The translations under genes were made by a program, and so were the position numbers. From Chiloscyllium plagiosum (taxonomy: Eukaryota): DNA of 64,000 nucleotides. Location of the stretch: assembly GCF_004010195.1 (NCBI RefSeq), contig NC_057742.1, positions 19,385,161 through 19,449,160 on the forward strand, given 5' to 3'. Below the pieces are notes generated by a model. The model made no database searches and had not been told where the DNA came from. It worked only from the letters and a program-made list of their open reading frames with translations. Of this stretch, positions 1 through 64,000 are shown piece after piece (the first letter of the stretch is position 1; the number at the start of each line of letters is the position of its first letter).

Positions 1-99
1 TGATGGACTGAATGGCTAGCTTCCATATTGCAGGGATTCTAATATCCAAGATGGAGGTCCAGAAGAGTAACCAGGTACCCACATTGACTTTCATGTCAG

Positions 100-652
100 G
101 TACTTCTGGGGCTCTTTAAAGCTCTGGTCAGACCACATTTGGAGTATTGTACGCAATTTTCGACCCCATATATCAGGAAGGATGTAGCAAAATGTATTCA
201 GAGGAAGTTCATGAAAATGGTCCCATGAATGAAAAGCTTAACATATGAGGAACATTTGAGGACTCTGAGTCCATACTCAATGGAGTTGAGAATGATGAGG
301 GGGATCTAATTGAAACTTACTGATGACCTGGACAATGTGGATGTTGGGAAGATGTTTCCATTGGTAAGATAGACGGAGACCCAAGGCACAGCCTTAGAAC
401 AGAGATAAGGAGAAACATTTTCAGCCAGAGAGTGGTGAATCTGTGGAATTCACTGCCACAGAAGGCTGTGGAGGCCATGTCATTGAGTATATTTAAGATG
501 GAGATAAATAGGTTCTTGATTGTTAAGGGGATCAAGCGTTATGGGGAGAAAGTGGGAGAAAAGGGTTGAGAAACTTATCAGACATGATTGAATGGTAGAC
601 CAAACTTGATGGACTGAATGGTCTGATTTCTGCTCTTATGTCTTATGGTCTT
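100..652 (+). mobile_element. CR1-clade LINE 3' fragment
   Basis: Degenerate ORF2 end (LVRPHLEYC-like; RVVNLWNSLP-like) and a (TCTTATG)n tail. Confidence 0.8.
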
Positions 653-1149
653 CTGGAATTGTAACCACCTCATTTCTATCTGGAGTAGTAGATGATATAT
701 CTTTGAGACAGGATTGGTAAGAATAGCGTGCTAATACATGCATGATAATGGATGAGTGAGTATCAGCTATTCAAAGTTTAGTTGCACAGTTGTAAATTTT
801 CCTCTCAATGTTGAGAATCTCATTTCTGCTGATCTCACCCTATTTTCCCAATGATTTGCCTTTGCTCACATTGTTCAGTTACTGGGAAGTTGCCGCCCAC
901 TATGTGGAAGATGTGAATATCAATACACTCATAGAATTCAAAACTCACGTCAGAAACAACAGCTGAGGAATTGGAGCTATAATTTATGTTCTTCACAATA
1001 TAACCATCTCTTTGAAATATAATAATGTTTTCAAAATTGTATCATTGAGAAATGGCTATTCTGTCTGTGTAATTCTCTAAATAGAGTTTCACATTTGTTA
1101 TGGGTGCTTCTATTGTCTGCTTAGAAGAATGGGTAAATGTGAACTGCTC

Positions 1150-1280
1150 ATTCCTGAAGAAGGGCCTGTGCCCGAAATGTCGAATCTCCTGTTCCCTGGA
1201 TGCTGCCTGACCTGCTGTGCTGTTCCAGCAATAAAGTTTCAACTTTGATCTCCAGCATCTGCAGTCCTCACTTTCTCCTC
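1150..1280 (+). mobile_element. Penelope-like 3' terminal fragment (family A) with a minimal hammerhead core at 1154-1181
   Basis: ATTC-CTGAAGA-A-GGGC-CTGT-GCCC-GAAATGTC-GAAT. Near-identical to the copies at 6978-7105 and 19936-20141. Confidence 0.8.
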
Positions 1281-2598
1281 TTGATCAGATGGGCCAATGG
1301 GCTGAGGAGTGACAGCTGGGAGTTTAATTTAGGTAAATGTGAGGTGCTGCATTTTGGAAAGGCAAATCAGAGCAGGACTTACACACTTAATGGTAAGGTC
1401 CTGGGAGTGTTGCGGAACAAAGACCTGGAGTGCAGATTCATAGTTCCTTGAAAGTGGAGTTACAGGTAGATAAGATAGTGAATAAGGCATTTGGTATGCT
1501 TTCCTTTATTTGACAGAGCATTGAGTAGAGGAGTTGGAAGGTCACGTTGCGGCTGTACAGGGCATTGGTTAGGGCAGTTTTGGAATATTGTCTGCAAATC
1601 TGGTCTCCCTCCTATCAGAAGGATGTTGGGAAACTTGAAAGGGTTCAGAAAACATTTACGAGGATGTTGCTAGGATTTGATCTGTAGGGAGAGGCTGAAT
1701 GGGCTGGGGCTGTTTTCCCTGGAGTGTCAGAGGCTGAGGGATAGAACATAGAACATAACAGCGCAGTACAGGCCCTTCGGCCCTCGATGTTGCACTGCCC
1801 TGTCATACCAATCTGAAGCCCATCCCACCTACACTATTCCATGTACGTCCATATGCCTGTCCAATGACGACTTAAATGCACTTAAACTTGGCGAATCTAC
1901 TACCGTTGCAGACAAAGCATTCCATACCCTTACTACTCTCTGAGTAAAGAAATCACCTCTGACATTTGTCTTATACCTATCTCCCCTCACTTTAAAGTTG
2001 TGTCCCCTCGTGTTTGCCGTTCCCATACTTGGAAAAAGGCTCTCCCTGTCCACCCTATCTAATCCTCTGATTATCTTGTAGGTCTCTATTAAGTCACCTC
2101 TCAATATTCTTCTCTCTAATGAGAACAGTCCTCAAGGCCCTCAGTCTTTCCTCGTAAGACATTCCTTCCATACCAGGCAACATCCTAGTAAATCTCCTGT
2201 GCACCCTTTCCAAAGCTTCCACATCCTTCTTCATAGAGGTTAAAAAAACATTAGGGGCATGGATATGGTAAATAGACAAAGTATTTTCCCTGGGTTAGGG
2301 GAATCCAGAGCTAGAGGGCATAGGTTTAGGGTGAGGGGAAAAATTTAAAAGGGACCTACGGGGCAACTTTTTCACGCAGAGGGTGATATCTGTATGGAAT
2401 GAGCTGCCAGAGGAAGTGGTGGAGGCTGGTACAATTACAACATTTAAAAGGCATCTGGATGGATATATGATTAAGAAGGGTTTAGAGGGATATAGGCCAT
2501 TGCTGGAAAATGGGACTAGATTCGGTTAGGATATCTGGTCGGCATGGATGAGTTGGACTGAAGGGTCTGTTCCCTTGCTGTATATCTTATGTGTCTTA
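1281..2598 (+). mobile_element. HER1/CR1 LINE 3' fragment, interrupted at 1741-2232
   Basis: Degenerate ORF2 end (KCEVLHFG; GNFFTQRV..WNELP). 3' end is shared with the HE1 SINE tail. Confidence 0.85.
1741..2232 (-). mobile_element. CR1 LINE 3' fragment of a second family, nested in the previous element
   Basis: ORF 1829-2104 MRGDLIETYKIIRGLDRVD...FFTQRVVRVWNAL; (ATAGAAC)n tail on the + strand. Confidence 0.85.
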
Positions 2599-2609
2599 CA
2601 ATTGTGTAC

Positions 2610-2740
2610 TCCACAACGACCTGATGAAGGAGCGTCGCTCCAAAAGCTAGTGCTTCCAATTAAACCTGTTGGACTATAACCTGGTGTTGTGTGATTTTTA
2701 ACTTTGTACACCCCAGTCCAACATCAGCATCTCCAAATCT
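2610..2740 (+). mobile_element. Penelope-like terminal fragment (family B) with a degenerate hammerhead core
   Basis: CTGATGA-A-GGAGC-GTC-GCTCC-aAAAGCTAGTGCTTC (G12 mutated). Same family as 59839-60036. Confidence 0.7.
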
Positions 2741-4368
2741 TGTAATTTATAACATTGACTGAAGGGTTCGGTCAGGTATCTGATCTTTATCAGATGTTAT
2801 ACTGCAGGTTTCTTTTGTATTGCATGCTTGCCTGTGCTTCTATTAATGAAAGGAAGCATGAACGATCATGAGAAAATGAATGTCTTCAAAGAATAAAATT
2901 GCGTTATGACTGTTGTTTCAGTGAGCAGGTTGGCAGAACAGAATCGCTGCAACAAAGGCCTGGGATTCCTGTGGTCAGAGAGTTTGTTATTTCCACAGTA
3001 CAGACATTTCATCATGATCCTGTGAATTCTGCAGCAGATTCCATGGGAATTGTCTTGGAAATGAAAGATTCCATAGAAAAATTCCTCTGCATCTGATACC
3101 TTCTGAGGGAGAGTGGGGGAGAAAACCCCTTAAAGTTGGAGCTTTCAAAGAGTTTCACTCCTATTATCTGAATAGTGACCCCCGGAAGAAGCTCAGACGC
3201 ATACACCTTCCCCTGACCTCTTACACCCTTTGGATCCCTGGCAACCAGCCCTGATCAGCTTCCTCCCCCTCCCCCACTCCCACACCTGATTCGCCCAGTC
3301 CATACCAGCAGCCTAAAGCTCTCCTGGTAATAAGATCACACCTGCCACCGGTCTCTGTCTGGCAGAGCTGCAGGATATTTGAATCTCAGAAGGTGGCACA
3401 ATGGCTGCTGCAGAAGAGCATGTAGGTTTAAGCGGAGACCATTCACCCCTGCCCCACCATTAAATATGATCATGGCTGATCACTGAGCCTCAGACTGTGC
3501 CCCTTACCTTGTGCCCGATTGATAATCAGAAATTTGTCAATTTCTAACCTTAATCACACTCAAAGACTGAGAATTCCAAATGTTCACTACCCGCTGAGTT
3601 TCTTTTTAAAAATCCTCATCTCAGACCAAGTGGCATCCCTGTCATTTTTAAATTATGCAATCCTGGTACTAGATTCCCCAGCCAGGGGAACATCTTACCT
3701 GAATATGTTTTGTCCATCTCTTTAAGTATTTGTGGGTTATAGTCTGATCACCTCTCATTCTGCAAAACTCTTAGAGTCTAGTTTGCCCAATCTCTCTCTA
3801 TGGGAACAAGTTCTGGTGAATCTTCTGTTATACTCCTTCTCTGGTAATATTCTGTCTCCTGGGATAAGGAGACCAAAGCTGTACTCAGTACTCTGGGTGC
3901 AGTCTCACCAAGCTCCAATAAAACTGAAGCAAATGTAGATTGACTTCCCTGGTTATCCTGCTCTGTGGACGAATTGGATTCGTTTCAGCTTTGTTCCATG
4001 TTTCTGTACGATCCAGGATTAGAATTCCTAACTAGGAGTTCAGTACAACTGTTAAATCAGGAACAAAGTGGTAATCCAACTCCTTGAAATATCTAGGCCC
4101 AAGTGTCTGCGTCTGGTTCATTTTAAAAATTCAGTAGAACTAAAATAGCAAGGACGTGGTTAGCTCAGATGGATCTTGAGGCCAGGAGCAGGCTGCAGAA
4201 AGACACACTGAACCAGGATTCATATGACCCATGGTGTGAAAAAAACACCCTAACAAGAAGCTATGTGATGCGGCAGCTAAATGTGTGATATGTTGAAGAT
4301 CTGAAAATAGAACTATTGCAGTCAGAAGGGATTTGTGGTATTAGCTAACTTATTTTAATGTCTGTCAG

Positions 4369-4643
4369 GTGGACGAAGAGGTCTTTTACTCGAAAGAGAT
4401 GGTATCCAGTCTGGCGTTCGGCCTGGCATTCCTACAGCGAATGGACATGAAACCTGTGGTTGTGATAGGATTTTCATGTCAGCAGGCTGGAGAGCGATCC
4501 GATTCATTCACTGAAACCAAATCCTTATTACTCAGGAATTGCAGGATCCTAACTGATGCACTGCATAGGAATTCAGCTGTCATCATGCCATTTTTTAATG
4601 GAGGTTCCTTACTGAGAGCAGAGGAGTCTTCGTCTCACAACAG
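4369..4643 (+). CDS. NAGS: N-acetylglutamate synthase, exon 2 (VDEEVFYSKEMVSSLAFGLAFLQRMDMKP...EESSSHN)
   Basis: Acceptor tgtcag|GTG, donor AG|gtacat, 275 nt. Contains the NAGS motif SLAFxLAFLQRMDMKP. Confidence 0.96.
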
Positions 4644-6137
4644 GTACATATAACTTTTAGTACAAAAGTCAAAAGTTAAATACTAAAGTATCAATGACTC
4701 ATAGATTGGAACTTCACGAATTGCATTGAATGTCAATGATGTACCAAGATAAATAACTGCTTTGAAGTCATTGTTTAAGAATCACACATGTTCTTGCTTC
4801 ACTGTAAATTGCATATAGCACAAATTGGAAAAATGATCAATTTTCAGACAGTGATTGAATTTCCCTAGCTCTCAGATTAGTAATGCTGGAAAAGGGAAGA
4901 GAGGCACTAAATGGCATTCCCGACTCGTGGAGTCAAGACCGTATCCTGGAACTGTTATTTCTCACAACTGTGTGCTAAGTGTCTCTCAATGATCACGGTG
5001 CTTGTTTAGCACCAGTAAGCTGTGGCAGGTGCTGAGCCATTGCAGCTAATCTCTTGAATATGGACAATACAATTCCTCCTTTAAGCAGAAAATATGTGGA
5101 TATTTTCCCTGCTAAGACATCAGCAACAGTATCATAGAAATTGAAGCTTTAAATTGCAACAATGTATCTGATTTTGTGAGCAAATCATTCTTCGAGAGAA
5201 GAATAGGCATTCTGCATTTTTCATTAAAAAGGGAATTGTTGTCCCATCTCCACCGCTCCGCCCTCCCACAAAAAAAAGTCAATACATCAACTTTGGGGAA
5301 TGGAAAGGAAAGGCCTCCTCTACTCAGGAGAACAGTGCACCACTAATTTTATTTATTAGTTTTCTCTTTTCATAATTCCTGGGATTTTGAGGGTCATTGA
5401 CTCGGGCCATCTCTATTTGCATTCGAGAAGGTGGTGGCGATCTGCATTCTTGAATAACTGCAACACATGTCGTGTAGATACACACAACCTTGTCAGGATT
5501 GGAGCTCCAGGGTTTTGACCCGATGACAGGGAAGAAAAGGCAATGTAATTCCAAGTTAGGATAGTGTGGGGCTTAGAGGGGAACTTGCAGATGGGGGTGT
5601 TCCCATGTATCTGCTGTCCTTGTAGAGGTGCTGGAAGTTGAAGGTTTAGAAGGTGCTGTTGGAGGAGATGTGGTAAGTTGTTCCAGTGCGTCTTGTAGAT
5701 GATACAAAGTGCAGCCACTTTGCTTTGTCAGTTTCAGATAGGATCTCAGTAAAGTGGGCTTGGATCGTATCAAGGTTCCTGAGTGTTGCTGGGGCTGCAC
5801 TTGTTCAGGCAGGTGGAGAGACTTCCATTACACTATTGACTTATGTGGTACGTGGTAGACAGGCTTTAGGAAGTCAGGAGGGGAGTTACTCAGTTCAGAA
5901 TTCCTAATATTTGACCTGCCGTTGTAGCCACTGTATTTGTATGGCTGGTCCAGTTCAGTGTCTCACAGTGGTAAACCTTGTTGGCACTGGGGAAATCAGT
6001 GATGATAATGCCATTGAACATCAAGTGGCAATAGCTGAATTCTCTTTGGGAACTGATCATTGTGGCCACTTGTGTGGCATGAATGTTACTTCCCATTATT
6101 CAACACAAACTTGAATGTTACCCAGGCCTTAGTGCAA

Positions 6138-6460
6138 TTAGATTAGATTAGATCCCCAACAGTGTGGAAACAGGCCCCTCGGCCCAACCAGTCCACACCG
6201 ACCCTCCGAAGAGTAACCCACACAGACCCACTTCCCCTCTGACTATTGCACCTAACATTATGGGCAATTTAGCATGGCCAGTTCACCTAACCTGCACATT
6301 TTTGGATTGTGGAAGGATACCGGAGCACCCAGAGGAAACCCACGCAGATACGGGGAGAATGTGCAAACTCCACACAGACAGTTGCCCGAGGCTGGAATCA
6401 AACCTGCGACCCTGGTACTGTGAGGCAGTGGTGCTAACCACTGAGCCACCGTGTCACCCC
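6138..6460 (-). mobile_element. HE1-type tRNA-derived V-SINE
   Basis: tRNA-like head, V-domain TGTGTGGAGTTTGCACATTCTCCCCGT, (TAATC)n tail. Confidence 0.9.
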
Positions 6461-6977
6461 AAATAGGCAGAGACTGCGTCAATACCTGAGAGTTGCAAAT
6501 GCTTCTGAACATTGTGTGATCAATTGCAAACATCCACACTTCTTAGCTTTGGATAGAGGAAAGGTTATTGAAAAAGCAGTCTCGGATGCCTGAGCCTAGC
6601 AATTACATTTACGCAGTAATATTATTGAGCTGAGATGATTGACCTCCAATGGAGACAATCAATTTTCCTATGTATTATGTATAACTGCAATCAATGCAGA
6701 ATATTTGCATTGTATCCAGTTTTGGGCTCATTTCTGCTCCATTCTGGTAAATGTGGCCTTAATGTCAGGGGTAGCTCACTTCCCTTCCTGAATTCATTTT
6801 ACTTTACATATTTGGACCAAAGTTGTAATGTGGTCAGGAGCTTGGTAGTCCTGATGGAACAACAACTGGGCATTAGTGAGCAGGTTATTGCTGAGCAAGT
6901 ACCACTTGATAGCACTGTTGATAACACTTTCCAACTTTTACTGATGACTGAGAGTAGACTGATGGATTTGACCTGCA

Positions 6978-7102
6978 GGGAGAAAGTGAGGTCTGCAGAT
7001 GCTGGAGATCAAAGTTGAAACTTTATTGCTGGAACAGCACAGCAGGTCAGGCAGCATCCAGGGAACAGGAGATTCGACGTTTCGGGCACAGGCCCTTCTT
7101 CA
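6978..7102 (-). mobile_element. Penelope-like short element (family A), intact hammerhead core 7076-7103, 14-bp TSD
   Basis: TSD ggatttgacctgca at 6964-6977 and 7103-7116. The - strand reads CTGAAGA-A-GGGC-CTGT-GCCC-GAAAC-GTC. Confidence 0.85.
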
Positions 7103-7411
7103 GGATTTGACCTGCATCTTGTGGGTGGAACATGCCTGGGCAGTTTTTCACATTGTTGAGCAGCTGCCAGTGTTGAAGCATATTGGAACAGCAAGGCTAC
7201 AGGCATGGCTAATTCTGGAGCAGAAGTCTTCAGTAATATTGTGGGAATGTTGTCAGGCCCCATAGCCTTTGCAATATCTGCTACCTTCAGTCATTTCTTG
7301 ATATCACATGGAGTGAATCAAATGGACTAAAGATGACATCTGTGATGTTGGGGATTTCAGGAGGCAGCTGAAGATAGACACAAGTAATTCAGCTTTGTCT
7401 TTTGTACTGAT

Positions 7412-7750
7412 GGGTGTCATGGTGGCTCAGTGGTTAGCACTGCTGCTTCACAGTGCCAGGGACTTGGGTTCGATTCCAGCCTCAGATGACAGTCTGTGTG
7501 GAATCTGCACATTCTCCCCATGTCTGCGTGGGTTTCCTCCGGTTGCCTCTCATGGTCCAAAGATGGGCAGGTTAGTGGATTGGCCGTGTTAAGTTGTCCA
7601 TAAAGTCCAGGGATGTGCAGGCTAGGTGGATTAGTCATGGGAAATGCAGGGATGGGATGGGTCTGGGTGGGCTGCTCTTTGGAGGGGCGGTGTGGACTTG
7701 ATGGGCAGAATGGCCTGCTTCCACCTTGCAGGGACTTTATGATTCTATGA
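7412..7750 (+). mobile_element. HE1-type V-SINE (older copy)
   Basis: A box TGGCTCAGTGG, B box GGTTCGATTCC, V-domain, CR1-derived tail. Confidence 0.9.
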
Positions 7751-8224
7751 ACTAGATTCCCCCATCATTGAAGATGAAGATAATTGTGGGGACTGCTCCT
7801 CCAGTAAGTTGTTGAATTGTCCACCATCATTCATGACTGGATATGGCAGGACTGAAGAGTTTAGAAATGGTTTTGAGGTTGCTTAGCTCTGTTTACTGCA
7901 CACTGCTTTTCTCACTTGGCTTGTGAGTAGTCCCGTGTTGTAACTTCACCAGGTAGATGCCTCATTTTTAGGTGTGCCCTCTTGCACTCTTCATTGGTGG
8001 TTCATGGTAGGGTGGGGATATGTTGGAACATGCCTTTACAGATTATGGTCAAATACAGTACTGGCTGCTTCTGACTGCCACAGTGCCTTTAGGATTCGAG
8101 GAATTGACTTGTTAGGTCTGTTCAAAATCTCTCCCATTCAGCACAACGCTATCGCCAAGGGTAACTTCAACGTAAAGTCAGACCTTCGTCTTCACAAGGA
8201 ATGTGTGGTGAATATATAAACACA

Positions 8225-8580
8225 CAAACAGAAGACATAGGTGCAGAAATTAGGCCATTCAGCCCATTGAATCTGATCCACCATTCAGTCATGGCTGATA
8301 AGTTTCTAAACCCCATTCTCCTGTTTCCTCCTCATAACCCTTGAACCCCTTGATAATCAAGTATCTGTCTATCTCAGTCTTAAATATACTCACTGATCTA
8401 GCCTCCACAGCCTTCTGTGACAATAAATTCCATGGTTTCATCATTGTCTGGCTGAAGAAGTTTCTCCATATCTCCGTTCTAAAAGGTTTATTCGAAGGCT
8501 GTGTCCTCGGCTCCTAGTCTCTTCTACCAATGGAAACATCTTCCCTACATCCACTCTGTCCAGGCCATTCAGTATTCTGT
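8225..8580 (-). mobile_element. CR1 LINE 3' fragment
   Basis: Reverse-complement homology to about 330-650. Confidence 0.75.
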
Positions 8581-9103
8581 ATGTAGTAGTAGGCCATCCA
8601 GGCCTTCAAACCTGCTGTGCCATTCAGTAAGATCATGGGGAATCTGCTTGTGCTCTGAATTCCACATTCCAACCTACCCCCCAATAATGTTATACTTGTG
8701 AAATAAGAGAATTAACCTGCCTCCCGCTTTAAAAAACATGAGCGATTCTCCTGCCACAGCCTTCTCACTGAAAGAGCTCCAATAGGTCAGAGCTCCAGAC
8801 CAGGTGAGATTTGCAACCCTCTGATAGAAAAGAAATTCCCTTAATCTCTGATCTCAAAGGGTGACCACTAATTTTAAAACACTGCCCTCAGTTCTGATCT
8901 CATCCATAAGAGGAAATATCCTTTCCACTGCCAGTTCCTCCTTGTCACTCCTACTAATGCAATCATGGACAGATGGATCTGCTATACTTAAATTGGAGAG
9001 GACAAGATTAAGTATATCTTCCCTCTTGTTGGTGTTCTCACCATCTGCCACAGGCCCAGTCAAGCAGCTATGTCCTTTAGGGAGAATTCAGAGAGGATGT
9101 CTT

Positions 9104-9840
9104 AGAGTCATAGAGCTGTACAGCATGGAAACAGACTGTTCAGTCCAACTTGTCCGACCTGACCAGATATCCGAAATTAATCTAGTCCCATTTGCTAGCA
9201 TTTGGCCCATATCCCGCTAAACCCTTCTCATTTTAAATGTTGTAACTGTACCAGCCTCCGCCACTTCCTCTGGCAGTTAATTTCATACATGTACCACTTG
9301 CTGTGTGAAAAAGTATCCCCCTCGGTCTCTTTTAAATCTTTCCCCTCTCACCTTAAACCTAGGCACTCTAGTTTTGGAATCCCTTACGCTGGAGAAAAGA
9401 CCTGGGCTATTAACCCTATCTATGCCCCTCATGATTTTATAAACTTCCCTATAAGGTCACTCCTCAGCCTCTTATGCTCCAGAGAAAATAGATTAGATTC
9501 CCTTCAGCGTGGAAACAGGCCCTTCAGCCCAACAAGTCCACACCAACCCTCCAAAGAATAACCCATCTAGACCTATTCCCCCTAACCAATGCACCTAACT
9601 CTACGGGCAATTTAGCATGAGCAATTCACCTGACCTGCATATCTTTGGACTGTGGGAGAAAACTGGAGCACCCAGAGGAAACCCACACAGACACAGGGAG
9701 AATGTGCAAACTCCACACAGACAGTCACCCGAGACTGGAATCGAATCCGGGTCCCTGGCGCTGTGAGGCAGCAGTACTAACCACTGAGCCACCATGCCAT
9801 CCCAGTCTATTCTGCCTCTCCCTATAGCTCAAACAATCCA
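9104..9840 (-). mobile_element. HER1/CR1 3' fragment with a nested HE1 SINE
   Basis: Homologous to 59505-60330; interrupted at 9489-9803. Confidence 0.8.
9489..9803 (-). mobile_element. HE1-type V-SINE
   Basis: Full head, V-domain and tail. Confidence 0.9.
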
Positions 9841-9849
9841 ACTCAGAAC

Positions 9850-9980
9850 TCAATCTTGAAGAAGGGTCACTGGACCCTGAACATTAATTCTGCTTGCTCT
9901 CCACAGATGCTGTCAGACCTGCTGAGCTTTTCCAGCAATTTCTGCTTCTGATTTCCAGCAAATGCAGTTCTTTTGGTTTT
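9850..9980 (+). mobile_element. Degenerate Penelope-like terminal fragment (family C)
   Basis: ttGAAGA-A-GGGTC-ACTG-GACCC relic of the core, followed by CAGATGCTGTCAGACCTGCTGAG. Related to 16740-16845. Confidence 0.6.
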
Positions 9981-10969
9981 TCTGTCCTTCAGGTCTTAGC
10001 TAACCCAGTGTGTAGTGGGACTACTGAGCTATTCTTGGTAATAGATATCAAAGTCCCCCACGCAGGGTAGACTCTGTGCCCTTGCCACCCTCAATGCTTC
10101 TTCTAAGAATGGGTGGGTTGGGGTAGGGGAGTTGTCTGTTTGCCCATGTTTGACTTAATGCCTCGAGATCTTATGAGGTCTAAAGCATTGTTAAGGTGTC
10201 CCAGGGCAATTTTGCTGAGTCTGTTTGCTGAGAAAGGACATACCTGGGGATGGTGAAGGTGGAGTCTGGTAAATTTGCTGGAAAGTGTTATTCATTGGCA
10301 ATGACGACATCAGTTTGTTGTTTGATTAGTCCATGGGACAGATCACCCAATTTTGTCACAAGCCTTTAGATACTAGCAGAAAAATCTTGCAGGGTTGGCA
10401 GGGCTGTGTGCATCATTGTCATTTCTGGTGCCTTGATTGGTGGTTTGTCTAGTTTCATGTCTTTTATCTAACATTGTATTGGGTGACAGGCTCGGCTATT
10501 TCAGAGCGCACTTAAGCGGCAAGCACATTGCTGTGGGTTTAGAGCCAAATATAGGCCAGAGTAGGTTAGATTTGCAGAGTTTCCTTCCCTATTGGATTTT
10601 AGGTTATTTTTGGGAAAATATAGGACTATCCATCAATAAAGGGTATCACTCACATTCAACAAAATGAATAACTAGCCTAAAAAGGCTGCATGAGTTTTGC
10701 TTTAATGGTCGGTTAAAATTTAGAGCAAGAGGAACCCATTCAGTCACTCAATCCCTTTCCATTACTTAACTGGATTATAACAAATCTGTATCTTAATTCC
10801 ATTATTCAACTTAGTTCTGTATAATGTAGTACATTTGACTAACAAAAGTATATTGATTTTCATTTGTAAATTTTTAAGTGACCAAGCCCTTCCAGCTTTT
10901 TTAGCAGACGAAGCTCTGGATTTCCCCTGCCCTATTTCTGAAATGCTTCCAGTCTTCACAGCTGAATGG

Positions 10970-11115
10970 TCTCACTCTCTCTCTCTCTCACACACTCTCA
11001 CACACACTCTCTCTCACACACATTGTCTCTCTCTCACACACTCACTCCCTCTCGCACTCTCTCTCTCAGACACACATATGCTCTCTCTCTCTCTGTCACT
11101 CTCTTTTTCTCTCTC
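10970..11115. repeat. Compound (CT)n/(CA)n microsatellite
   Basis: Directly visible dinucleotide runs about 210 bp upstream of NAGS exon 3. Confidence 0.95.
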
Positions 11116-11326
11116 AATATCCTGCTCAATGGCTTTGAACTTCCTCACTAGAGGAGATAGTTTACATCTATTTATTTCATAAAAGCATTTAATCATTTTA
11201 ATTTAATTCACATTCATTTTGCAATTATAGTGAACCTAGGGCCTTTGGCCTACTTCAATTTCTTATGTTTGACTGCCAACGAGAGCTAGAGTAACAACAG
11301 GGTTGACTCTGATTTTTATTGTGTAG

Positions 11327-11540
11327 TTTTGGGAACGTAATTTCGGTGGAGCAAGATCTGTTAAATTGGAGCCTGGAGTCTGGCCACATTCCTATCATCT
11401 GCTCTGTGGGAGAGACCTCTGATGGACAATTAGTGCTTCTAAATTCCTTGGGTGTCACAGCAACAATTGCCAAGTTAATGCAACCCCTGAAAGTGTTGTT
11501 TCTGAACAATTCTGGAGGTCTTCAGGACTATGACAGAAAG
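11327..11540 (+). CDS. NAGS: NAGS exon 3 (FGNVISVEQDLLNWSLESGHIPII...FLNNSGGLQDYDRK)
   Basis: Acceptor gtgtag|T, donor AAG|gtgagt, 214 nt, phase consistent with exon 2. Confidence 0.96.
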
Positions 11541-12739
11541 GTGAGTCAAATTATTTTGCTTTGCTCATTATGGTATATCAGGATTTCCTTTATCGGATAG
11601 CTAATTGGGTTGATATTCCACACAGTAGAGTGTGAAAGCCGAGCAGTTGGTCACTTTTTCATGCTTAAATAATATAGAAAAAGGCAACTAGACACTCCAT
11701 CACTTTAATCTTTTGACTCCTCCCATTTCCGACACCACCTGTGTCAGTCCACCTGATTCCAACTTGTACCCCCTACATACTCTCTCAGGGCTCTATGTTG
11801 GTATTCTTTCTGTCACTCAGAAGTTGCTGCAGTGATTCTTTTAAGTCCTTGCTGCCCTTGGGTGTAATAATGATTCCCCCACATTCAAGTGCTCAGTGGA
11901 GTATGCATAGGCAAGTTTTCATGATCTTGAGATGGTGTACTGTTTATTACCCTCTGCAGTCCCACCCACAACATTGCTAGACCCGACTTGACAGGAGGTA
12001 GACGTGAAGGACAAATGGGAAGAACCGGTAATGGTACTGAGTATCTGAGGGAATTTTCTGTTATGATTGAATACTGCCACGAATCATGTAGGTGAAAGAT
12101 TTAAGTCAAATACTAGATACCTATTTGATCAGGATAAAGCTTCCAAATATCAGAAACTGGCCTAGAAAGTCAAAACTTAAATAAAACCAACAGTCATCCC
12201 TGAGTAATACTACACATTATAAATAATTGTACCATGGATACTTGGATCTTTTGTTCTCTAAACTCTCCCCAACTTGTGTACGATAATAAATGAATGATTC
12301 GTCAGTATTTATGCTGAATCAGAGGAAATGAGACCAAATGAATGTATAAATAAAGAGGCTGAATACAGGGTGAATCAGAGCGTGATCCTTTCAATTATCT
12401 GGAACAGCTTCAGGGTTGGCCTCAAAAAATAATATAAAATAATCCGAGACGACTATAACTTAGTATTTGTCTGTAATAAGAATCATTGTTATATTTCACC
12501 ATTAAGAACAGAAATTTCTTAACAATTCCTCATCCATGAATTGTTAAAGAATAGATCTATGGATTTCAATCTCAAGTGTAGCTCTGTTTTTCACTATTGC
12601 AGAAGGAAAGTGTGGGTGGAATATTTTTGATGTAGAGCCCATTTTCAAATTCAGGTTTAAGACAGTGAAATGCTCTCACAAGTTTTAAAAGTATTACCTC
12701 ACACTTACTGAATTACTTTCCCTGTTATTTTAGAACAAG

Positions 12740-13055
12740 AGATTAGATTAGGTTCCCTAAAATGTGGAAACAGGCTCTTCGGCCCAACCAGTCCACACCG
12801 ACCCTCCGAAGAGTAACCCACCCACACCCATTTCCCCCTGACTAATGCACCTAACACTATGGGCTATTTAGAATGGCCAATTCACCTGACCTGCACATCT
12901 TTGGACTGTGGAAGGAAACCAGAGCACCCGGAGGAAACCCAAGCAGACACGGGGAGAATGTGCAAACTCCACACTGACAGGCACCTGAGGCTGGAATCAA
13001 GCCTGAGACCCTTGTGCTGTGAGGCAGCAGTGCTAACCACTGAGCCACTGTGCCA
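12740..13055 (-). mobile_element. HE1-type V-SINE
   Basis: Full length; first of a tandem pair. Confidence 0.9.
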
Positions 13056-13118
13056 TTTACCTGATATTAAACAGGAATGGAATTATGCAAAAATTATATT
13101 GAATTTTTGCAAATCAAT

Positions 13119-13448
13119 TTAGATTAGATTAGATTTCCTACAGTATGGAAACAGGCCATTTAGCCCAACAAGTCCACACTGACCCTCTGAAGAGCAACCC
13201 ACCCAGACCCATTCCCCTACATTTACCCCTGTCTAATGCAGCTAACACTACAGACAATTTAGCATGGCCAATTCACCTCACCTGCACATCTTTGGATTGT
13301 GGGAGGAAACCAGAGCACCTGGAGGAAACCCATGCAGACACAGGGAGAATGTGCAAACTCCAGACAGACAGTCACCCGAGGCGGGAATTAAACCTAGGTC
13401 CCTGGCGCTGTGAGGCAGTAGTGCTAACCACTGAGCCACCGTGCCACC
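13119..13448 (-). mobile_element. HE1-type V-SINE
   Basis: Full length; second of the tandem pair. Confidence 0.9.
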
Positions 13449-16400
13449 AATAATATTGAAAACTTACTTCTGAGAAAATGTATCTTTTCAGTGTATTTTG
13501 TACCCATTCATTTTGGGGTCAGGTGGGGTCTCCCTGCAATTGAACAATTGTGTAACAGTTAAAGAACCCAGGTACAAACATAATACAGGATGGAATAAAG
13601 AAAGCCTTCCTAAGTTTTAATCGGAGGTCCTTCACATAAAATTCAAAGCTTGGCAAACGGACCAGTATACACAGGTTTTACAATGTGTCACAGCCATTCA
13701 GCCCAACCAAGTTAGGAGTTTAGTTTTAATCCCACTTGCACATTTTGTTCCTGAACCTTGTTCAACCCTTTTCTCATGCATTCATCTATCCTATCTAATA
13801 TTTTCTGATGACCTAGCCCCTAGCTCACCCACAATCCGAGAATAGAATTCATCTCATCTTCCTTTGTTTAAAATAAAAATTCTCCTCTTCGCTGTCCTCA
13901 ATCTTTTGAATTTAATCTTGTATTTCTGGCCCATCAACTACAGAAAACAAAGTCCTTTGTTCCATTATTTCATTATTTTAATGTTATATTTTTGGCATAA
14001 TCTTGTAGTGTTCTATCAAAAAAGTCTGAACGTTTCAAGTGTTCCTGCATGTTTGTATTGCATCTAGCAAGCAGTATCCAAGCAAATCTTGGTTGTACCA
14101 GCCTTCAAGTCCTCCTACAGGGTGGACGTCAACACAGCAACTGAGGCCTTCTTCAAAATTTCATATCACCTTATCAGTATCTCTTAGGTTCTCTATCCCA
14201 CACCTTAATTTATATTGTTCTTGTGCTATCAGCCAGAGGTGCAGTCTTTACTGTCTTGTTAACCTGTAAACTGAAATCCTTCTACCTTGCCCCAATGCTT
14301 CAGTCTACTGCCTTTGATATTAATATCTCACCTCATTCTTCCATTTTAGCTCATCTAGCATCTCATTAATATCTCTTTGCAGCTTCCTTTGGTCTTCTAA
14401 AGAATTGTACCTTTTAGTTGGGCATAATCTGTGAATTTTAACACCATTCCTTATATCTGTCCAGTTAGTTGATGCACACAGCTAATAGAAATGACTCTAG
14501 AATTGACCTTCTCCTCCTCCCCACAGAACCAGTAGCCAAACCCAACTACTCTGAAATACTCCCATTAACTCCTCCTCCCTGTTTTCTGCCATATAAACAA
14601 CTTGTAATCCAGTTTGCTGGGCTCCCTCTGAATCCATATCCTTTACTAAACTCCAGTAACGTCAACAACAATATCAGTGAAGCACCCAAATCAAGGTGCA
14701 TTAGGCATTGTGTTGCTACTGGCTGAAATCCGTGCATAGAGGAATTTTGATGGTGCAGTACCATCATTAAAATAGGCATTTCTGGAAACACTAGTTAGGT
14801 GATTGTCCTGTATATATTGAATGTACTCCCTAACGCTTTTCTTCTGCTTTAATTAACAGTACTGCATAGGTTTCTTTTGTTTATGGATTTGGATAGCACA
14901 CCTCAGGAACTGGGTTGCAAATCAGCACCAGATGGAAACTCTAGCAATCTGTTGTCTAAAGATCCCACATGCAATGATTTTTGGCAGCCTGAAACCAATT
15001 GCTGTTTACGATATGATCATGTCACATCATAACCCATTGTCTAGCTCAATTTGGCACTAAAACTTGCAAAGTCAACCAGGGATCAACCAGAGTAAAGGGA
15101 GTTTTACCTTGCCTCTACCATAAACTGACCTGAAGTACTTAATGCAGCATCTTTTCTAATTCTTGCAGTTTATAGTAAAACCGCCGTTTAAAAATGTATA
15201 AGCCGACCTGGGAATATTTAATGCTGACATTGAGTGCATGAATTTGGAAAGGTGCTGCATTGTCAAATTTTATCAGCACCAGTATCCCATATTTTGATGA
15301 GCCTAACAATTCACCAAAGCATCAACTTAATACTGCAGGTTTATCTGGAATCTTATTTCAATTTACATCAAGTGCCAATACGAGTAAATATGAGTCACTG
15401 ACCAGAACAGTGCAGTAGCCATTCCTTCCAGCATCATTGGTAAAAGGTGTCTTCCCTGGCATTGCCAGTTTCAGAGATTCTTCTGCAGCTGGCCTGCATT
15501 AGACAAGAAGACCTCATTGTAATTGTTTTTCAGTTTCGTCGTTCTCAAAGCGCCGCTTCAAGTGCCAATGGGCGTTTTCAACATCGAATCTCTCTTGGTA
15601 CCAGATGTGGGGAGAACCTTCAGGTAGGTTGGTGGAATAATTTTGGCACCAGCCCATTAAGAAGATGGTTGGACATATACCCCACTTCTTCTCTGGTAAA
15701 CCTGCTTCTACTATCAGTGGTAAAAATTGGCAAAAAATCGACTTGTCTCTTCATGGAAGTCCAAGTCCAATTATTTTTAAATGTAGGCCAATATTTTGAT
15801 ACTTCAGAACCCTCTTCTTTTATGCTGTTACTTATTATTGTATTTTTTTTCCAAATCCATGAGATCTACAGAGGCAGTACATTGGAGCACCAAATCTCTG
15901 TTGTAAATAAGGTGAGACACCAAATCAAAGTTAGAATGTTCCCCTGTCAAGACAGAGGAACATTTGAAGGAAAGCAGTCAGTATACAATAAGATTTGGAG
16001 ATGCTGACTAGCTTGCTTGCTGTCTTGCCTATATTTGCATGGAAAGCAAATTCACCCTCCTATTAAAAAAGGTTAAATCAGCTGATCAAAATCGATTCAA
16101 TTCAACGACTTTACCATAATTGGCACAGAAAATTATTATACTGAATGGAGGGTGATTGAGAGAAAGTGCCAAAGTAACTACGCATTTAATTATTTACTAA
16201 TACCTGTATAATTTTACTATTTTCCCTTTTAGCCTTCCCAAAATCTTCCTGAACCCCGCACCCCATCCTTTTGGGAAGAGATGTTTTTCAGAGTGACAAG
16301 AAAGCATTTCTGATTTTCTCCTTTCCCTCTATGGGAGCGTGCCTCAGCTCTGTTCATCAACAGTGGGGATTTGAGATCAGGAATGAGGACTTTTCCATAC

Positions 16401-16739
16401 TCTTCTTGTTCTCCCAGATGGGATGAAGATAAAAAAAACACCACAAAGGAGTGTTAATTTCAGCAAATGAGGGCCAAGAAGGAAAGCATGAAGTCTGTAA
16501 TAATTTCAACTCAGAGCTCAACAAATAATTGGGGAATAATGGTTTTTGCAGGCAAGAAGAATTGTGATGAAGGAATAGCAAGAGAGTTTGAGGTGAATGA
16601 AGTGTCATAGTTGCATCTAATCAATATACTGGGGTCCAAATGATCTCTTAAGGAATAAAGTTACTGTTTTGTTACTCCATACTCCACTGTTTAATACTTG
16701 ACTGCAATTAATAGTGTCAAAATTCCAACTTAATTTACT

Positions 16740-17175
16740 CAGAAGCAAAAATAGAAATTGCTGGAAACGCTGAACTGGTCTGACAGTATCAGTGGAGAGA
16801 AATAAAGAGTGAACATTTCGGATTGATTGACCCTTCCTCAGAACTGATGGTAGCTAGGAAAATGCCGGTTTATATGCAGATAATGGGGTGAGGGTAAGGA
16901 GTAAACAATAGGTGGGGATAGATCCCAAACAGAGAGAGAAGAACAGTTCGACAATCAAAGGTATGAATAATGATCTGGCTTGGAGGGTAAATAGCTGTTT
17001 GTGGGGACTGTTAGTGGCTAACAATGGGTAATGTGCAACAGCAGACTATGTAATAATAAGGCTTAGTTATGGGGATAATGGTAAGGACATGGCAGAGCTC
17101 AAGCCCCAAAGTTATTGAATTTAGTATTGAGTCCGAAAGGCTATAGGGTCCCCAAGTGGAAACTGAGGTACTCAG
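16740..17175 (-). mobile_element. Penelope-like 3' fragment (family C): GIY-YIG ORF end plus hammerhead core 16812-16841
   Basis: The - strand translates YLSFHLGTL*PFGLNTKFNNF (compare LIFRLGTLQPQGINVDF at about 61155). Core CTGAGGA-A-GGGT-CAATCA-ATCC-GAAA. Confidence 0.7.
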
Positions 17176-17304
17176 TCACCTTCCTGTATTGAGAAGTAGG
17201 TTGAAATAACTTCACTGCGCTTACTTCATGCCATACTTCCAAATTGCTTTGTTAGTGAATTAAGAGATCAATAGTCTATACTATAGTCCATATTATAATA
17301 GAAT

Positions 17305-17520
17305 CAAACTACTGCAGATGACGGAAAATGGAAACAGACAGAAAATGCCAGAGAAACTCAGCAGGTCTGAAAGCATCTGTGGAGAGAGAAACAGTTAAAG
17401 TTTCAAGTCCAGTATGACTCTTCGGTTCTAAAGAAGAGTCGTACCAAACTCAAAATCTTATCTCTGTTTCTCTCCCCAAGTGTGCTACCAGACCTGCTGA
17501 GTTTCTCCGGCATTTTCTGT
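17305..17520. mobile_element. Degenerate fold-back Penelope-like element
   Basis: Inverted arms (ACAGAAAATGCCAGAGAAACTCAGCAGGTCTG / CAGACCTGCTGAGTTTCTCCGGCATTTTCTGT) with GACTCTTC / GAAGAGTC at the centre. Confidence 0.7.
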
Positions 17521-18974
17521 GTGGGTTCAATTCCATAGCTTTGTAAATGGACAGTGAGACACATTTACTGATTGGTAGAGAAGATGAGATGGGTTTTATT
17601 GATCTGTGACCCTGATGAGTGATAGGAGTAATGTTTGGCTGACACTGCACTAAAGTAGGAACTGTGCTGCAGTGTCTGGTTGGATTGCATTCGGTAATTA
17701 TTGTGCAGTATATCTACTGTAGTCATACTTCAATTGCAATTCACAAAATAATATTTCAGTTCCTTCAGAAGGATCAAAGATCAAAATCTCAATGTTTGAC
17801 CTAAATGGCTGTCATAAAATTACAGACAATAAATCTAATTTTCATAGGTCACTGTTTAAACGCTACTGATGATGCCCACAGACTTGTTCAAGTTCTGTGT
17901 TGTGGTGGGGCTCCGAAGTACTGCACTCAGGTGTTGTATGTGCTAGAGATGAGTTCATTTAGCCATGACATTGAAGAAAAATTGAACTGAACAATTCTGA
18001 CATGAGGGCAAGAGAGAAAGTCATACAGAGCATCAAAATATAAGAAATGGTACTCGGAATAACTTCTCCCCGCACCCCATCACCCCAACCACCCACTCCC
18101 CCACAAACCTATAACTCTTAACTTTCTTATCAAACAGAAATCCATCTAACTCATCTTCAATGACCTAGCCGCCACTGCTCCTGAACTAAGAGAAATCCAA
18201 AGATTCACAATCTCTGAGAGAGGAGACTCCTCCCACCTCTGACTTGAACGGAAGACTTTGAAACTGTCCTCTCGAGTTCTTGATTCTCCATGTGACAAAA
18301 CATCCTCTCAGCCTCTACTGTGTGGAGCTCCTTTCAAATCTTTTGTATTTCAATGATTGTACTCATTGTACTCATCATTGTACTGAACTCTAGATTCCTC
18401 ATCATCCCAGGCATCATCCTTGTGAACCTTCTCTGGACTACCTCCAATGTAAATACACTCATTCGTAAATAATGAGACCAAAGCTGTATGTAATATCCAG
18501 ATGTGGTTTTGTCAATGCCCTGAATAGTTGTAAAAAGTCATCATAAGTCTGTGATTTTTTGCAGAAGAACTAAAATAAATGGAGAAAATACAGGGCTACA
18601 GTCCAATAATTTGATAAACTCACTCATGATTCCTTTTCTCTAGTTCAGACTAGCAGCTTCCCTTTTTTTAACAAAATGTCATCTCTTTCTTGAATGTGCT
18701 GGAACGGTTCAGAGGTCAACAGGTTGATTCCAGGGATTCCATTTGTTGAAACATGGAAGATTTTAAGAGGGCTACACATTGTACATGCACCACAGGTACA
18801 CACAACTCACCCTCAACATCCATCCACCTTCTCCTATTTTGCACTTGATTGTTAGTGTTCACATTTTTTTAAGTAAGGTTAATCTTTAATGCAGGATATT
18901 TGATGTTGAAAGTAAGGAATTGATGTTTCATTACAGAAGTGAGTTTGGTGGGGACCAGCAAAATTGAAATGAGA

Positions 18975-19265
18975 GGAGACAGTGATGTAGTGGTAATCTC
19001 ATTAGAATAGTAACTCAGAGCCCAGCTAATGTTCTGGGGATGTGGGTTCAAATTTCACCAAGACATCCAGTGGAATTACGTTCAGTTCATTATTTGGGGA
19101 ACTAAACTAGACTTAGTGATGGTAACCAGGAAGCTATCAATTATCATAAAAATCCATGTAGTACACAAATAATAATAATAAGAAAAGAAATCTGCCATCC
19201 TTATCTGGTCTGGCCTACGTGTGACTTCAAACCTACAGTAATGTGAGTGACTCCTAAATGGTTGA
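18975..19265 (+). mobile_element. Deu-domain SINE (SacSINE1-like)
   Basis: tRNA-like head plus the GAAATCTGCCATCCTTA.CTGGTCTGGCCTAC.TGTGACT core. Related pieces at 51075-51690 and 35890-36240. Confidence 0.65.
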
Positions 19266-19935
19266 GCATATGTTTGGTTTGGTTACGGCTTAATGCAGTA
19301 GTCAGGTAGGATGTGCAGAACGTGACAGTTGTTTTTGTGGAGATCAGGCTACTACAAGCAAATGAAGTGGATGTAATTGCTGTGTGATTGGCTGAGGCAG
19401 CACTGTGCATGAAATGTGCATGGTTGAGATATTATTGTGTTGGAATTTTGAGCCGATGGAACATACAGCTGTTATATAATGAGGTTTATCTCTCAATGGT
19501 TTGCTGCTTTGTCATACACATGATCACTAATATGATACCTTTAGCTTTGTAACCCTGCTTTATGTTGCATATCCTACCAAATGCATATTAGTCACTGAAC
19601 TGTTGCACATCATTTTCATTGTTTTATTTTAAAACTACATATTATATAATACAAATGATGAATCAGTGGGCAACCCTACAATGCTGGTTTTCCCATATAT
19701 TCCTTTGAGTAAAATGAGCATCTGATTATGGAAAATTGTGCTTCCTGCATAAAAATGAAGCTGCTTACATTTATATCATGTCATGATAAACAAGTGTCAA
19801 TTGGACAGAAATACTTAAACTTCTCATAAAATACATTCACAAGAATTTCTAATAGGATATAGTATAAGTAAGATAAGCATAATACAATCCATAAGGAACT
19901 CCAAAATTTTGAGGTCAGTGGGATTGAATTGGTTC

Positions 19936-20141
19936 TTTATTGCTGGAACAGCACAGCAGGTCAGGCAGCATCCAGGGAACAGGAGATTCGACGTTTCGGG
20001 CACAGGCCCTTCCTCAGGAAGGGCCTGTGCCCGAAACGTCGAATCTCCTGTTCCCTGGATGCTGCCTGACCTGCTGTGCTGTTCCAGCAATAAAGTTTCA
20101 ACTTTGATCTCCAGCATCTGCAGACCTCACTTTCTCCTCCC
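19936..20141. mobile_element. Young fold-back Penelope-like element (family A): perfect 79-bp inverted repeat, 15-bp TSD
   Basis: TSD ggattgaattggttc at 19921-19935 and 20142-20156. Arms 19935-20013 and 20017-20095. Hammerhead core on the - strand at 19990-20017. Confidence 0.9.
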
Positions 20142-20221
20142 GGATTGAATTGGTTCAGTGAGTACAGAGACAGTGAAGGGTCTAATTGGACCAGACTGTG
20201 CATAATTACACCATAAATATA

Positions 20222-20639
20222 TAAGTTAGCTTGCTGAGTTTGAAGGTTTGGTTTCAAATGTTTTATCACCATACTAGGTAACATCAGTGAGAGTCTCTGG
20301 TGAAGCCCTGATGGTATGTCCTGCTTCTCTATTTATAGGTCTTGGTTTCTTAAGGTATCATTTCTGGTTCTAACCAGAACTCCATCAATAAACGCATTGA
20401 TTTAGACCTTATCTACCTTCCCTTGGGGGAAAAAAAGAACCGAAAAGACATCACCTACCTTAAGAAACCCAAGACCTAGAAATAGAGAGGCAGGACATAC
20501 CACCAGCACGTCACCAGAGACTCTCACTGATGATGTTACCTAGCCATGGTGACGAAACACCTGAAAAGAAACCTTCAAGCTCAGCAAGCTAACTTACATA
20601 CTTATCACCAACTTGAGCTACAAATCTTCTCAAAAATCG
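20222..20639 (+). mobile_element. Penelope-like element (family D) with inverted 5' arm, ORF end and hammerhead core 20527-20560
   Basis: NSINKRIDLDLIY (20378-20416). Core CTGATGA-T-GTTACC-TAGCCAT-GGTGAC-GAAAC. 20222-20350 is an inverted copy of about 20445-20596. Confidence 0.8.
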
Positions 20640-21539
20640 TTAATTTCACCATATTGCTTTGAAATTTCCAATTGTTGAGGAAACATACCCTGAGAACTTC
20701 AGACTGACACATGGCTTATTCAGTTCACTGGGAACCATTTTAAAGTTCTGTGGTTTCCAAGAGCCCAGGAGAATATCTGCCAAACTCTCCTTGGTGTCTC
20801 TAAGATGAAAGCAGACCAGTGTACTAGTTCCAACATGCCCCCTGAAAAATAGAAGTTGCATGAAGGAAACCTATCTCAAAATTGGACCTTAATCAGCAAG
20901 TTGCATGCATTAAATAATTCAGAACGGTTCTCGCCCAATGAAAGATTCAGTCTTGTACATTCAGGCTGCTTGATTGTAATGTTTAGAAATAAGTCTCAAA
21001 AGTGCTCTTTGTTATTCCTGAATTCATTTTAACCTCAGTAGGCAGTCCCTTTGCTTTGTGATCTTAACACTGTCCATTATGATTACCTTGAGTCAAGACA
21101 AGGATTATTTGTTTAGTCTATGAGGACACACCAAACCCTCATCTAAACAGATGAGCTATGCAAAAACTGTGCTGCCTATAATATAGATATTTAATTTTTC
21201 TTCCTCCCAATTTTCTTCACCCAATATATTACTACAGCCTGTCTTCATGGCAGTCTATTTTATAAAGGAAATTGGGAGTTCAGTGCTCCCAAAGAAAATT
21301 GATATCTACAACTTTTTTCAAAAAAACAAGAGACAGCAGGTTCAAGTTGACAATCACATTACAAAACATAAAATAAGGCAATCGCTGCAGAATAATATTC
21401 TCTGATATGTCTATGCCATAATGAAGAATTCATTTGCAGCTCTCAAGCCAAATTCTGCGTGAGCTGGGATCTATGTCTATGGTTCTCCATTTCAGTAACT
21501 TCCTCAGTGATTGATAAGCATTTTTGTTGCGTGGTACAG

Positions 21540-21720
21540 GTTCTGGGACAGATCAATCTTCCATCTGATCTAGATCTTCTTTCAAATGCCAACTGGATTA
21601 GTGAAAAAGAGGAAGAGAAAGCAAAAGTGATCATGGATCTCCTCAATCACATACCATCAGAATCATCTGCTGTCATCACTTCTGCCAACACCATACTCAC
21701 AGAGCTCTTCAGTCACAGAG
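21540..21720 (+). CDS. NAGS: NAGS exon 4 (VLGQINLPSDLDLL...SAVITSANTILTELFSHR)
   Basis: Acceptor gtacag|GTT, donor AG|gtacca, 181 nt. Encodes the start of the ELFSxxGxGT arginine-binding motif. Confidence 0.96.
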
Positions 21721-22567
21721 GTACCAGCCTGTCCTTTAAGACAACCATATTCTAGATATTTATGTTTATTACAAATGGGAAATTTCAGAGGTGGTTGGTT
21801 AGTGGATTGTCATGCTGTGAGTTGTGTATGTAATAATCATAATCTATCTTGAAATAGATCTTCAGTATTTGTTGCATAATGTGCATCAAATTATTTATAA
21901 GTACATAAAATCAACAGAAATGGATCATTGAGTTTGATTCTTCTGTGCCAGAGTTTGTATTACACAAATTCCCTCCTGTTCTAATTAGCTCAGCTCATAT
22001 AATGTCTGTTTGAAATGTGTATTTGAAGAGTGGAGAATATAATGGCAACTGCTGAAAACTGCATCAGGTCAAATGACCATTGGAAGTTGTGGGAGGCTGG
22101 CAAAAGTTGGTTGGTCCAGTGTCTGTGAAATAGACTTGAGCTCACTGTGCAGGAAGCTACCAATTGTCAAACAAAATCAAGAGAAGCATGAGATAAATTA
22201 ATAAGCAGAGGTTAAGTTATGTCATGTGTGCCATAAAAACAAAATGTAGTTGACGGAAATGAAACTTCTGACAAGTGAATATTGATTTTCAGGTCCTACG
22301 AAAGTAATTAAAATTTAGACGCGTGATTTCAACACTGATATTACAGAGCAGGGTAAAGCAGATTTAAAGCTTGGGGGAAACTTAAGATATAAAATCAGAG
22401 GATCAATGACCAGGGTGTCGTTGATAAGTAGTGTTCAGTTGCAGTGTAACGTTCAGACAGTGTATGATTGGAAGGCACAAGTTCAGAAGGATAGCCAATG
22501 ATATTATAAATCTTCTTCTTCAACCTGTCCTGATACAGAACAAAAGTGATTTAAGATACTCCACAAT

Positions 22568-22880
22568 CATTGAGTCAGACAGCATGGAAACAGATCCTTC
22601 ATTCCAACCAGTGCATAGCAAACAGAATCCCAAACTAAACTAGTCCCACTTGGCTGCTCTTGGCCCACGTCCCTCTGAACCTTTCCTATTGATGTACTTT
22701 TCCAAAAGTCTTTAAAACGTTGTAACTGTACCAAATCCACCATTTCCTCAGGAAGTTCATTCCACAAACGAACCACCCTCTGTGCAAAAAAAATTGCCTC
22801 TCATATCTTTTTAAAATCTCTCTCCTGTCACCTTTAAAAATATGTCCCCTCGTCTTGAACCCCCCCCCCATCAAGAAAGT
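22568..22880 (-). mobile_element. HER1/CR1 3' fragment
   Basis: KTRGHIFK..., VRLWNELPEE; HE1-like tail. Confidence 0.8.
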
Positions 22881-23087
22881 TTTCAAATTTTATATGGTGC
22901 TACTCAATATACAGGACTGATCACTCCAATGCTCATTTGTTGTTCATCCTGTAACATCTCATCTTGCAAATTCTCACCATTTTGTTTAAATCCATTCTTG
23001 ACCTTATCCCTCTCTATTTCTGTAACTGCTTCCAACCCTATAACTTTCTAAGAACTGTGCTTCTCCGATTCTGTCTTTTATGCCACA

Positions 23088-23367
23088 GGGCGGCACAGTG
23101 GCTAGCACTGCTGCCTCACCAGGGTCCCAGGTTCGATTCCAGCCTTGGACGACTGTCTGTGTGGAGTCTCCCCGTGTCTGCATGGGTTTCCTCCAGGTGC
23201 TCCGGTTTTCTCCCACAATCCAAAGATGTGCAGATCAGGTGAATTGGCCATGCTGAATTGCCCACAGTCAGAGGGAAATAGGTCTGGGTGGGTTACTCTT
23301 CAGAGGGTCAGTGTGGACTGGTTGGGCCAAAGGGCCTGTTTCCACACTGTAGGGAATCTAATCTAAT
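23088..23367 (+). mobile_element. HE1-type V-SINE with small internal deletions
   Basis: B box GGTTCGATTCC, V-domain, (TAATC)n tail. Confidence 0.9.
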
Positions 23368-24949
23368 TTAAATCCCAGTTTACCACTGCTGTCACCATTC
23401 CCTTCAGCATTCTGGACCCCAAAACCCTGGAATTCCCTCCTTAAAATCTCTACCTTTCTACTTATTGAAAGAAATTTTAAAATCCTTCCTATTGAAACAA
23501 TTGGCTACCTATCCTAGCATTTCCTTTAGAGGCTTAATGCCAAATATTTTCTCTCAACTTAGCTGTGAAAACCTTGGGACCTTCCATTATATTAAATATG
23601 CAAAATAAATGCAAGTTAATGTAATTGAGGAGGAAGAATGTTTGGCACAAAAGAATATCCATGAAGTTTTGGAGACTTTTTTTTTAACAATAGAAATGAT
23701 GTGCAAGATTAGTTTGCAATAGTATAGTCAAAACATAGGTGGAAAAAAATAATATTGGTATCATTGTGGGAAAATAGTGCAACATGTTGGTTGAATTACT
23801 GAGAAGCACAAAGAATTTGTCACTTTTGATTAACTGATAGAAACAAAACTTTAATTGCTGAATCAAAACCTATGAGGTCAACATATAGTGAATCAACCAT
23901 TGCACTGTGTGAAGACATAATATTGTGTGCACAAGAGATGTTCAATGCGATGAGTATGGATGACTCGTGATGGGATTATCATTTATATTTTTAAAATGCA
24001 AAACAAAATTGGATAGAATTAGATGCCAGATGGAGGAGGCCATTGTTTTGGAAAAGAAACAACAGGGTGAGAAGATAATATTATTGTTATAGAAAGAGAA
24101 AGGAGAGCACTTCTTTTAATTAGGGAAAACTGTAGGATTGCGTAAATATAAGGCTAATGGAATGTTGACATTTATATGAAGATGGTGGAGTGCAAAAATG
24201 AGAGCTGATGCTTCAATTGTTATGGAGACTTGGTCAGACCCCATCAGGAACTTAGGTTCAGCACACCTCATCCCAGTAAGGATTGGAGTGGCTCACGAAA
24301 TTTACCAGAATTATATCAAGGTTTGAAGTATTAAATTTTGTGGTCAAATTGCATAAGCTTGCTTTATATTCCATTTATGCAATCCAAGGTCTTTAAAACA
24401 CAAGAGCATTTAGTCGAGTTGATGCAGAAAACTGTTTTATTTTGTGGAAGAATTCAAAACAGGTGACTTAACGTAAAGATTTAAGGCAAGCCAATTAAAA
24501 GTGAAATTGGGAAAACACTTCTCTCAGAGCAGAAATTTGGAACTCCCTACCCCAAAAGACTGCAGATGCTAGGACAATTGAACAATTGAAGACTTAAGTT
24601 ATATAGATTTTTGTTGGGTATGAGGATTGAGGGTTATCATTGAGGGTTGCAGAAGCAGATGAGGAGAGCAATAAATAGAGCAGGCAGTGTTCTTGGCTTT
24701 ATTAAAAGGAGCATAGAGTACAGGAGGAGGGAGATGCCATAGGCTACACAGGCTTGAATTATAAAGTCTCATGGACAACACACACAACTTGAACTTGAGT
24801 ATCTTATGAAATTGAATATATCTCAGTTACCAGTGGTAACAGATCATGATGTTGTGTTTTATTCACCAGTCAGCAGCTCAACTAAAAACAGCCCTTTTCA
24901 AATTTGGTTTAAATCACCTTGGCCTCCAAACATCTGCCTTCTATCATAA

Positions 24950-25790
24950 CGTCCAAAGTGGAGATGTTCACTGATGATTGCACAGTGTTTAGAACCATTC
25001 ATGACAACTCAGATACTAAAGCACTATGTGTGATTAGGATCTGAAACAGTATATATGGAGCAAGACATGGATAACTTCTGGGCTTGCACATTAAGTGACA
25101 AGTAACGTTCACCCTACAGGAAATGCTAAGCAATGACCATCTCCAAGAAGACAGAATATAGCAGTTGCTCATTGTTAGTCAAGGGCTGAACTGGACCAGC
25201 ATATAAGTACCAGGCTAGGAAGTCTGCAGTAAGTAACTCACTTCTGGTTTCTGCAAAGTATGTCAATCATCTACAAGACACCAGTCAGGATGGTGATGGA
25301 ATATTTTCCATTTGCCTAGATGGCAGAGCTCCAACAACACTCAAGAAACTCAACATTATCCTGGAGAAAGCAATCATTTTGATTGACACCACTAGCTTGA
25401 ACATTCACCCCTTTCACTACCGATGCGAAATAGTAGCAGACCATAGTGTCCACTGGATACATTACAATAACTTACTGAAACCCTACCAAAAGCACCTTCC
25501 AAACGTGCAATCCCTACAACTTTGAAGGATAAGAACAGTAGATGCATGGGAATCTGTAAATTCCCATCTAACTCACACACCATCCTGATTAGGAACAATG
25601 TCTTTGTTCCTTCATTGTCACAGGATCAAAATCCTGGAACTCACTTCTTAACTGTACTGTGGGTATCTCTACCATCAAGGACTAAACAAATCAAGGAAAC
25701 AGCTCAGCTCCATCTTCTTCAGGGACATAGATAGGTAATAAATGTTTGCTTAGCCAGTAAGCCCACATCCCATGTACAAATGAATAAAAT
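24950..25790 (+). mobile_element. Old CR1/L2-type LINE 3' fragment
   Basis: ATGTTCACTGATGATTGC (MFTDDC, an RT FADD-like motif). Reverse-complement similarity to 5370-6130. Confidence 0.7.
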
Positions 25791-26242
25791 CAGGACAAAA
25801 CACTGAAGTTGAAATGAATCTGTAAATAGAATTGAGTTTCATGTGTTGTCAACATGCTTTCTCTATCTTCTCTAATGGCTCAAGAAGTTCATTCAGTGCG
25901 TAGATCAGAAAATATCAGGCTTGATCTGCAGTCAGTGAAAATTAGCTGATTTTATTTGCTCAGGATGCCAGTGTCCCAAGTGGAAAGGGGAACATTGACC
26001 AAAGTTTGTATTTGTTTGCTGTCCAGCAACATCCTCTGAAAATGTGGAAGGTTGGAAGGACAGGATTAGGCCTGATTTATGAAGAGTAGCTAGTTTGGTG
26101 AGCTGCAGAAACTACCCAATGATACCTGTGAAGTGTGCTTTAATAGGAATATATAATACTTTCAGCAGATTACAAATCACTGGAAATATTAGCCCTCTGA
26201 CAGATCAGAGATGATGAGTGTTTTTTTTTTAATTTATTACAG

Positions 26243-26414
26243 GAGCTGGGACATTATTCAAAAATGCTGAACCCATCCGCAGATACACAAGTCTTGATGA
26301 AATAGACACAACCCGTCTAATATCACTCATAAATAAATCTTTCGGAAAAGATCTACACAAGGACTATATCTCACTACTGAATCCCAGGCTACATTCTATT
26401 TATTTATCAGAAGG
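26243..26414 (+). CDS. NAGS: NAGS exon 5 ([37 protein letters not shown]...LHSIYLSEG); absent from the ORF track
   Basis: Poly-T tract then ttacag|GA, donor GG|gtaagc, 172 nt. Manual translation matches [12 protein letters not shown]...LHSIYxSEG. Confidence 0.96.
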
Positions 26415-27635
26415 GTAAGCCTTTTAGTTTCTATTTGATTGCTGCTGGGATTTAGATATTCATTTTCACTTTGCAGTGCTTTTTCTCATATCAACAGTTA
26501 AATCATTGATGAGACTTATCTCTACATTCAATCAATTTCAAGACTTTTGAAAAGTGACACAAGTTCATAACATGGACAGAATGAAGGTGTTCTAAGAAAT
26601 CTCAGTGAAATTCAATACTGTACATATTTATGATATATCCCAAACAGAGAGAATGAGATCTTCTTCAAGGGAACTTCTTTCACTGCATCAAAAAAGCATT
26701 AATCTTAAAATATGCATGAAGCTCATTGTTGATTTACATTGGGGTGATATTGTAAGCTGATTCCAATATCATCCAGACCTGCACATTTTCCAGTACTGAT
26801 CAGGAATGTAAAGTCCAATTGCTTTCCCAGCACCTCACCTTCCCTCCCCACTTCTTTTTATCATCCCAACTGAGACTGAGTAACCCAGCACACAATAAAG
26901 TCTGTCCTTGTGGATGAAATAAATTTGGTTTTTCCTACTTAATAGTGGAGGGCAATAATTCACTTTGCAAGCTTTGACAAAGTTAAAAGATGTCTCCTCT
27001 CTAGACCATCATAACTGTTAGTTATGTGATTATGCAAAACTTAGATGGGAAGAAAATTGGATAAAGAATGGGTTAGCCCATGCAAAGCAAAACAAGACAG
27101 CTGCTTCTATGGCTAACCTTTTGAAAAACAGTCAGGCTGACTCCATGAAGCTGATTGGTGAAGTCAGGCCATGGTCCTCTCTACAGCTGGAACAATTTGT
27201 TCAATATGTTTCGGTATAATAAGACATGTTTTCTATGCAAGGAGTTTAATGAGCAAATAGGAATTACAAATATTTCTCAGGATTAAATGAAGAGAAATGT
27301 CTTCACTCTGAGAGTTGGGCATATTTTGAATTTTCTGCTCCACTGATCCCTGGATGCTGCATCATTAATTACATTAAGGCTAAGGTGCACAGATGTTTGG
27401 TCTCTGCGTATCAATGGATATGGGAAACAGACAGGATTGTGGAGTTGAAGCCAAACATCAGTGAGGATTGTCCCAAATAGTGGAGCAGGCTCATTGGGCC
27501 ATATAATCTAATCTTGTTCCTATGTCTTTGTTCTTTATAGTCAAATTTGAAACAGCGTTGTCATGATTAGCTTTAATAATTAACAACTTAGAACAGGTTT
27601 TGAACAGCAACTATTTTCTGTCCATGTTACCACAG

Positions 27636-27818
27636 GTACAGCGCTGCTGCAATTATCACCAGAGAGCCTGTCCTGAATGGAATGCCATATCTTGACAAGT
27701 TTGTGGTCAGTACAAATAAACGTGGCCAAGGTACCAGCCTAATGCTTTGGGAATGTATTCGGCAGGATTTTGACTCTCTGTTCTGGAGATCAAGAGCGAC
27801 AAACAGAATCAATCCCTG
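27636..27818 (+). CDS. NAGS: NAGS exon 6 ([24 protein letters not shown]...[13 protein letters not shown])
   Basis: Acceptor ccacag|G, donor TG|gtatgt, 183 nt. GNAT motifs YLDKFVV, GQG and FWRSR. Confidence 0.96.
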
Positions 27819-29126
27819 GTATGTTACTTGCAAATTTCACCATTTATCAACCGTTTTATTTTTATAAATAATTCACTGTCATCTTACAAACACTACATGT
27901 CAGGATGAGGTGACAGTGTATTCATTTGAGTGATTCAAATAACCATTATTCAGTTATGTACTATTGTACATATACTTTTTGTCAGTTTATGGAACACAAC
28001 TGAACTTGTTGAACAGGGTTATCTGTGTTCAAATTCGGACTTGCAGTACATAATAATTAAGCATAGGCATGCAATCAAAATTTCCCCACTCAATTTTTAA
28101 CTAATTTAATACTGGGATGTGGCTGTCAGAATTTAATGCCATCCCTAATTGTCCTGAAGAAGGTTAACTGCTTTCTTGAACCAGAACAGTTCATTTAACG
28201 TGGATACACCTATACTCTCACTGGGGAGAGAGTTCAAGAATTTTGACCTAGCAACACTAAAGGAACAGTGATATATTTCAAAATTGGGATGTTAAATGAT
28301 TTGGAGGGGAACGTGCAGACTGTGGAGTATCCATGTACCTATGAATTTCTAGAAGAAAGTGGTTGTGGATTTGGAAGGTACTATCTAAGGAGTTTTGGTG
28401 AATTTGATTCTGCTGGCAAACAGTGGTGGGACTCCAAGATAAAGTTCTCTGCTCATTGCTCCATACCTTATGGTCCTGTGCTTTCCTCTTCACTGGCTGA
28501 TTTATAATGTTAATGATTAGGGAAAATAATTGATGAGAGTTTCCCCTCCTTTTGTGACCTTAATGAAAACATGTCCTGCTCCCAAAGGATCCTGTAGAAA
28601 CTGTGTTTGGATAGCACAAAAAAAATTAAAATTTAATTATGCAACAGAGCATTAAATAATAATCACCTTCACCAGTTTCAAAGCAATTTGTTTTCCATTC
28701 TTTAAAATTACTTTTGAAGTAGAAATAGTGAGAAAGGTCTAATCCTGAATCTTTGATTTAGAACATAGTTTCTGATCTGACTTTACTGCAACACATTTTT
28801 TCCAGGAGACATGATCACCACAGGTCTAACAAACCTAACAGGCAGGAAGCAAAGCATAAAGTTTCAATAACTCAGCTAAAATTTCACAAATGCAGCAGAT
28901 GTCTCTGCTCCCATTCTTTTCTCCAAAATGTTCTGGAATTCCCTCTAAAAATTTATTCGTTCCATGTCCCATCTCATAGTAGATTCACAAAAAGTCATAG
29001 AATCTTTACAGAATGGAAAAAAGGCCCTTTGGCTTCTCGTAACAATGCCAGTCATCTATTTATTCTAATCCTGTTTTCCAGCATTTGGCCCATTGTTTTT
29101 TATGCTTTGGGGTTTCAAGTGTTCTA

Positions 29127-29254
29127 GGAGAAAGTGAGGACTGCAAATGCTGGAGATCAGAATTGAGAATGTGGTGCTGGAAAAGCACAGCAGGTCAGAC
29201 AGCATGAGGAGCAGGTTAATCCACATTTCAGGCATATGTCCTTCATCAGGAATC
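29127..29254 (-). mobile_element. Penelope-like short element (family A, older) nested in a CR1 tail
   Basis: Core CTGATGA-A-GGAC-ATAT-GCCT-GAAA at 29222-29249 (-). gtgttc is repeated on both sides. Confidence 0.75.
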
Positions 29255-31849
29255 ACGTGTTCATCTAAATACTTCTTAAATGTCTTGAAAGTTTCTGCCT
29301 TTGACACCCTGTTAGGCAGTGAGTTCCAGATACCCACCACCTTCTTAGTGAAAATGTTTTCTGTAAAATCTCCTGGAAACCTTCTGCTCCTTACCTTAAA
29401 ACTATTTCCTCTGTTTGTTGACCCCTCCACTAAAAGGTTTCTCCTTATCCATCCTATTTTTGGCCGTACACCTCAAACAGGTTCCAGGTTCCCCACAGCC
29501 CTCTGGTTCCAAGATAACAGTGGAGTAGCAGAGCTATGTGCGGATACTTACCCAGGCCTTATCAGTCCCTATTATCTTCCTTTCTTTTCTGCTTTTTTTT
29601 TTTTTGTTATTTCCTTTCATTTTTCTTTTCTTTGGCCGGTTAGTCCGGTGGCATCGGTGCAGCAGTGAGAATGGGCCATACGTGCAGAGGGCAGCGCTTT
29701 CCGATAATTTGAGGCAGTGACAGCAAAACTCCTCCAGCAATTGGAGGGGACAGCAGACTCTTCAAGATGGCAAGGTGACAACATAGAGGAATGCGCTTGG
29801 CGCTGTGGCAGCCTGGATTGGCCTGACAGCAGATCCAGGGACTCCTGGTCACAATTTGCCTGGAGTGGCGTCATCGAGGGGGCTGCGGAGCCAGGGACTT
29901 CTTGTCATAGTCATGGTCAGCTCAGAATGGGGACTTCTGGTTATCGGTGAGGTGGCAGTAGCAGCAGAGCTGGGACTCTGGTTGCGGGGCTGAGTGCAGG
30001 TTCAACGTGGGACTCAGCAGCGACAAGATGGACCCAGGAGCGGAGATGGTGCCTAAAGAATGGCGACTCCTACATTGGTGGGTCTGGCGCAGACAGCACT
30101 GGAGGAGAAATGGGGGGACAGATGTTGCTGGTGAGCCGGGTTCATGGTGGAGATAGCAGAACGAAGATACATTCTCTTCCAGTGATACCTTAAACTATTC
30201 GAAATGGTGCAGAATTGAGGCAACATTTGAAGCTTTTGACTGTAAAATATAAATCATTAAATTCAGTTCTCATTTCTAAGGAAAACAATTCCAGCCTATC
30301 TCGTCTCTCTTCATAGCTGAATCTCCTCTTGCAGCCTCTCTACAACAATGACATCCTTCCTCAGCTGTGGTGACCAAAATTGCACACAATATTCCAGCTG
30401 TGAGCTAACAGTATATACAGCTCCATCATAATTAGAACAGTACAGCACAGAACAGGCCCTTCAGCCCACGATGTTGTGCTGACATTCCTTGCTCTTCTAT
30501 TCAACACCTTGACTAATGAAGGCAAGTATTCCAGATGCTGCCTTAATCTGAATTTTCAACCTCATTAAAATGCATTTCCTGTACCAAACATTTGCTGGGT
30601 CCTCATAAAATCCTCTTAACATTTGTTTTTGTCCAGAAGACACCTTGGAACACTTTTCTACATTAATTATTTCCAGACTTGTGCAGCATGTTTAACACCT
30701 GATTTAATAAACTATAACCTCACATGAATACCACAGCTTGTTGCCTTGCCCATGTCTAACAATTCATTGTGTGGATTATTTTATGAACAATAAATCTACG
30801 AGGTTGGATCCTTGGGTTGACTATTTGCTCGATGAGGGTCGTCTGAATCAGAAAATTTCCTGGCTCCCTCTACTTGCCTCTGGACGAAATGCCCTGTCAG
30901 AACCTGATTTTTCCTCCAAGATTGGTGGAGAATAGTGGAAGACAGCCAAATGCCAAAGCAAGAAATTTACAAGTCCTGTCTTTAATCAATTAGCAGTTGT
31001 CCCCTTAAATCTTGATGTGTAGCCTTCACCCTTCACCTAATCACCCTCTGCAAGTATTCTCCATGTAACCTCATGCCCCCTTGTCAATTCATGCTCTCAC
31101 CCACTCCATGCCTCCTTATAGCCCTCATGACACGTGCTAACGCAAGCCAATACATGCCATAATGTCCACCAATCTTTGCTTTTAATGTCCTCCGTGCCAA
31201 CTCATCCAATATCCACCATGGGTAGACCTTAGGAGCCATGTTAAAATGAAGGGTCTAAGTATCTATTGTTGCCTTACTAAATTTAAAAATATACCCACTC
31301 ATGAAAATCCATTAAAAACTTTTAAATCCCCTCAAATAATTAATCCCTAATAAAAGCAACTAGACTTGTATATCTAGCCCCAGATCAATACTTCAGTATT
31401 CTCGATGAGCTGTTAATCAAACTCTGAACCTAGGACCTTTGCTAAGATAATTGTATAAGGTGGAAAGCAGTAAACCATGATAATAACGTAAAGATAGCCC
31501 TTGTGGAAATGGAAGCAAACAGCTATTTAAGAAGCTTCTCTTTGGAGGTTTTTAAAACACCTCTTGGTGTTTCTAGTTTTTTTTAGACATGGCCCTCTCC
31601 AAAGTTTTGGGGCTTGAATTAGATCAGTAACAGGTTTGGAAGCAAAGAGGCTTAATCAACTAATGGACTTGCACTGCATGCCAGTGACCGTGTACAGATA
31701 TCACAATGGTGGATTACCCTTGACATAATGAAGGAGTCAACACTTCTGTTCCATTCTGACAGATTGTAATTCTCAGAATTTAGCTTTCACACAGTAAGAC
31801 TCAGCTTGCAGTATGAATAGAAAATCTTACAATGTTTAGTAGTACAGAA

Positions 31850-32460
31850 CATACAACTGCTGGAAAAAAAGACACATTTTTGTGAAAGCATTCATCTTGC
31901 ATTCATCAGGACAATTTGCAAGAAATAATAAAGTAAAAGAGAAACACCATTTATACTGTATGAGAGGAGAATGCTTTTTGGTAACAGGTGGACTTTGAAT
32001 AGTAGATGTGCTGCTGTGGAGAATGCACCAGTTTATGATGGGTAACAGTTACCTGCCAAAACCTGTTTAGATTTTAAACCAGGCAGGCTCATTCTAACAG
32101 GCTAAGGCATTGCCCAAGAAATGAACCAGCGAATGCCTGTCACCTATTTTGTTGAGTGTTCTTTCCATTTACCTTGTGTATTCATATATGTAGTTTCCAC
32201 GTGCCACACTGCAAGCCCAACTGGCAATCTTAAATTGGTTGTCAGCACAATTCTTTGGACACTCTCAATTATTTTGGTGGAGGCTGGTACAATTGCAACA
32301 TTTGGATGGGTATATGAATAGGAAGGGTTTGGAAGGATATGGGCCAAGTGCTGGCAGGTGGGACTAGATTGGGTTGGGATATCTGTTCGGCATGGATGGG
32401 TTGGACCGAAGGGTCTGTTTCCATGCTGTACATCTCTATGACTCTATTTAGCAAAATGTC
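31850..32460 (-). mobile_element. Old Penelope-like 3' fragment (family E) with a HER1 3' end (about 32276-32447, +) inserted in it
   Basis: VETTYMNTQG (GIY-YIG C-terminal LEA.YI-like motif). CCTGATGA-ATGCAAGAT-GAAT relic near 31885-31910. Homologous to 39330-39870. Confidence 0.65.
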
Positions 32461-32778
32461 TTTTCACAGCAATAAATAATATAATTCTGGAACTTTTAAA
32501 GACAAATCCCAAGTACAGGTCTTCTGACTGGAAAGAAAAGTTGCTACCAAGATTCTTTGAAGTCCAGCAACCTTTAATACGGAGGTCTCCACTTTTCCTT
32601 AAGGCCCAATCAGTTGATTTTAAAAGTCCGTGCCCACTGTTCCTGTACTGCACTCTCACGTCCACTGCGCTGTACAGCTCAGTTTGCATGCTGCTGACCC
32701 CTCTCCTGCTGTGCACTGTCTCCTGACTCTCTGCTGTTCTGTGCTGTCTGGCTGCTGTTCTTTAGCTCAGGTACGAAT

Positions 32779-33105
32779 GATTAGATTAGATTACTTACAG
32801 TGTGGAAACAGGCCCTTCGGCCCAACAAGTCCACACCGACCCGCCGAAGCGTAACCCACCCATACCCCTACCCCTACCCCTACATTTACCCCTTTACCTA
32901 ACACTACGGGCAATTTAGCATGGCCAATTCACCTGACTTGCACATCTTTGGAGTGTGGGAGGAAACCGGAGCACCCGGAGGAAACCCACGCAGACACGGG
33001 GAGAATGTGCAAACTCCACACAGTCAGTCGCCTGAGGCGGGAATCGAACCCGGGTCTCTGGCGCTGCGAGGCAGCAGTGCTAACCACTGTGCCACCGTGC
33101 CGCCC
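32779..33105 (-). mobile_element. HE1-type V-SINE, young (CpGs intact)
   Basis: Consensus-like head GGGCGGCACGGTGGCACAGTGGTTAGCACTGCTGCCTC, B box GGTTCGATTCC, (TAATC)n tail. Confidence 0.93.
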
Positions 33106-34618
33106 AACTACAATCCCATCACAGACTGCAGGTGAGCAATATTGCAGATAATCAGTTCATCACTTAAAAACAAATTAAAGTTATTACATTGGAAAATACC
33201 AAATACTAAGTCAAACTGAAGAAACTAAGCAAAAAATAGGACAGTGCACACCAGAAGGTACTGTGGCAGGTACTACTTATACAATCCTGCATCCAATTCT
33301 CCCACACCTGCTCCTCTGCCACCTCCTTTTCCACCCCTTACTTATTGTGTTTTCCTTCATCCCTGTTGCTAGTTTCCTCATTGTTACGCCATCCCTGCTT
33401 CTGCTTATGTCTGGCTTCCTTTTCTTCTGCCACTCTTGTTCCTCCTGCCTCTGTCTGCTTTTCTTAATCTTCTGTTATGTTTACTTGCGCAACGTACAGA
33501 CACGTCAGCAAACCGAAGCAGAGACTGAGTGGCACAGACAGAACGGGATAGCCAGAATGGCATAGAAACTAATTTATAGAGGTAAGCCTGCTTGTATGCA
33601 ACAGCCAGCTGAATGAAATTTTGGCAAGTCGATGCCACGTACAAGCCGGCTTGACTGTTGATCAACCAAATTGTTGTGACTCCAGCCAGTTACAGAGGGG
33701 GCGTGACAGAATAAGGACCAATATTATTTTGGAATCTTGATCCAGAGCCAATGTTTAATCTAAATCTGGACCCATTTTCCTTTCTCCAAATTTTCTCCTC
33801 TTTTATTTAGAAATACAGCCGCTTAATGGTAAAATCCATTGTCCAATTGTCCATTCTTTACACATGACCATAGGCAATGGATGTCAATGGACTATTTGGT
33901 CATGGATGTCAGCTGAGAACAGCACTGGTAAAGTTAACCATGTATGTACTTTTTACCAAGTGTCACTGTTAATGGCTAAAAGCAGCATGTCTGGTTGGAT
34001 TTCACCATCCTACCACACCTCAGATCCAATGCAATCTCAACAATTTATGGCCAGTTGTGGGGAATCCACCTAGAACTAATGTTGAGTAGCTTCAAGTTAG
34101 ATTTTGTATTCAACCTGGTACTTGACTGATCTGCATGTCTCAATACTGGATTTTTAAGTCATTTATTCACAGCTTCTCTCATGACCAGGACTATCATTAT
34201 ATGGTATAATTAAATGTGTCACAATATCCATAACCCAGTCTTGGATTTTATTTTCCAATTGGTACAATATACCAGTTGTTGCTTTGGCAGGTATGACGAT
34301 GCCAGAAAGGAGTACTGTAAATAACTGCTTCTTCCTCATTATTTAACTTCACTCTTTTCCAAACAATATAAAAACTAGGAACAGGAGTAAGCCATTTGAC
34401 CCTAGGAGCTGTTTGACCACCAATAACACTGTGGCTGATCTGATCTTGGCCTCAACTTGACATTCTGCTTAATCATGATAAACCTCAATTTCGTGCAATG
34501 CAAAAATCTGTCATAACTGGGCCTAACTATATTCAGTGACAGCCTCCATTGTACTCTGCTGTGAGGAGAGAAATCGCTACATTTCTATCTTAAATAGATG
34601 ACCCTTTTAATCTGAAGC

Positions 34619-34745
34619 TAGTGTTAGGTGTGTAGGTCAGGGGTATATATGGGGAATGGGTATGGGTGGGTTACTCTTCGGGGGGGTCGGCGTGGACTTG
34701 TTGGGCCGAAGTGCCTGTTTCCATTCTACAGGGAATCTAGTCTAA
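34619..34745 (+). mobile_element. 5'-truncated HE1 SINE
   Basis: 3' portion only, GGACTTGTTGGGCCGAA...GGAATCTAGTCTA. Confidence 0.8.
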
Positions 34746-34888
34746 ACTGCTCAAATTGATATTTTCTTGTTTTCATTAATTTGATTCTTGTTTTGATTTA
34801 GCTGAATATTTGAAGAGTTGACGTGTATTTTCTAGCCACCATGGTCAATGCAGTTCACAACCAATATACATGGTTTTCTCTTGTACAG

Positions 34889-35069
34889 GTATTTCAAACA
34901 GTGCGATGGAAGCTTTACAACTGGAGAGTGGATTGTCTTTTGGTATGGGCTATCTAATATGCGTGACTCTTATGAACTCGTGGACCATGCAGAAAGTTTA
35001 CCTGATTCATTTATACAACCAAATCAGCCTCTAAACCAGCCATCATCTCCTACAGAAAACTCAAACTAA
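34889..35069 (+). CDS. NAGS: NAGS exon 7, terminal coding part (YFKQCDGSF...[16 protein letters not shown]...ENSN*)
   Basis: Acceptor gtacag|G, TAA at 35067-35069. YFKxxDGSF and LPDSF motifs. Confidence 0.96.
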
Positions 35070-38000
35070 ATCTCAGCACTTTCTGTGCTAGGTTTTCTTT
35101 GTCATCTGAATCTGAAAAATTGCTGCTCTAAAGTTAGATTTGCCTTAGTTTACTTCTTTGGCATACCCAGTCATTCTGAATGCCTCATCCTTTTTAATCT
35201 GTTGAGTGGGATTGGTTGCCTACAAATTCTATTATACTAAAAGAGTGAAAAATTCTATTTTTATTAGCACAAGGCTAGTAAAATCAAAATTAATGAGAAT
35301 TTCAAAAACAATTACCATTTTAAAATCAACTACATTTCTGTCTTCTACAAAATATTTGTTGTAAATGATAACAATGATTGTTAAGGTTGTTTTTACTAAA
35401 ACTGAGCAGAGAGATGCACAGGCAAGCTTGCTCAAAGACTTATCAAACAAGCTGTGCCATCATCCCCCATTTGGAAACGTCCAAGAGCAGAACAATGGAC
35501 CTCTCAATGATGCATATGATTTCCATTGACTCAGAGGAAGGTTGCACACAAAGTGCAGTCTGTTAGCTAAAACAGGTTGCCACTCATAGCCGAACTGAGG
35601 AGAATGTGTCTGATGAGAACAATTGTCTTGAATGAGATATAAGAAGCTAGATCTACTGTGTAGAAACCTCCAAGAGGGAGTTAACTTCAAATTGAATTAT
35701 GTAAAGATTCTTGTGGCCAGTGATTCTGAATTCCTTGCATAAAATCCACGAGAAAGTTTTTTTTTAAATGGTAGCTTAATAACCTGGAAGGAAAATATAT
35801 CTGTATAGTGTGCGTTTCAAGTGTGGCTTTCTTCAATGGTGTAAATGAGGAATGCAAATCACATTGGTAGCAGTACATACCCCCCTTGGAATGGTAGAAT
35901 AGTGGTTGATTATTTACCTGAATTGTAATCCAGAACATTGAACAAATAATCCAAAACCATGAGTTCAAATCCCACAATGATAACATGAAATTGTTAATAA
36001 ATGAATCAAGAATGAAAAAGTTGAATCAGAAATTAGGGCAATGTAATGACTAGCCTTTGTAAAAGCCTATCTAGTTTACTGCTATTCTGGAAGAAAGGAT
36101 TTTTGCCAATCTTAGTTTGTACTTGACCTTTCAGTCTTGGCAATGCAACTTAACTGACCTCTGAAATGGTTGAGCTGGGCATTTTGTTAAGGACAGTCAG
36201 GGATGGCAAACAAATTCTTCCTTGTCAGCAGCGTCCAAGTGCTCTGACTGAATTAAAAATCATGTAAAGAGCAGCGAGAAAATGACAGGATTGTATCACT
36301 CCTAAAAGAATTAGCTAAAAACTAAGCACGTAATTAGAGCTCTACACCTATTGTTTGAGAGTCAACCATGCTATTTAATTTGACAGTTATTTTAGAACTG
36401 AAAAAGACTCCGTTAGCAGTTCCTGGAAGGCAATCGTAGAGTATACTACAATAAAAGCAATTTGTATTGCAGAAACTCAGTAGAACTGCAAGAATAAGTG
36501 AAAGGAGAAACAGTTAATATTTGAGGCCATTCAGCTCGTCAGGTCCATGTCTCGACCAATTCAGCTAATCCCACCTGTACCTTTGCCCCACAGTAGTACT
36601 GCAATTATTTTATCTTCCCATCACCATTGGGTTCTTATACCAGTCACCTTCAATTGGTGTTCTCTGCTGCTCAACAGTTTTCTTCTGTCTACTTGTCAAG
36701 ACCACAAAATTTTGAGCACCTCTATCAAACCATCTCTGCGTCATTTCTCGTCAAAGGAGAACAAACCTAGCTTCTTGTAGGATGCATTAGATCCTCTCAA
36801 TTCTGGAACCGTTCTTGCAAATCGGTTCTGCCTGTTCATCCTTCCTCAAACAAGGTGCCCCAGAATTGGACACATTACTCCTGTTGAGGCTGAGCCAGAT
36901 TCATCACTAAATTCCTTGCTTTTTAATCTATATTCCTCTACTTATAAACCCTAAGATCCCATCTGCTTTTTGAGCCTTGGTGCAGGGTGCTATTGACCAC
37001 ATGCACATCACTTTCAATGTGCCATGCATCAGTGTCATGCTGGTCAAAATGGGATTCATTCCCCTCCACCTCCACATGGCACATGGTCATTGATTGTGTT
37101 ACATCTGGCAATAACCATAAAAGCTTCATTCTGCAGCAGTCAGCCTACAAATGAGTCACCGAAGCAACTCAAAAAGCAATTGTTGGATGACAAGGGCTTT
37201 TATTTTTACTTAAATTAGCAGACAGCACCCGGTTTGTGTGCTACCTGCAATTGTCCCAGCAAAGGGTTATTGTTCATTTTCAGCCCCTATCCAAATTTAG
37301 CCAATAACATAATCAGCATTATCTTTTGAGATATTTGTATCTGGAAAGAAATGTGAAGAAAACTAATAATGTATAACTTACATGTGAGAATTGTATCCAC
37401 TATTCAAGATATATATCTGTAAGCAGTCTGGGCTATAGTTCATAATGGGTATAGGTTAGAGATTTTTATTTAATTATACTAATTTTCTTTCAGCAATGGT
37501 TTCATATCCTATCATGGATATGCAGTGGTACTAATATGTATCATTTATAAGTTCATTTCAAGATAATTAGGAACTTGCCAAACTGTTCAAACAGACAATC
37601 CTGTCCTAATTGTAGACCGTAAGAGTGGAGCAGAAATAATACATTCAGCCGCCTGAGTCTGCTCCACCATTCAATCACAGCTGATATGTTTCTCAATAGT
37701 AGTAAGCCAAAGGTAGGGCTGGAATTAATGCATCTCTGTCTTAGGTCTAGTGCACATTTGTTTTTCTTTTCTCCATTTGTACTTTGAGTATTGAATGCCT
37801 TCTTGACTCTGAAAGCTTTCAAATTAAAACCTATGTATTTATGAAACAATTTGTTTTAATCAAAGGAACAGAAATGCCAAGACCCTCAATCTGATTGTCA
37901 TTGAAATGTTATCACAAATTATAACAAAGAATTAACAGATTACTTGTCAGTTCTGTGCTGGTGAGAGGTTTTAAATTGTACTCTTTATCTAACTCTTATT

Positions 38001-39329
38001 AGATGTGGACAAGGATGATGTCCAAAAAAAAAGCAAATGTGGTTTTGCATCAATTCTCTCCATTTTTAGGAGACTTTTTATTCATCATGAATGCTACCTC
38101 AGCGGAAATCTTTACCCTGGGAGTAGGCAAATAACATTTTAGTAATCCATTTACTCATAAAAGCATTTGAATATTAATGCTGAATATTAATGTGGTATTG
38201 GCATAGTGATAATTTGTCACTACACTGATGATGGAAGGGTAATTTTGTGAGGCTTTTCTTTTTCTAATAAAGTTCCAGTCTACTGAGGCTGCGTGCTCAA
38301 CTGAACGGACAATTAATTTTATGAGGACGCAGTCCACTTATACTCCAAGGAGTCTGACATTATGCTTACCAGTCTATTCCTCCTTGGTTGATTTTGTTTT
38401 GTTAAAAAACACAAATGAGATGTTATTTTAATAATATGAAAGATGGGGTCATGGCATCAGATGCCATTAGGATTTTCTATCAAAATGCTGAGTGTTTTCT
38501 CTACGGTGCATCTCACTAATACTTAATTTATAAAAACAGTTTGAAACTGCAGAATGCTTCTGAGTCTCTATTCCAATTTCCCAGTCGCTTTAAAAGGAGT
38601 GTATTCTTGACGGCCACTATTTGTAGTGGATTTGTAACTGGATGGTGAAGGAACTGGATGCATTGAAGCTGCTGGACAGTTTCCATAGTCTCATTTAGGG
38701 TCAGTTCTTTGCACTTGGAAGAATTAGCATTGTGTTTTGTTTCAGAAGAGAAAAGGTTTAACAACAATGTTATTCTAAGTCAATTCTAGTCACTGTAACA
38801 GTATTTGAGATGTTTGACCAGAACATTTACTGATAAACACATTTCTCGAAATCTAGAACACAGCCAATGCTATCCTGGATCACCAGATACTAAAGTCAAC
38901 ATAAAAAAGGTCATAAGTTGTAAAATGAACCCGGTCTTAAAAAACATTTACAGAGGTGAAAGATAACTTCACTTAAATATTGACAGGGATTAGAATCTTA
39001 TGCCAAATCTAAAAAAAAGCAATACAATTAAATAACTGAGCCACCAGACCAATGCAGCTTGTAGACATCACCCCTAGGGTTCAGATCACCCCCAAAATGT
39101 CCATTTTGTGAAATAAGCAAGTGTTATTCTGATCAAAAACTGAATATATTTTATCTCAATGTCTGTTTGTTTATTTAGCTCAATAGCAAATCTATTTTGT
39201 GAGGCAATATTTAAAATGTTGTGTAATGAGAAGGCCACATGAGATAAATTTCCTTCAGTTTAAATTAAGGCATCCTTTAAAATACATATACTATGTAACC
39301 AAAGTCAACACACAGTCATTGTGTATTGC

Positions 39330-39870
39330 TCAGAAAAGGATATATTTTGCTGAAACCTTTTGTCATGCATTCTTCATGACAGTTCCAGGGGAACAACATT
39401 TGTATTAGAAGTGTGCTGATGGTTGGCAAGTGGATTGGTATAGATATTGTCGAGAGTGGAAAAGTACAGCAGGTCAGGCAGCACCAGAGGAGCAAGAGAA
39501 GTGACATTTCGGGTACAAGCCCTTCATCAAGTATAGATATTGCCAAAGAGAATGCATCAGTTAGATAACAAGTGACAGCTTGCAAGTTTTATTTATATTT
39601 AAATAGGCAGGTTGACTCGGATTATCCTAAAGAATTAACCAGATTGCTGTTAGCTATTTTGTTCAGTATAAACAGGTGCAGTATGTGTACTTGTCTTTCG
39701 GTCTGCAAGGAACAGGCTCCTGCATATCAAGGTATGCAGTTTCCAGTACAGGCAAGTATGTTATACTGTGAGCCAGACTGAATCTTAAATTGGTTGACAA
39801 TGTAATTCATAACTCATCTGGGATTGTTTAACAAATGCTGACAAATCACAGAATCACATCTAATGTTGGA
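39330..39870 (-). mobile_element. Old Penelope-like 3' fragment (family E)
   Basis: The - strand translates CDSVICQHLLNNP.*..Y..NQFKI, typical of a PLE GIY-YIG C-terminus. Confidence 0.7.
39450..39530 (-). mobile_element. 81-bp family A-like Penelope fragment with a 12-bp TSD, nested in the family E element
   Basis: TSD gtatagatattg at 39438-39449 and 39531-39542. Core relic tTGATGA-A-GGGC-TTGT-ACCC-GAAATGTC. Confidence 0.8.
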
Positions 39871-40139
39871 CAATTTAGATGTTTGCAAACATGGGCTGCT
39901 GCTGCTATTGCATAGCAGCAGTGTACGACAGCTACTTTTACCGGTTAGTCGAATTTATGAGATACCTTACCCTTCCGGATAATGAGAGTCTGGGCACTTT
40001 TCAAGTCCAAAGTGGCACTTGTGAGTTTGTACAATGTTTGGCATTCAATGGAAAAATAATATGATTAATATATACATTTTCCAGTAATGCTGAGAAAATG
40101 GCTATGCATTGGAGCTCCTGCAGTTCCATACAGCGCAAC

Positions 40140-40790
40140 GTTGACCCTGTCAGCAATCTTGTTAAGGCCCAAGCATTTGCTCACTATGCACACAAGGTGA
40201 AATAGAGCACATCAAAGCCATTTGCATAATTTGTAGTGTGAAGTAGAAACATAGGTGGTGATCACCACTAACAGGACGCTGCCTTGATGTCTCAATGATG
40301 TTCTGCCCATTACACGAATGAGGAAAGTGGCATATGAATTTCACAGCTGGTGTGATGCTAGGTTTGCAGGCCATACGTCTGGAAAACTGCCAGACCATAC
40401 AAAATAGCATGTCACTTCGGTTGCTCACACCAGACAAAAGTACTGACCTTGCCTAACCAGCCTATGATTGCAAAACTCTGAAAATAGTTCCCAACACTGG
40501 GATTCTGCGCTTGGGCAAGATTTTCTAAATAAAAAGAATGTGTATACACATTACACTATTTCAATTGAGCAAAGTAGTTGACAGCCATACTGATTCATTC
40601 CTCAGGGCAATGCCTTGACAATTCAAAGTAAAGCTACCTGGTTTAAGTTTAAACAAAACTTGGCAGTTAACTGTCAGTCATCATCCAATTTTTGCATTCT
40701 TCATCGCACATCTCTACCAACTAATCAATATGCTCTTCTCAGTATGAAAATGTTCATATTATATTGATATTCCCTCTTCAGGAAAATTTG
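40140..40790 (+). pseudogene. Degenerate Penelope GIY-YIG endonuclease region plus 3' UTR (family E)
   Basis: TNRTLP*CLNDVLPITRMRKVAYEFHSWCDARFAGHTSGKLPDHTK*HV, resembling PLE KDxLPxxxxSxVVYxFxCxCxxxYVGxTxxxLxxRxxxH. Confidence 0.7.
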
Positions 40791-42479
40791 TAACAAAATC
40801 AACATGAAATATAAAAACTTTTGACTTTCTTTTGCTCTCAGCAATACAAAAGTCAATACATTAAAATGTATAGTTATATTGGACAGCATTTTTAATTTAT
40901 GCATGGATCTCCAAGGAGCCAGATTTTCCATAGACTTCAAAAATTGGTACTCTTGGTTTCCAATAATAATGTAAACATTGAACCATCAGATAAAGAATTT
41001 AGCCACATGGTCCCCATCCTGTTCTGTGCAGAGTTAGTTGGTTTTACCCGTGTGGAGCTGTAACTGGTCAGAGTTAGGCAATGAAGAAATAACCATAGGT
41101 TCCTGCTGCCAATCACTATCTAGTAACTCCTGTTGGCAATGCAAGTTAGTGGAACCAGCATTTAATTGTCTTAGACACAGTGGATGAATAGTCTGTAGGA
41201 CCTCATTTACAAATTACAGCAATAAATTGTAGCTATTACTGCGTATCTAACCATACACAGTTTGCTACTTCTACAAATCTACTTCTACTTCTGCAATGCC
41301 ACTCATTTTACCCAAATGTTTTCTTACCCCCTTTAAAAATACTGAATACTAAAAAACCAGAATCAATTCAGCAAGTACCTCAATGTTTAGTGAATATCGG
41401 GTATTGCTCAGAGTCTTAAATGTACATATCTTGCTTTGAACAGTTTACTTAAAAGTGTGTGGTATAATCTCAACTTTAATTAATTTGGCTAACTTTAAAC
41501 ACTTGCTTTGTTTTTGAAATAACATACTTTATCAATAAAAAACTAGTGAGTAATTTATTTCATTTGTTGAGTAATTTTGAATATTCTTACATACACATAA
41601 ACCAAAGTTTGATATGCACACACCCATTAAGTTGATCTTTAATTCACAATAGTTGGTAGTTCTTAAAATGGATATTTGGCTGTAGTGTAAGTGAATCAGG
41701 CTGCTTTGTTATGGACGATGTCTTAAATGTTTCTTGGAGCTGCGCTAATCCAGGTAAGTGGGAATATTTCGATCACACTCCTTACTCAGGCTTTATTGTT
41801 AGTGGACAGTTATGATTCCCAGACCTGCTCTTGTAGGCACACTATTTATACAGCTAGTTCAGTTGAGTTTCTGATCAGTAGTTAAAACCCAAGGATGTCA
41901 GTAGTGGGGATTCAGTGACCATAATGTCATTCAATACCAAAGGATGATGGTTACATTCTGTCGTCTTGTTGTAGCTGGGCATTGGTAAGTAATAATGGTG
42001 TCATGCAAGTTCTGGGCAACGGAGTCTTGCTGCATTTTCACAGATTGCTTCAGTCATTATTCCTTTTATCCAAATCAACATTATGAATTATATACAAGAT
42101 TTAAAAACCACAATAAAAGAGATATTTGAAGCACTGCCAAAATTACTGTTTATTTTTTCATTCATGCATCTCTGAACCTGTCCAGCCAAATACACATGAA
42201 TCTTATGATATTGCATCTTGCTGAACAACCACATCGCCCATTAGTAGAAAGCACTATTCAAATATGGCTGCCACTTCTTTTAAAGTGTCTAAATTAAGTT
42301 TTCATGAGTTACCTGGTTGAGTAGTTCATAGGTCAAAAGCGTGCTGGTCCTTAACCTCAAAATCAGAAAATACACAGCAAAACTAAAGTTAACTGTAAAG
42401 CTTCACGTGAAATGAAAGCTGGCGAGTAGTTGAGAAAGTACAAAGGTGGAAAATTATTAGAATATGTTTAAACCTGTTA

Positions 42480-42518
42480 AAAGTAAGAAAAAACACAACT
42501 GTTTTAGCATGTTTTATT
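42480..42518 (-). terminator. Candidate distal polyadenylation signal of TMEM101
   Basis: The minus strand reads AATAAA (42518-42513), then acatgctaaaaca, then the GU/U-rich GTTGTGTTTTTTCTTACTTTT. Confidence 0.45.
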
Positions 42519-43671
42519 GTAATATATTTACAGTAGGGAAAATTCTATCAAAATGCTAGCAGAGAAAGAAAATATCTACATGGATATTATGGACACATCG
42601 TAAATTGGAAGCAATGCAAAAGTTCTGCTAACAGACACACACTCATTTGGACAATGACTGATTAATGGTTATGCTTTTCTTACATAATTTGCTAAACCTA
42701 CAAACAACAATGGAGTTTACTTGGAGTGGACACACCGATGCATATTGTAATCTTAACAGCGACAGTTACACGTTCAAGGTAAAGTTATTTCTCGTGAGAC
42801 ATGCATATAAATTTAGTGAAAACACTCCTGAAAAAAAATTGACAAATGAAAAACTAGATCGAAAACTTTACTACATTTATATCCTTGAAGTTTGGTTTTA
42901 CTTTTCCATCTAATCTGTGGAGAACAAGCTTAATATTTCAAAATTTTAATATAAACTCAAAGTTGGTACTGAATGCAAAAGTAACAAAAGTATCAATTTA
43001 GTTACATAAAACATATACATTATGTTTTTTCAAAAGTGTAAACATTTTTCAGTTATACATTGCTAATAGTGCACTTCATATATTGAAAGATGCTGAGCTG
43101 GCTATAGAAAGATAACCCAGTTAGTATTAAATTGTAAAATATTTCAAGTATACAACAGGCAGTGTCCATAAATTTTCCACTACCCATACTTACAAGTTTG
43201 GTGAGGTTTTCTTAACAAACACATGGGACTAAATTTTGTCAATGAATGGAAAATTCAATCTCTGAGGATCAGAGATCTCCTTTAGTTAGGTCTTTAGGTT
43301 TAAGATAAGCCAAAGGTAGTACAATAAAGTAGCTGCTAGGTAGTAAAATCGTATGTACTTAAAAGCAAAAGCGCACAACAAAACAGGTCACATTCCAGAG
43401 TTTCATTAGAAGCAAGTGTCTAGAACTCCCCATTGCATCAATCCTTGGCAAGCAATTTAATGATTTCCTTTTATTCCAGATCTTTTTAAGGAAATTCTTA
43501 TTGTTGTTCTAGCCACACTTCTCCAACTAATTCAACTAACACTTTAAAATTAACGAGCTTAAATATTGAAAGTAACTTCTTAGAGATTATCAGGTCAGTG
43601 TGCTTGAGCAAACTAATTTGATCCTACTTTTGTTTTATTTGACCGCACTGATCAATAATCTAGTCAACACC

Positions 43672-43810
43672 GTGGGTGGCATAGTGGTTAGCACTACAGC
43701 CTCACAGCACTAGAGACCCGGGTTCGGAATGGGTGGGTTGCGCTTCGGCGGGGCGGTGTGGACTTGTTGGGCCGAAGGGCCTGTTTCCACACTAAGTAAT
43801 CTAATCTAAT
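43672..43810 (+). mobile_element. Internally deleted HE1 SINE (tRNA head fused directly to the tail)
   Basis: Junction GACCCGGGTTC|GGAATGGGTGGG; V-domain absent; (TAATC)n tail. Confidence 0.85.
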
Positions 43811-46472
43811 TCAACAGAAGACTTTACAGTTCCTCAAATTACAGTTTCTTTAATTTTGGGTCTGCACAAGTCATTTACGCCAGTGCAAAACTGAACTTTA
43901 ATATTTGCATAAGATGAAATGTTATGTTTGTGATAAGTTAACAAATGGGGAATATTGATTGGTTTTACATGAAGCATTAGATGCTGTGGTGAAAATGTAA
44001 ATAGTTTTTTTTCATATAATAACAGATTATGAAAGCTTATTTACCATAGGATTCCTTTACTGTATGTACAGTCAAAAATTATTAGTGAAGTCCCTTGGCA
44101 ATGAATTGGGGATTGGGCATGCACAGAAGTACATTTTTGACGTAACTACAAAATACTATGACATTAACAATGATGCTTATCCAGGTTGTGCAAACAGTGT
44201 ACACAAAAAGACTTTACATTTACTGGTTCCAGTTTAAATTAGCAAATGTTAATCATAAATTAGATTCAAAAAGGAACATGCACCCATTTATAATCAATGA
44301 ATTTTAATAAAAAAACAAGCCTTACTGTCTTTAGTCATTATTTTTGACAAATATGGTTTTTCACAACTATTATGGACAAAATTTACATAAGATTTAAACT
44401 TCTGGGTTTGCCTTGTACACAACATAATTTGCTTAAAATCACCCAGTTTGTAAAATCAAACCAAAATGGATTCTTTAACTGGTCAGTGGAACACCGTAAT
44501 TTTAAAAAGTCAGTTCTATAACTAAAAGTTGTGAATCTATCTTTCATGAAATCAACAAGCTAAAAATGTGTTGCATTTGTATTGCGCCCAACCCCACACT
44601 AACCCTCTTGAGTTTATAGTATTAGCTGTTCAGGTGGGAAGATGGTGGGAACTGGAAATTACCTCAACATGGGTCACCACACATTGCCAGAAGAGCACTG
44701 GCACAACCCTTCACTCCTAACAGTACTGAATGTTAAAAAAGTGGACAGAATGAATGGAAAGATACATTTTAACTATTCATATATTTTGAGAAGTGTGGAG
44801 AGAGAAATATACTCTAAATTGTCCATCTAATAGGATTTCTGTATAACTATGGACACGCATCCAGATATGGAAGGCACATTACAATTTAAGAAAGACAATC
44901 TTCCTGAGGAACACCTACAAATGGAACAGATGCAGCTAAATACAATGATTTAAAATTGGAACAGGACAGCTAAAACACGCAGTAATAGTGAAACATTTTA
45001 AATTGGCTTGAAATTTCCCATTTCAGTACATACTAAAGCTTCATATGTGAAGTGGAATATTTGCAATGAGTGGAATGCATCTTACTGCATTTGACAAGGT
45101 GAAAACAGAAGAAGATTCATGACATTCTAATTTACTTTTTAAAGCTTTAAACTGTTTGGTCTTGGAAGCATACTTACTTAATTGACTGCCACAAAAATCA
45201 AAGCATTGAAAAAAAGATTGATACATTACTATATTAGAATAGTTATTAATTTCATAACGGAAAATCCTAGGATGAGTACTTCCTGCATGAGGTATTCTCT
45301 ACTCAGAATTGCTTTCAATTAAAAATTAAGCTTTTCTGCCTGTTTGAGGCATGCATTCTACCCTGTTACTTTACTTCTGTTTACTCATATGTGGAGCATT
45401 ATTAATCAAAGAAACACATCTTAAAACATGTGCAAAATGTCTGATCTTCACAAAGGAAATGTGAACGAGAAGAACATATTTCAACTAATATCCTTTCAAT
45501 TTAATAAAATGATTTCATACTGAAGGGTGGTCCAATAGCCATTTACCTAAATTAAGACATTAGCGATACCAGTCATTAACATTTTCTATTTCAAACCAAC
45601 TTTGTTTAAAAAGAGCGTAAATATATATAAATTACACAAGTAAGAGAGAGAATGTGTGCGTGTCAAATAGCACAGAATTAAATGTTAAAAAACTCCCAAA
45701 TCTACAACTGTACTCCCATTTTTGAAAGAATGCTGCACTACACTGTAAACTATGAATTTGAATTGATATTCAATCACTACATAAAGTGACTCCATTTCAA
45801 TTTAAAGGAAGAAAGCTGCATTTAAACAATTTAAGGCCCAGGTTTAATAATATTTATTCTATTTAGTTCATGTGACAGTTGGTTGACAATCTGGGTCTTC
45901 CTGAATAATATTAAGTTGAAAATCAATCATTTCTCAAAAACTATTATGACATATGCTTGTGATTGGTCAGTGAATATTTAAAGAGCTTTAAACAGAAACG
46001 TTCAAGTTCACTTCAGATAGTTTCACTTCAACAGTTACCCAGGGGCCATTTAATTATTCACAAGAGTGTAAAAATTAGTGCTGAAAGAAACTTAAATATT
46101 TTGCACTTTTTGCATTCAAAGTTAGCATAAGGTACTCAAGTCAAATACACAATGGATACTCATGAAATTAAGCCTCTCAATTTCTTGCTTTGACACTTTG
46201 TCTTAATCCAAAATACTACCATTTAATAAGTTGCTCCATTTTCTACCTCAGCCATCAAGATCCAAGTTAGTTAACAAATTAGTACCATGTTACTCTGGAC
46301 ACTTTGTGGTTGACATGTACTGCTTGTGATTTCATTTCATCTTTTGACTTTTATAATAGCAGAGAAAAAGCATACTGCAGTCCAATGCAGCAAGTACAGA
46401 TGGTATTTCTTTCCCACAACCTACCATTTGCAAGACTCACTTACATTGTAAAATATAGTTCAAAAAATTTCA

Positions 46473-46667
46473 GGGAGAAAGTGAGGACTGCAGATGCTGG
46501 AGATCAGAGCTGAAAATGTGTTGCTGGAAAAGTGCAGCAGGTCAGGCTGCATCCAAGGAGCAGGAGAATCAACGTTTCGGGCATGAGCCCTTCTTCAGGA
46601 ATGGCTCCTGATGCAGCACTTGAATGCTGCCTGACCTGCTGCGCTTTTCCAGCAACACATTTTCAGA
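46473..46667 (-). mobile_element. Fold-back Penelope-like element (family A), hammerhead core 46571-46598, 13-bp TSD (1 mismatch)
   Basis: TSD tcaaaaaatttca at 46460-46472 and tcaaaacatttca at 46668-46680. The - strand reads CTGAAGA-A-GGGC-TCAT-GCCC-GAAAC-GTT. Confidence 0.85.
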
Positions 46668-49059
46668 TCAAAACATTTCAAACAGGAGTAGCATAGTAAT
46701 TCATTATTAATAGTTTCTAGATGAATTCTGATCAGGTATTAGTCTAAACCCTTTAAATATACAATATCATTGCATTTAAAGCACTGGCCCCTGCTGCATT
46801 AAACAGAAGTGTAGTCTTATACAATTCAGATCAAACAAAACAGATAGCAGGAAGTGAACTGCATCCTTTTCTTCCAGATTCATATCCCTCCCTTAATATA
46901 AACATGCTAGTCATGGAAACAGGTCATAATAATCTAGAGAAGGATAAATTATGTTTTATATACCTAAATTTCAAAAAGCACCAAGATTTTAAATCTTGAA
47001 ATATTAAAACTTCATACATTTTAGAAACATGAGCTACAAGCCTTAGTAGTCTTAATACGTACAATATAGTCCCTACTTTCCAAGCAAATTACCCAGTTGC
47101 TACCACTGACAGGTGTGATAAGTACCATAACATTGCACAAGCACTCTAAGTCACTTCAACATTTTTTCTTGTGAAATATCTTGCTTTTGGTTTTTGCCTT
47201 TGAACAATCCCACTATTCTTGCACAGCTAACAAAGAAAAAGGACTTGAATAGCTTGATCTCCTCCTCAACTGCAAACAGATTATAAAGATGAAAAACTAA
47301 AATGGAACAATGGACAGAAGGCCTTCAGCTGTTTTTGTGTTAAATTTCATTTGTTAAATAATAAATTCCATTACTACTTATCTGCAAGTAGGAAGAAAGA
47401 AAAAAAAAACAATGCTAAATATAACTGCAATGGAAAAAAGAATTTTAACTAACAAAAAAAAAACTCAAAGATTAACAGGAACAAACTATGACATAAAATC
47501 CATAGCACTACTGCAACTCATTTTCATAATTGTGAAATTCCTAATGGTAATATAGCTGAACACAAAATATCCTCTCCTTTATCACTAAGGCACTACTGTT
47601 TTAATTCTAATTTGAATCTGTTTGGCCACTAAATGTTTTTGAAGAGCTATACAATCTCTACAATGATTTGCTTGGTGGGAAACTAGGGATGCTAAAGGGA
47701 AAATAAAGAGAGCTTACAGTTAGTCTGAAAACTAATGAATGTTCCCAATGATTTGTCATACTTCGGGAGGAATACTTTTCGATCATATCAAAGCTTTTCC
47801 CATTACTGCTTCACTGAAAAAAAAAGTGGAGACAATGGATTTCATGGTTGCAGCCTCTTAAGAGACTTTTTAGATTAGGATATGCAGTTTTAGATTTTTA
47901 AAATATAAACTGATCTTCCTTCACAGGGAACTGTTTTATTATTTGTCAAAGGAAACAGATGCTGTAAAACCTAAAGGACTCAAATCTGAGATGAGAGTGA
48001 AAAGTCATACAAATTAACTAAAAGATTAGCAACGGCAAAAAAAAAAATGGAACATTAGCCATGCGCCACATCGAAAAACCAAAATTGATATTGCTGTGAA
48101 GAGGAGTATGGACCTGCACTGCAAAGCTGATCAGCTGATTTTCTGGTAGCTTCACCATTGATCTGCCCACACAGCTACAAAACTAAAATGGGCCATTTTA
48201 AAAGAGAAATCCTTCTGGATCAGATAGAGTTTCAATTCTACTTAAGCTACTTCAGATCTGAAGAACCTGATGGATGCCTTGTTAAACTGTGCAGCTGGGG
48301 ATACCAGTGGCCTTGTGGTGGAAAATAAAACTTGTCATACAAAAGAACAATGATCTCAAAATGTCCTGCTGGCTCTGTAGGAAACCCACTGACCTTACAC
48401 AAAAGTAGTCTCTTGAAGTTGCCAGCTAGATCATCTGGCACCTCAGTTGCACATTTCCAGTGTAGCTTGCCAGCATGAATAACTGAGACATGATGGGAAA
48501 GAAATAGGAAAAATTGTTGGGAATTTTAAAGCTGGAAAGAAGTCAATTTACTGGTGCTGAGAGAAACCTTTCAAAATTATTTTGCTAGGAGAATAAATGA
48601 ATACACAACAAATTTCATCACTCATAGAACATCACACTTTAACAAATTCTGGGTCTTTTATATCATTCATGATGCAGCACATAGATCTAATAATTTATTC
48701 AAATTGGAATTAAATGAAAAAAGGAGATTAATAAAACAGACAGTGGGCTACGTTTCCAAACATATAATCCTGGCATGAAAGCTGACCTGCCAAAAGCAGC
48801 TCTCGATTTCTCTGCATATGGTCCTAGAAAGTGAGCACTGCCATAGAAGCATACATCCACCAAGTCGGCCCTCAGAGATTCACTAGCATCCAAACAATTG
48901 TTCATACACAAGTTTTGTTTTCTACAGAACTGTCCAAGAAAATGATCTATTGTGAAAATATATTTAAGAACCTATACATTTAAAAAAGTCAAATAAATAG
49001 CAGTACAAGGCAGTTGCTTCATTTGTGCCATGCATTAAAGAACCCCACGTTTAAAAGTA

Positions 49060-49368
49060 TTAACAATCTGTTGCCAAAATTATAGCAGCGCCAAAAATGC
49101 CCACATTCTGCCCAAGAAGCTTCATTTGATTCCAGAATTCAATCCGGCGGGAATGATGCCAATAGCCCACATTGCCATCGATAAAGAGAATTACAAGAGG
49201 CATAAGAACAGACAGTATCTGGGCTGCAGTCCGTACACAATAGCCAGAGAGGAAAGACAAGGCCAGTACAGCATATAGTACAAACAACAACTGGAGTGTA
49301 ATTTCACCTCCTATGATGTGGTTCAGATAGGCCAGACGGTCCTCCTTACTGTGCTGCAGGGAGTAGGC
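49060..49368 (-). CDS. TMEM101: TMEM101 exon 4, terminal coding part (AYSLQHSKEDRLAYLNH...EFWNQMKLLG...ILATDC*)
   Basis: Acceptor ctacag|GCC, TAA ending at 49060. Confidence 0.96.
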   Translation of the reverse strand, partial: AYSLQHSKEDRLAYLNHIIGGEITLQLLFVLYAVLALSFLSGYCVRTAAQILSVLMPLVILFIDGNVGYWHHSRRIEFWNQMKLLGQNVGIFGAAIILATDC

Positions 49369-49855
49369 CTGTAGATTAAATACCAAACAATTAGAATCCC
49401 ACAACTTTTAAAAGACATTGTGGAAACGGCACAAACTTAAACTTGCCACCTAATACTCAAGATGTGCAATGGTTGTAACTTAAAACATTGTCATAGAAAT
49501 TGATAACTTAGCCCCAGTAACCACCACAAATGCCAGGCTGCACTACTGATAAGATTTTTGGGATTAAGAAAAAAATTGTACAGAACAACATTATAAACAA
49601 TTAGCACTGGCTCCAAATTTGTACTCAAAAAAAAAAAGGGTTCTCACTCCGAAATGGACATGCCAAGTTCAAAGACGTAACCTCCTACTGTGCAACTCTG
49701 GTGGTCAATGGATCCTAACCAACAGCATAAGATACAATACTGAAATACACAGAAACTAGTTACTAATGAAATTTCATTACAGTTTGAGAATGCATACAGA
49801 AACATGTTTAACTTTATAATTAACCTTTAAAGGTTGTGTCAGGATGATTACTCAC

Positions 49856-50002
49856 CACACAAATAAGGTTGATGCCAAGAAACACCTGTCCAGTAGACTG
49901 CAACGACCTGGTACGTGGCTTCTGCCTGTAAACTTCACCAGCACCACTTGCTAAAATCAAAAATCCTCCAATAACAGCTATAGTTCTGGAATACATTCTC
50001 AC
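49856..50002 (-). CDS. TMEM101: TMEM101 exon 3 (VRMYSRTIAVIGGFLILASGAGE...FLGINLICV)
   Basis: Acceptor ttgcag|GTG, donor GTG|gtgagt, 147 nt. Confidence 0.96.
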
Positions 50003-51074
50003 CTGCAACATTCAAAATGCTTATTTTATATAGTTTTACTACTTAACTGATCCATAAATCGTTTTACTTTGTCATCATTTGTGTGATCAAATAGTAAAAT
50101 GCTGCACAAGCTCAAAAATATATTTTCAAATCAAAATTTGATCACTATCCAGATGATGCAAATCAGCTGCCATTCAAACATATTCTTCCAAAATAATTTT
50201 TTAAAATGTGGCAACTTGTATAAGCAAATGTAGCTGAAATTCACCCTCCCACTAACATCTTACTTTAGAGTGAAACATGCCTGGTTTATTGGATGACAGA
50301 AACAGAATAGTTACAGCAACAATTTTTGTCAAATTCAGATGATGCAAATAAAGTCAAGGTGTTATCTTTGCACTATTATATAAAAAGTAAACTTCAATTA
50401 TTATTTGGTTACGAAGTCCAATTATCCTGAAATACTTCATTGCTGGTAAGCAGCCTCTGAACCCTCCACTTTTGCACACACAAGTGTGGTGATTGGGTTA
50501 TCACTATTGGCTGCTGAAATCTATACTTGATTTTACCTGTTTCATCAGAAGATTAACAGAATGTATATAATGTACATGGCAATTGAACAAGTTTATGTCT
50601 ATCTTGCAATGCACTTCAGCCTTGCCATAAGCCTCTTCTCTCCTTCACTAACCCAAATGGTTATTGTATGACAATAGTAGACATGAACTAACAATTTTAA
50701 CTGCCATCATCTGAATGTTATATTTAAGCACTTTCAGGAGCTAGAATTGTTTTTAAAAAAAACAAAAAGGACAAATACTGACCTAAAATGACTGCTGTGA
50801 TTACCTGGCCACAGGGTGAAACAAGTCAAAAAGAGACCAAGAGAGAATAAACAAAACCATTTGCATCGAAAGAACCTCTATCAAAATACACTGGAACGAG
50901 GCAACTGAGTCAGTGTCAAGAAAGTCTCATTTCCTGATTTAATTCACACCTCTGTGATAATTTCATAAATTGGGAGCTGAAAATTCCACCTGCCAGTTAG
51001 TTTGCTAGAAAACACAATCGATTTAGACTCAGGAACATACACTGAACCATATTTCATTGCTTATTTGAGTAGTG

Positions 51075-51690
51075 TGAGAGACAGCAGAGTAGTTGTCATG
51101 TCATTGGGCTGGTAAATCCAGAGCTGCAGAATAATGTTGAGGATGTGACTTTGAATCCCCCCATGGCAGATGAATTCCTAATTTTAAAAAACTTAATTAA
51201 AAGCTAGTCTAATGGCAGGCATGTAACTAGTGATGATCATCAGAAAACCTGGGAGATAAACACCGATTTAAATAAGAGTACAGAAAGGAAAGCCAGCACA
51301 TGGTGCAAAAATGTGCATTCATCTTCAGCCAGATGTCGAGTAGATGATCCATCTAGGCCTTTCCCAAAGCCTTCAGCATCACAGATACCCAAATTTCAAT
51401 TGACTCAACTTACTCCACATTACATAAAAGAAAAGGCTAATGACACTGGATACTGTAAAGCTGTGGCTGATCAACATTCCAGCCAGTGCTGGAAATGTGT
51501 GCTCCAGAATTAGCTGCACCCTGTGTCCAACTGTTGCAGTACAGCTTAGAATGATAATTACCAATTAAAAACCCATCTGATTCACGAACACCCTTCAAGG
51601 AAGGAAATCTGTTGGCCTTATCTGGTAAGTCTACATGTGACTCCAGACCCATCAAGATGTGGTTGACTCTGACTAGCCCCCTGAAATGGC
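51075..51690 (+). mobile_element. Deu-domain SINE split by a CR1/L2 fragment (about 51255-51550)
   Basis: Head at 51075-51250 and Deu core GGAAGGAAATCTG...CTACATGTGACTCCAGACCC at 51600-51690. Confidence 0.55.
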
Positions 51691-52829
51691 CATTTTAGTT
51701 AATTTTAGGTATAAAGAAATGCTACAAATTCTCAAGTAAGCAAGTTCACTCATGGGAAAAGGTGGACAGACTGAGATTGTTTTCACTGTAGCTGAAAAGA
51801 ATGATGGGCGACTTGATTGAATATCCTCAATGGTCTTCTTGACAAGGTGGACACAAAAATTATGCTTCCTCTTGTAGGTGAATCCAGAACTAGGGGACCT
51901 TGTTTTAAAATTAAGGGCTGCCATTTTAGGTCAAAGATGAGGAGGATTTCTTTTCTCAGAGTATCTTGTGACTTAGGAACTCTCTGCCTCAGAAGGCAGT
52001 GAAGACAGGATTATTGAGTATCTTTAAGATGGACATCGCTAGATTCTTGCTGGACAAGGACATCAGGAGTGAGTTATTGAGGTATTTGGAATGTAAAACT
52101 TGAAATACTGGCAAATCAATGGTGATCGTACTGAACGTCAGAACAGGTTAAAAAGCCAAATGGGCTCACAAATAGTATAAAAGGAACAAATCCAGGAGGA
52201 CAAACTGTCACCAACTCAGTGCCAAGAGCATTAGTGGCAAACACAGCTCTGTGGACCCTGTAAAGTCCTCTTTACTAATACCTGGGGTGTCTTCCAAAAT
52301 TGGGAGAGCTGTCAAAAACTAACATTGCCTGTAATATACGATTGCTTAAGAATGATTATGCTCAAGATATCCCAATACCAGTCCCTTGATAAATCCTGTA
52401 TTATCAGTAGGCAGATCCAGCTGTTGGAAAACAGTGTTATATTGTTAGGAGGGAGCTGCCCTGAGAGACCTCAAAAATGTTTCTGAGAAGGAATGTCTTT
52501 AGCTGTGGAAGGGGTAGTATCACGATGGGGCAGGACGGATCCTGGAACTGTCATCTCTTCAAAGGCCGAAGTCAGGAGGCAGAGATTAGAGCCGGGGGGT
52601 CTGAGCGAATGCCAAGAATTGCTGTCTGACAGTGGATCTCAGGAGGAGGCTTTTTCTTTTACGATCCTGATCAGCAAGTTTTAAATTCCACGAGTTAAGT
52701 GATGGATTTAAAAATCTAAAACTGTAGGTAAGGGAAGAAGAGACTTTAAAAGATTGTATTTAGACCTGTTTCTTGCAGGCCTTATAACATAAAAGATAGG
52801 CATTAAGTTCTCCCAGCACCAAGCACGAG

Positions 52830-55035
52830 TAGCAAGAACATGCAAATGCTGGGATTTGAGGCAAGTTTACATTTGCAAACTGTTGAAAGGACAAAGATGG
52901 CAGTCACTGGAGTGGTATGCTGTCATAGGAGAGAAATCAGGGAACAGTCGACTGCCCCAGAGACGACGTATGGGTTTGGATGCTCGTCAAATCAGACCAT
53001 TTGGACTGGCTGCAGAGCCAGTTAGAGTCACTGAGGAGCATACAGGAGGCACAGAGTGTGATGGATAGTAGCTTCAGAGAAGTGGTCAGACTACAGGTAC
53101 AGTCAGGTGACTTAGGAAGACTCAAATGCGCAATTGTGATAGGGGACTCTCCAATCAGGGGCATAGGCAGATGATTCTGTAACTGTGTGCAAAACTTCAG
53201 GATGGTGCGTTGTCTCCTTGGGGCCAGGGTGAAGGACATCTTGGAGCGGTTGCAGCAGTTGAGAAAGACCCTTTATCCCCACTCTCTGCTTTCTGCCAGA
53301 TTGCCACGCTTCTATCCATGCTAATACCTTGCCTCTAACACCATGGGTCCTTATCTTATTCAGGAGCCTCCTGTGCCACACCTTGTCAAAGGCATTACTG
53401 CAGTCCACGTGGATAACATCCATGGCCCTACTTGGTCTAACCTGCTCGTTACTTCCTAAAAAGAATTCTACTGGCAGATTTGTCTGGCACGACACCCGTC
53501 CCCCACCCCCCCACCCTAGATGAAACCATGCTGACTTTGCCCTAGTTTATCAAACACTTACAAGTATTCAGAAGTCTCATCCTTCACAATGGACTCAAAT
53601 CTTACCCACAACCGAGGTTAGGCAAATCAGCCTGTAATTTTCTGCCTTTTCCCTTACTCCCTTTTTAAACACATGTGTCACGTTAACGATTTTCTAGTCT
53701 TCTGGGACCTTTCCTGACTCTAGTAGTGATCTTTCAGGAATTACTAATGTCTCCACTATCTTTTCAGCTATCTTCTTTAGAACTCTGGGGTGTAATCCAT
53801 CTGGTCCAGGTGATCCATCCACCTTCAGGATGTTCAGTTTTACTAGCACCTTCTCCTTGGTGATGGCCACCATATTCAGCTCTGCTCCCGAAACTCTTGA
53901 ATGTTTGGGATATCACCTGTTAATGCTTGCTATTGTTACTCAGGTAGCCTTACACTAGAATGGTTGGGGGCAGAATTCTAAGCAGTAGTGAAAGAGAGAG
54001 AATTTTGAGGTAAGTTAATGGGAGCAGGTTAAATAGTTAAGAAAGGCAAGAATACAGCAGAGAACAAGGCAAAAACTAGAAGAATTAAAATGTATTTATT
54101 TATTTCAATACAAGAGGCGTGACAAGTAAGGCAGATGAACTCAGGGGATAGATGGGAACATGGAACTGGGATATCACAGCTATTTCAGAACTATGGTTGA
54201 GGGAGTGACAGGACTGGCACCTCAACCTTCCAGGGTATAGATGCTATAGGAAGGACAGAAAGGGAGGCAAGAGTGAAGGGGGAATTGGCATTTCTGAGTA
54301 GGGAAAACATAACAGTCTCCACTGAGAGGGGATATTCCTGAGAGATCATCCGGTGAAGCTACGTGGGTGGAACTGAGAAATAAGGGAATGATCACCTTGA
54401 GGGGATAGGCTCTCGGACAGTCACTCGGAAACTGAGGAGTAAATAAATAGGGATGTCTCAGATATCGGTCAGAATAACAGGGCTGTAATAGTGGGTGATT
54501 TTAACTTTCCAAACATAGTCTGGATCCTGCCATAGTATTAAAGGCTTGATGGGGAAGAATTAGTGTTCATGAAAACGATCTTTCTTTATCAATATGTAGA
54601 TATACCTACTGGTGAGGGAGGAAAACTCTACCTTCTCTTGGGAAATAAGACAGCGCAAGTGACTGAGGTGTTAGTGGCAGAGCACTTTGGGACAAGTGAC
54701 CATAATTCCATTAGTTTTAAAATAGTTATGGAAAAGGATAGTCCGAGTATAAAAAGTTTAAGTTCTAAGCAGGGTATTAGACAGGAACTTTTAAAAGTTG
54801 ATCAGAGTAGGTTGCTCACAGGTAAAGAGATGACTGTAAGGTGGAATGTTTACAAAGGTGAGATAACAAAGTTCAGAGACAGTATGTTCCTGTTAGAATG
54901 AAGGGCAAGGCTGGAATAAGAAAGAGAACAGTGGATGACTAAACATATTGAGGCTCTGGTCAAGAAATAAAAAGGGGGTATATGTCAGGTATAGACAGTT
55001 AAGATCAAGTGAATCCCTTGAGGAGTATAGAGATC
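52830..55035 (+). mobile_element. CR1 LINE 5'/middle fragment (ORF1 esterase and ORF2 APE endonuclease remnants) with an antisense CR1 RT fragment (about 53265-53910) nested in it
   Basis: AIVIGDSPIRG (GDS esterase motif); GDFNFPNI, LYLLLGN and SDHN (APE motifs); minus-strand AFDKVWHRRLL..GVRGKVLAWI (RT). Confidence 0.8.
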
Positions 55036-55207
55036 CCACAGTCACTAACTCTCCACTATAGTTCAAGATGCAAGAGTCGGGTGGTTATGAAAGGAAAAGG
55101 AGAATAAAATACAGAAACATTTGTACAAGTATCATAAAATCACAAGCCTATTGACAAGAACAAAAAATCAACTTCAAGATCTTTTAAAACACAAATAAAC
55201 GCCATTA

Positions 55208-55550
55208 ATAGAGTCATAGAGATATATAGCACAGAAACAGACTCTTCAGTCCAATTCATCCATGCTGACCAGATATCCTAATTTAATCTAGTCCCATTTG
55301 CGAGCACTTGGCCCATATCCCTCTAAACCCTTCCTATTCATATATCCATTCAGATGCCTTTTAAATGTTTTAATTATACCAGTTTCCACCACTACCTCTG
55401 GCAGCTCATTCCATACACACCACCCCTTGCTTGAAAAAAAAATTTCCCCTTAGGTCACTTTCAAATTTTTCCCCTCTCACCCTAAACCTTGTCCCTCTGG
55501 TTCTGGACGCCCCCACCCCAGGGCAAAGACCTTGTCTATTTGCCTTATAT
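55208..55550 (-). mobile_element. HER1/CR1 3' fragment
   Basis: Homologous to 59505-60230 but without the two PLE insertions. Confidence 0.85.
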
Positions 55551-56057
55551 GCACCAAAACAGAATCCGCTCCTTGCTCACGCATAAAATTTGAAATTAAA
55601 ATAATTTCAATGTAAACCGCATTCTGATTCAAACAAATTGTTTCACAAAAGTGTATCACTTTGAGTGGATAGATTATCACCGAGTTCAGAATTGCACTGC
55701 TCTGTACAATAATGATATAGCAGCTAAATGTACTTTTAAGGCAAATGCACACTTTGGCATATAATATATTCCTGTTACCCAGGTCTGTGAACACCAAAAC
55801 CACCTTGGGCAAGGGTTACAATAAGGATACAATCCTAGTGTTGTGCTAAGTTAATGTAAGTAGCCCCTAGTCTGAACAGTCCCACAAATTACAGCCTTGA
55901 ATCATCTTGCGAATAAAGAGTTAAGGAGCAAAATGAAACTTTACAGCTATAAACTACAGATCATTATTCACACATTAAGATAGGTGTCAGGATTAAATTA
56001 GAATGTAAAAACTGCTAAGGACCAGCCACTATAAAGTCGTGCAAAAGCCAAAACGTA

Positions 56058-56275
56058 CAGTTGGTTCTGCTATAACGCGAGTTTCTTCAACTCGAATTGG
56101 CTAGAATGCGGTTGAAGAATATAGACCATTATTTGTAGAATGTCAGCGTTTCTTATCAATATGTGGTATAATGTGTTCCCAGACCATTAGTTTAAGTGGC
56201 GCTGCTATTATGCAATTTTCTTATAACACGGGATTGCAAAGGATCAGAACTAACATGTTATATCAGAACTGACTG
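56058..56275. mobile_element. Tc1/mariner-pogo (Tigger-like) MITE
   Basis: TA flanks at 56056-56057 and 56276-56277. Imperfect TIRs CAGTTGGTTCTGCTATAAC / GTTATATCAGAACTGACTG. Confidence 0.75.
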
Positions 56276-56340
56276 TACTTGGAGCAGGATTTTACATTTA
56301 ACTAGATCCCACAGAACATCAACTATTTTGTTTCTCTTAC

Positions 56341-56521
56341 CTTCAGCCAGTCCCCATAATGGACTTGTTCTCCAATGTATGACGCATATGTACTAACAGC
56401 CAATTGGAGGGCAGCCCCCAAAGCAAACCACCTCCTCTTCACTCCAAAAGACATGAAACTGGCACAAATCACTGCGGCACCCATATCAAAATAGAGGTAT
56501 GGCACTGGAATATCCGGCTTC
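56341..56521 (-). CDS. TMEM101: TMEM101 exon 2 (KPDIPVPYLYFDMGAAV...VHYGDWLK)
   Basis: Acceptor ctttag|G, donor AAG|gtaaga, 181 nt. Confidence 0.96.
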
Positions 56522-57854
56522 CTAAAGAGATGGCACAAGGCTATCACTTTCAGTGGAAAACCAGTAAACGTATACACAGATTAGTTGATTACAACGTAAT
56601 TCTTGAAATCCTTTGCAGGAATTTTTTTAAAAATCAATTACTTGAACATCCTTGGAAAAACACATTTATAGATTGAAATTTATTCTGGCAAATATCAAAC
56701 TAGTACTAAGTATACTTGTTAAAAACTACAACTCTTGGAGACCTTAGGTAGCAAAGGAATAATAAACCTCATTTATTAACCTTGAAAGTGCAATGCAAAC
56801 CAATCTCAGATGATGGCCAGGAATGAGGCAAAATAATCTTAATGTCAGAACCTAGCAGCCAGCTTCTCCATATTAAGTAGATGATATCAAAATTTCTGTG
56901 CTCCTGGAAGCCAGTTGTAAGCAATCTATTTCTAACTCAGTGTAATGAGAAAGTATTATCTCAGTCTTGTTCTTCTGAGGATTGAGACAAGCTCTCCCCC
57001 AATGGAATTTGCTATTCTTGTGCAGCTGCTGCACAAGCTACGAATAGTTGACCTAAACAAAAATGAAGAGGCATTTTACATTCAATAATTTAAGCTGCGG
57101 CCAATGTTTAGAAAATTATATTGCAAAATGTCAAGAACAATATTAAATTAATATCTTTCAGCTTGCTAACCTTATCCATTGCCCATTAAGAAATATGGTA
57201 GCTTCCCAATAAATCTCAATTTTTCATAACTAGAATATCTATTTTGCAGACTTTCATAATTTTGACTTCTTTCATAATTTCGATTTCTTTCACAATTGGT
57301 CTGAGTCATGAGGAGCTACAATTCCATAAATACTGACAGGTCCAATCACAAAAGTAATAATTCCTTACACAAGTAATAATTCTTCACACAAGACTACTAT
57401 AATAGGGTGTTAGTAGATAATAAATGGTATCTATTGTCAGAAAGCATTAGCATAAAGAAACCTTCTAGCAAAAACCAATAAAAGACAAAAGAAAAGCAGG
57501 AACCTCAGTTAATCTTTCCCCCCCACAAAGGACATTTTCACCCTTTCTATCTCTCCACTCAAGTTAACTAATTCATTGTAAACTAGCAACAACATTCTGG
57601 TCATTTTAGTTAACATACACATACTTTCAAATGAGTATTAATTTTTTTCAGCAAGATCCTGCATTTATCAAGCCCCTTGACACAAACATTGCCAGGCCTT
57701 TCACAGCTGTGTTATCCAAAACAATTTAGCAGCAAGCAACATTATATATGAACACAGATCTTCATAGCTTCCAGTTGCCATGATAGTAAAATATTTTGAA
57801 GCAAACTGATGGCAATTTTTTTGAAAAATCTTTTAGGTTGAATGGAGGTTGTTG

Positions 57855-57889
57855 AACAAACAAACAAACAAACAAACAAACAAACAAAC
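57855..57889. repeat. (AAAC)n microsatellite
   Basis: About 8 tetramer units, directly visible. Confidence 0.95.
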
Positions 57890-58219
57890 TCAACTTTTGC
57901 AGAAACTTCCTGTTCCTTGGTGTTGTTTGAAACAGAGAATGCCATGCTCCCCAAGCAATTTCTGACAAAGGGCCATCAAGCTTAGGCGTTACTTTAGTCC
58001 TGCTGCTGAGCAATTTTCAGCATCCATAATATTACGCTTTTGCCTCCAGTGGTTTATTTCTTCAAAGCGAAATAAAACGTCCATTTATATGGCGCCGTGC
58101 TACTCCACTGGCTGTCTGAAAGTGTTTTAGAGGCAATGAAGTACTTGGGAGGTATAGGCACTGTTGTAAAGCAGGAAACAGGGCAAATAATGCACACAAA
58201 CTTTATAAATATCCAACGA

Positions 58220-58760
58220 AGTGATAACGACCAGATAGCGCTTTGGGGATGTTGACGGACAAAATAGTGCCACGAAATGCTTTCCAGCGGATGGGGCCCT
58301 CAGTCAAACGGCATCTGCGACAGTGCAGCACTGCACCCGGAGGGCCAGCCTCCGATGGGACTTGGACCACAGGTACACCTCTTCTAGCGCGCTTTAAAAC
58401 AAGTGTGACCTCCCGGTGAAGAGTCTTAATGAAACGGGACCGGGTGATGGACAAGCCGCTGTTTATTTTAGCCTCAGGGGCTCCCGCGGCTTTGTCCTCA
58501 GGCCCCTCGCCCCCCTCCTACTCACACTCACACTCACCTGCGCTGGTCGGCCCGCTCCGCGAACAGCATCAACATGCTGAAGCAGTTCCAGAACGGGAAG
58601 CGGGTCAGGATGATGGCGCCGAAGCGCATGAGGATTTTAAAGAGCCGCCTGCGAACCTCCAGCGCCATTACTTCCCGGCCCGGCCCGTCCACTAAACAGT
58701 TCCGGCTGGAAACCCGGCTCCTGGAGACAGGTTCCCACTCCCTCCCAGACCGCGCAGTCC
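58220..58760 (-). promoter_or_regulatory. CpG-rich promoter / exon 1 island of TMEM101
   Basis: Clearest CpG-dense stretch in the window, centred on exon 1. ETS-like CCGGAA on the - strand at about 58700-58705. YY1-like ATGGCG overlaps the start codon. No evident TATA box. Confidence 0.7.
58538..58668 (-). CDS. TMEM101: TMEM101 exon 1 (MALEVRRRLFKILMRFGAIILTRFPFWNCFSMLMLFAERADQR); absent from the ORF track
   Basis: ATG at 58668 in gtaATGG context, donor AG|gtgagt. LTRxPFWxCFSxLMLxAERA motif. Confidence 0.93.
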
Positions 58761-59552
58761 CCTTGCTCCTGAGACAGAATCCTCAACTTTTAAATATTCT
58801 AGACTCACTGACTAAATCTTGCATAATTTATTTTTCAATATAACCCGTGTATGTTACCATTTTAAAATAAATAAACCCAGGTTGTGATCAGTCTTTCTGG
58901 CTATTAGTTCCCTCATCACAGAAGCTTCAATTTGATTTAACGCTCTTTCAACCTACAAACTACTGAGATCACAAATTAAATAGCGACATTAGATTTACAG
59001 AAAGTGTTCAACAATGTAACTCACAAAAGGTTGAATTGTAAAATAAGAGCCCCCAGTGTTAGAAGTTATATATTGGCATGGATAAAGAATTAGCTCATGG
59101 GCAGGAAGCAGCCAGTGGGGATAAGTGGTTCTTTTTCAGGTTGGCAAACTGTGACTAGTTAAATTCCAAAGGGATCAATGCTGGGACTGCAAATTTGAAA
59201 TATGTTAAAGACTTAGAAGAAGAAAGCAAATGTGTAGCACAAAATCACATGAGAGAACTCAATGGAGATCATGGAGTGAAACCCTCCATGGAATTCCCTC
59301 AAATAGTCACTTAGCTAATTTTTGGTCAAATTCAATCCTGTATTTTCTACAAAACAAAATCTCCCTTTTTCCAGGCTTACCTTCAAAACAAACCATGTCT
59401 GAACTCACCTTAAGGACATACAAAGCCTATTTATTTCCTTTTTTCAATGAGATAATTTGAAGAGATGGTTGAAATAATAGAGAGATCATGCAAATACAAT
59501 AGTAGAATCATAGAAATGTATAGCACGGAAACAGACCCTTCAGTCCAACTCG

Positions 59553-59710
59553 GGGAGAAAGTGAGGACTGCAGATGCTGGAGATCAGAGCTGAAAATGTG
59601 TTGCTGGAAAAGCGCAGCAGGTCAGGCAGCACCAAGGAACGGGAGAATCGATTCTCCTGTTCCTTGGATGCTGCTTGACCTGCTGCACTTTTCCAGCAAA
59701 ACATTTTCAG
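59553..59710. mobile_element. Fold-back Penelope-like element (family A) lacking the hammerhead core, 17-bp TSD
   Basis: TSD cccttcagtccaactcg at 59536-59552 and 59711-59727. Palindrome centre GGAGAATC|GATTCTCC. Confidence 0.88.
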
Positions 59711-59838
59711 CCCTTCAGTCCAACTCGTCTATGTTGACCAGATGTCCTAAACTAATCTAGTCCCATTTGCCAGCACTTAGCCCATATCCATCTAAACCCT
59801 TCCTATTCATATATTCATTCAGATGTCTTTTAAATGTT

Positions 59839-60036
59839 AAAAATCACACAACACCAGGTTATAGTCCAACATGTTTATTTGGAAGCATTAGCTTTCGAAG
59901 TGCTGCTCCTTCATCAGGTGGTTGTCCTAATGAACCAAAAGCAAGTGCTTCCAAATAAACCTGTCGGACTGTAACCTGGTGTTGTGATTTTTAACTTTAT
60001 ACACCCCCGTCCAATACCGGCATCTCCAAATCATGA
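59839..60036. mobile_element. Fold-back Penelope-like element (family B), hammerhead core 59882-59917 (-), 12-bp TSD
   Basis: TSD cttttaaatgtt at 59827-59838 and 60037-60048. The - strand reads CTGATGA-A-GGAGCAGCACTTC-GAAAGC-TAAT-GCTTC. Confidence 0.85.
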
Positions 60037-60894
60037 CTTTTAAATGTTGTAATTATACCAGCCTCCACCATTTCCACTGGCAACACATTCCATACACGCA
60101 CCACCCTCAGTGAAAAAGTTGCCCCTTAGGTCCCTTCTATATCTTTCCCCTCTCAGCCTAAACCTATGCCCTCTAGTTCTGGACTCCCACACCCCAGGAA
60201 AAAGACCTTGTCTATTTAGTCTATCCATGCCCCACATGATTTTATAAACCTCTATAAGGTCAGCCTCCAATGCTTCAGTGAAAACAGCCTCAGACTATTC
60301 AGCCTCTCCCAATAATTCAAACCCTCCAACCCTGGCAACATCCTTGTAAATCTTTTCTAATCCCTTTCAGGTTTCACAACATCCTTCCTGTAGCAGGGAG
60401 ACCAGAATTGCACACGTTATGCTAAAAGTGGTCGAACCAATGTCCTGTACAGCCGCAACATGACCTCCCAATTCCTATACAATGCTCGGACCAATAAAGG
60501 AAGGTGTACCAAACACCTTCTACACTATCCTATCTATCTGTGACTCCACCTTCAAGGAACTATGAACCTGCACTCCAAGGTCTCTTTGGTCAGCAACACT
60601 CCCTCGGACCTTGCCATTAAGTGTATAAGTCCTGCCCTGATTTGCCGAATCAGACTTAAATTAACCTCAGGTCCAATTTAGCGCAATTCCTTCTTTTCAT
60701 GGAATATTAGGGTCACAAAGCAAGGCCAGCATGTGCTATCTTTGAGAAGATGGTGAGCTGCCTTCTTGAATTTCTGCAGTCCACCGGTTGTAGTTACACC
60801 CACAGTATTGTTAGAAAGAGAATTCCAAATTTTTGACCCAGCAACATTGAAGGAATGATATAGCATTATTGTTCCAAGTCAGAAACATGTGTGG

Positions 60895-61503
60895 TAAAAA
60901 CAATGACTGCAGATGCTGGAAACCAGATTCTGGATTAGTGGTGCTGGAAGAACACAGCAGTTCAGGCAGCATCCGAGGAGCAGTAAAATCAACGTTTCAG
61001 GCAAAAGCCCTTCATCAGGAATACAGGCAGAGAGCATGAAGGGTGGAGAGATAAGNNNNNNNNNNNNNNNNNNNNNNNNNNNNNNNNNNNNNNNNNNNNN
61101 NNNNNNNNNNNNNNNNNNNNNNNNNNNNNCACCAGACGCCTGGAGGAAGAACGCCTCATCTTCCGCCTCGGAACACTTCAACCCCAGGGCATCAATGTGG
61201 ACTTCACCAGTTCTCTCATTTCCCCTTCCCCCACCTCACCCCAGTTCCAACCTTCCAGCTCAGCACTGTCCCCATGACCTGTCCTCCCTGCCTATCTTCT
61301 TTTCCACCTATCCACTTCCCCCTCCCCCACTCACTTATTGTACTCTATGCTACTTTCTCCCCACCCCCACCTTCCTCTCACTTATCTCTCCACCCTTCAG
61401 GCTCTCTGCCTGTATTCCTGATGAAGGACTTTTGCCCGAAACGTCGATTTTACTGCTCCTCCGATGCTGCCTGAACTGCTGTGCTCTTCCAGCACCACTA
61501 ATC
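60895..61503. mobile_element. Penelope-like element with inverted termini, GIY-YIG ORF end and two hammerhead cores, spanning an assembly gap; 15-bp TSD
   Basis: TSD cagaaacatgtgtgg at 60880-60894 and 61504-61518. TRRLEEERLIFRLGTLQPQGINVDF from 61131. Cores at 60991-61018 (-) and 61418-61445 (+). Confidence 0.88.
61056..61129. other. Assembly gap (74 N)
   Basis: Run of N. Confidence 1.
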
Positions 61504-62562
61504 CAGAAACATGTGTGGCCTAGAGAGGAACTTGTGGGTACTGGCAATTCAGTGCATCTGCTGATCTTATCATTTAGTTGTGGTTTTAGATCGTGCTGTT
61601 TAAGGAGGTCTGCAATGATTGACAAGGAATACCTTACGTAAAAGAAAGCAGGCTGCTAAGTATTTAATCATCAGAACTTTGCACCAAACGTCAGTTTACC
61701 AGTGAGTAACATCTTGGGGTTCAATTAAACTTCAAAATTTGTAAGGAATCTAAAATGAGAGAAGGAAGACAGCAGGGATTTAGGAACACCAGATTTTATT
61801 CATCAGACTTGATGGGGTTTGAAATGATATCATTTTCAAGGAAAATATTATGTGCTAGATTTTGAAATTACATTGCAAATGTTAACAAATAAAGAATACA
61901 AATTTGCTATTATGGTGTCTGATATTTATTCACCTGCCCTTACACACAATGTTTTAAAACCTTCATAATCAGCTCCTGCTTTCAGGAACTTGCCTTCTGT
62001 TGCAGTGACAAAAATGAGCCATGTGTGAAATGAGCGATTAGGGTAAGCAACTGACTTCCACTTCTGTCAGATTGAAGTTCAAACTAATGGGAACTGACAA
62101 AAAAAAATTATAATGGTGAATTAGGCTAGATTTTGCAGTCAGTTGTGAAGGAATAGCCATTCATCATACAGATAACTGTCAGAGATAAATCACAAACTTC
62201 TAAGCAGCAACTTAGTGCCTAGAAATCATGTGTAGTCAGGGCAAACAACAGTGTCTCTTTAACCAATCAGATTGAAGAATCTTCACTGTGACCCAAGTGT
62301 GTAAATCTAGAAGTATTTATGAGAATGTTCATTTCATTGTAAAATATGCAAATAAATATATTTTAAAAAACAGAAGGCAAGAAAGATGGCATAAGGAGAG
62401 AGAGAGAAAAAAATTAAGACAGTGGGGGAAAAATGTTTTTTAAAAAACTGTCCATTAATGTTTAAATTCTGAAAGGCTGAGAGTCCATATTTGTAATAAT
62501 TAATATTCACTGCTCAAGAGGCTTAACCTACAGTAATTAAAACTTATGATATCCCTCAAAGG

Positions 62563-62600
62563 GCACTTAGTCCAAAATGTGCACTTAGTCCAAAATGTGC
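62563..62600. repeat. 18-bp tandem duplication (gcacttagtccaaaatgt x2)
   Basis: Exact direct repeat. Confidence 0.9.
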
Positions 62601-64000
62601 AAGACTTAACTTTTATGTGGTAAGCTTATTTTATATGAACTGTGCAAATTCACACCATTTCATCTGATTCCATTGTAGGCTAAATAGCAAGATACCATTT
62701 TCATAATGCTAATGAAAAATTATATTTTGATGAGTTTAAATGCAAAAATCTAAAAGTTATGACTACCCACTACTGTGAAATTGTTGTGATATTTGCACAT
62801 AATAGCGCAAGGTATATTTTATTGTTACCATTATTTAGTTCGACCGAAAGGTCGGTTTCCATGCTGTACATCTCTATGACTCTATTATGGGCCATGATGT
62901 TTACATCAGATTCCTTTCTTCACCATAATACTTTAGAAAAATAGTGATGCCTTTTAAATATCAACAGTTAAATTTGAAACTCGTGGAATTGAGGGCAAAC
63001 TATTGATCTGATTAAGAAATTGACTGAATGACAGGAGACAGAATAGGAAAAATAAATTGGTATTCTAATTCATAGCATGTGACTAAGTAGTGACCAACAG
63101 GATTTGTTTTGAGGCATCAGCTAGTCACCACGGTTATTAACAGTTTAACTGATGGGATAGAAAGCCGCATTATCCAAATTTGCTGATAAAACTCCATTGC
63201 CCACTTGTTTGGTCATTCCTGGAAAAAGTTAAATCTGATCTGTCAGCCTTGACTTACCCTTTTGAAAACCAAGCTAAATCTCTGATCAGCTGACAAAAAT
63301 CAACTTGTTTAGTTACACTATCCTTACATTATCAGTTCCATCAATTTACTGACTATACATGTTAGGGTAACTGGTCTATAACATGATGGTTCTCTGTTAC
63401 ATTCCTTAACTAGTGGAATGATGTGCCCAATTTTCCATTCTAAAAGGAAGTTTCCAAATTGAGCGAACTTTGCAAGAGTGCATCTGTGATCTTCTTGCAT
63501 AACAGTGTTCTTTAAACATTGGGACACAAATCTAGTCCTAAGGATTTGTCCTGTTTTAATTGCCTTTTTCTTCATTATGGTTATTTTTGTTAATTTTGTG
63601 GATCCGTGTTCTTAAGTCAATGTTAATTTCCTTGAAATATATGATAATTGACTTGCTCGGTTATAAATACTGATACAAAATTATTAGCATTACATTCATT
63701 TTCTAATTTTTATTGAAAGCTCATCTTGGTGATATTGTCAACGTGTCCACAGTGCTCCTGACCAGCATCATGTTGATTTTGAAATTACCACCAAGTTTCC
63801 TGTGGTACCCCTTGCCATTCTTTGCTGTTGTTATCTTTCCCATGCTCCAGGACCGTGCTATTTTTATGCCATTTTATCTGCTTTTCCTTTTGGCTTATGA
63901 TCGTCCTTTTGACAAATATTAGAAATATAAAGCAAAAAGAAAATCAGTGCAGAAAAAGAATACTCTGAACAATGTTGATTATAAAATATGCTAATTGTAG

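What the first reader, a model, noticed from the sequence alone, without database searches (positions are those of the whole stretch)
1150..61449. Dispersed minimal hammerhead ribozymes carried by several Penelope-like families
Seen: the motif CTGA(A/T/G)GA + 1 extra nt + hairpin + GAAA occurs at 1154(+), 7076-7103(-), 16812-16841(-), 19990-20017(-), 20527(+), 29222-29249(-), 46571-46598(-), 59882-59917(-), 60991-61018(-) and 61418(+). Decayed copies occur at 2621, 9856, about 17430, about 31900 and 39503-39530. The catalytic nucleotides stay fixed while stem II differs between families (GGGC/GCCC, GGAGC/GCTCC, GTTACC/GGTGAC, GGGT/ATCC) and its loop varies within family A (CTGT, TCAT, TTTT, TTGT). 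Family A has a short helix I (ATTC/GAAT) and reads GAAAC-GTC with no helix III loop. Established: PLEs are known to carry minimal type I hammerheads that cleave as dimers through a palindromic helix III (here ACGU). Inference: this shark locus is densely seeded with catalytic-RNA motifs from at least four families, which gene-centred annotation would miss.
Basis: partly seen in the sequence, partly recalled or inferred. Interest (0 to 1): 0.8.

Follow-up and report, generated by a model that had tools for sequence, protein, structure and literature searches.

The report
Penelope retroelement hammerhead leftovers
The small self-cutting-RNA motifs are real, but they are the already described "minimal hammerheads" at the ends of Penelope-like jumping genes, left here as short, mostly damaged and probably inert copies that are common throughout this genome.

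Summary
All 10 listed motifs and all 5 decayed sites are there, far above chance (8 strict hits against 0.17 in shuffles). Families A, B, C and D each lie behind a GIY-YIG endonuclease end, and family A also behind a reverse transcriptase. They are the minimal type I hammerheads of Penelope-like element (PLE) pseudo-LTRs described in 2014. Helix I and the helix III palindrome covary between families while the flanks do not, so the motif was selected in the source elements. The locus is not special: its density matches random stretches, and the genome holds 98,673 exact family-A cores. Only 3 of the 10 copies keep core, stem II, the ACGU palindrome and a cleavable triplet, and none has a same-strand partner nearby. 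Copies start mostly just before the ribozyme, not at its cut site. In B, C and D that start sits near 30 nt below a TATA-like box, which suggests uncleaved, promoter-started templates (inferred). No cleavage was tested. The scan found the same thing before in other windows of this genome and in another genome. Verdict: new member of a known kind, low interest.

The parts
1150..1185 (+). Family A1 min-HHR at the head of a ~165-nt copy (1150 to ~1278); helix III reads AUGU (CpG decay). Sense strand of the NAGS-like gene, probably intron 1 (exon 1 not seen in the window)
2618..2652 (+). Family B copy, decayed (G12>A)
7072..7107 (-). Family A1 min-HHR with intact core, stem II, ACGU and GUC; one A.A mismatch in helix I; antisense to the NAGS-like gene
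9852..9890 (+). Family D copy, decayed (C3>T, damaged GAAA)
16808..16845 (-). Family D min-HHR preceded by TAGCTACCATCAGTT; helix III AUGU and first helix I pair broken
17342..17515 (.). Head-to-head pair of decayed D-like copies
19890..20139 (.). Head-to-head A1 unit: minus-strand HHR (19986-20021) intact but inside a perfect 64-bp hairpin; plus-strand partner has G5>C at the junction; only the right arm carries the ~35-nt tail
20524..20564 (+). Family C motif; U16.1>C (reads GAAACACC), predicted dead
29218..29253 (-). Family A copy with G at position 17, AUGU and a mismatched stem II; predicted dead
31880..31915 (-). Decayed member of a fifth, older family (F): relatives read GTCCTGATGAATGCAAGA(TG/CA)AAAAGCTT(TG/CA)ACAA, so a 6-nt palindrome AAGCTT and at most a 2-bp stem II; PLE link not tested
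39499..39534 (-). Family A copy, decayed (C3>T, AUGU)
46567..46602 (-). Family A2 min-HHR with intact core, stem II and ACGU, GUU triplet; part of an inverted unit 46471-46666; about 2.5 kb below the TMEM101 stop, past two AATAAA signals (48699, 47940)
59551..59710 (.). Head-to-head A2 tails with no ribozyme core; the palindrome centre falls on the predicted cut site (only 8 such exact loci genome-wide)
59886..59920 (-). Family B min-HHR: core and AGCU intact, first helix I pair broken (C.A)
60987..61022 (-). Family A3 min-HHR in the inverted upstream arm; G10.1.U11.1 wobble, GUU triplet
61131..61220 (+). C-terminal 29 codons of the PLE GIY-YIG endonuclease, 90% identical to the end of a Pfam GIY-YIG-positive frame in locus L008
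61414..61449 (+). Family A3 min-HHR in the 3' pseudo-LTR of that truncated PLE; A.C mismatch in stem II

Best explanation
The motifs are the minimal type I hammerheads of PLE pseudo-LTRs, spread as short dead-on-arrival insertions. In the source element the pLTR serves as 3' UTR of one copy and as promoter and 5' UTR of the next (established). Transcription starts a few nucleotides above the hammerhead (inferred from TATA-like and initiator-like motifs). The PLE protein primes reverse transcription at one of two internal sites, about 92 or 127 nt below C3 in family A (two 3' ends shown; their cause inferred). Copying from there to the RNA's 5' end gives a 100-135-nt unit that starts at helix I and holds the whole, uncleaved ribozyme. 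Two such cDNAs are often joined head to head through short microhomologies (structure shown, mechanism inferred). In a tandem element the ribozyme would cut 3' of the NUH as a dimer through the ACGU or AGCU palindrome, probably helped by the PLE protein (from the literature, not tested). The scattered copies lack a partner, decay, and are most likely inert.
For: PLE link: Pfam RVT_1 (E 7.5e-5, below the curated cut-off) and GIY-YIG (E 4.4e-5, above it) in family-A relatives; GIY-YIG in C (E 0.0025, below cut-off; BLASTP to the A domain 3e-9); the A domain aligns upstream of B (L027, E 5e-8) and D (L043, E 5e-8) copies. Covariation over 12 hand-picked natural copies: helix I pair 1 is C-G, A-U or U-A and pair 2 is U-A, A-U or C-G (12 of 12 paired each), 15.2-16.2 is C-G or G-C, while 20-nt flanks share 0-9 of 20. 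In 108 hits from sources not chosen for these features, 93 and 95 pair at helix I pairs 1 and 2, and 78 have a palindromic tetramer with 23 more one CpG step away (mostly family A). 5' ends, 163 of 171 tail-selected A copies (8 next to N dropped): 49 ends in 457 at-risk positions at -6..-1, 22 in 2324 at +6..+22, 12 in 1359 around the cut site. D: 22 of 30 end at 0..-6, TATA-like box at -32..-34; C: 1 of 30 at 0..-6, 6 of 30 at -14..-20, box at -47..-51. 3' ends are bimodal, 35 nt apart, in 170 copies, the PLE tail. 80 of 122 short copies have an inverted partner upstream. G12 at its CpG decays like other CpGs, 5 of 81 against 25 of 405. Reads and contigs from three public runs show many unrelated flanks joining at 61414, position -4.
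Against: No cleavage assay and no transcription start mapping. Genome-wide, copies preceded by two non-consensus bases number 635 at the cut site against 392 five nt downstream and 231 four nt upstream, so a small cut-site excess is not excluded, though microhomology confounds all three counts. Core A/T positions show 0 changes in 567 against 12 in 891 for non-core A/T (p=0.005); subfamily variants may explain this, but it could be selection. Family A, the largest, has no TATA box in its long copies (references), and B's ends (-3..-14) fit TATA+30 only loosely. The C windows were chosen after seeing the data (p=0.012 and 0.004). The A sample comes mostly from the first 3 Mb of one contig and includes both arms of some units.
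Confidence: 0.85

Rival explanations
1. The 5' hot spot comes from reverse transcriptase stalling at the folded ribozyme, or from microhomology between helix I sequence and AT-rich targets, on long 3'-primed templates. The copies are then ordinary 5'-truncated PLE insertions and say nothing about where the RNA starts.
For: In A and D the hot spot coincides with helix I; family A has no TATA box; heavy 5' truncation with an adjacent inverted copy is the known PLE pattern (PMC8557442 passages).
Against: Family C has the same fold, yet only 1 of 30 copies ends at 0..-6 against 22 of 30 in D (p=1.5e-8), and its cluster moves to -14..-18 in step with its TATA-like box. The hammerhead fold is weak, about -7 kcal/mol, z near 0.
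Confidence: 0.3
2. Some solo copies cut host or element RNA in vivo, as trans-dimers between abundant transcripts or with help from the PLE protein, and so affect host pre-mRNAs (for example 1154+ in the NAGS-like gene or 46598- below TMEM101).
For: 98,673 exact A cores exist; reads from one RNA run of a related organism cover the motif on both strands; PMC11167929 shows a protein-assisted PLE hammerhead; core A/T sites look better kept than non-core ones.
Against: Helix III gives only -1.7 kcal/mol for ACGU and is unfavourable for AUGU at 1154; 46598- lies past two AATAAA signals; PMC4209133 found no monomer activity and low dimer activity; PMC11167929 found no reads ending at the cut site; C/G and CpG core sites decay at the background rate.
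Confidence: 0.08
3. The short units are an independent SINE-like or retrozyme-like family that replicates through its own self-cleaved or circular RNA.
For: Copy number is very high (144,339 exact tail matches), and short units far outnumber long ones (122 short against 47 long in the sample). Non-LTR retrozymes were reported in one chondrichthyan (bioRxiv 10.64898/2026.07.22.740005).
Against: No head-to-tail arrays in the window; every short subfamily has long copies that run into a PLE ORF end; short copies start below the TATA-like box and so lack it; unit ends do not match the cut site.
Confidence: 0.07
4. The motif is a chance match kept by repeat amplification and has no ribozyme ancestry.
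For: No Rfam hammerhead hit; amplification inflates counts over shuffles; core identity across families is partly circular because the core was the search term.
Against: Features outside the descriptor covary across four families with unrelated flanks: 16 of 16 Watson-Crick pairs, permutation P=1.4e-4 (columns treated as independent). The position in the pLTR and the architecture match PMC4209133.
Confidence: 0.02

Closest known systems
Minimal type I hammerheads (min-HHR) in pLTRs of metazoan Penelope-like elements (Cervera and De la Pena 2014, PMC4209133)
   Same: Core CUGANGA/GAAA, one extra nucleotide between 9 and 10.1, G10.1-C11.1, palindromic 15.2-16.2 with no loop 3, short helix I, several families per genome, mostly solo copies, some opposite-strand pairs 100-700 bp apart.
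   Different: Copy number is about ten times the highest figures given there (about 4,000 coelacanth, 9,000 Xenopus; descriptors differ). No shark term was found in the parts read or in the two searchable supplements. Helix I is only 2-4 bp in the main families.
Endonuclease-positive PLE insertion units, Neptune and Penelope/Poseidon clades (Craig et al. 2021, PMC8557442; Frangieh et al. 2024, PMC11167929)
   Same: C-terminal GIY-YIG, pLTR with HHR, 5' truncation, adjacent inverted copy, optional 30-40-nt tail on one arm. Family A has a CX4CxxC motif just before the endonuclease, as described for Neptune-type linkers; C lacks it in the pieces seen.
   Different: No full-length element was examined and no tree was built, so the clades are tentative. 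The 5' hot spot that follows a TATA-like box was not found in the passages read; Drosophila Penelope has a TATA-less internal promoter (PMC2377424).
Non-LTR retrozymes (bioRxiv 10.64898/2026.07.22.740005)
   Same: Type I hammerhead, derived from PLE pLTRs, reported in one chondrichthyan.
   Different: Retrozymes are head-to-tail arrays with a ribozyme in each unit; these copies are solo or head-to-head.

Membership tests
PLE min-HHR | Core C3 U4 G5 A6 N7 G8 A9 ... G12 A13 A14 A15.1 / U16.1 H17 | tested here: met
   All 12 family representatives. In the window 8 of 10 copies keep it; 20527 has C at 16.1 and 29249 has G17.
PLE min-HHR | Extra nucleotide between A9 and 10.1, and a G10.1-C11.1 pair | tested here: met
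   Extra A (A, B, D) or U (C); G-C in 94 of 108 hits. The descriptor required one extra nucleotide. Many C copies have G.U at this pair.
PLE min-HHR | Palindromic 15.1-16.1 (helix III formed only in a dimer) | tested here: met
   ACGU in A, C, D and AGCU in B; 78 of 108 palindromic, 23 more CpG-decayed.
PLE min-HHR | Type I helix I with covariation | tested here: met
   Pairs 1 and 2 formed in 12 of 12 with three pair types each; pair 3 in 9 of 12.
PLE min-HHR | Location in the pLTR behind an RT plus GIY-YIG ORF | tested here: met
   A: RT and EN. B, C, D: EN end. Family F not tested.
PLE min-HHR | Self-cleavage as a dimer or with protein help | not testable with these tools
   Needs a bench assay.
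EN+ PLE insertion unit | Optional 30-40-nt tail and adjacent inverted 5'-truncated copy | tested here: met
   Two 3' ends 35 nt apart; inverted partner in 94 of 171 copies.
EN+ PLE insertion unit | Full-length single ORF between two direct pLTRs | not tested
   Only 3-10 kb stretches with broken ORF pieces were read; no full-length copy was sought.
Non-LTR retrozyme | Head-to-tail tandem units, each with a hammerhead | tested here: not met
   No such array in the window; same-strand copies lie 1.1 kb (different families) to over 17 kb apart.
Rfam hammerhead families | Covariance-model match | tested here: not met
   None among 11 matches at E<=5.

The most novel reading that the evidence does not exclude
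This genome holds a record, about 10^5 copies deep, of what the PLE ribozyme does in the germ line. The solo units are full cDNAs of pLTR-started RNA whose 5' end follows each family's own TATA or initiator, primed internally in the first pLTR. They were made almost wholly from uncleaved RNA, so the conserved hammerhead is kept silent during insertion and must act at another step, such as translation control or RNA turnover. That would make the open question of PLE hammerhead function testable by end counting.
Probability: 0.4. Interest if true: 0.45.

Novelty: new member of a known kind. Interest (0 to 1): 0.22.

Why it matters
As a finding about this locus it matters little: the motifs are standard PLE pLTR remnants at the genome's ordinary density. 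Two side results have some value. The copy number (at least 108,000 exact motif matches over four families) is about ten times published vertebrate counts. The end statistics give genomic support, independent of the anole in vitro work, that uncleaved RNA is the insertion template, with a testable prediction of where each family's transcript starts.

Tried and rejected
Rfam scan: no hammerhead family; the microRNA hits are the head-to-head hairpins. Cut-site footprint: the 59551-59710 palindrome is centred on the predicted cut, but genome-wide only 8 such exact loci exist against 15 centred on ACGT, so it was rejected as evidence of cleavage. Start-site counts of 635, 392 and 231 could not be cleaned: by hand count of the first 100 rows, 35 are preceded by AG, as at the end of an inverted partner, and 14 rows are 7 palindromes centred two bases downstream; flanks could not be fetched. 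RNA evidence: no RNA holder listed. Laying one raw poly(A) single-cell run of another coded organism gave 1475 reads on both strands and no place where many molecules begin or end; the second run gave 0 reads; such libraries cannot show 5'-OH ends, so this is no test of cleavage. Splice-acceptor explanation of the 5' hot spot (as at the Drosophila Penelope intron): D has an AG there but A1-A3 do not, so rejected as a general cause. Cofolding two copies did not give the dimeric hammerhead as lowest-energy structure; the model has no tertiary terms, so this is uninformative. Pfam found nothing for the 30-aa window peptide or the short B and D peptides, and the B peptide alone gave no BLASTP match to A; the link came from tblastn. 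Host genes: 77 of 81 frames of 85 aa or more were scanned (4 overlapping the N run left out). Literature searches for a shark or chondrichthyan PLE hammerhead paper and for a 5'-end or start-site account found none beyond those cited. Lunse et al. 2017 is not held, and one supplement of PMC4209133 and all bioRxiv supplements could not be seen; any of them may list shark examples.
Full report
Observation. The five decayed sites are also real. Rfam gives no hammerhead match among 11 hits at E<=5. Copy by copy, only 7103-, 20017- and 46598- keep the core, a paired stem II, the ACGU palindrome and a cleavable triplet. 1154+ and 16841- have AUGU; 20527+ has C at 16.1; 29249- has G17; 59917- and 16841- lose the first helix I pair; 61018- has G.U at 10.1-11.1; 61418+ has an A.C mismatch in stem II (which lesions matter is recalled hammerhead biochemistry). 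20017- lies inside a perfect 64-bp hairpin of -144.8 kcal/mol.

What carries them. The window is G000:C33:19385161-19449160 of a 3.56-Gb genome. 61418+ follows 29 codons that match the end of a GIY-YIG domain; relatives carry Pfam RVT_1 (E 7.5e-5, under the cut-off) and GIY-YIG (E 4.4e-5, over it). Long copies of family C run into a GIY-YIG frame, and the family-A domain aligns upstream of B and D copies at E 5e-8 each. So all four families are 3' ends of endonuclease-positive Penelope-like elements. Exact genome counts, with 0 for each reversed control: A core 98,673, A tail 144,339, C 5,764, B 3,764, D 352, and 196 for an older fifth family to which the 31900 site belongs. The window's density (8 in 63,926 nt) does not differ from 28 arbitrary 10-kb stretches (23 in 274,190 nt; p=0.36).

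Is it a ribozyme by descent? Over 12 hand-picked natural copies, helix I pair 1 is C-G (A, B), A-U (C) or U-A (D); pair 2 is U-A, A-U or C-G; pair 3 swaps C-G and U-A within C and is U.U in A2 and A3; 15.2-16.2 is C-G or G-C. Four families give 16 of 16 Watson-Crick pairs (permutation P=1.4e-4, columns treated as independent), while 20-nt flanks share 0-9 of 20 bases. Core identity itself is circular, since it was the search term, but these pairings were not in the descriptor: in 108 hits from sources not chosen for them, 93 and 95 pair at helix I pairs 1 and 2, and 101 have ACGT, AGCT or a CpG-decayed form (mostly family A, so not independent). Among copies, core CpG sites change at 5 of 81 against 25 of 405 elsewhere and core C/G at 6 of 243 against 22 of 1072, as expected for neutral decay; core A/T sites change at 0 of 567 against 12 of 891 (p=0.005), which goes against neutrality and may reflect unresolved subfamilies.

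Anatomy of the copies. I took family-A copies by a tail pattern that starts 16 nt below the cut site, so 5' ends were not selected. Of 171 copies, 8 next to N were dropped. The chance of ending per nucleotide is 10.7% at -6..-1 (C3 = 0), 0.95% at +6..+22 and 0.88% at +23..+31 around the cut site. 80 of 122 short copies and 14 of 47 long ones have an inverted partner upstream. 3' ends fall in two groups 35 nt apart in 170 copies, and in the window's inverted units only one arm has the longer end. These are the tail and the inverted-copy signature of PLEs (PMC8557442, passages; PMC11167929, parts 1-2 of 4). In 30 copies each of B, C and D (selected on the ribozyme, so ends are at or above it): D ends at 0..-6 in 22, with a TATA-like box at -32..-34 in 4 of 5 long copies; C ends there in 1 but at -14..-20 in 6, with the box at -47..-51 in 5 of 6; B ends at -3..-14 in 16, with the box at -39..-40 in 6 of 6. 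The C windows were set after seeing the data (p=0.012 and 0.004). Family A has no TATA box, only an initiator-like TCATTC or TTATTC (promoter consensus recalled). Reads and contigs from three public runs show many unrelated flanks joining at 61414, position -4.

Search for a trace of cleavage. Copies made from cut RNA should start at +28. Genome-wide counts of copies preceded by two non-consensus bases were 635 at +28, 392 at +33 and 231 at +24. This is a numerical excess, but the listing is dominated by dinucleotides expected from microhomology with an inverted partner (35 AG, 23 GA of 100 rows, hand count), and even taken whole it is about 1-2% of the family. Perfect palindromes centred on the cut site number 8, against 15 centred on ACGT. 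There is no strong footprint; a small one is not excluded.

Host context. Pfam places a NAGS-like gene on the plus strand (AA_kinase 11313-11597, under the cut-off; NAT 27604-27864) and TMEM101 on the minus strand (56326-56580, 49063-49407); further exons near 4345-4650 and 58537-58670 were recognised by eye. The intact 7103- and 20017- are antisense to the NAGS-like gene. 46598- is on the TMEM101 strand but past two AATAAA signals. 1154+ is probably sense in intron 1 but has AUGU, whose dimer helix is unfavourable (+2.6 against -1.7 kcal/mol for ACGU).

Mechanism. Shown: PLE origin, covariation, two 3' ends, a 5' hot spot, inverted pairs, decay. From the literature: transcription from the pLTR (PMC2377424, passages), internal priming and insertion from unprocessed RNA with a protein-assisted hammerhead (PMC11167929), no monomer and low dimer activity (PMC4209133, parts 1-2 of 4; PMC6765202, passages). 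Inferred: the short units are cDNAs running from an internal priming site to the transcript's start, made from uncleaved RNA, and inert where they lie. I put 0.85 on the identity and inertness, and about 0.55 on the promoter-start account of the hot spot against stalling or microhomology.

What is known. PMC4209133 describes this motif, its extra nucleotide, its palindrome, its families, and solo and opposite-strand copies in fishes, coelacanth (about 4,000) and Xenopus (about 9,000). The 2026 preprint 10.64898/2026.07.22.740005 (part 1 of 5 and passages) reports PLE-derived retrozymes in one chondrichthyan. PMC6155905 was seen as passages. Lunse et al. 2017 was seen only as a reference. Searches found no paper on shark PLE hammerheads or on this 5' hot spot; unseen supplements may hold shark examples. 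Earlier notes of this scan reach the same verdict on other windows, and one already notes the 5' clustering; I had written that idea down before looking. No note on the TATA link was found.

Verdict. A correct catch of a known kind, at an ordinary locus. Interest 0.22.

Noticed in passing
window 4345-27864 (+) and 49063-58670 (-): A NAGS-like gene and TMEM101 face each other tail to tail; the same neighbourhood in human is recalled, not checked.
   Followed up: partly
window 31880-31915 (-) and 196 genome matches: An old fifth hammerhead-like family with a 5-bp helix I, a 6-nt palindrome AAGCTT and room for only a 2-bp stem II; it may be a short-stem or pseudoknotted variant.
   Followed up: partly
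window 6140-6456, 9485-9799, 12740-13055, 13121-13446, 32778-33102, 7411-7739, 23089-23373, 43675-43805: Many copies of a ~310-nt SINE with a tRNA-like head and an (AGATT)n end shared with a LINE; it resembles the elasmobranch HE1 SINE (name recalled).
   Followed up: no
window 53115-53546 (-): A LINE reverse transcriptase fragment (Pfam RVT_1, E 2.5e-5); further LINE 3' fragments at about 394-672, 1400-1680, 8204-8482, 55200-55580 and 60030-60580.
   Followed up: no
window 59497-59838: The head-to-head A2 unit 59551-59710 is inserted inside a LINE 3' end, which it splits.
   Followed up: no
window 19987-20041, 59609-59691, 17342-17515: The head-to-head PLE hairpins score weakly as Rfam microRNA precursors (all below gathering scores); such units could pollute microRNA predictions or feed small-RNA pathways.
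   Followed up: no
loci L133, L135, L161 (family A4) and L030 9230 (GGGTTACACCC stem): Further A-like subfamilies with different upstream pLTR sequence or an 11-nt stem II region exist beyond those in the window.
   Followed up: no
G000:C4:54039857-54040066 and locus L136: Same-strand pairs 177 nt (family D) and 360 nt (family A tails) apart occur elsewhere in the genome; such pairs are where a cis-dimer could form.
   Followed up: no
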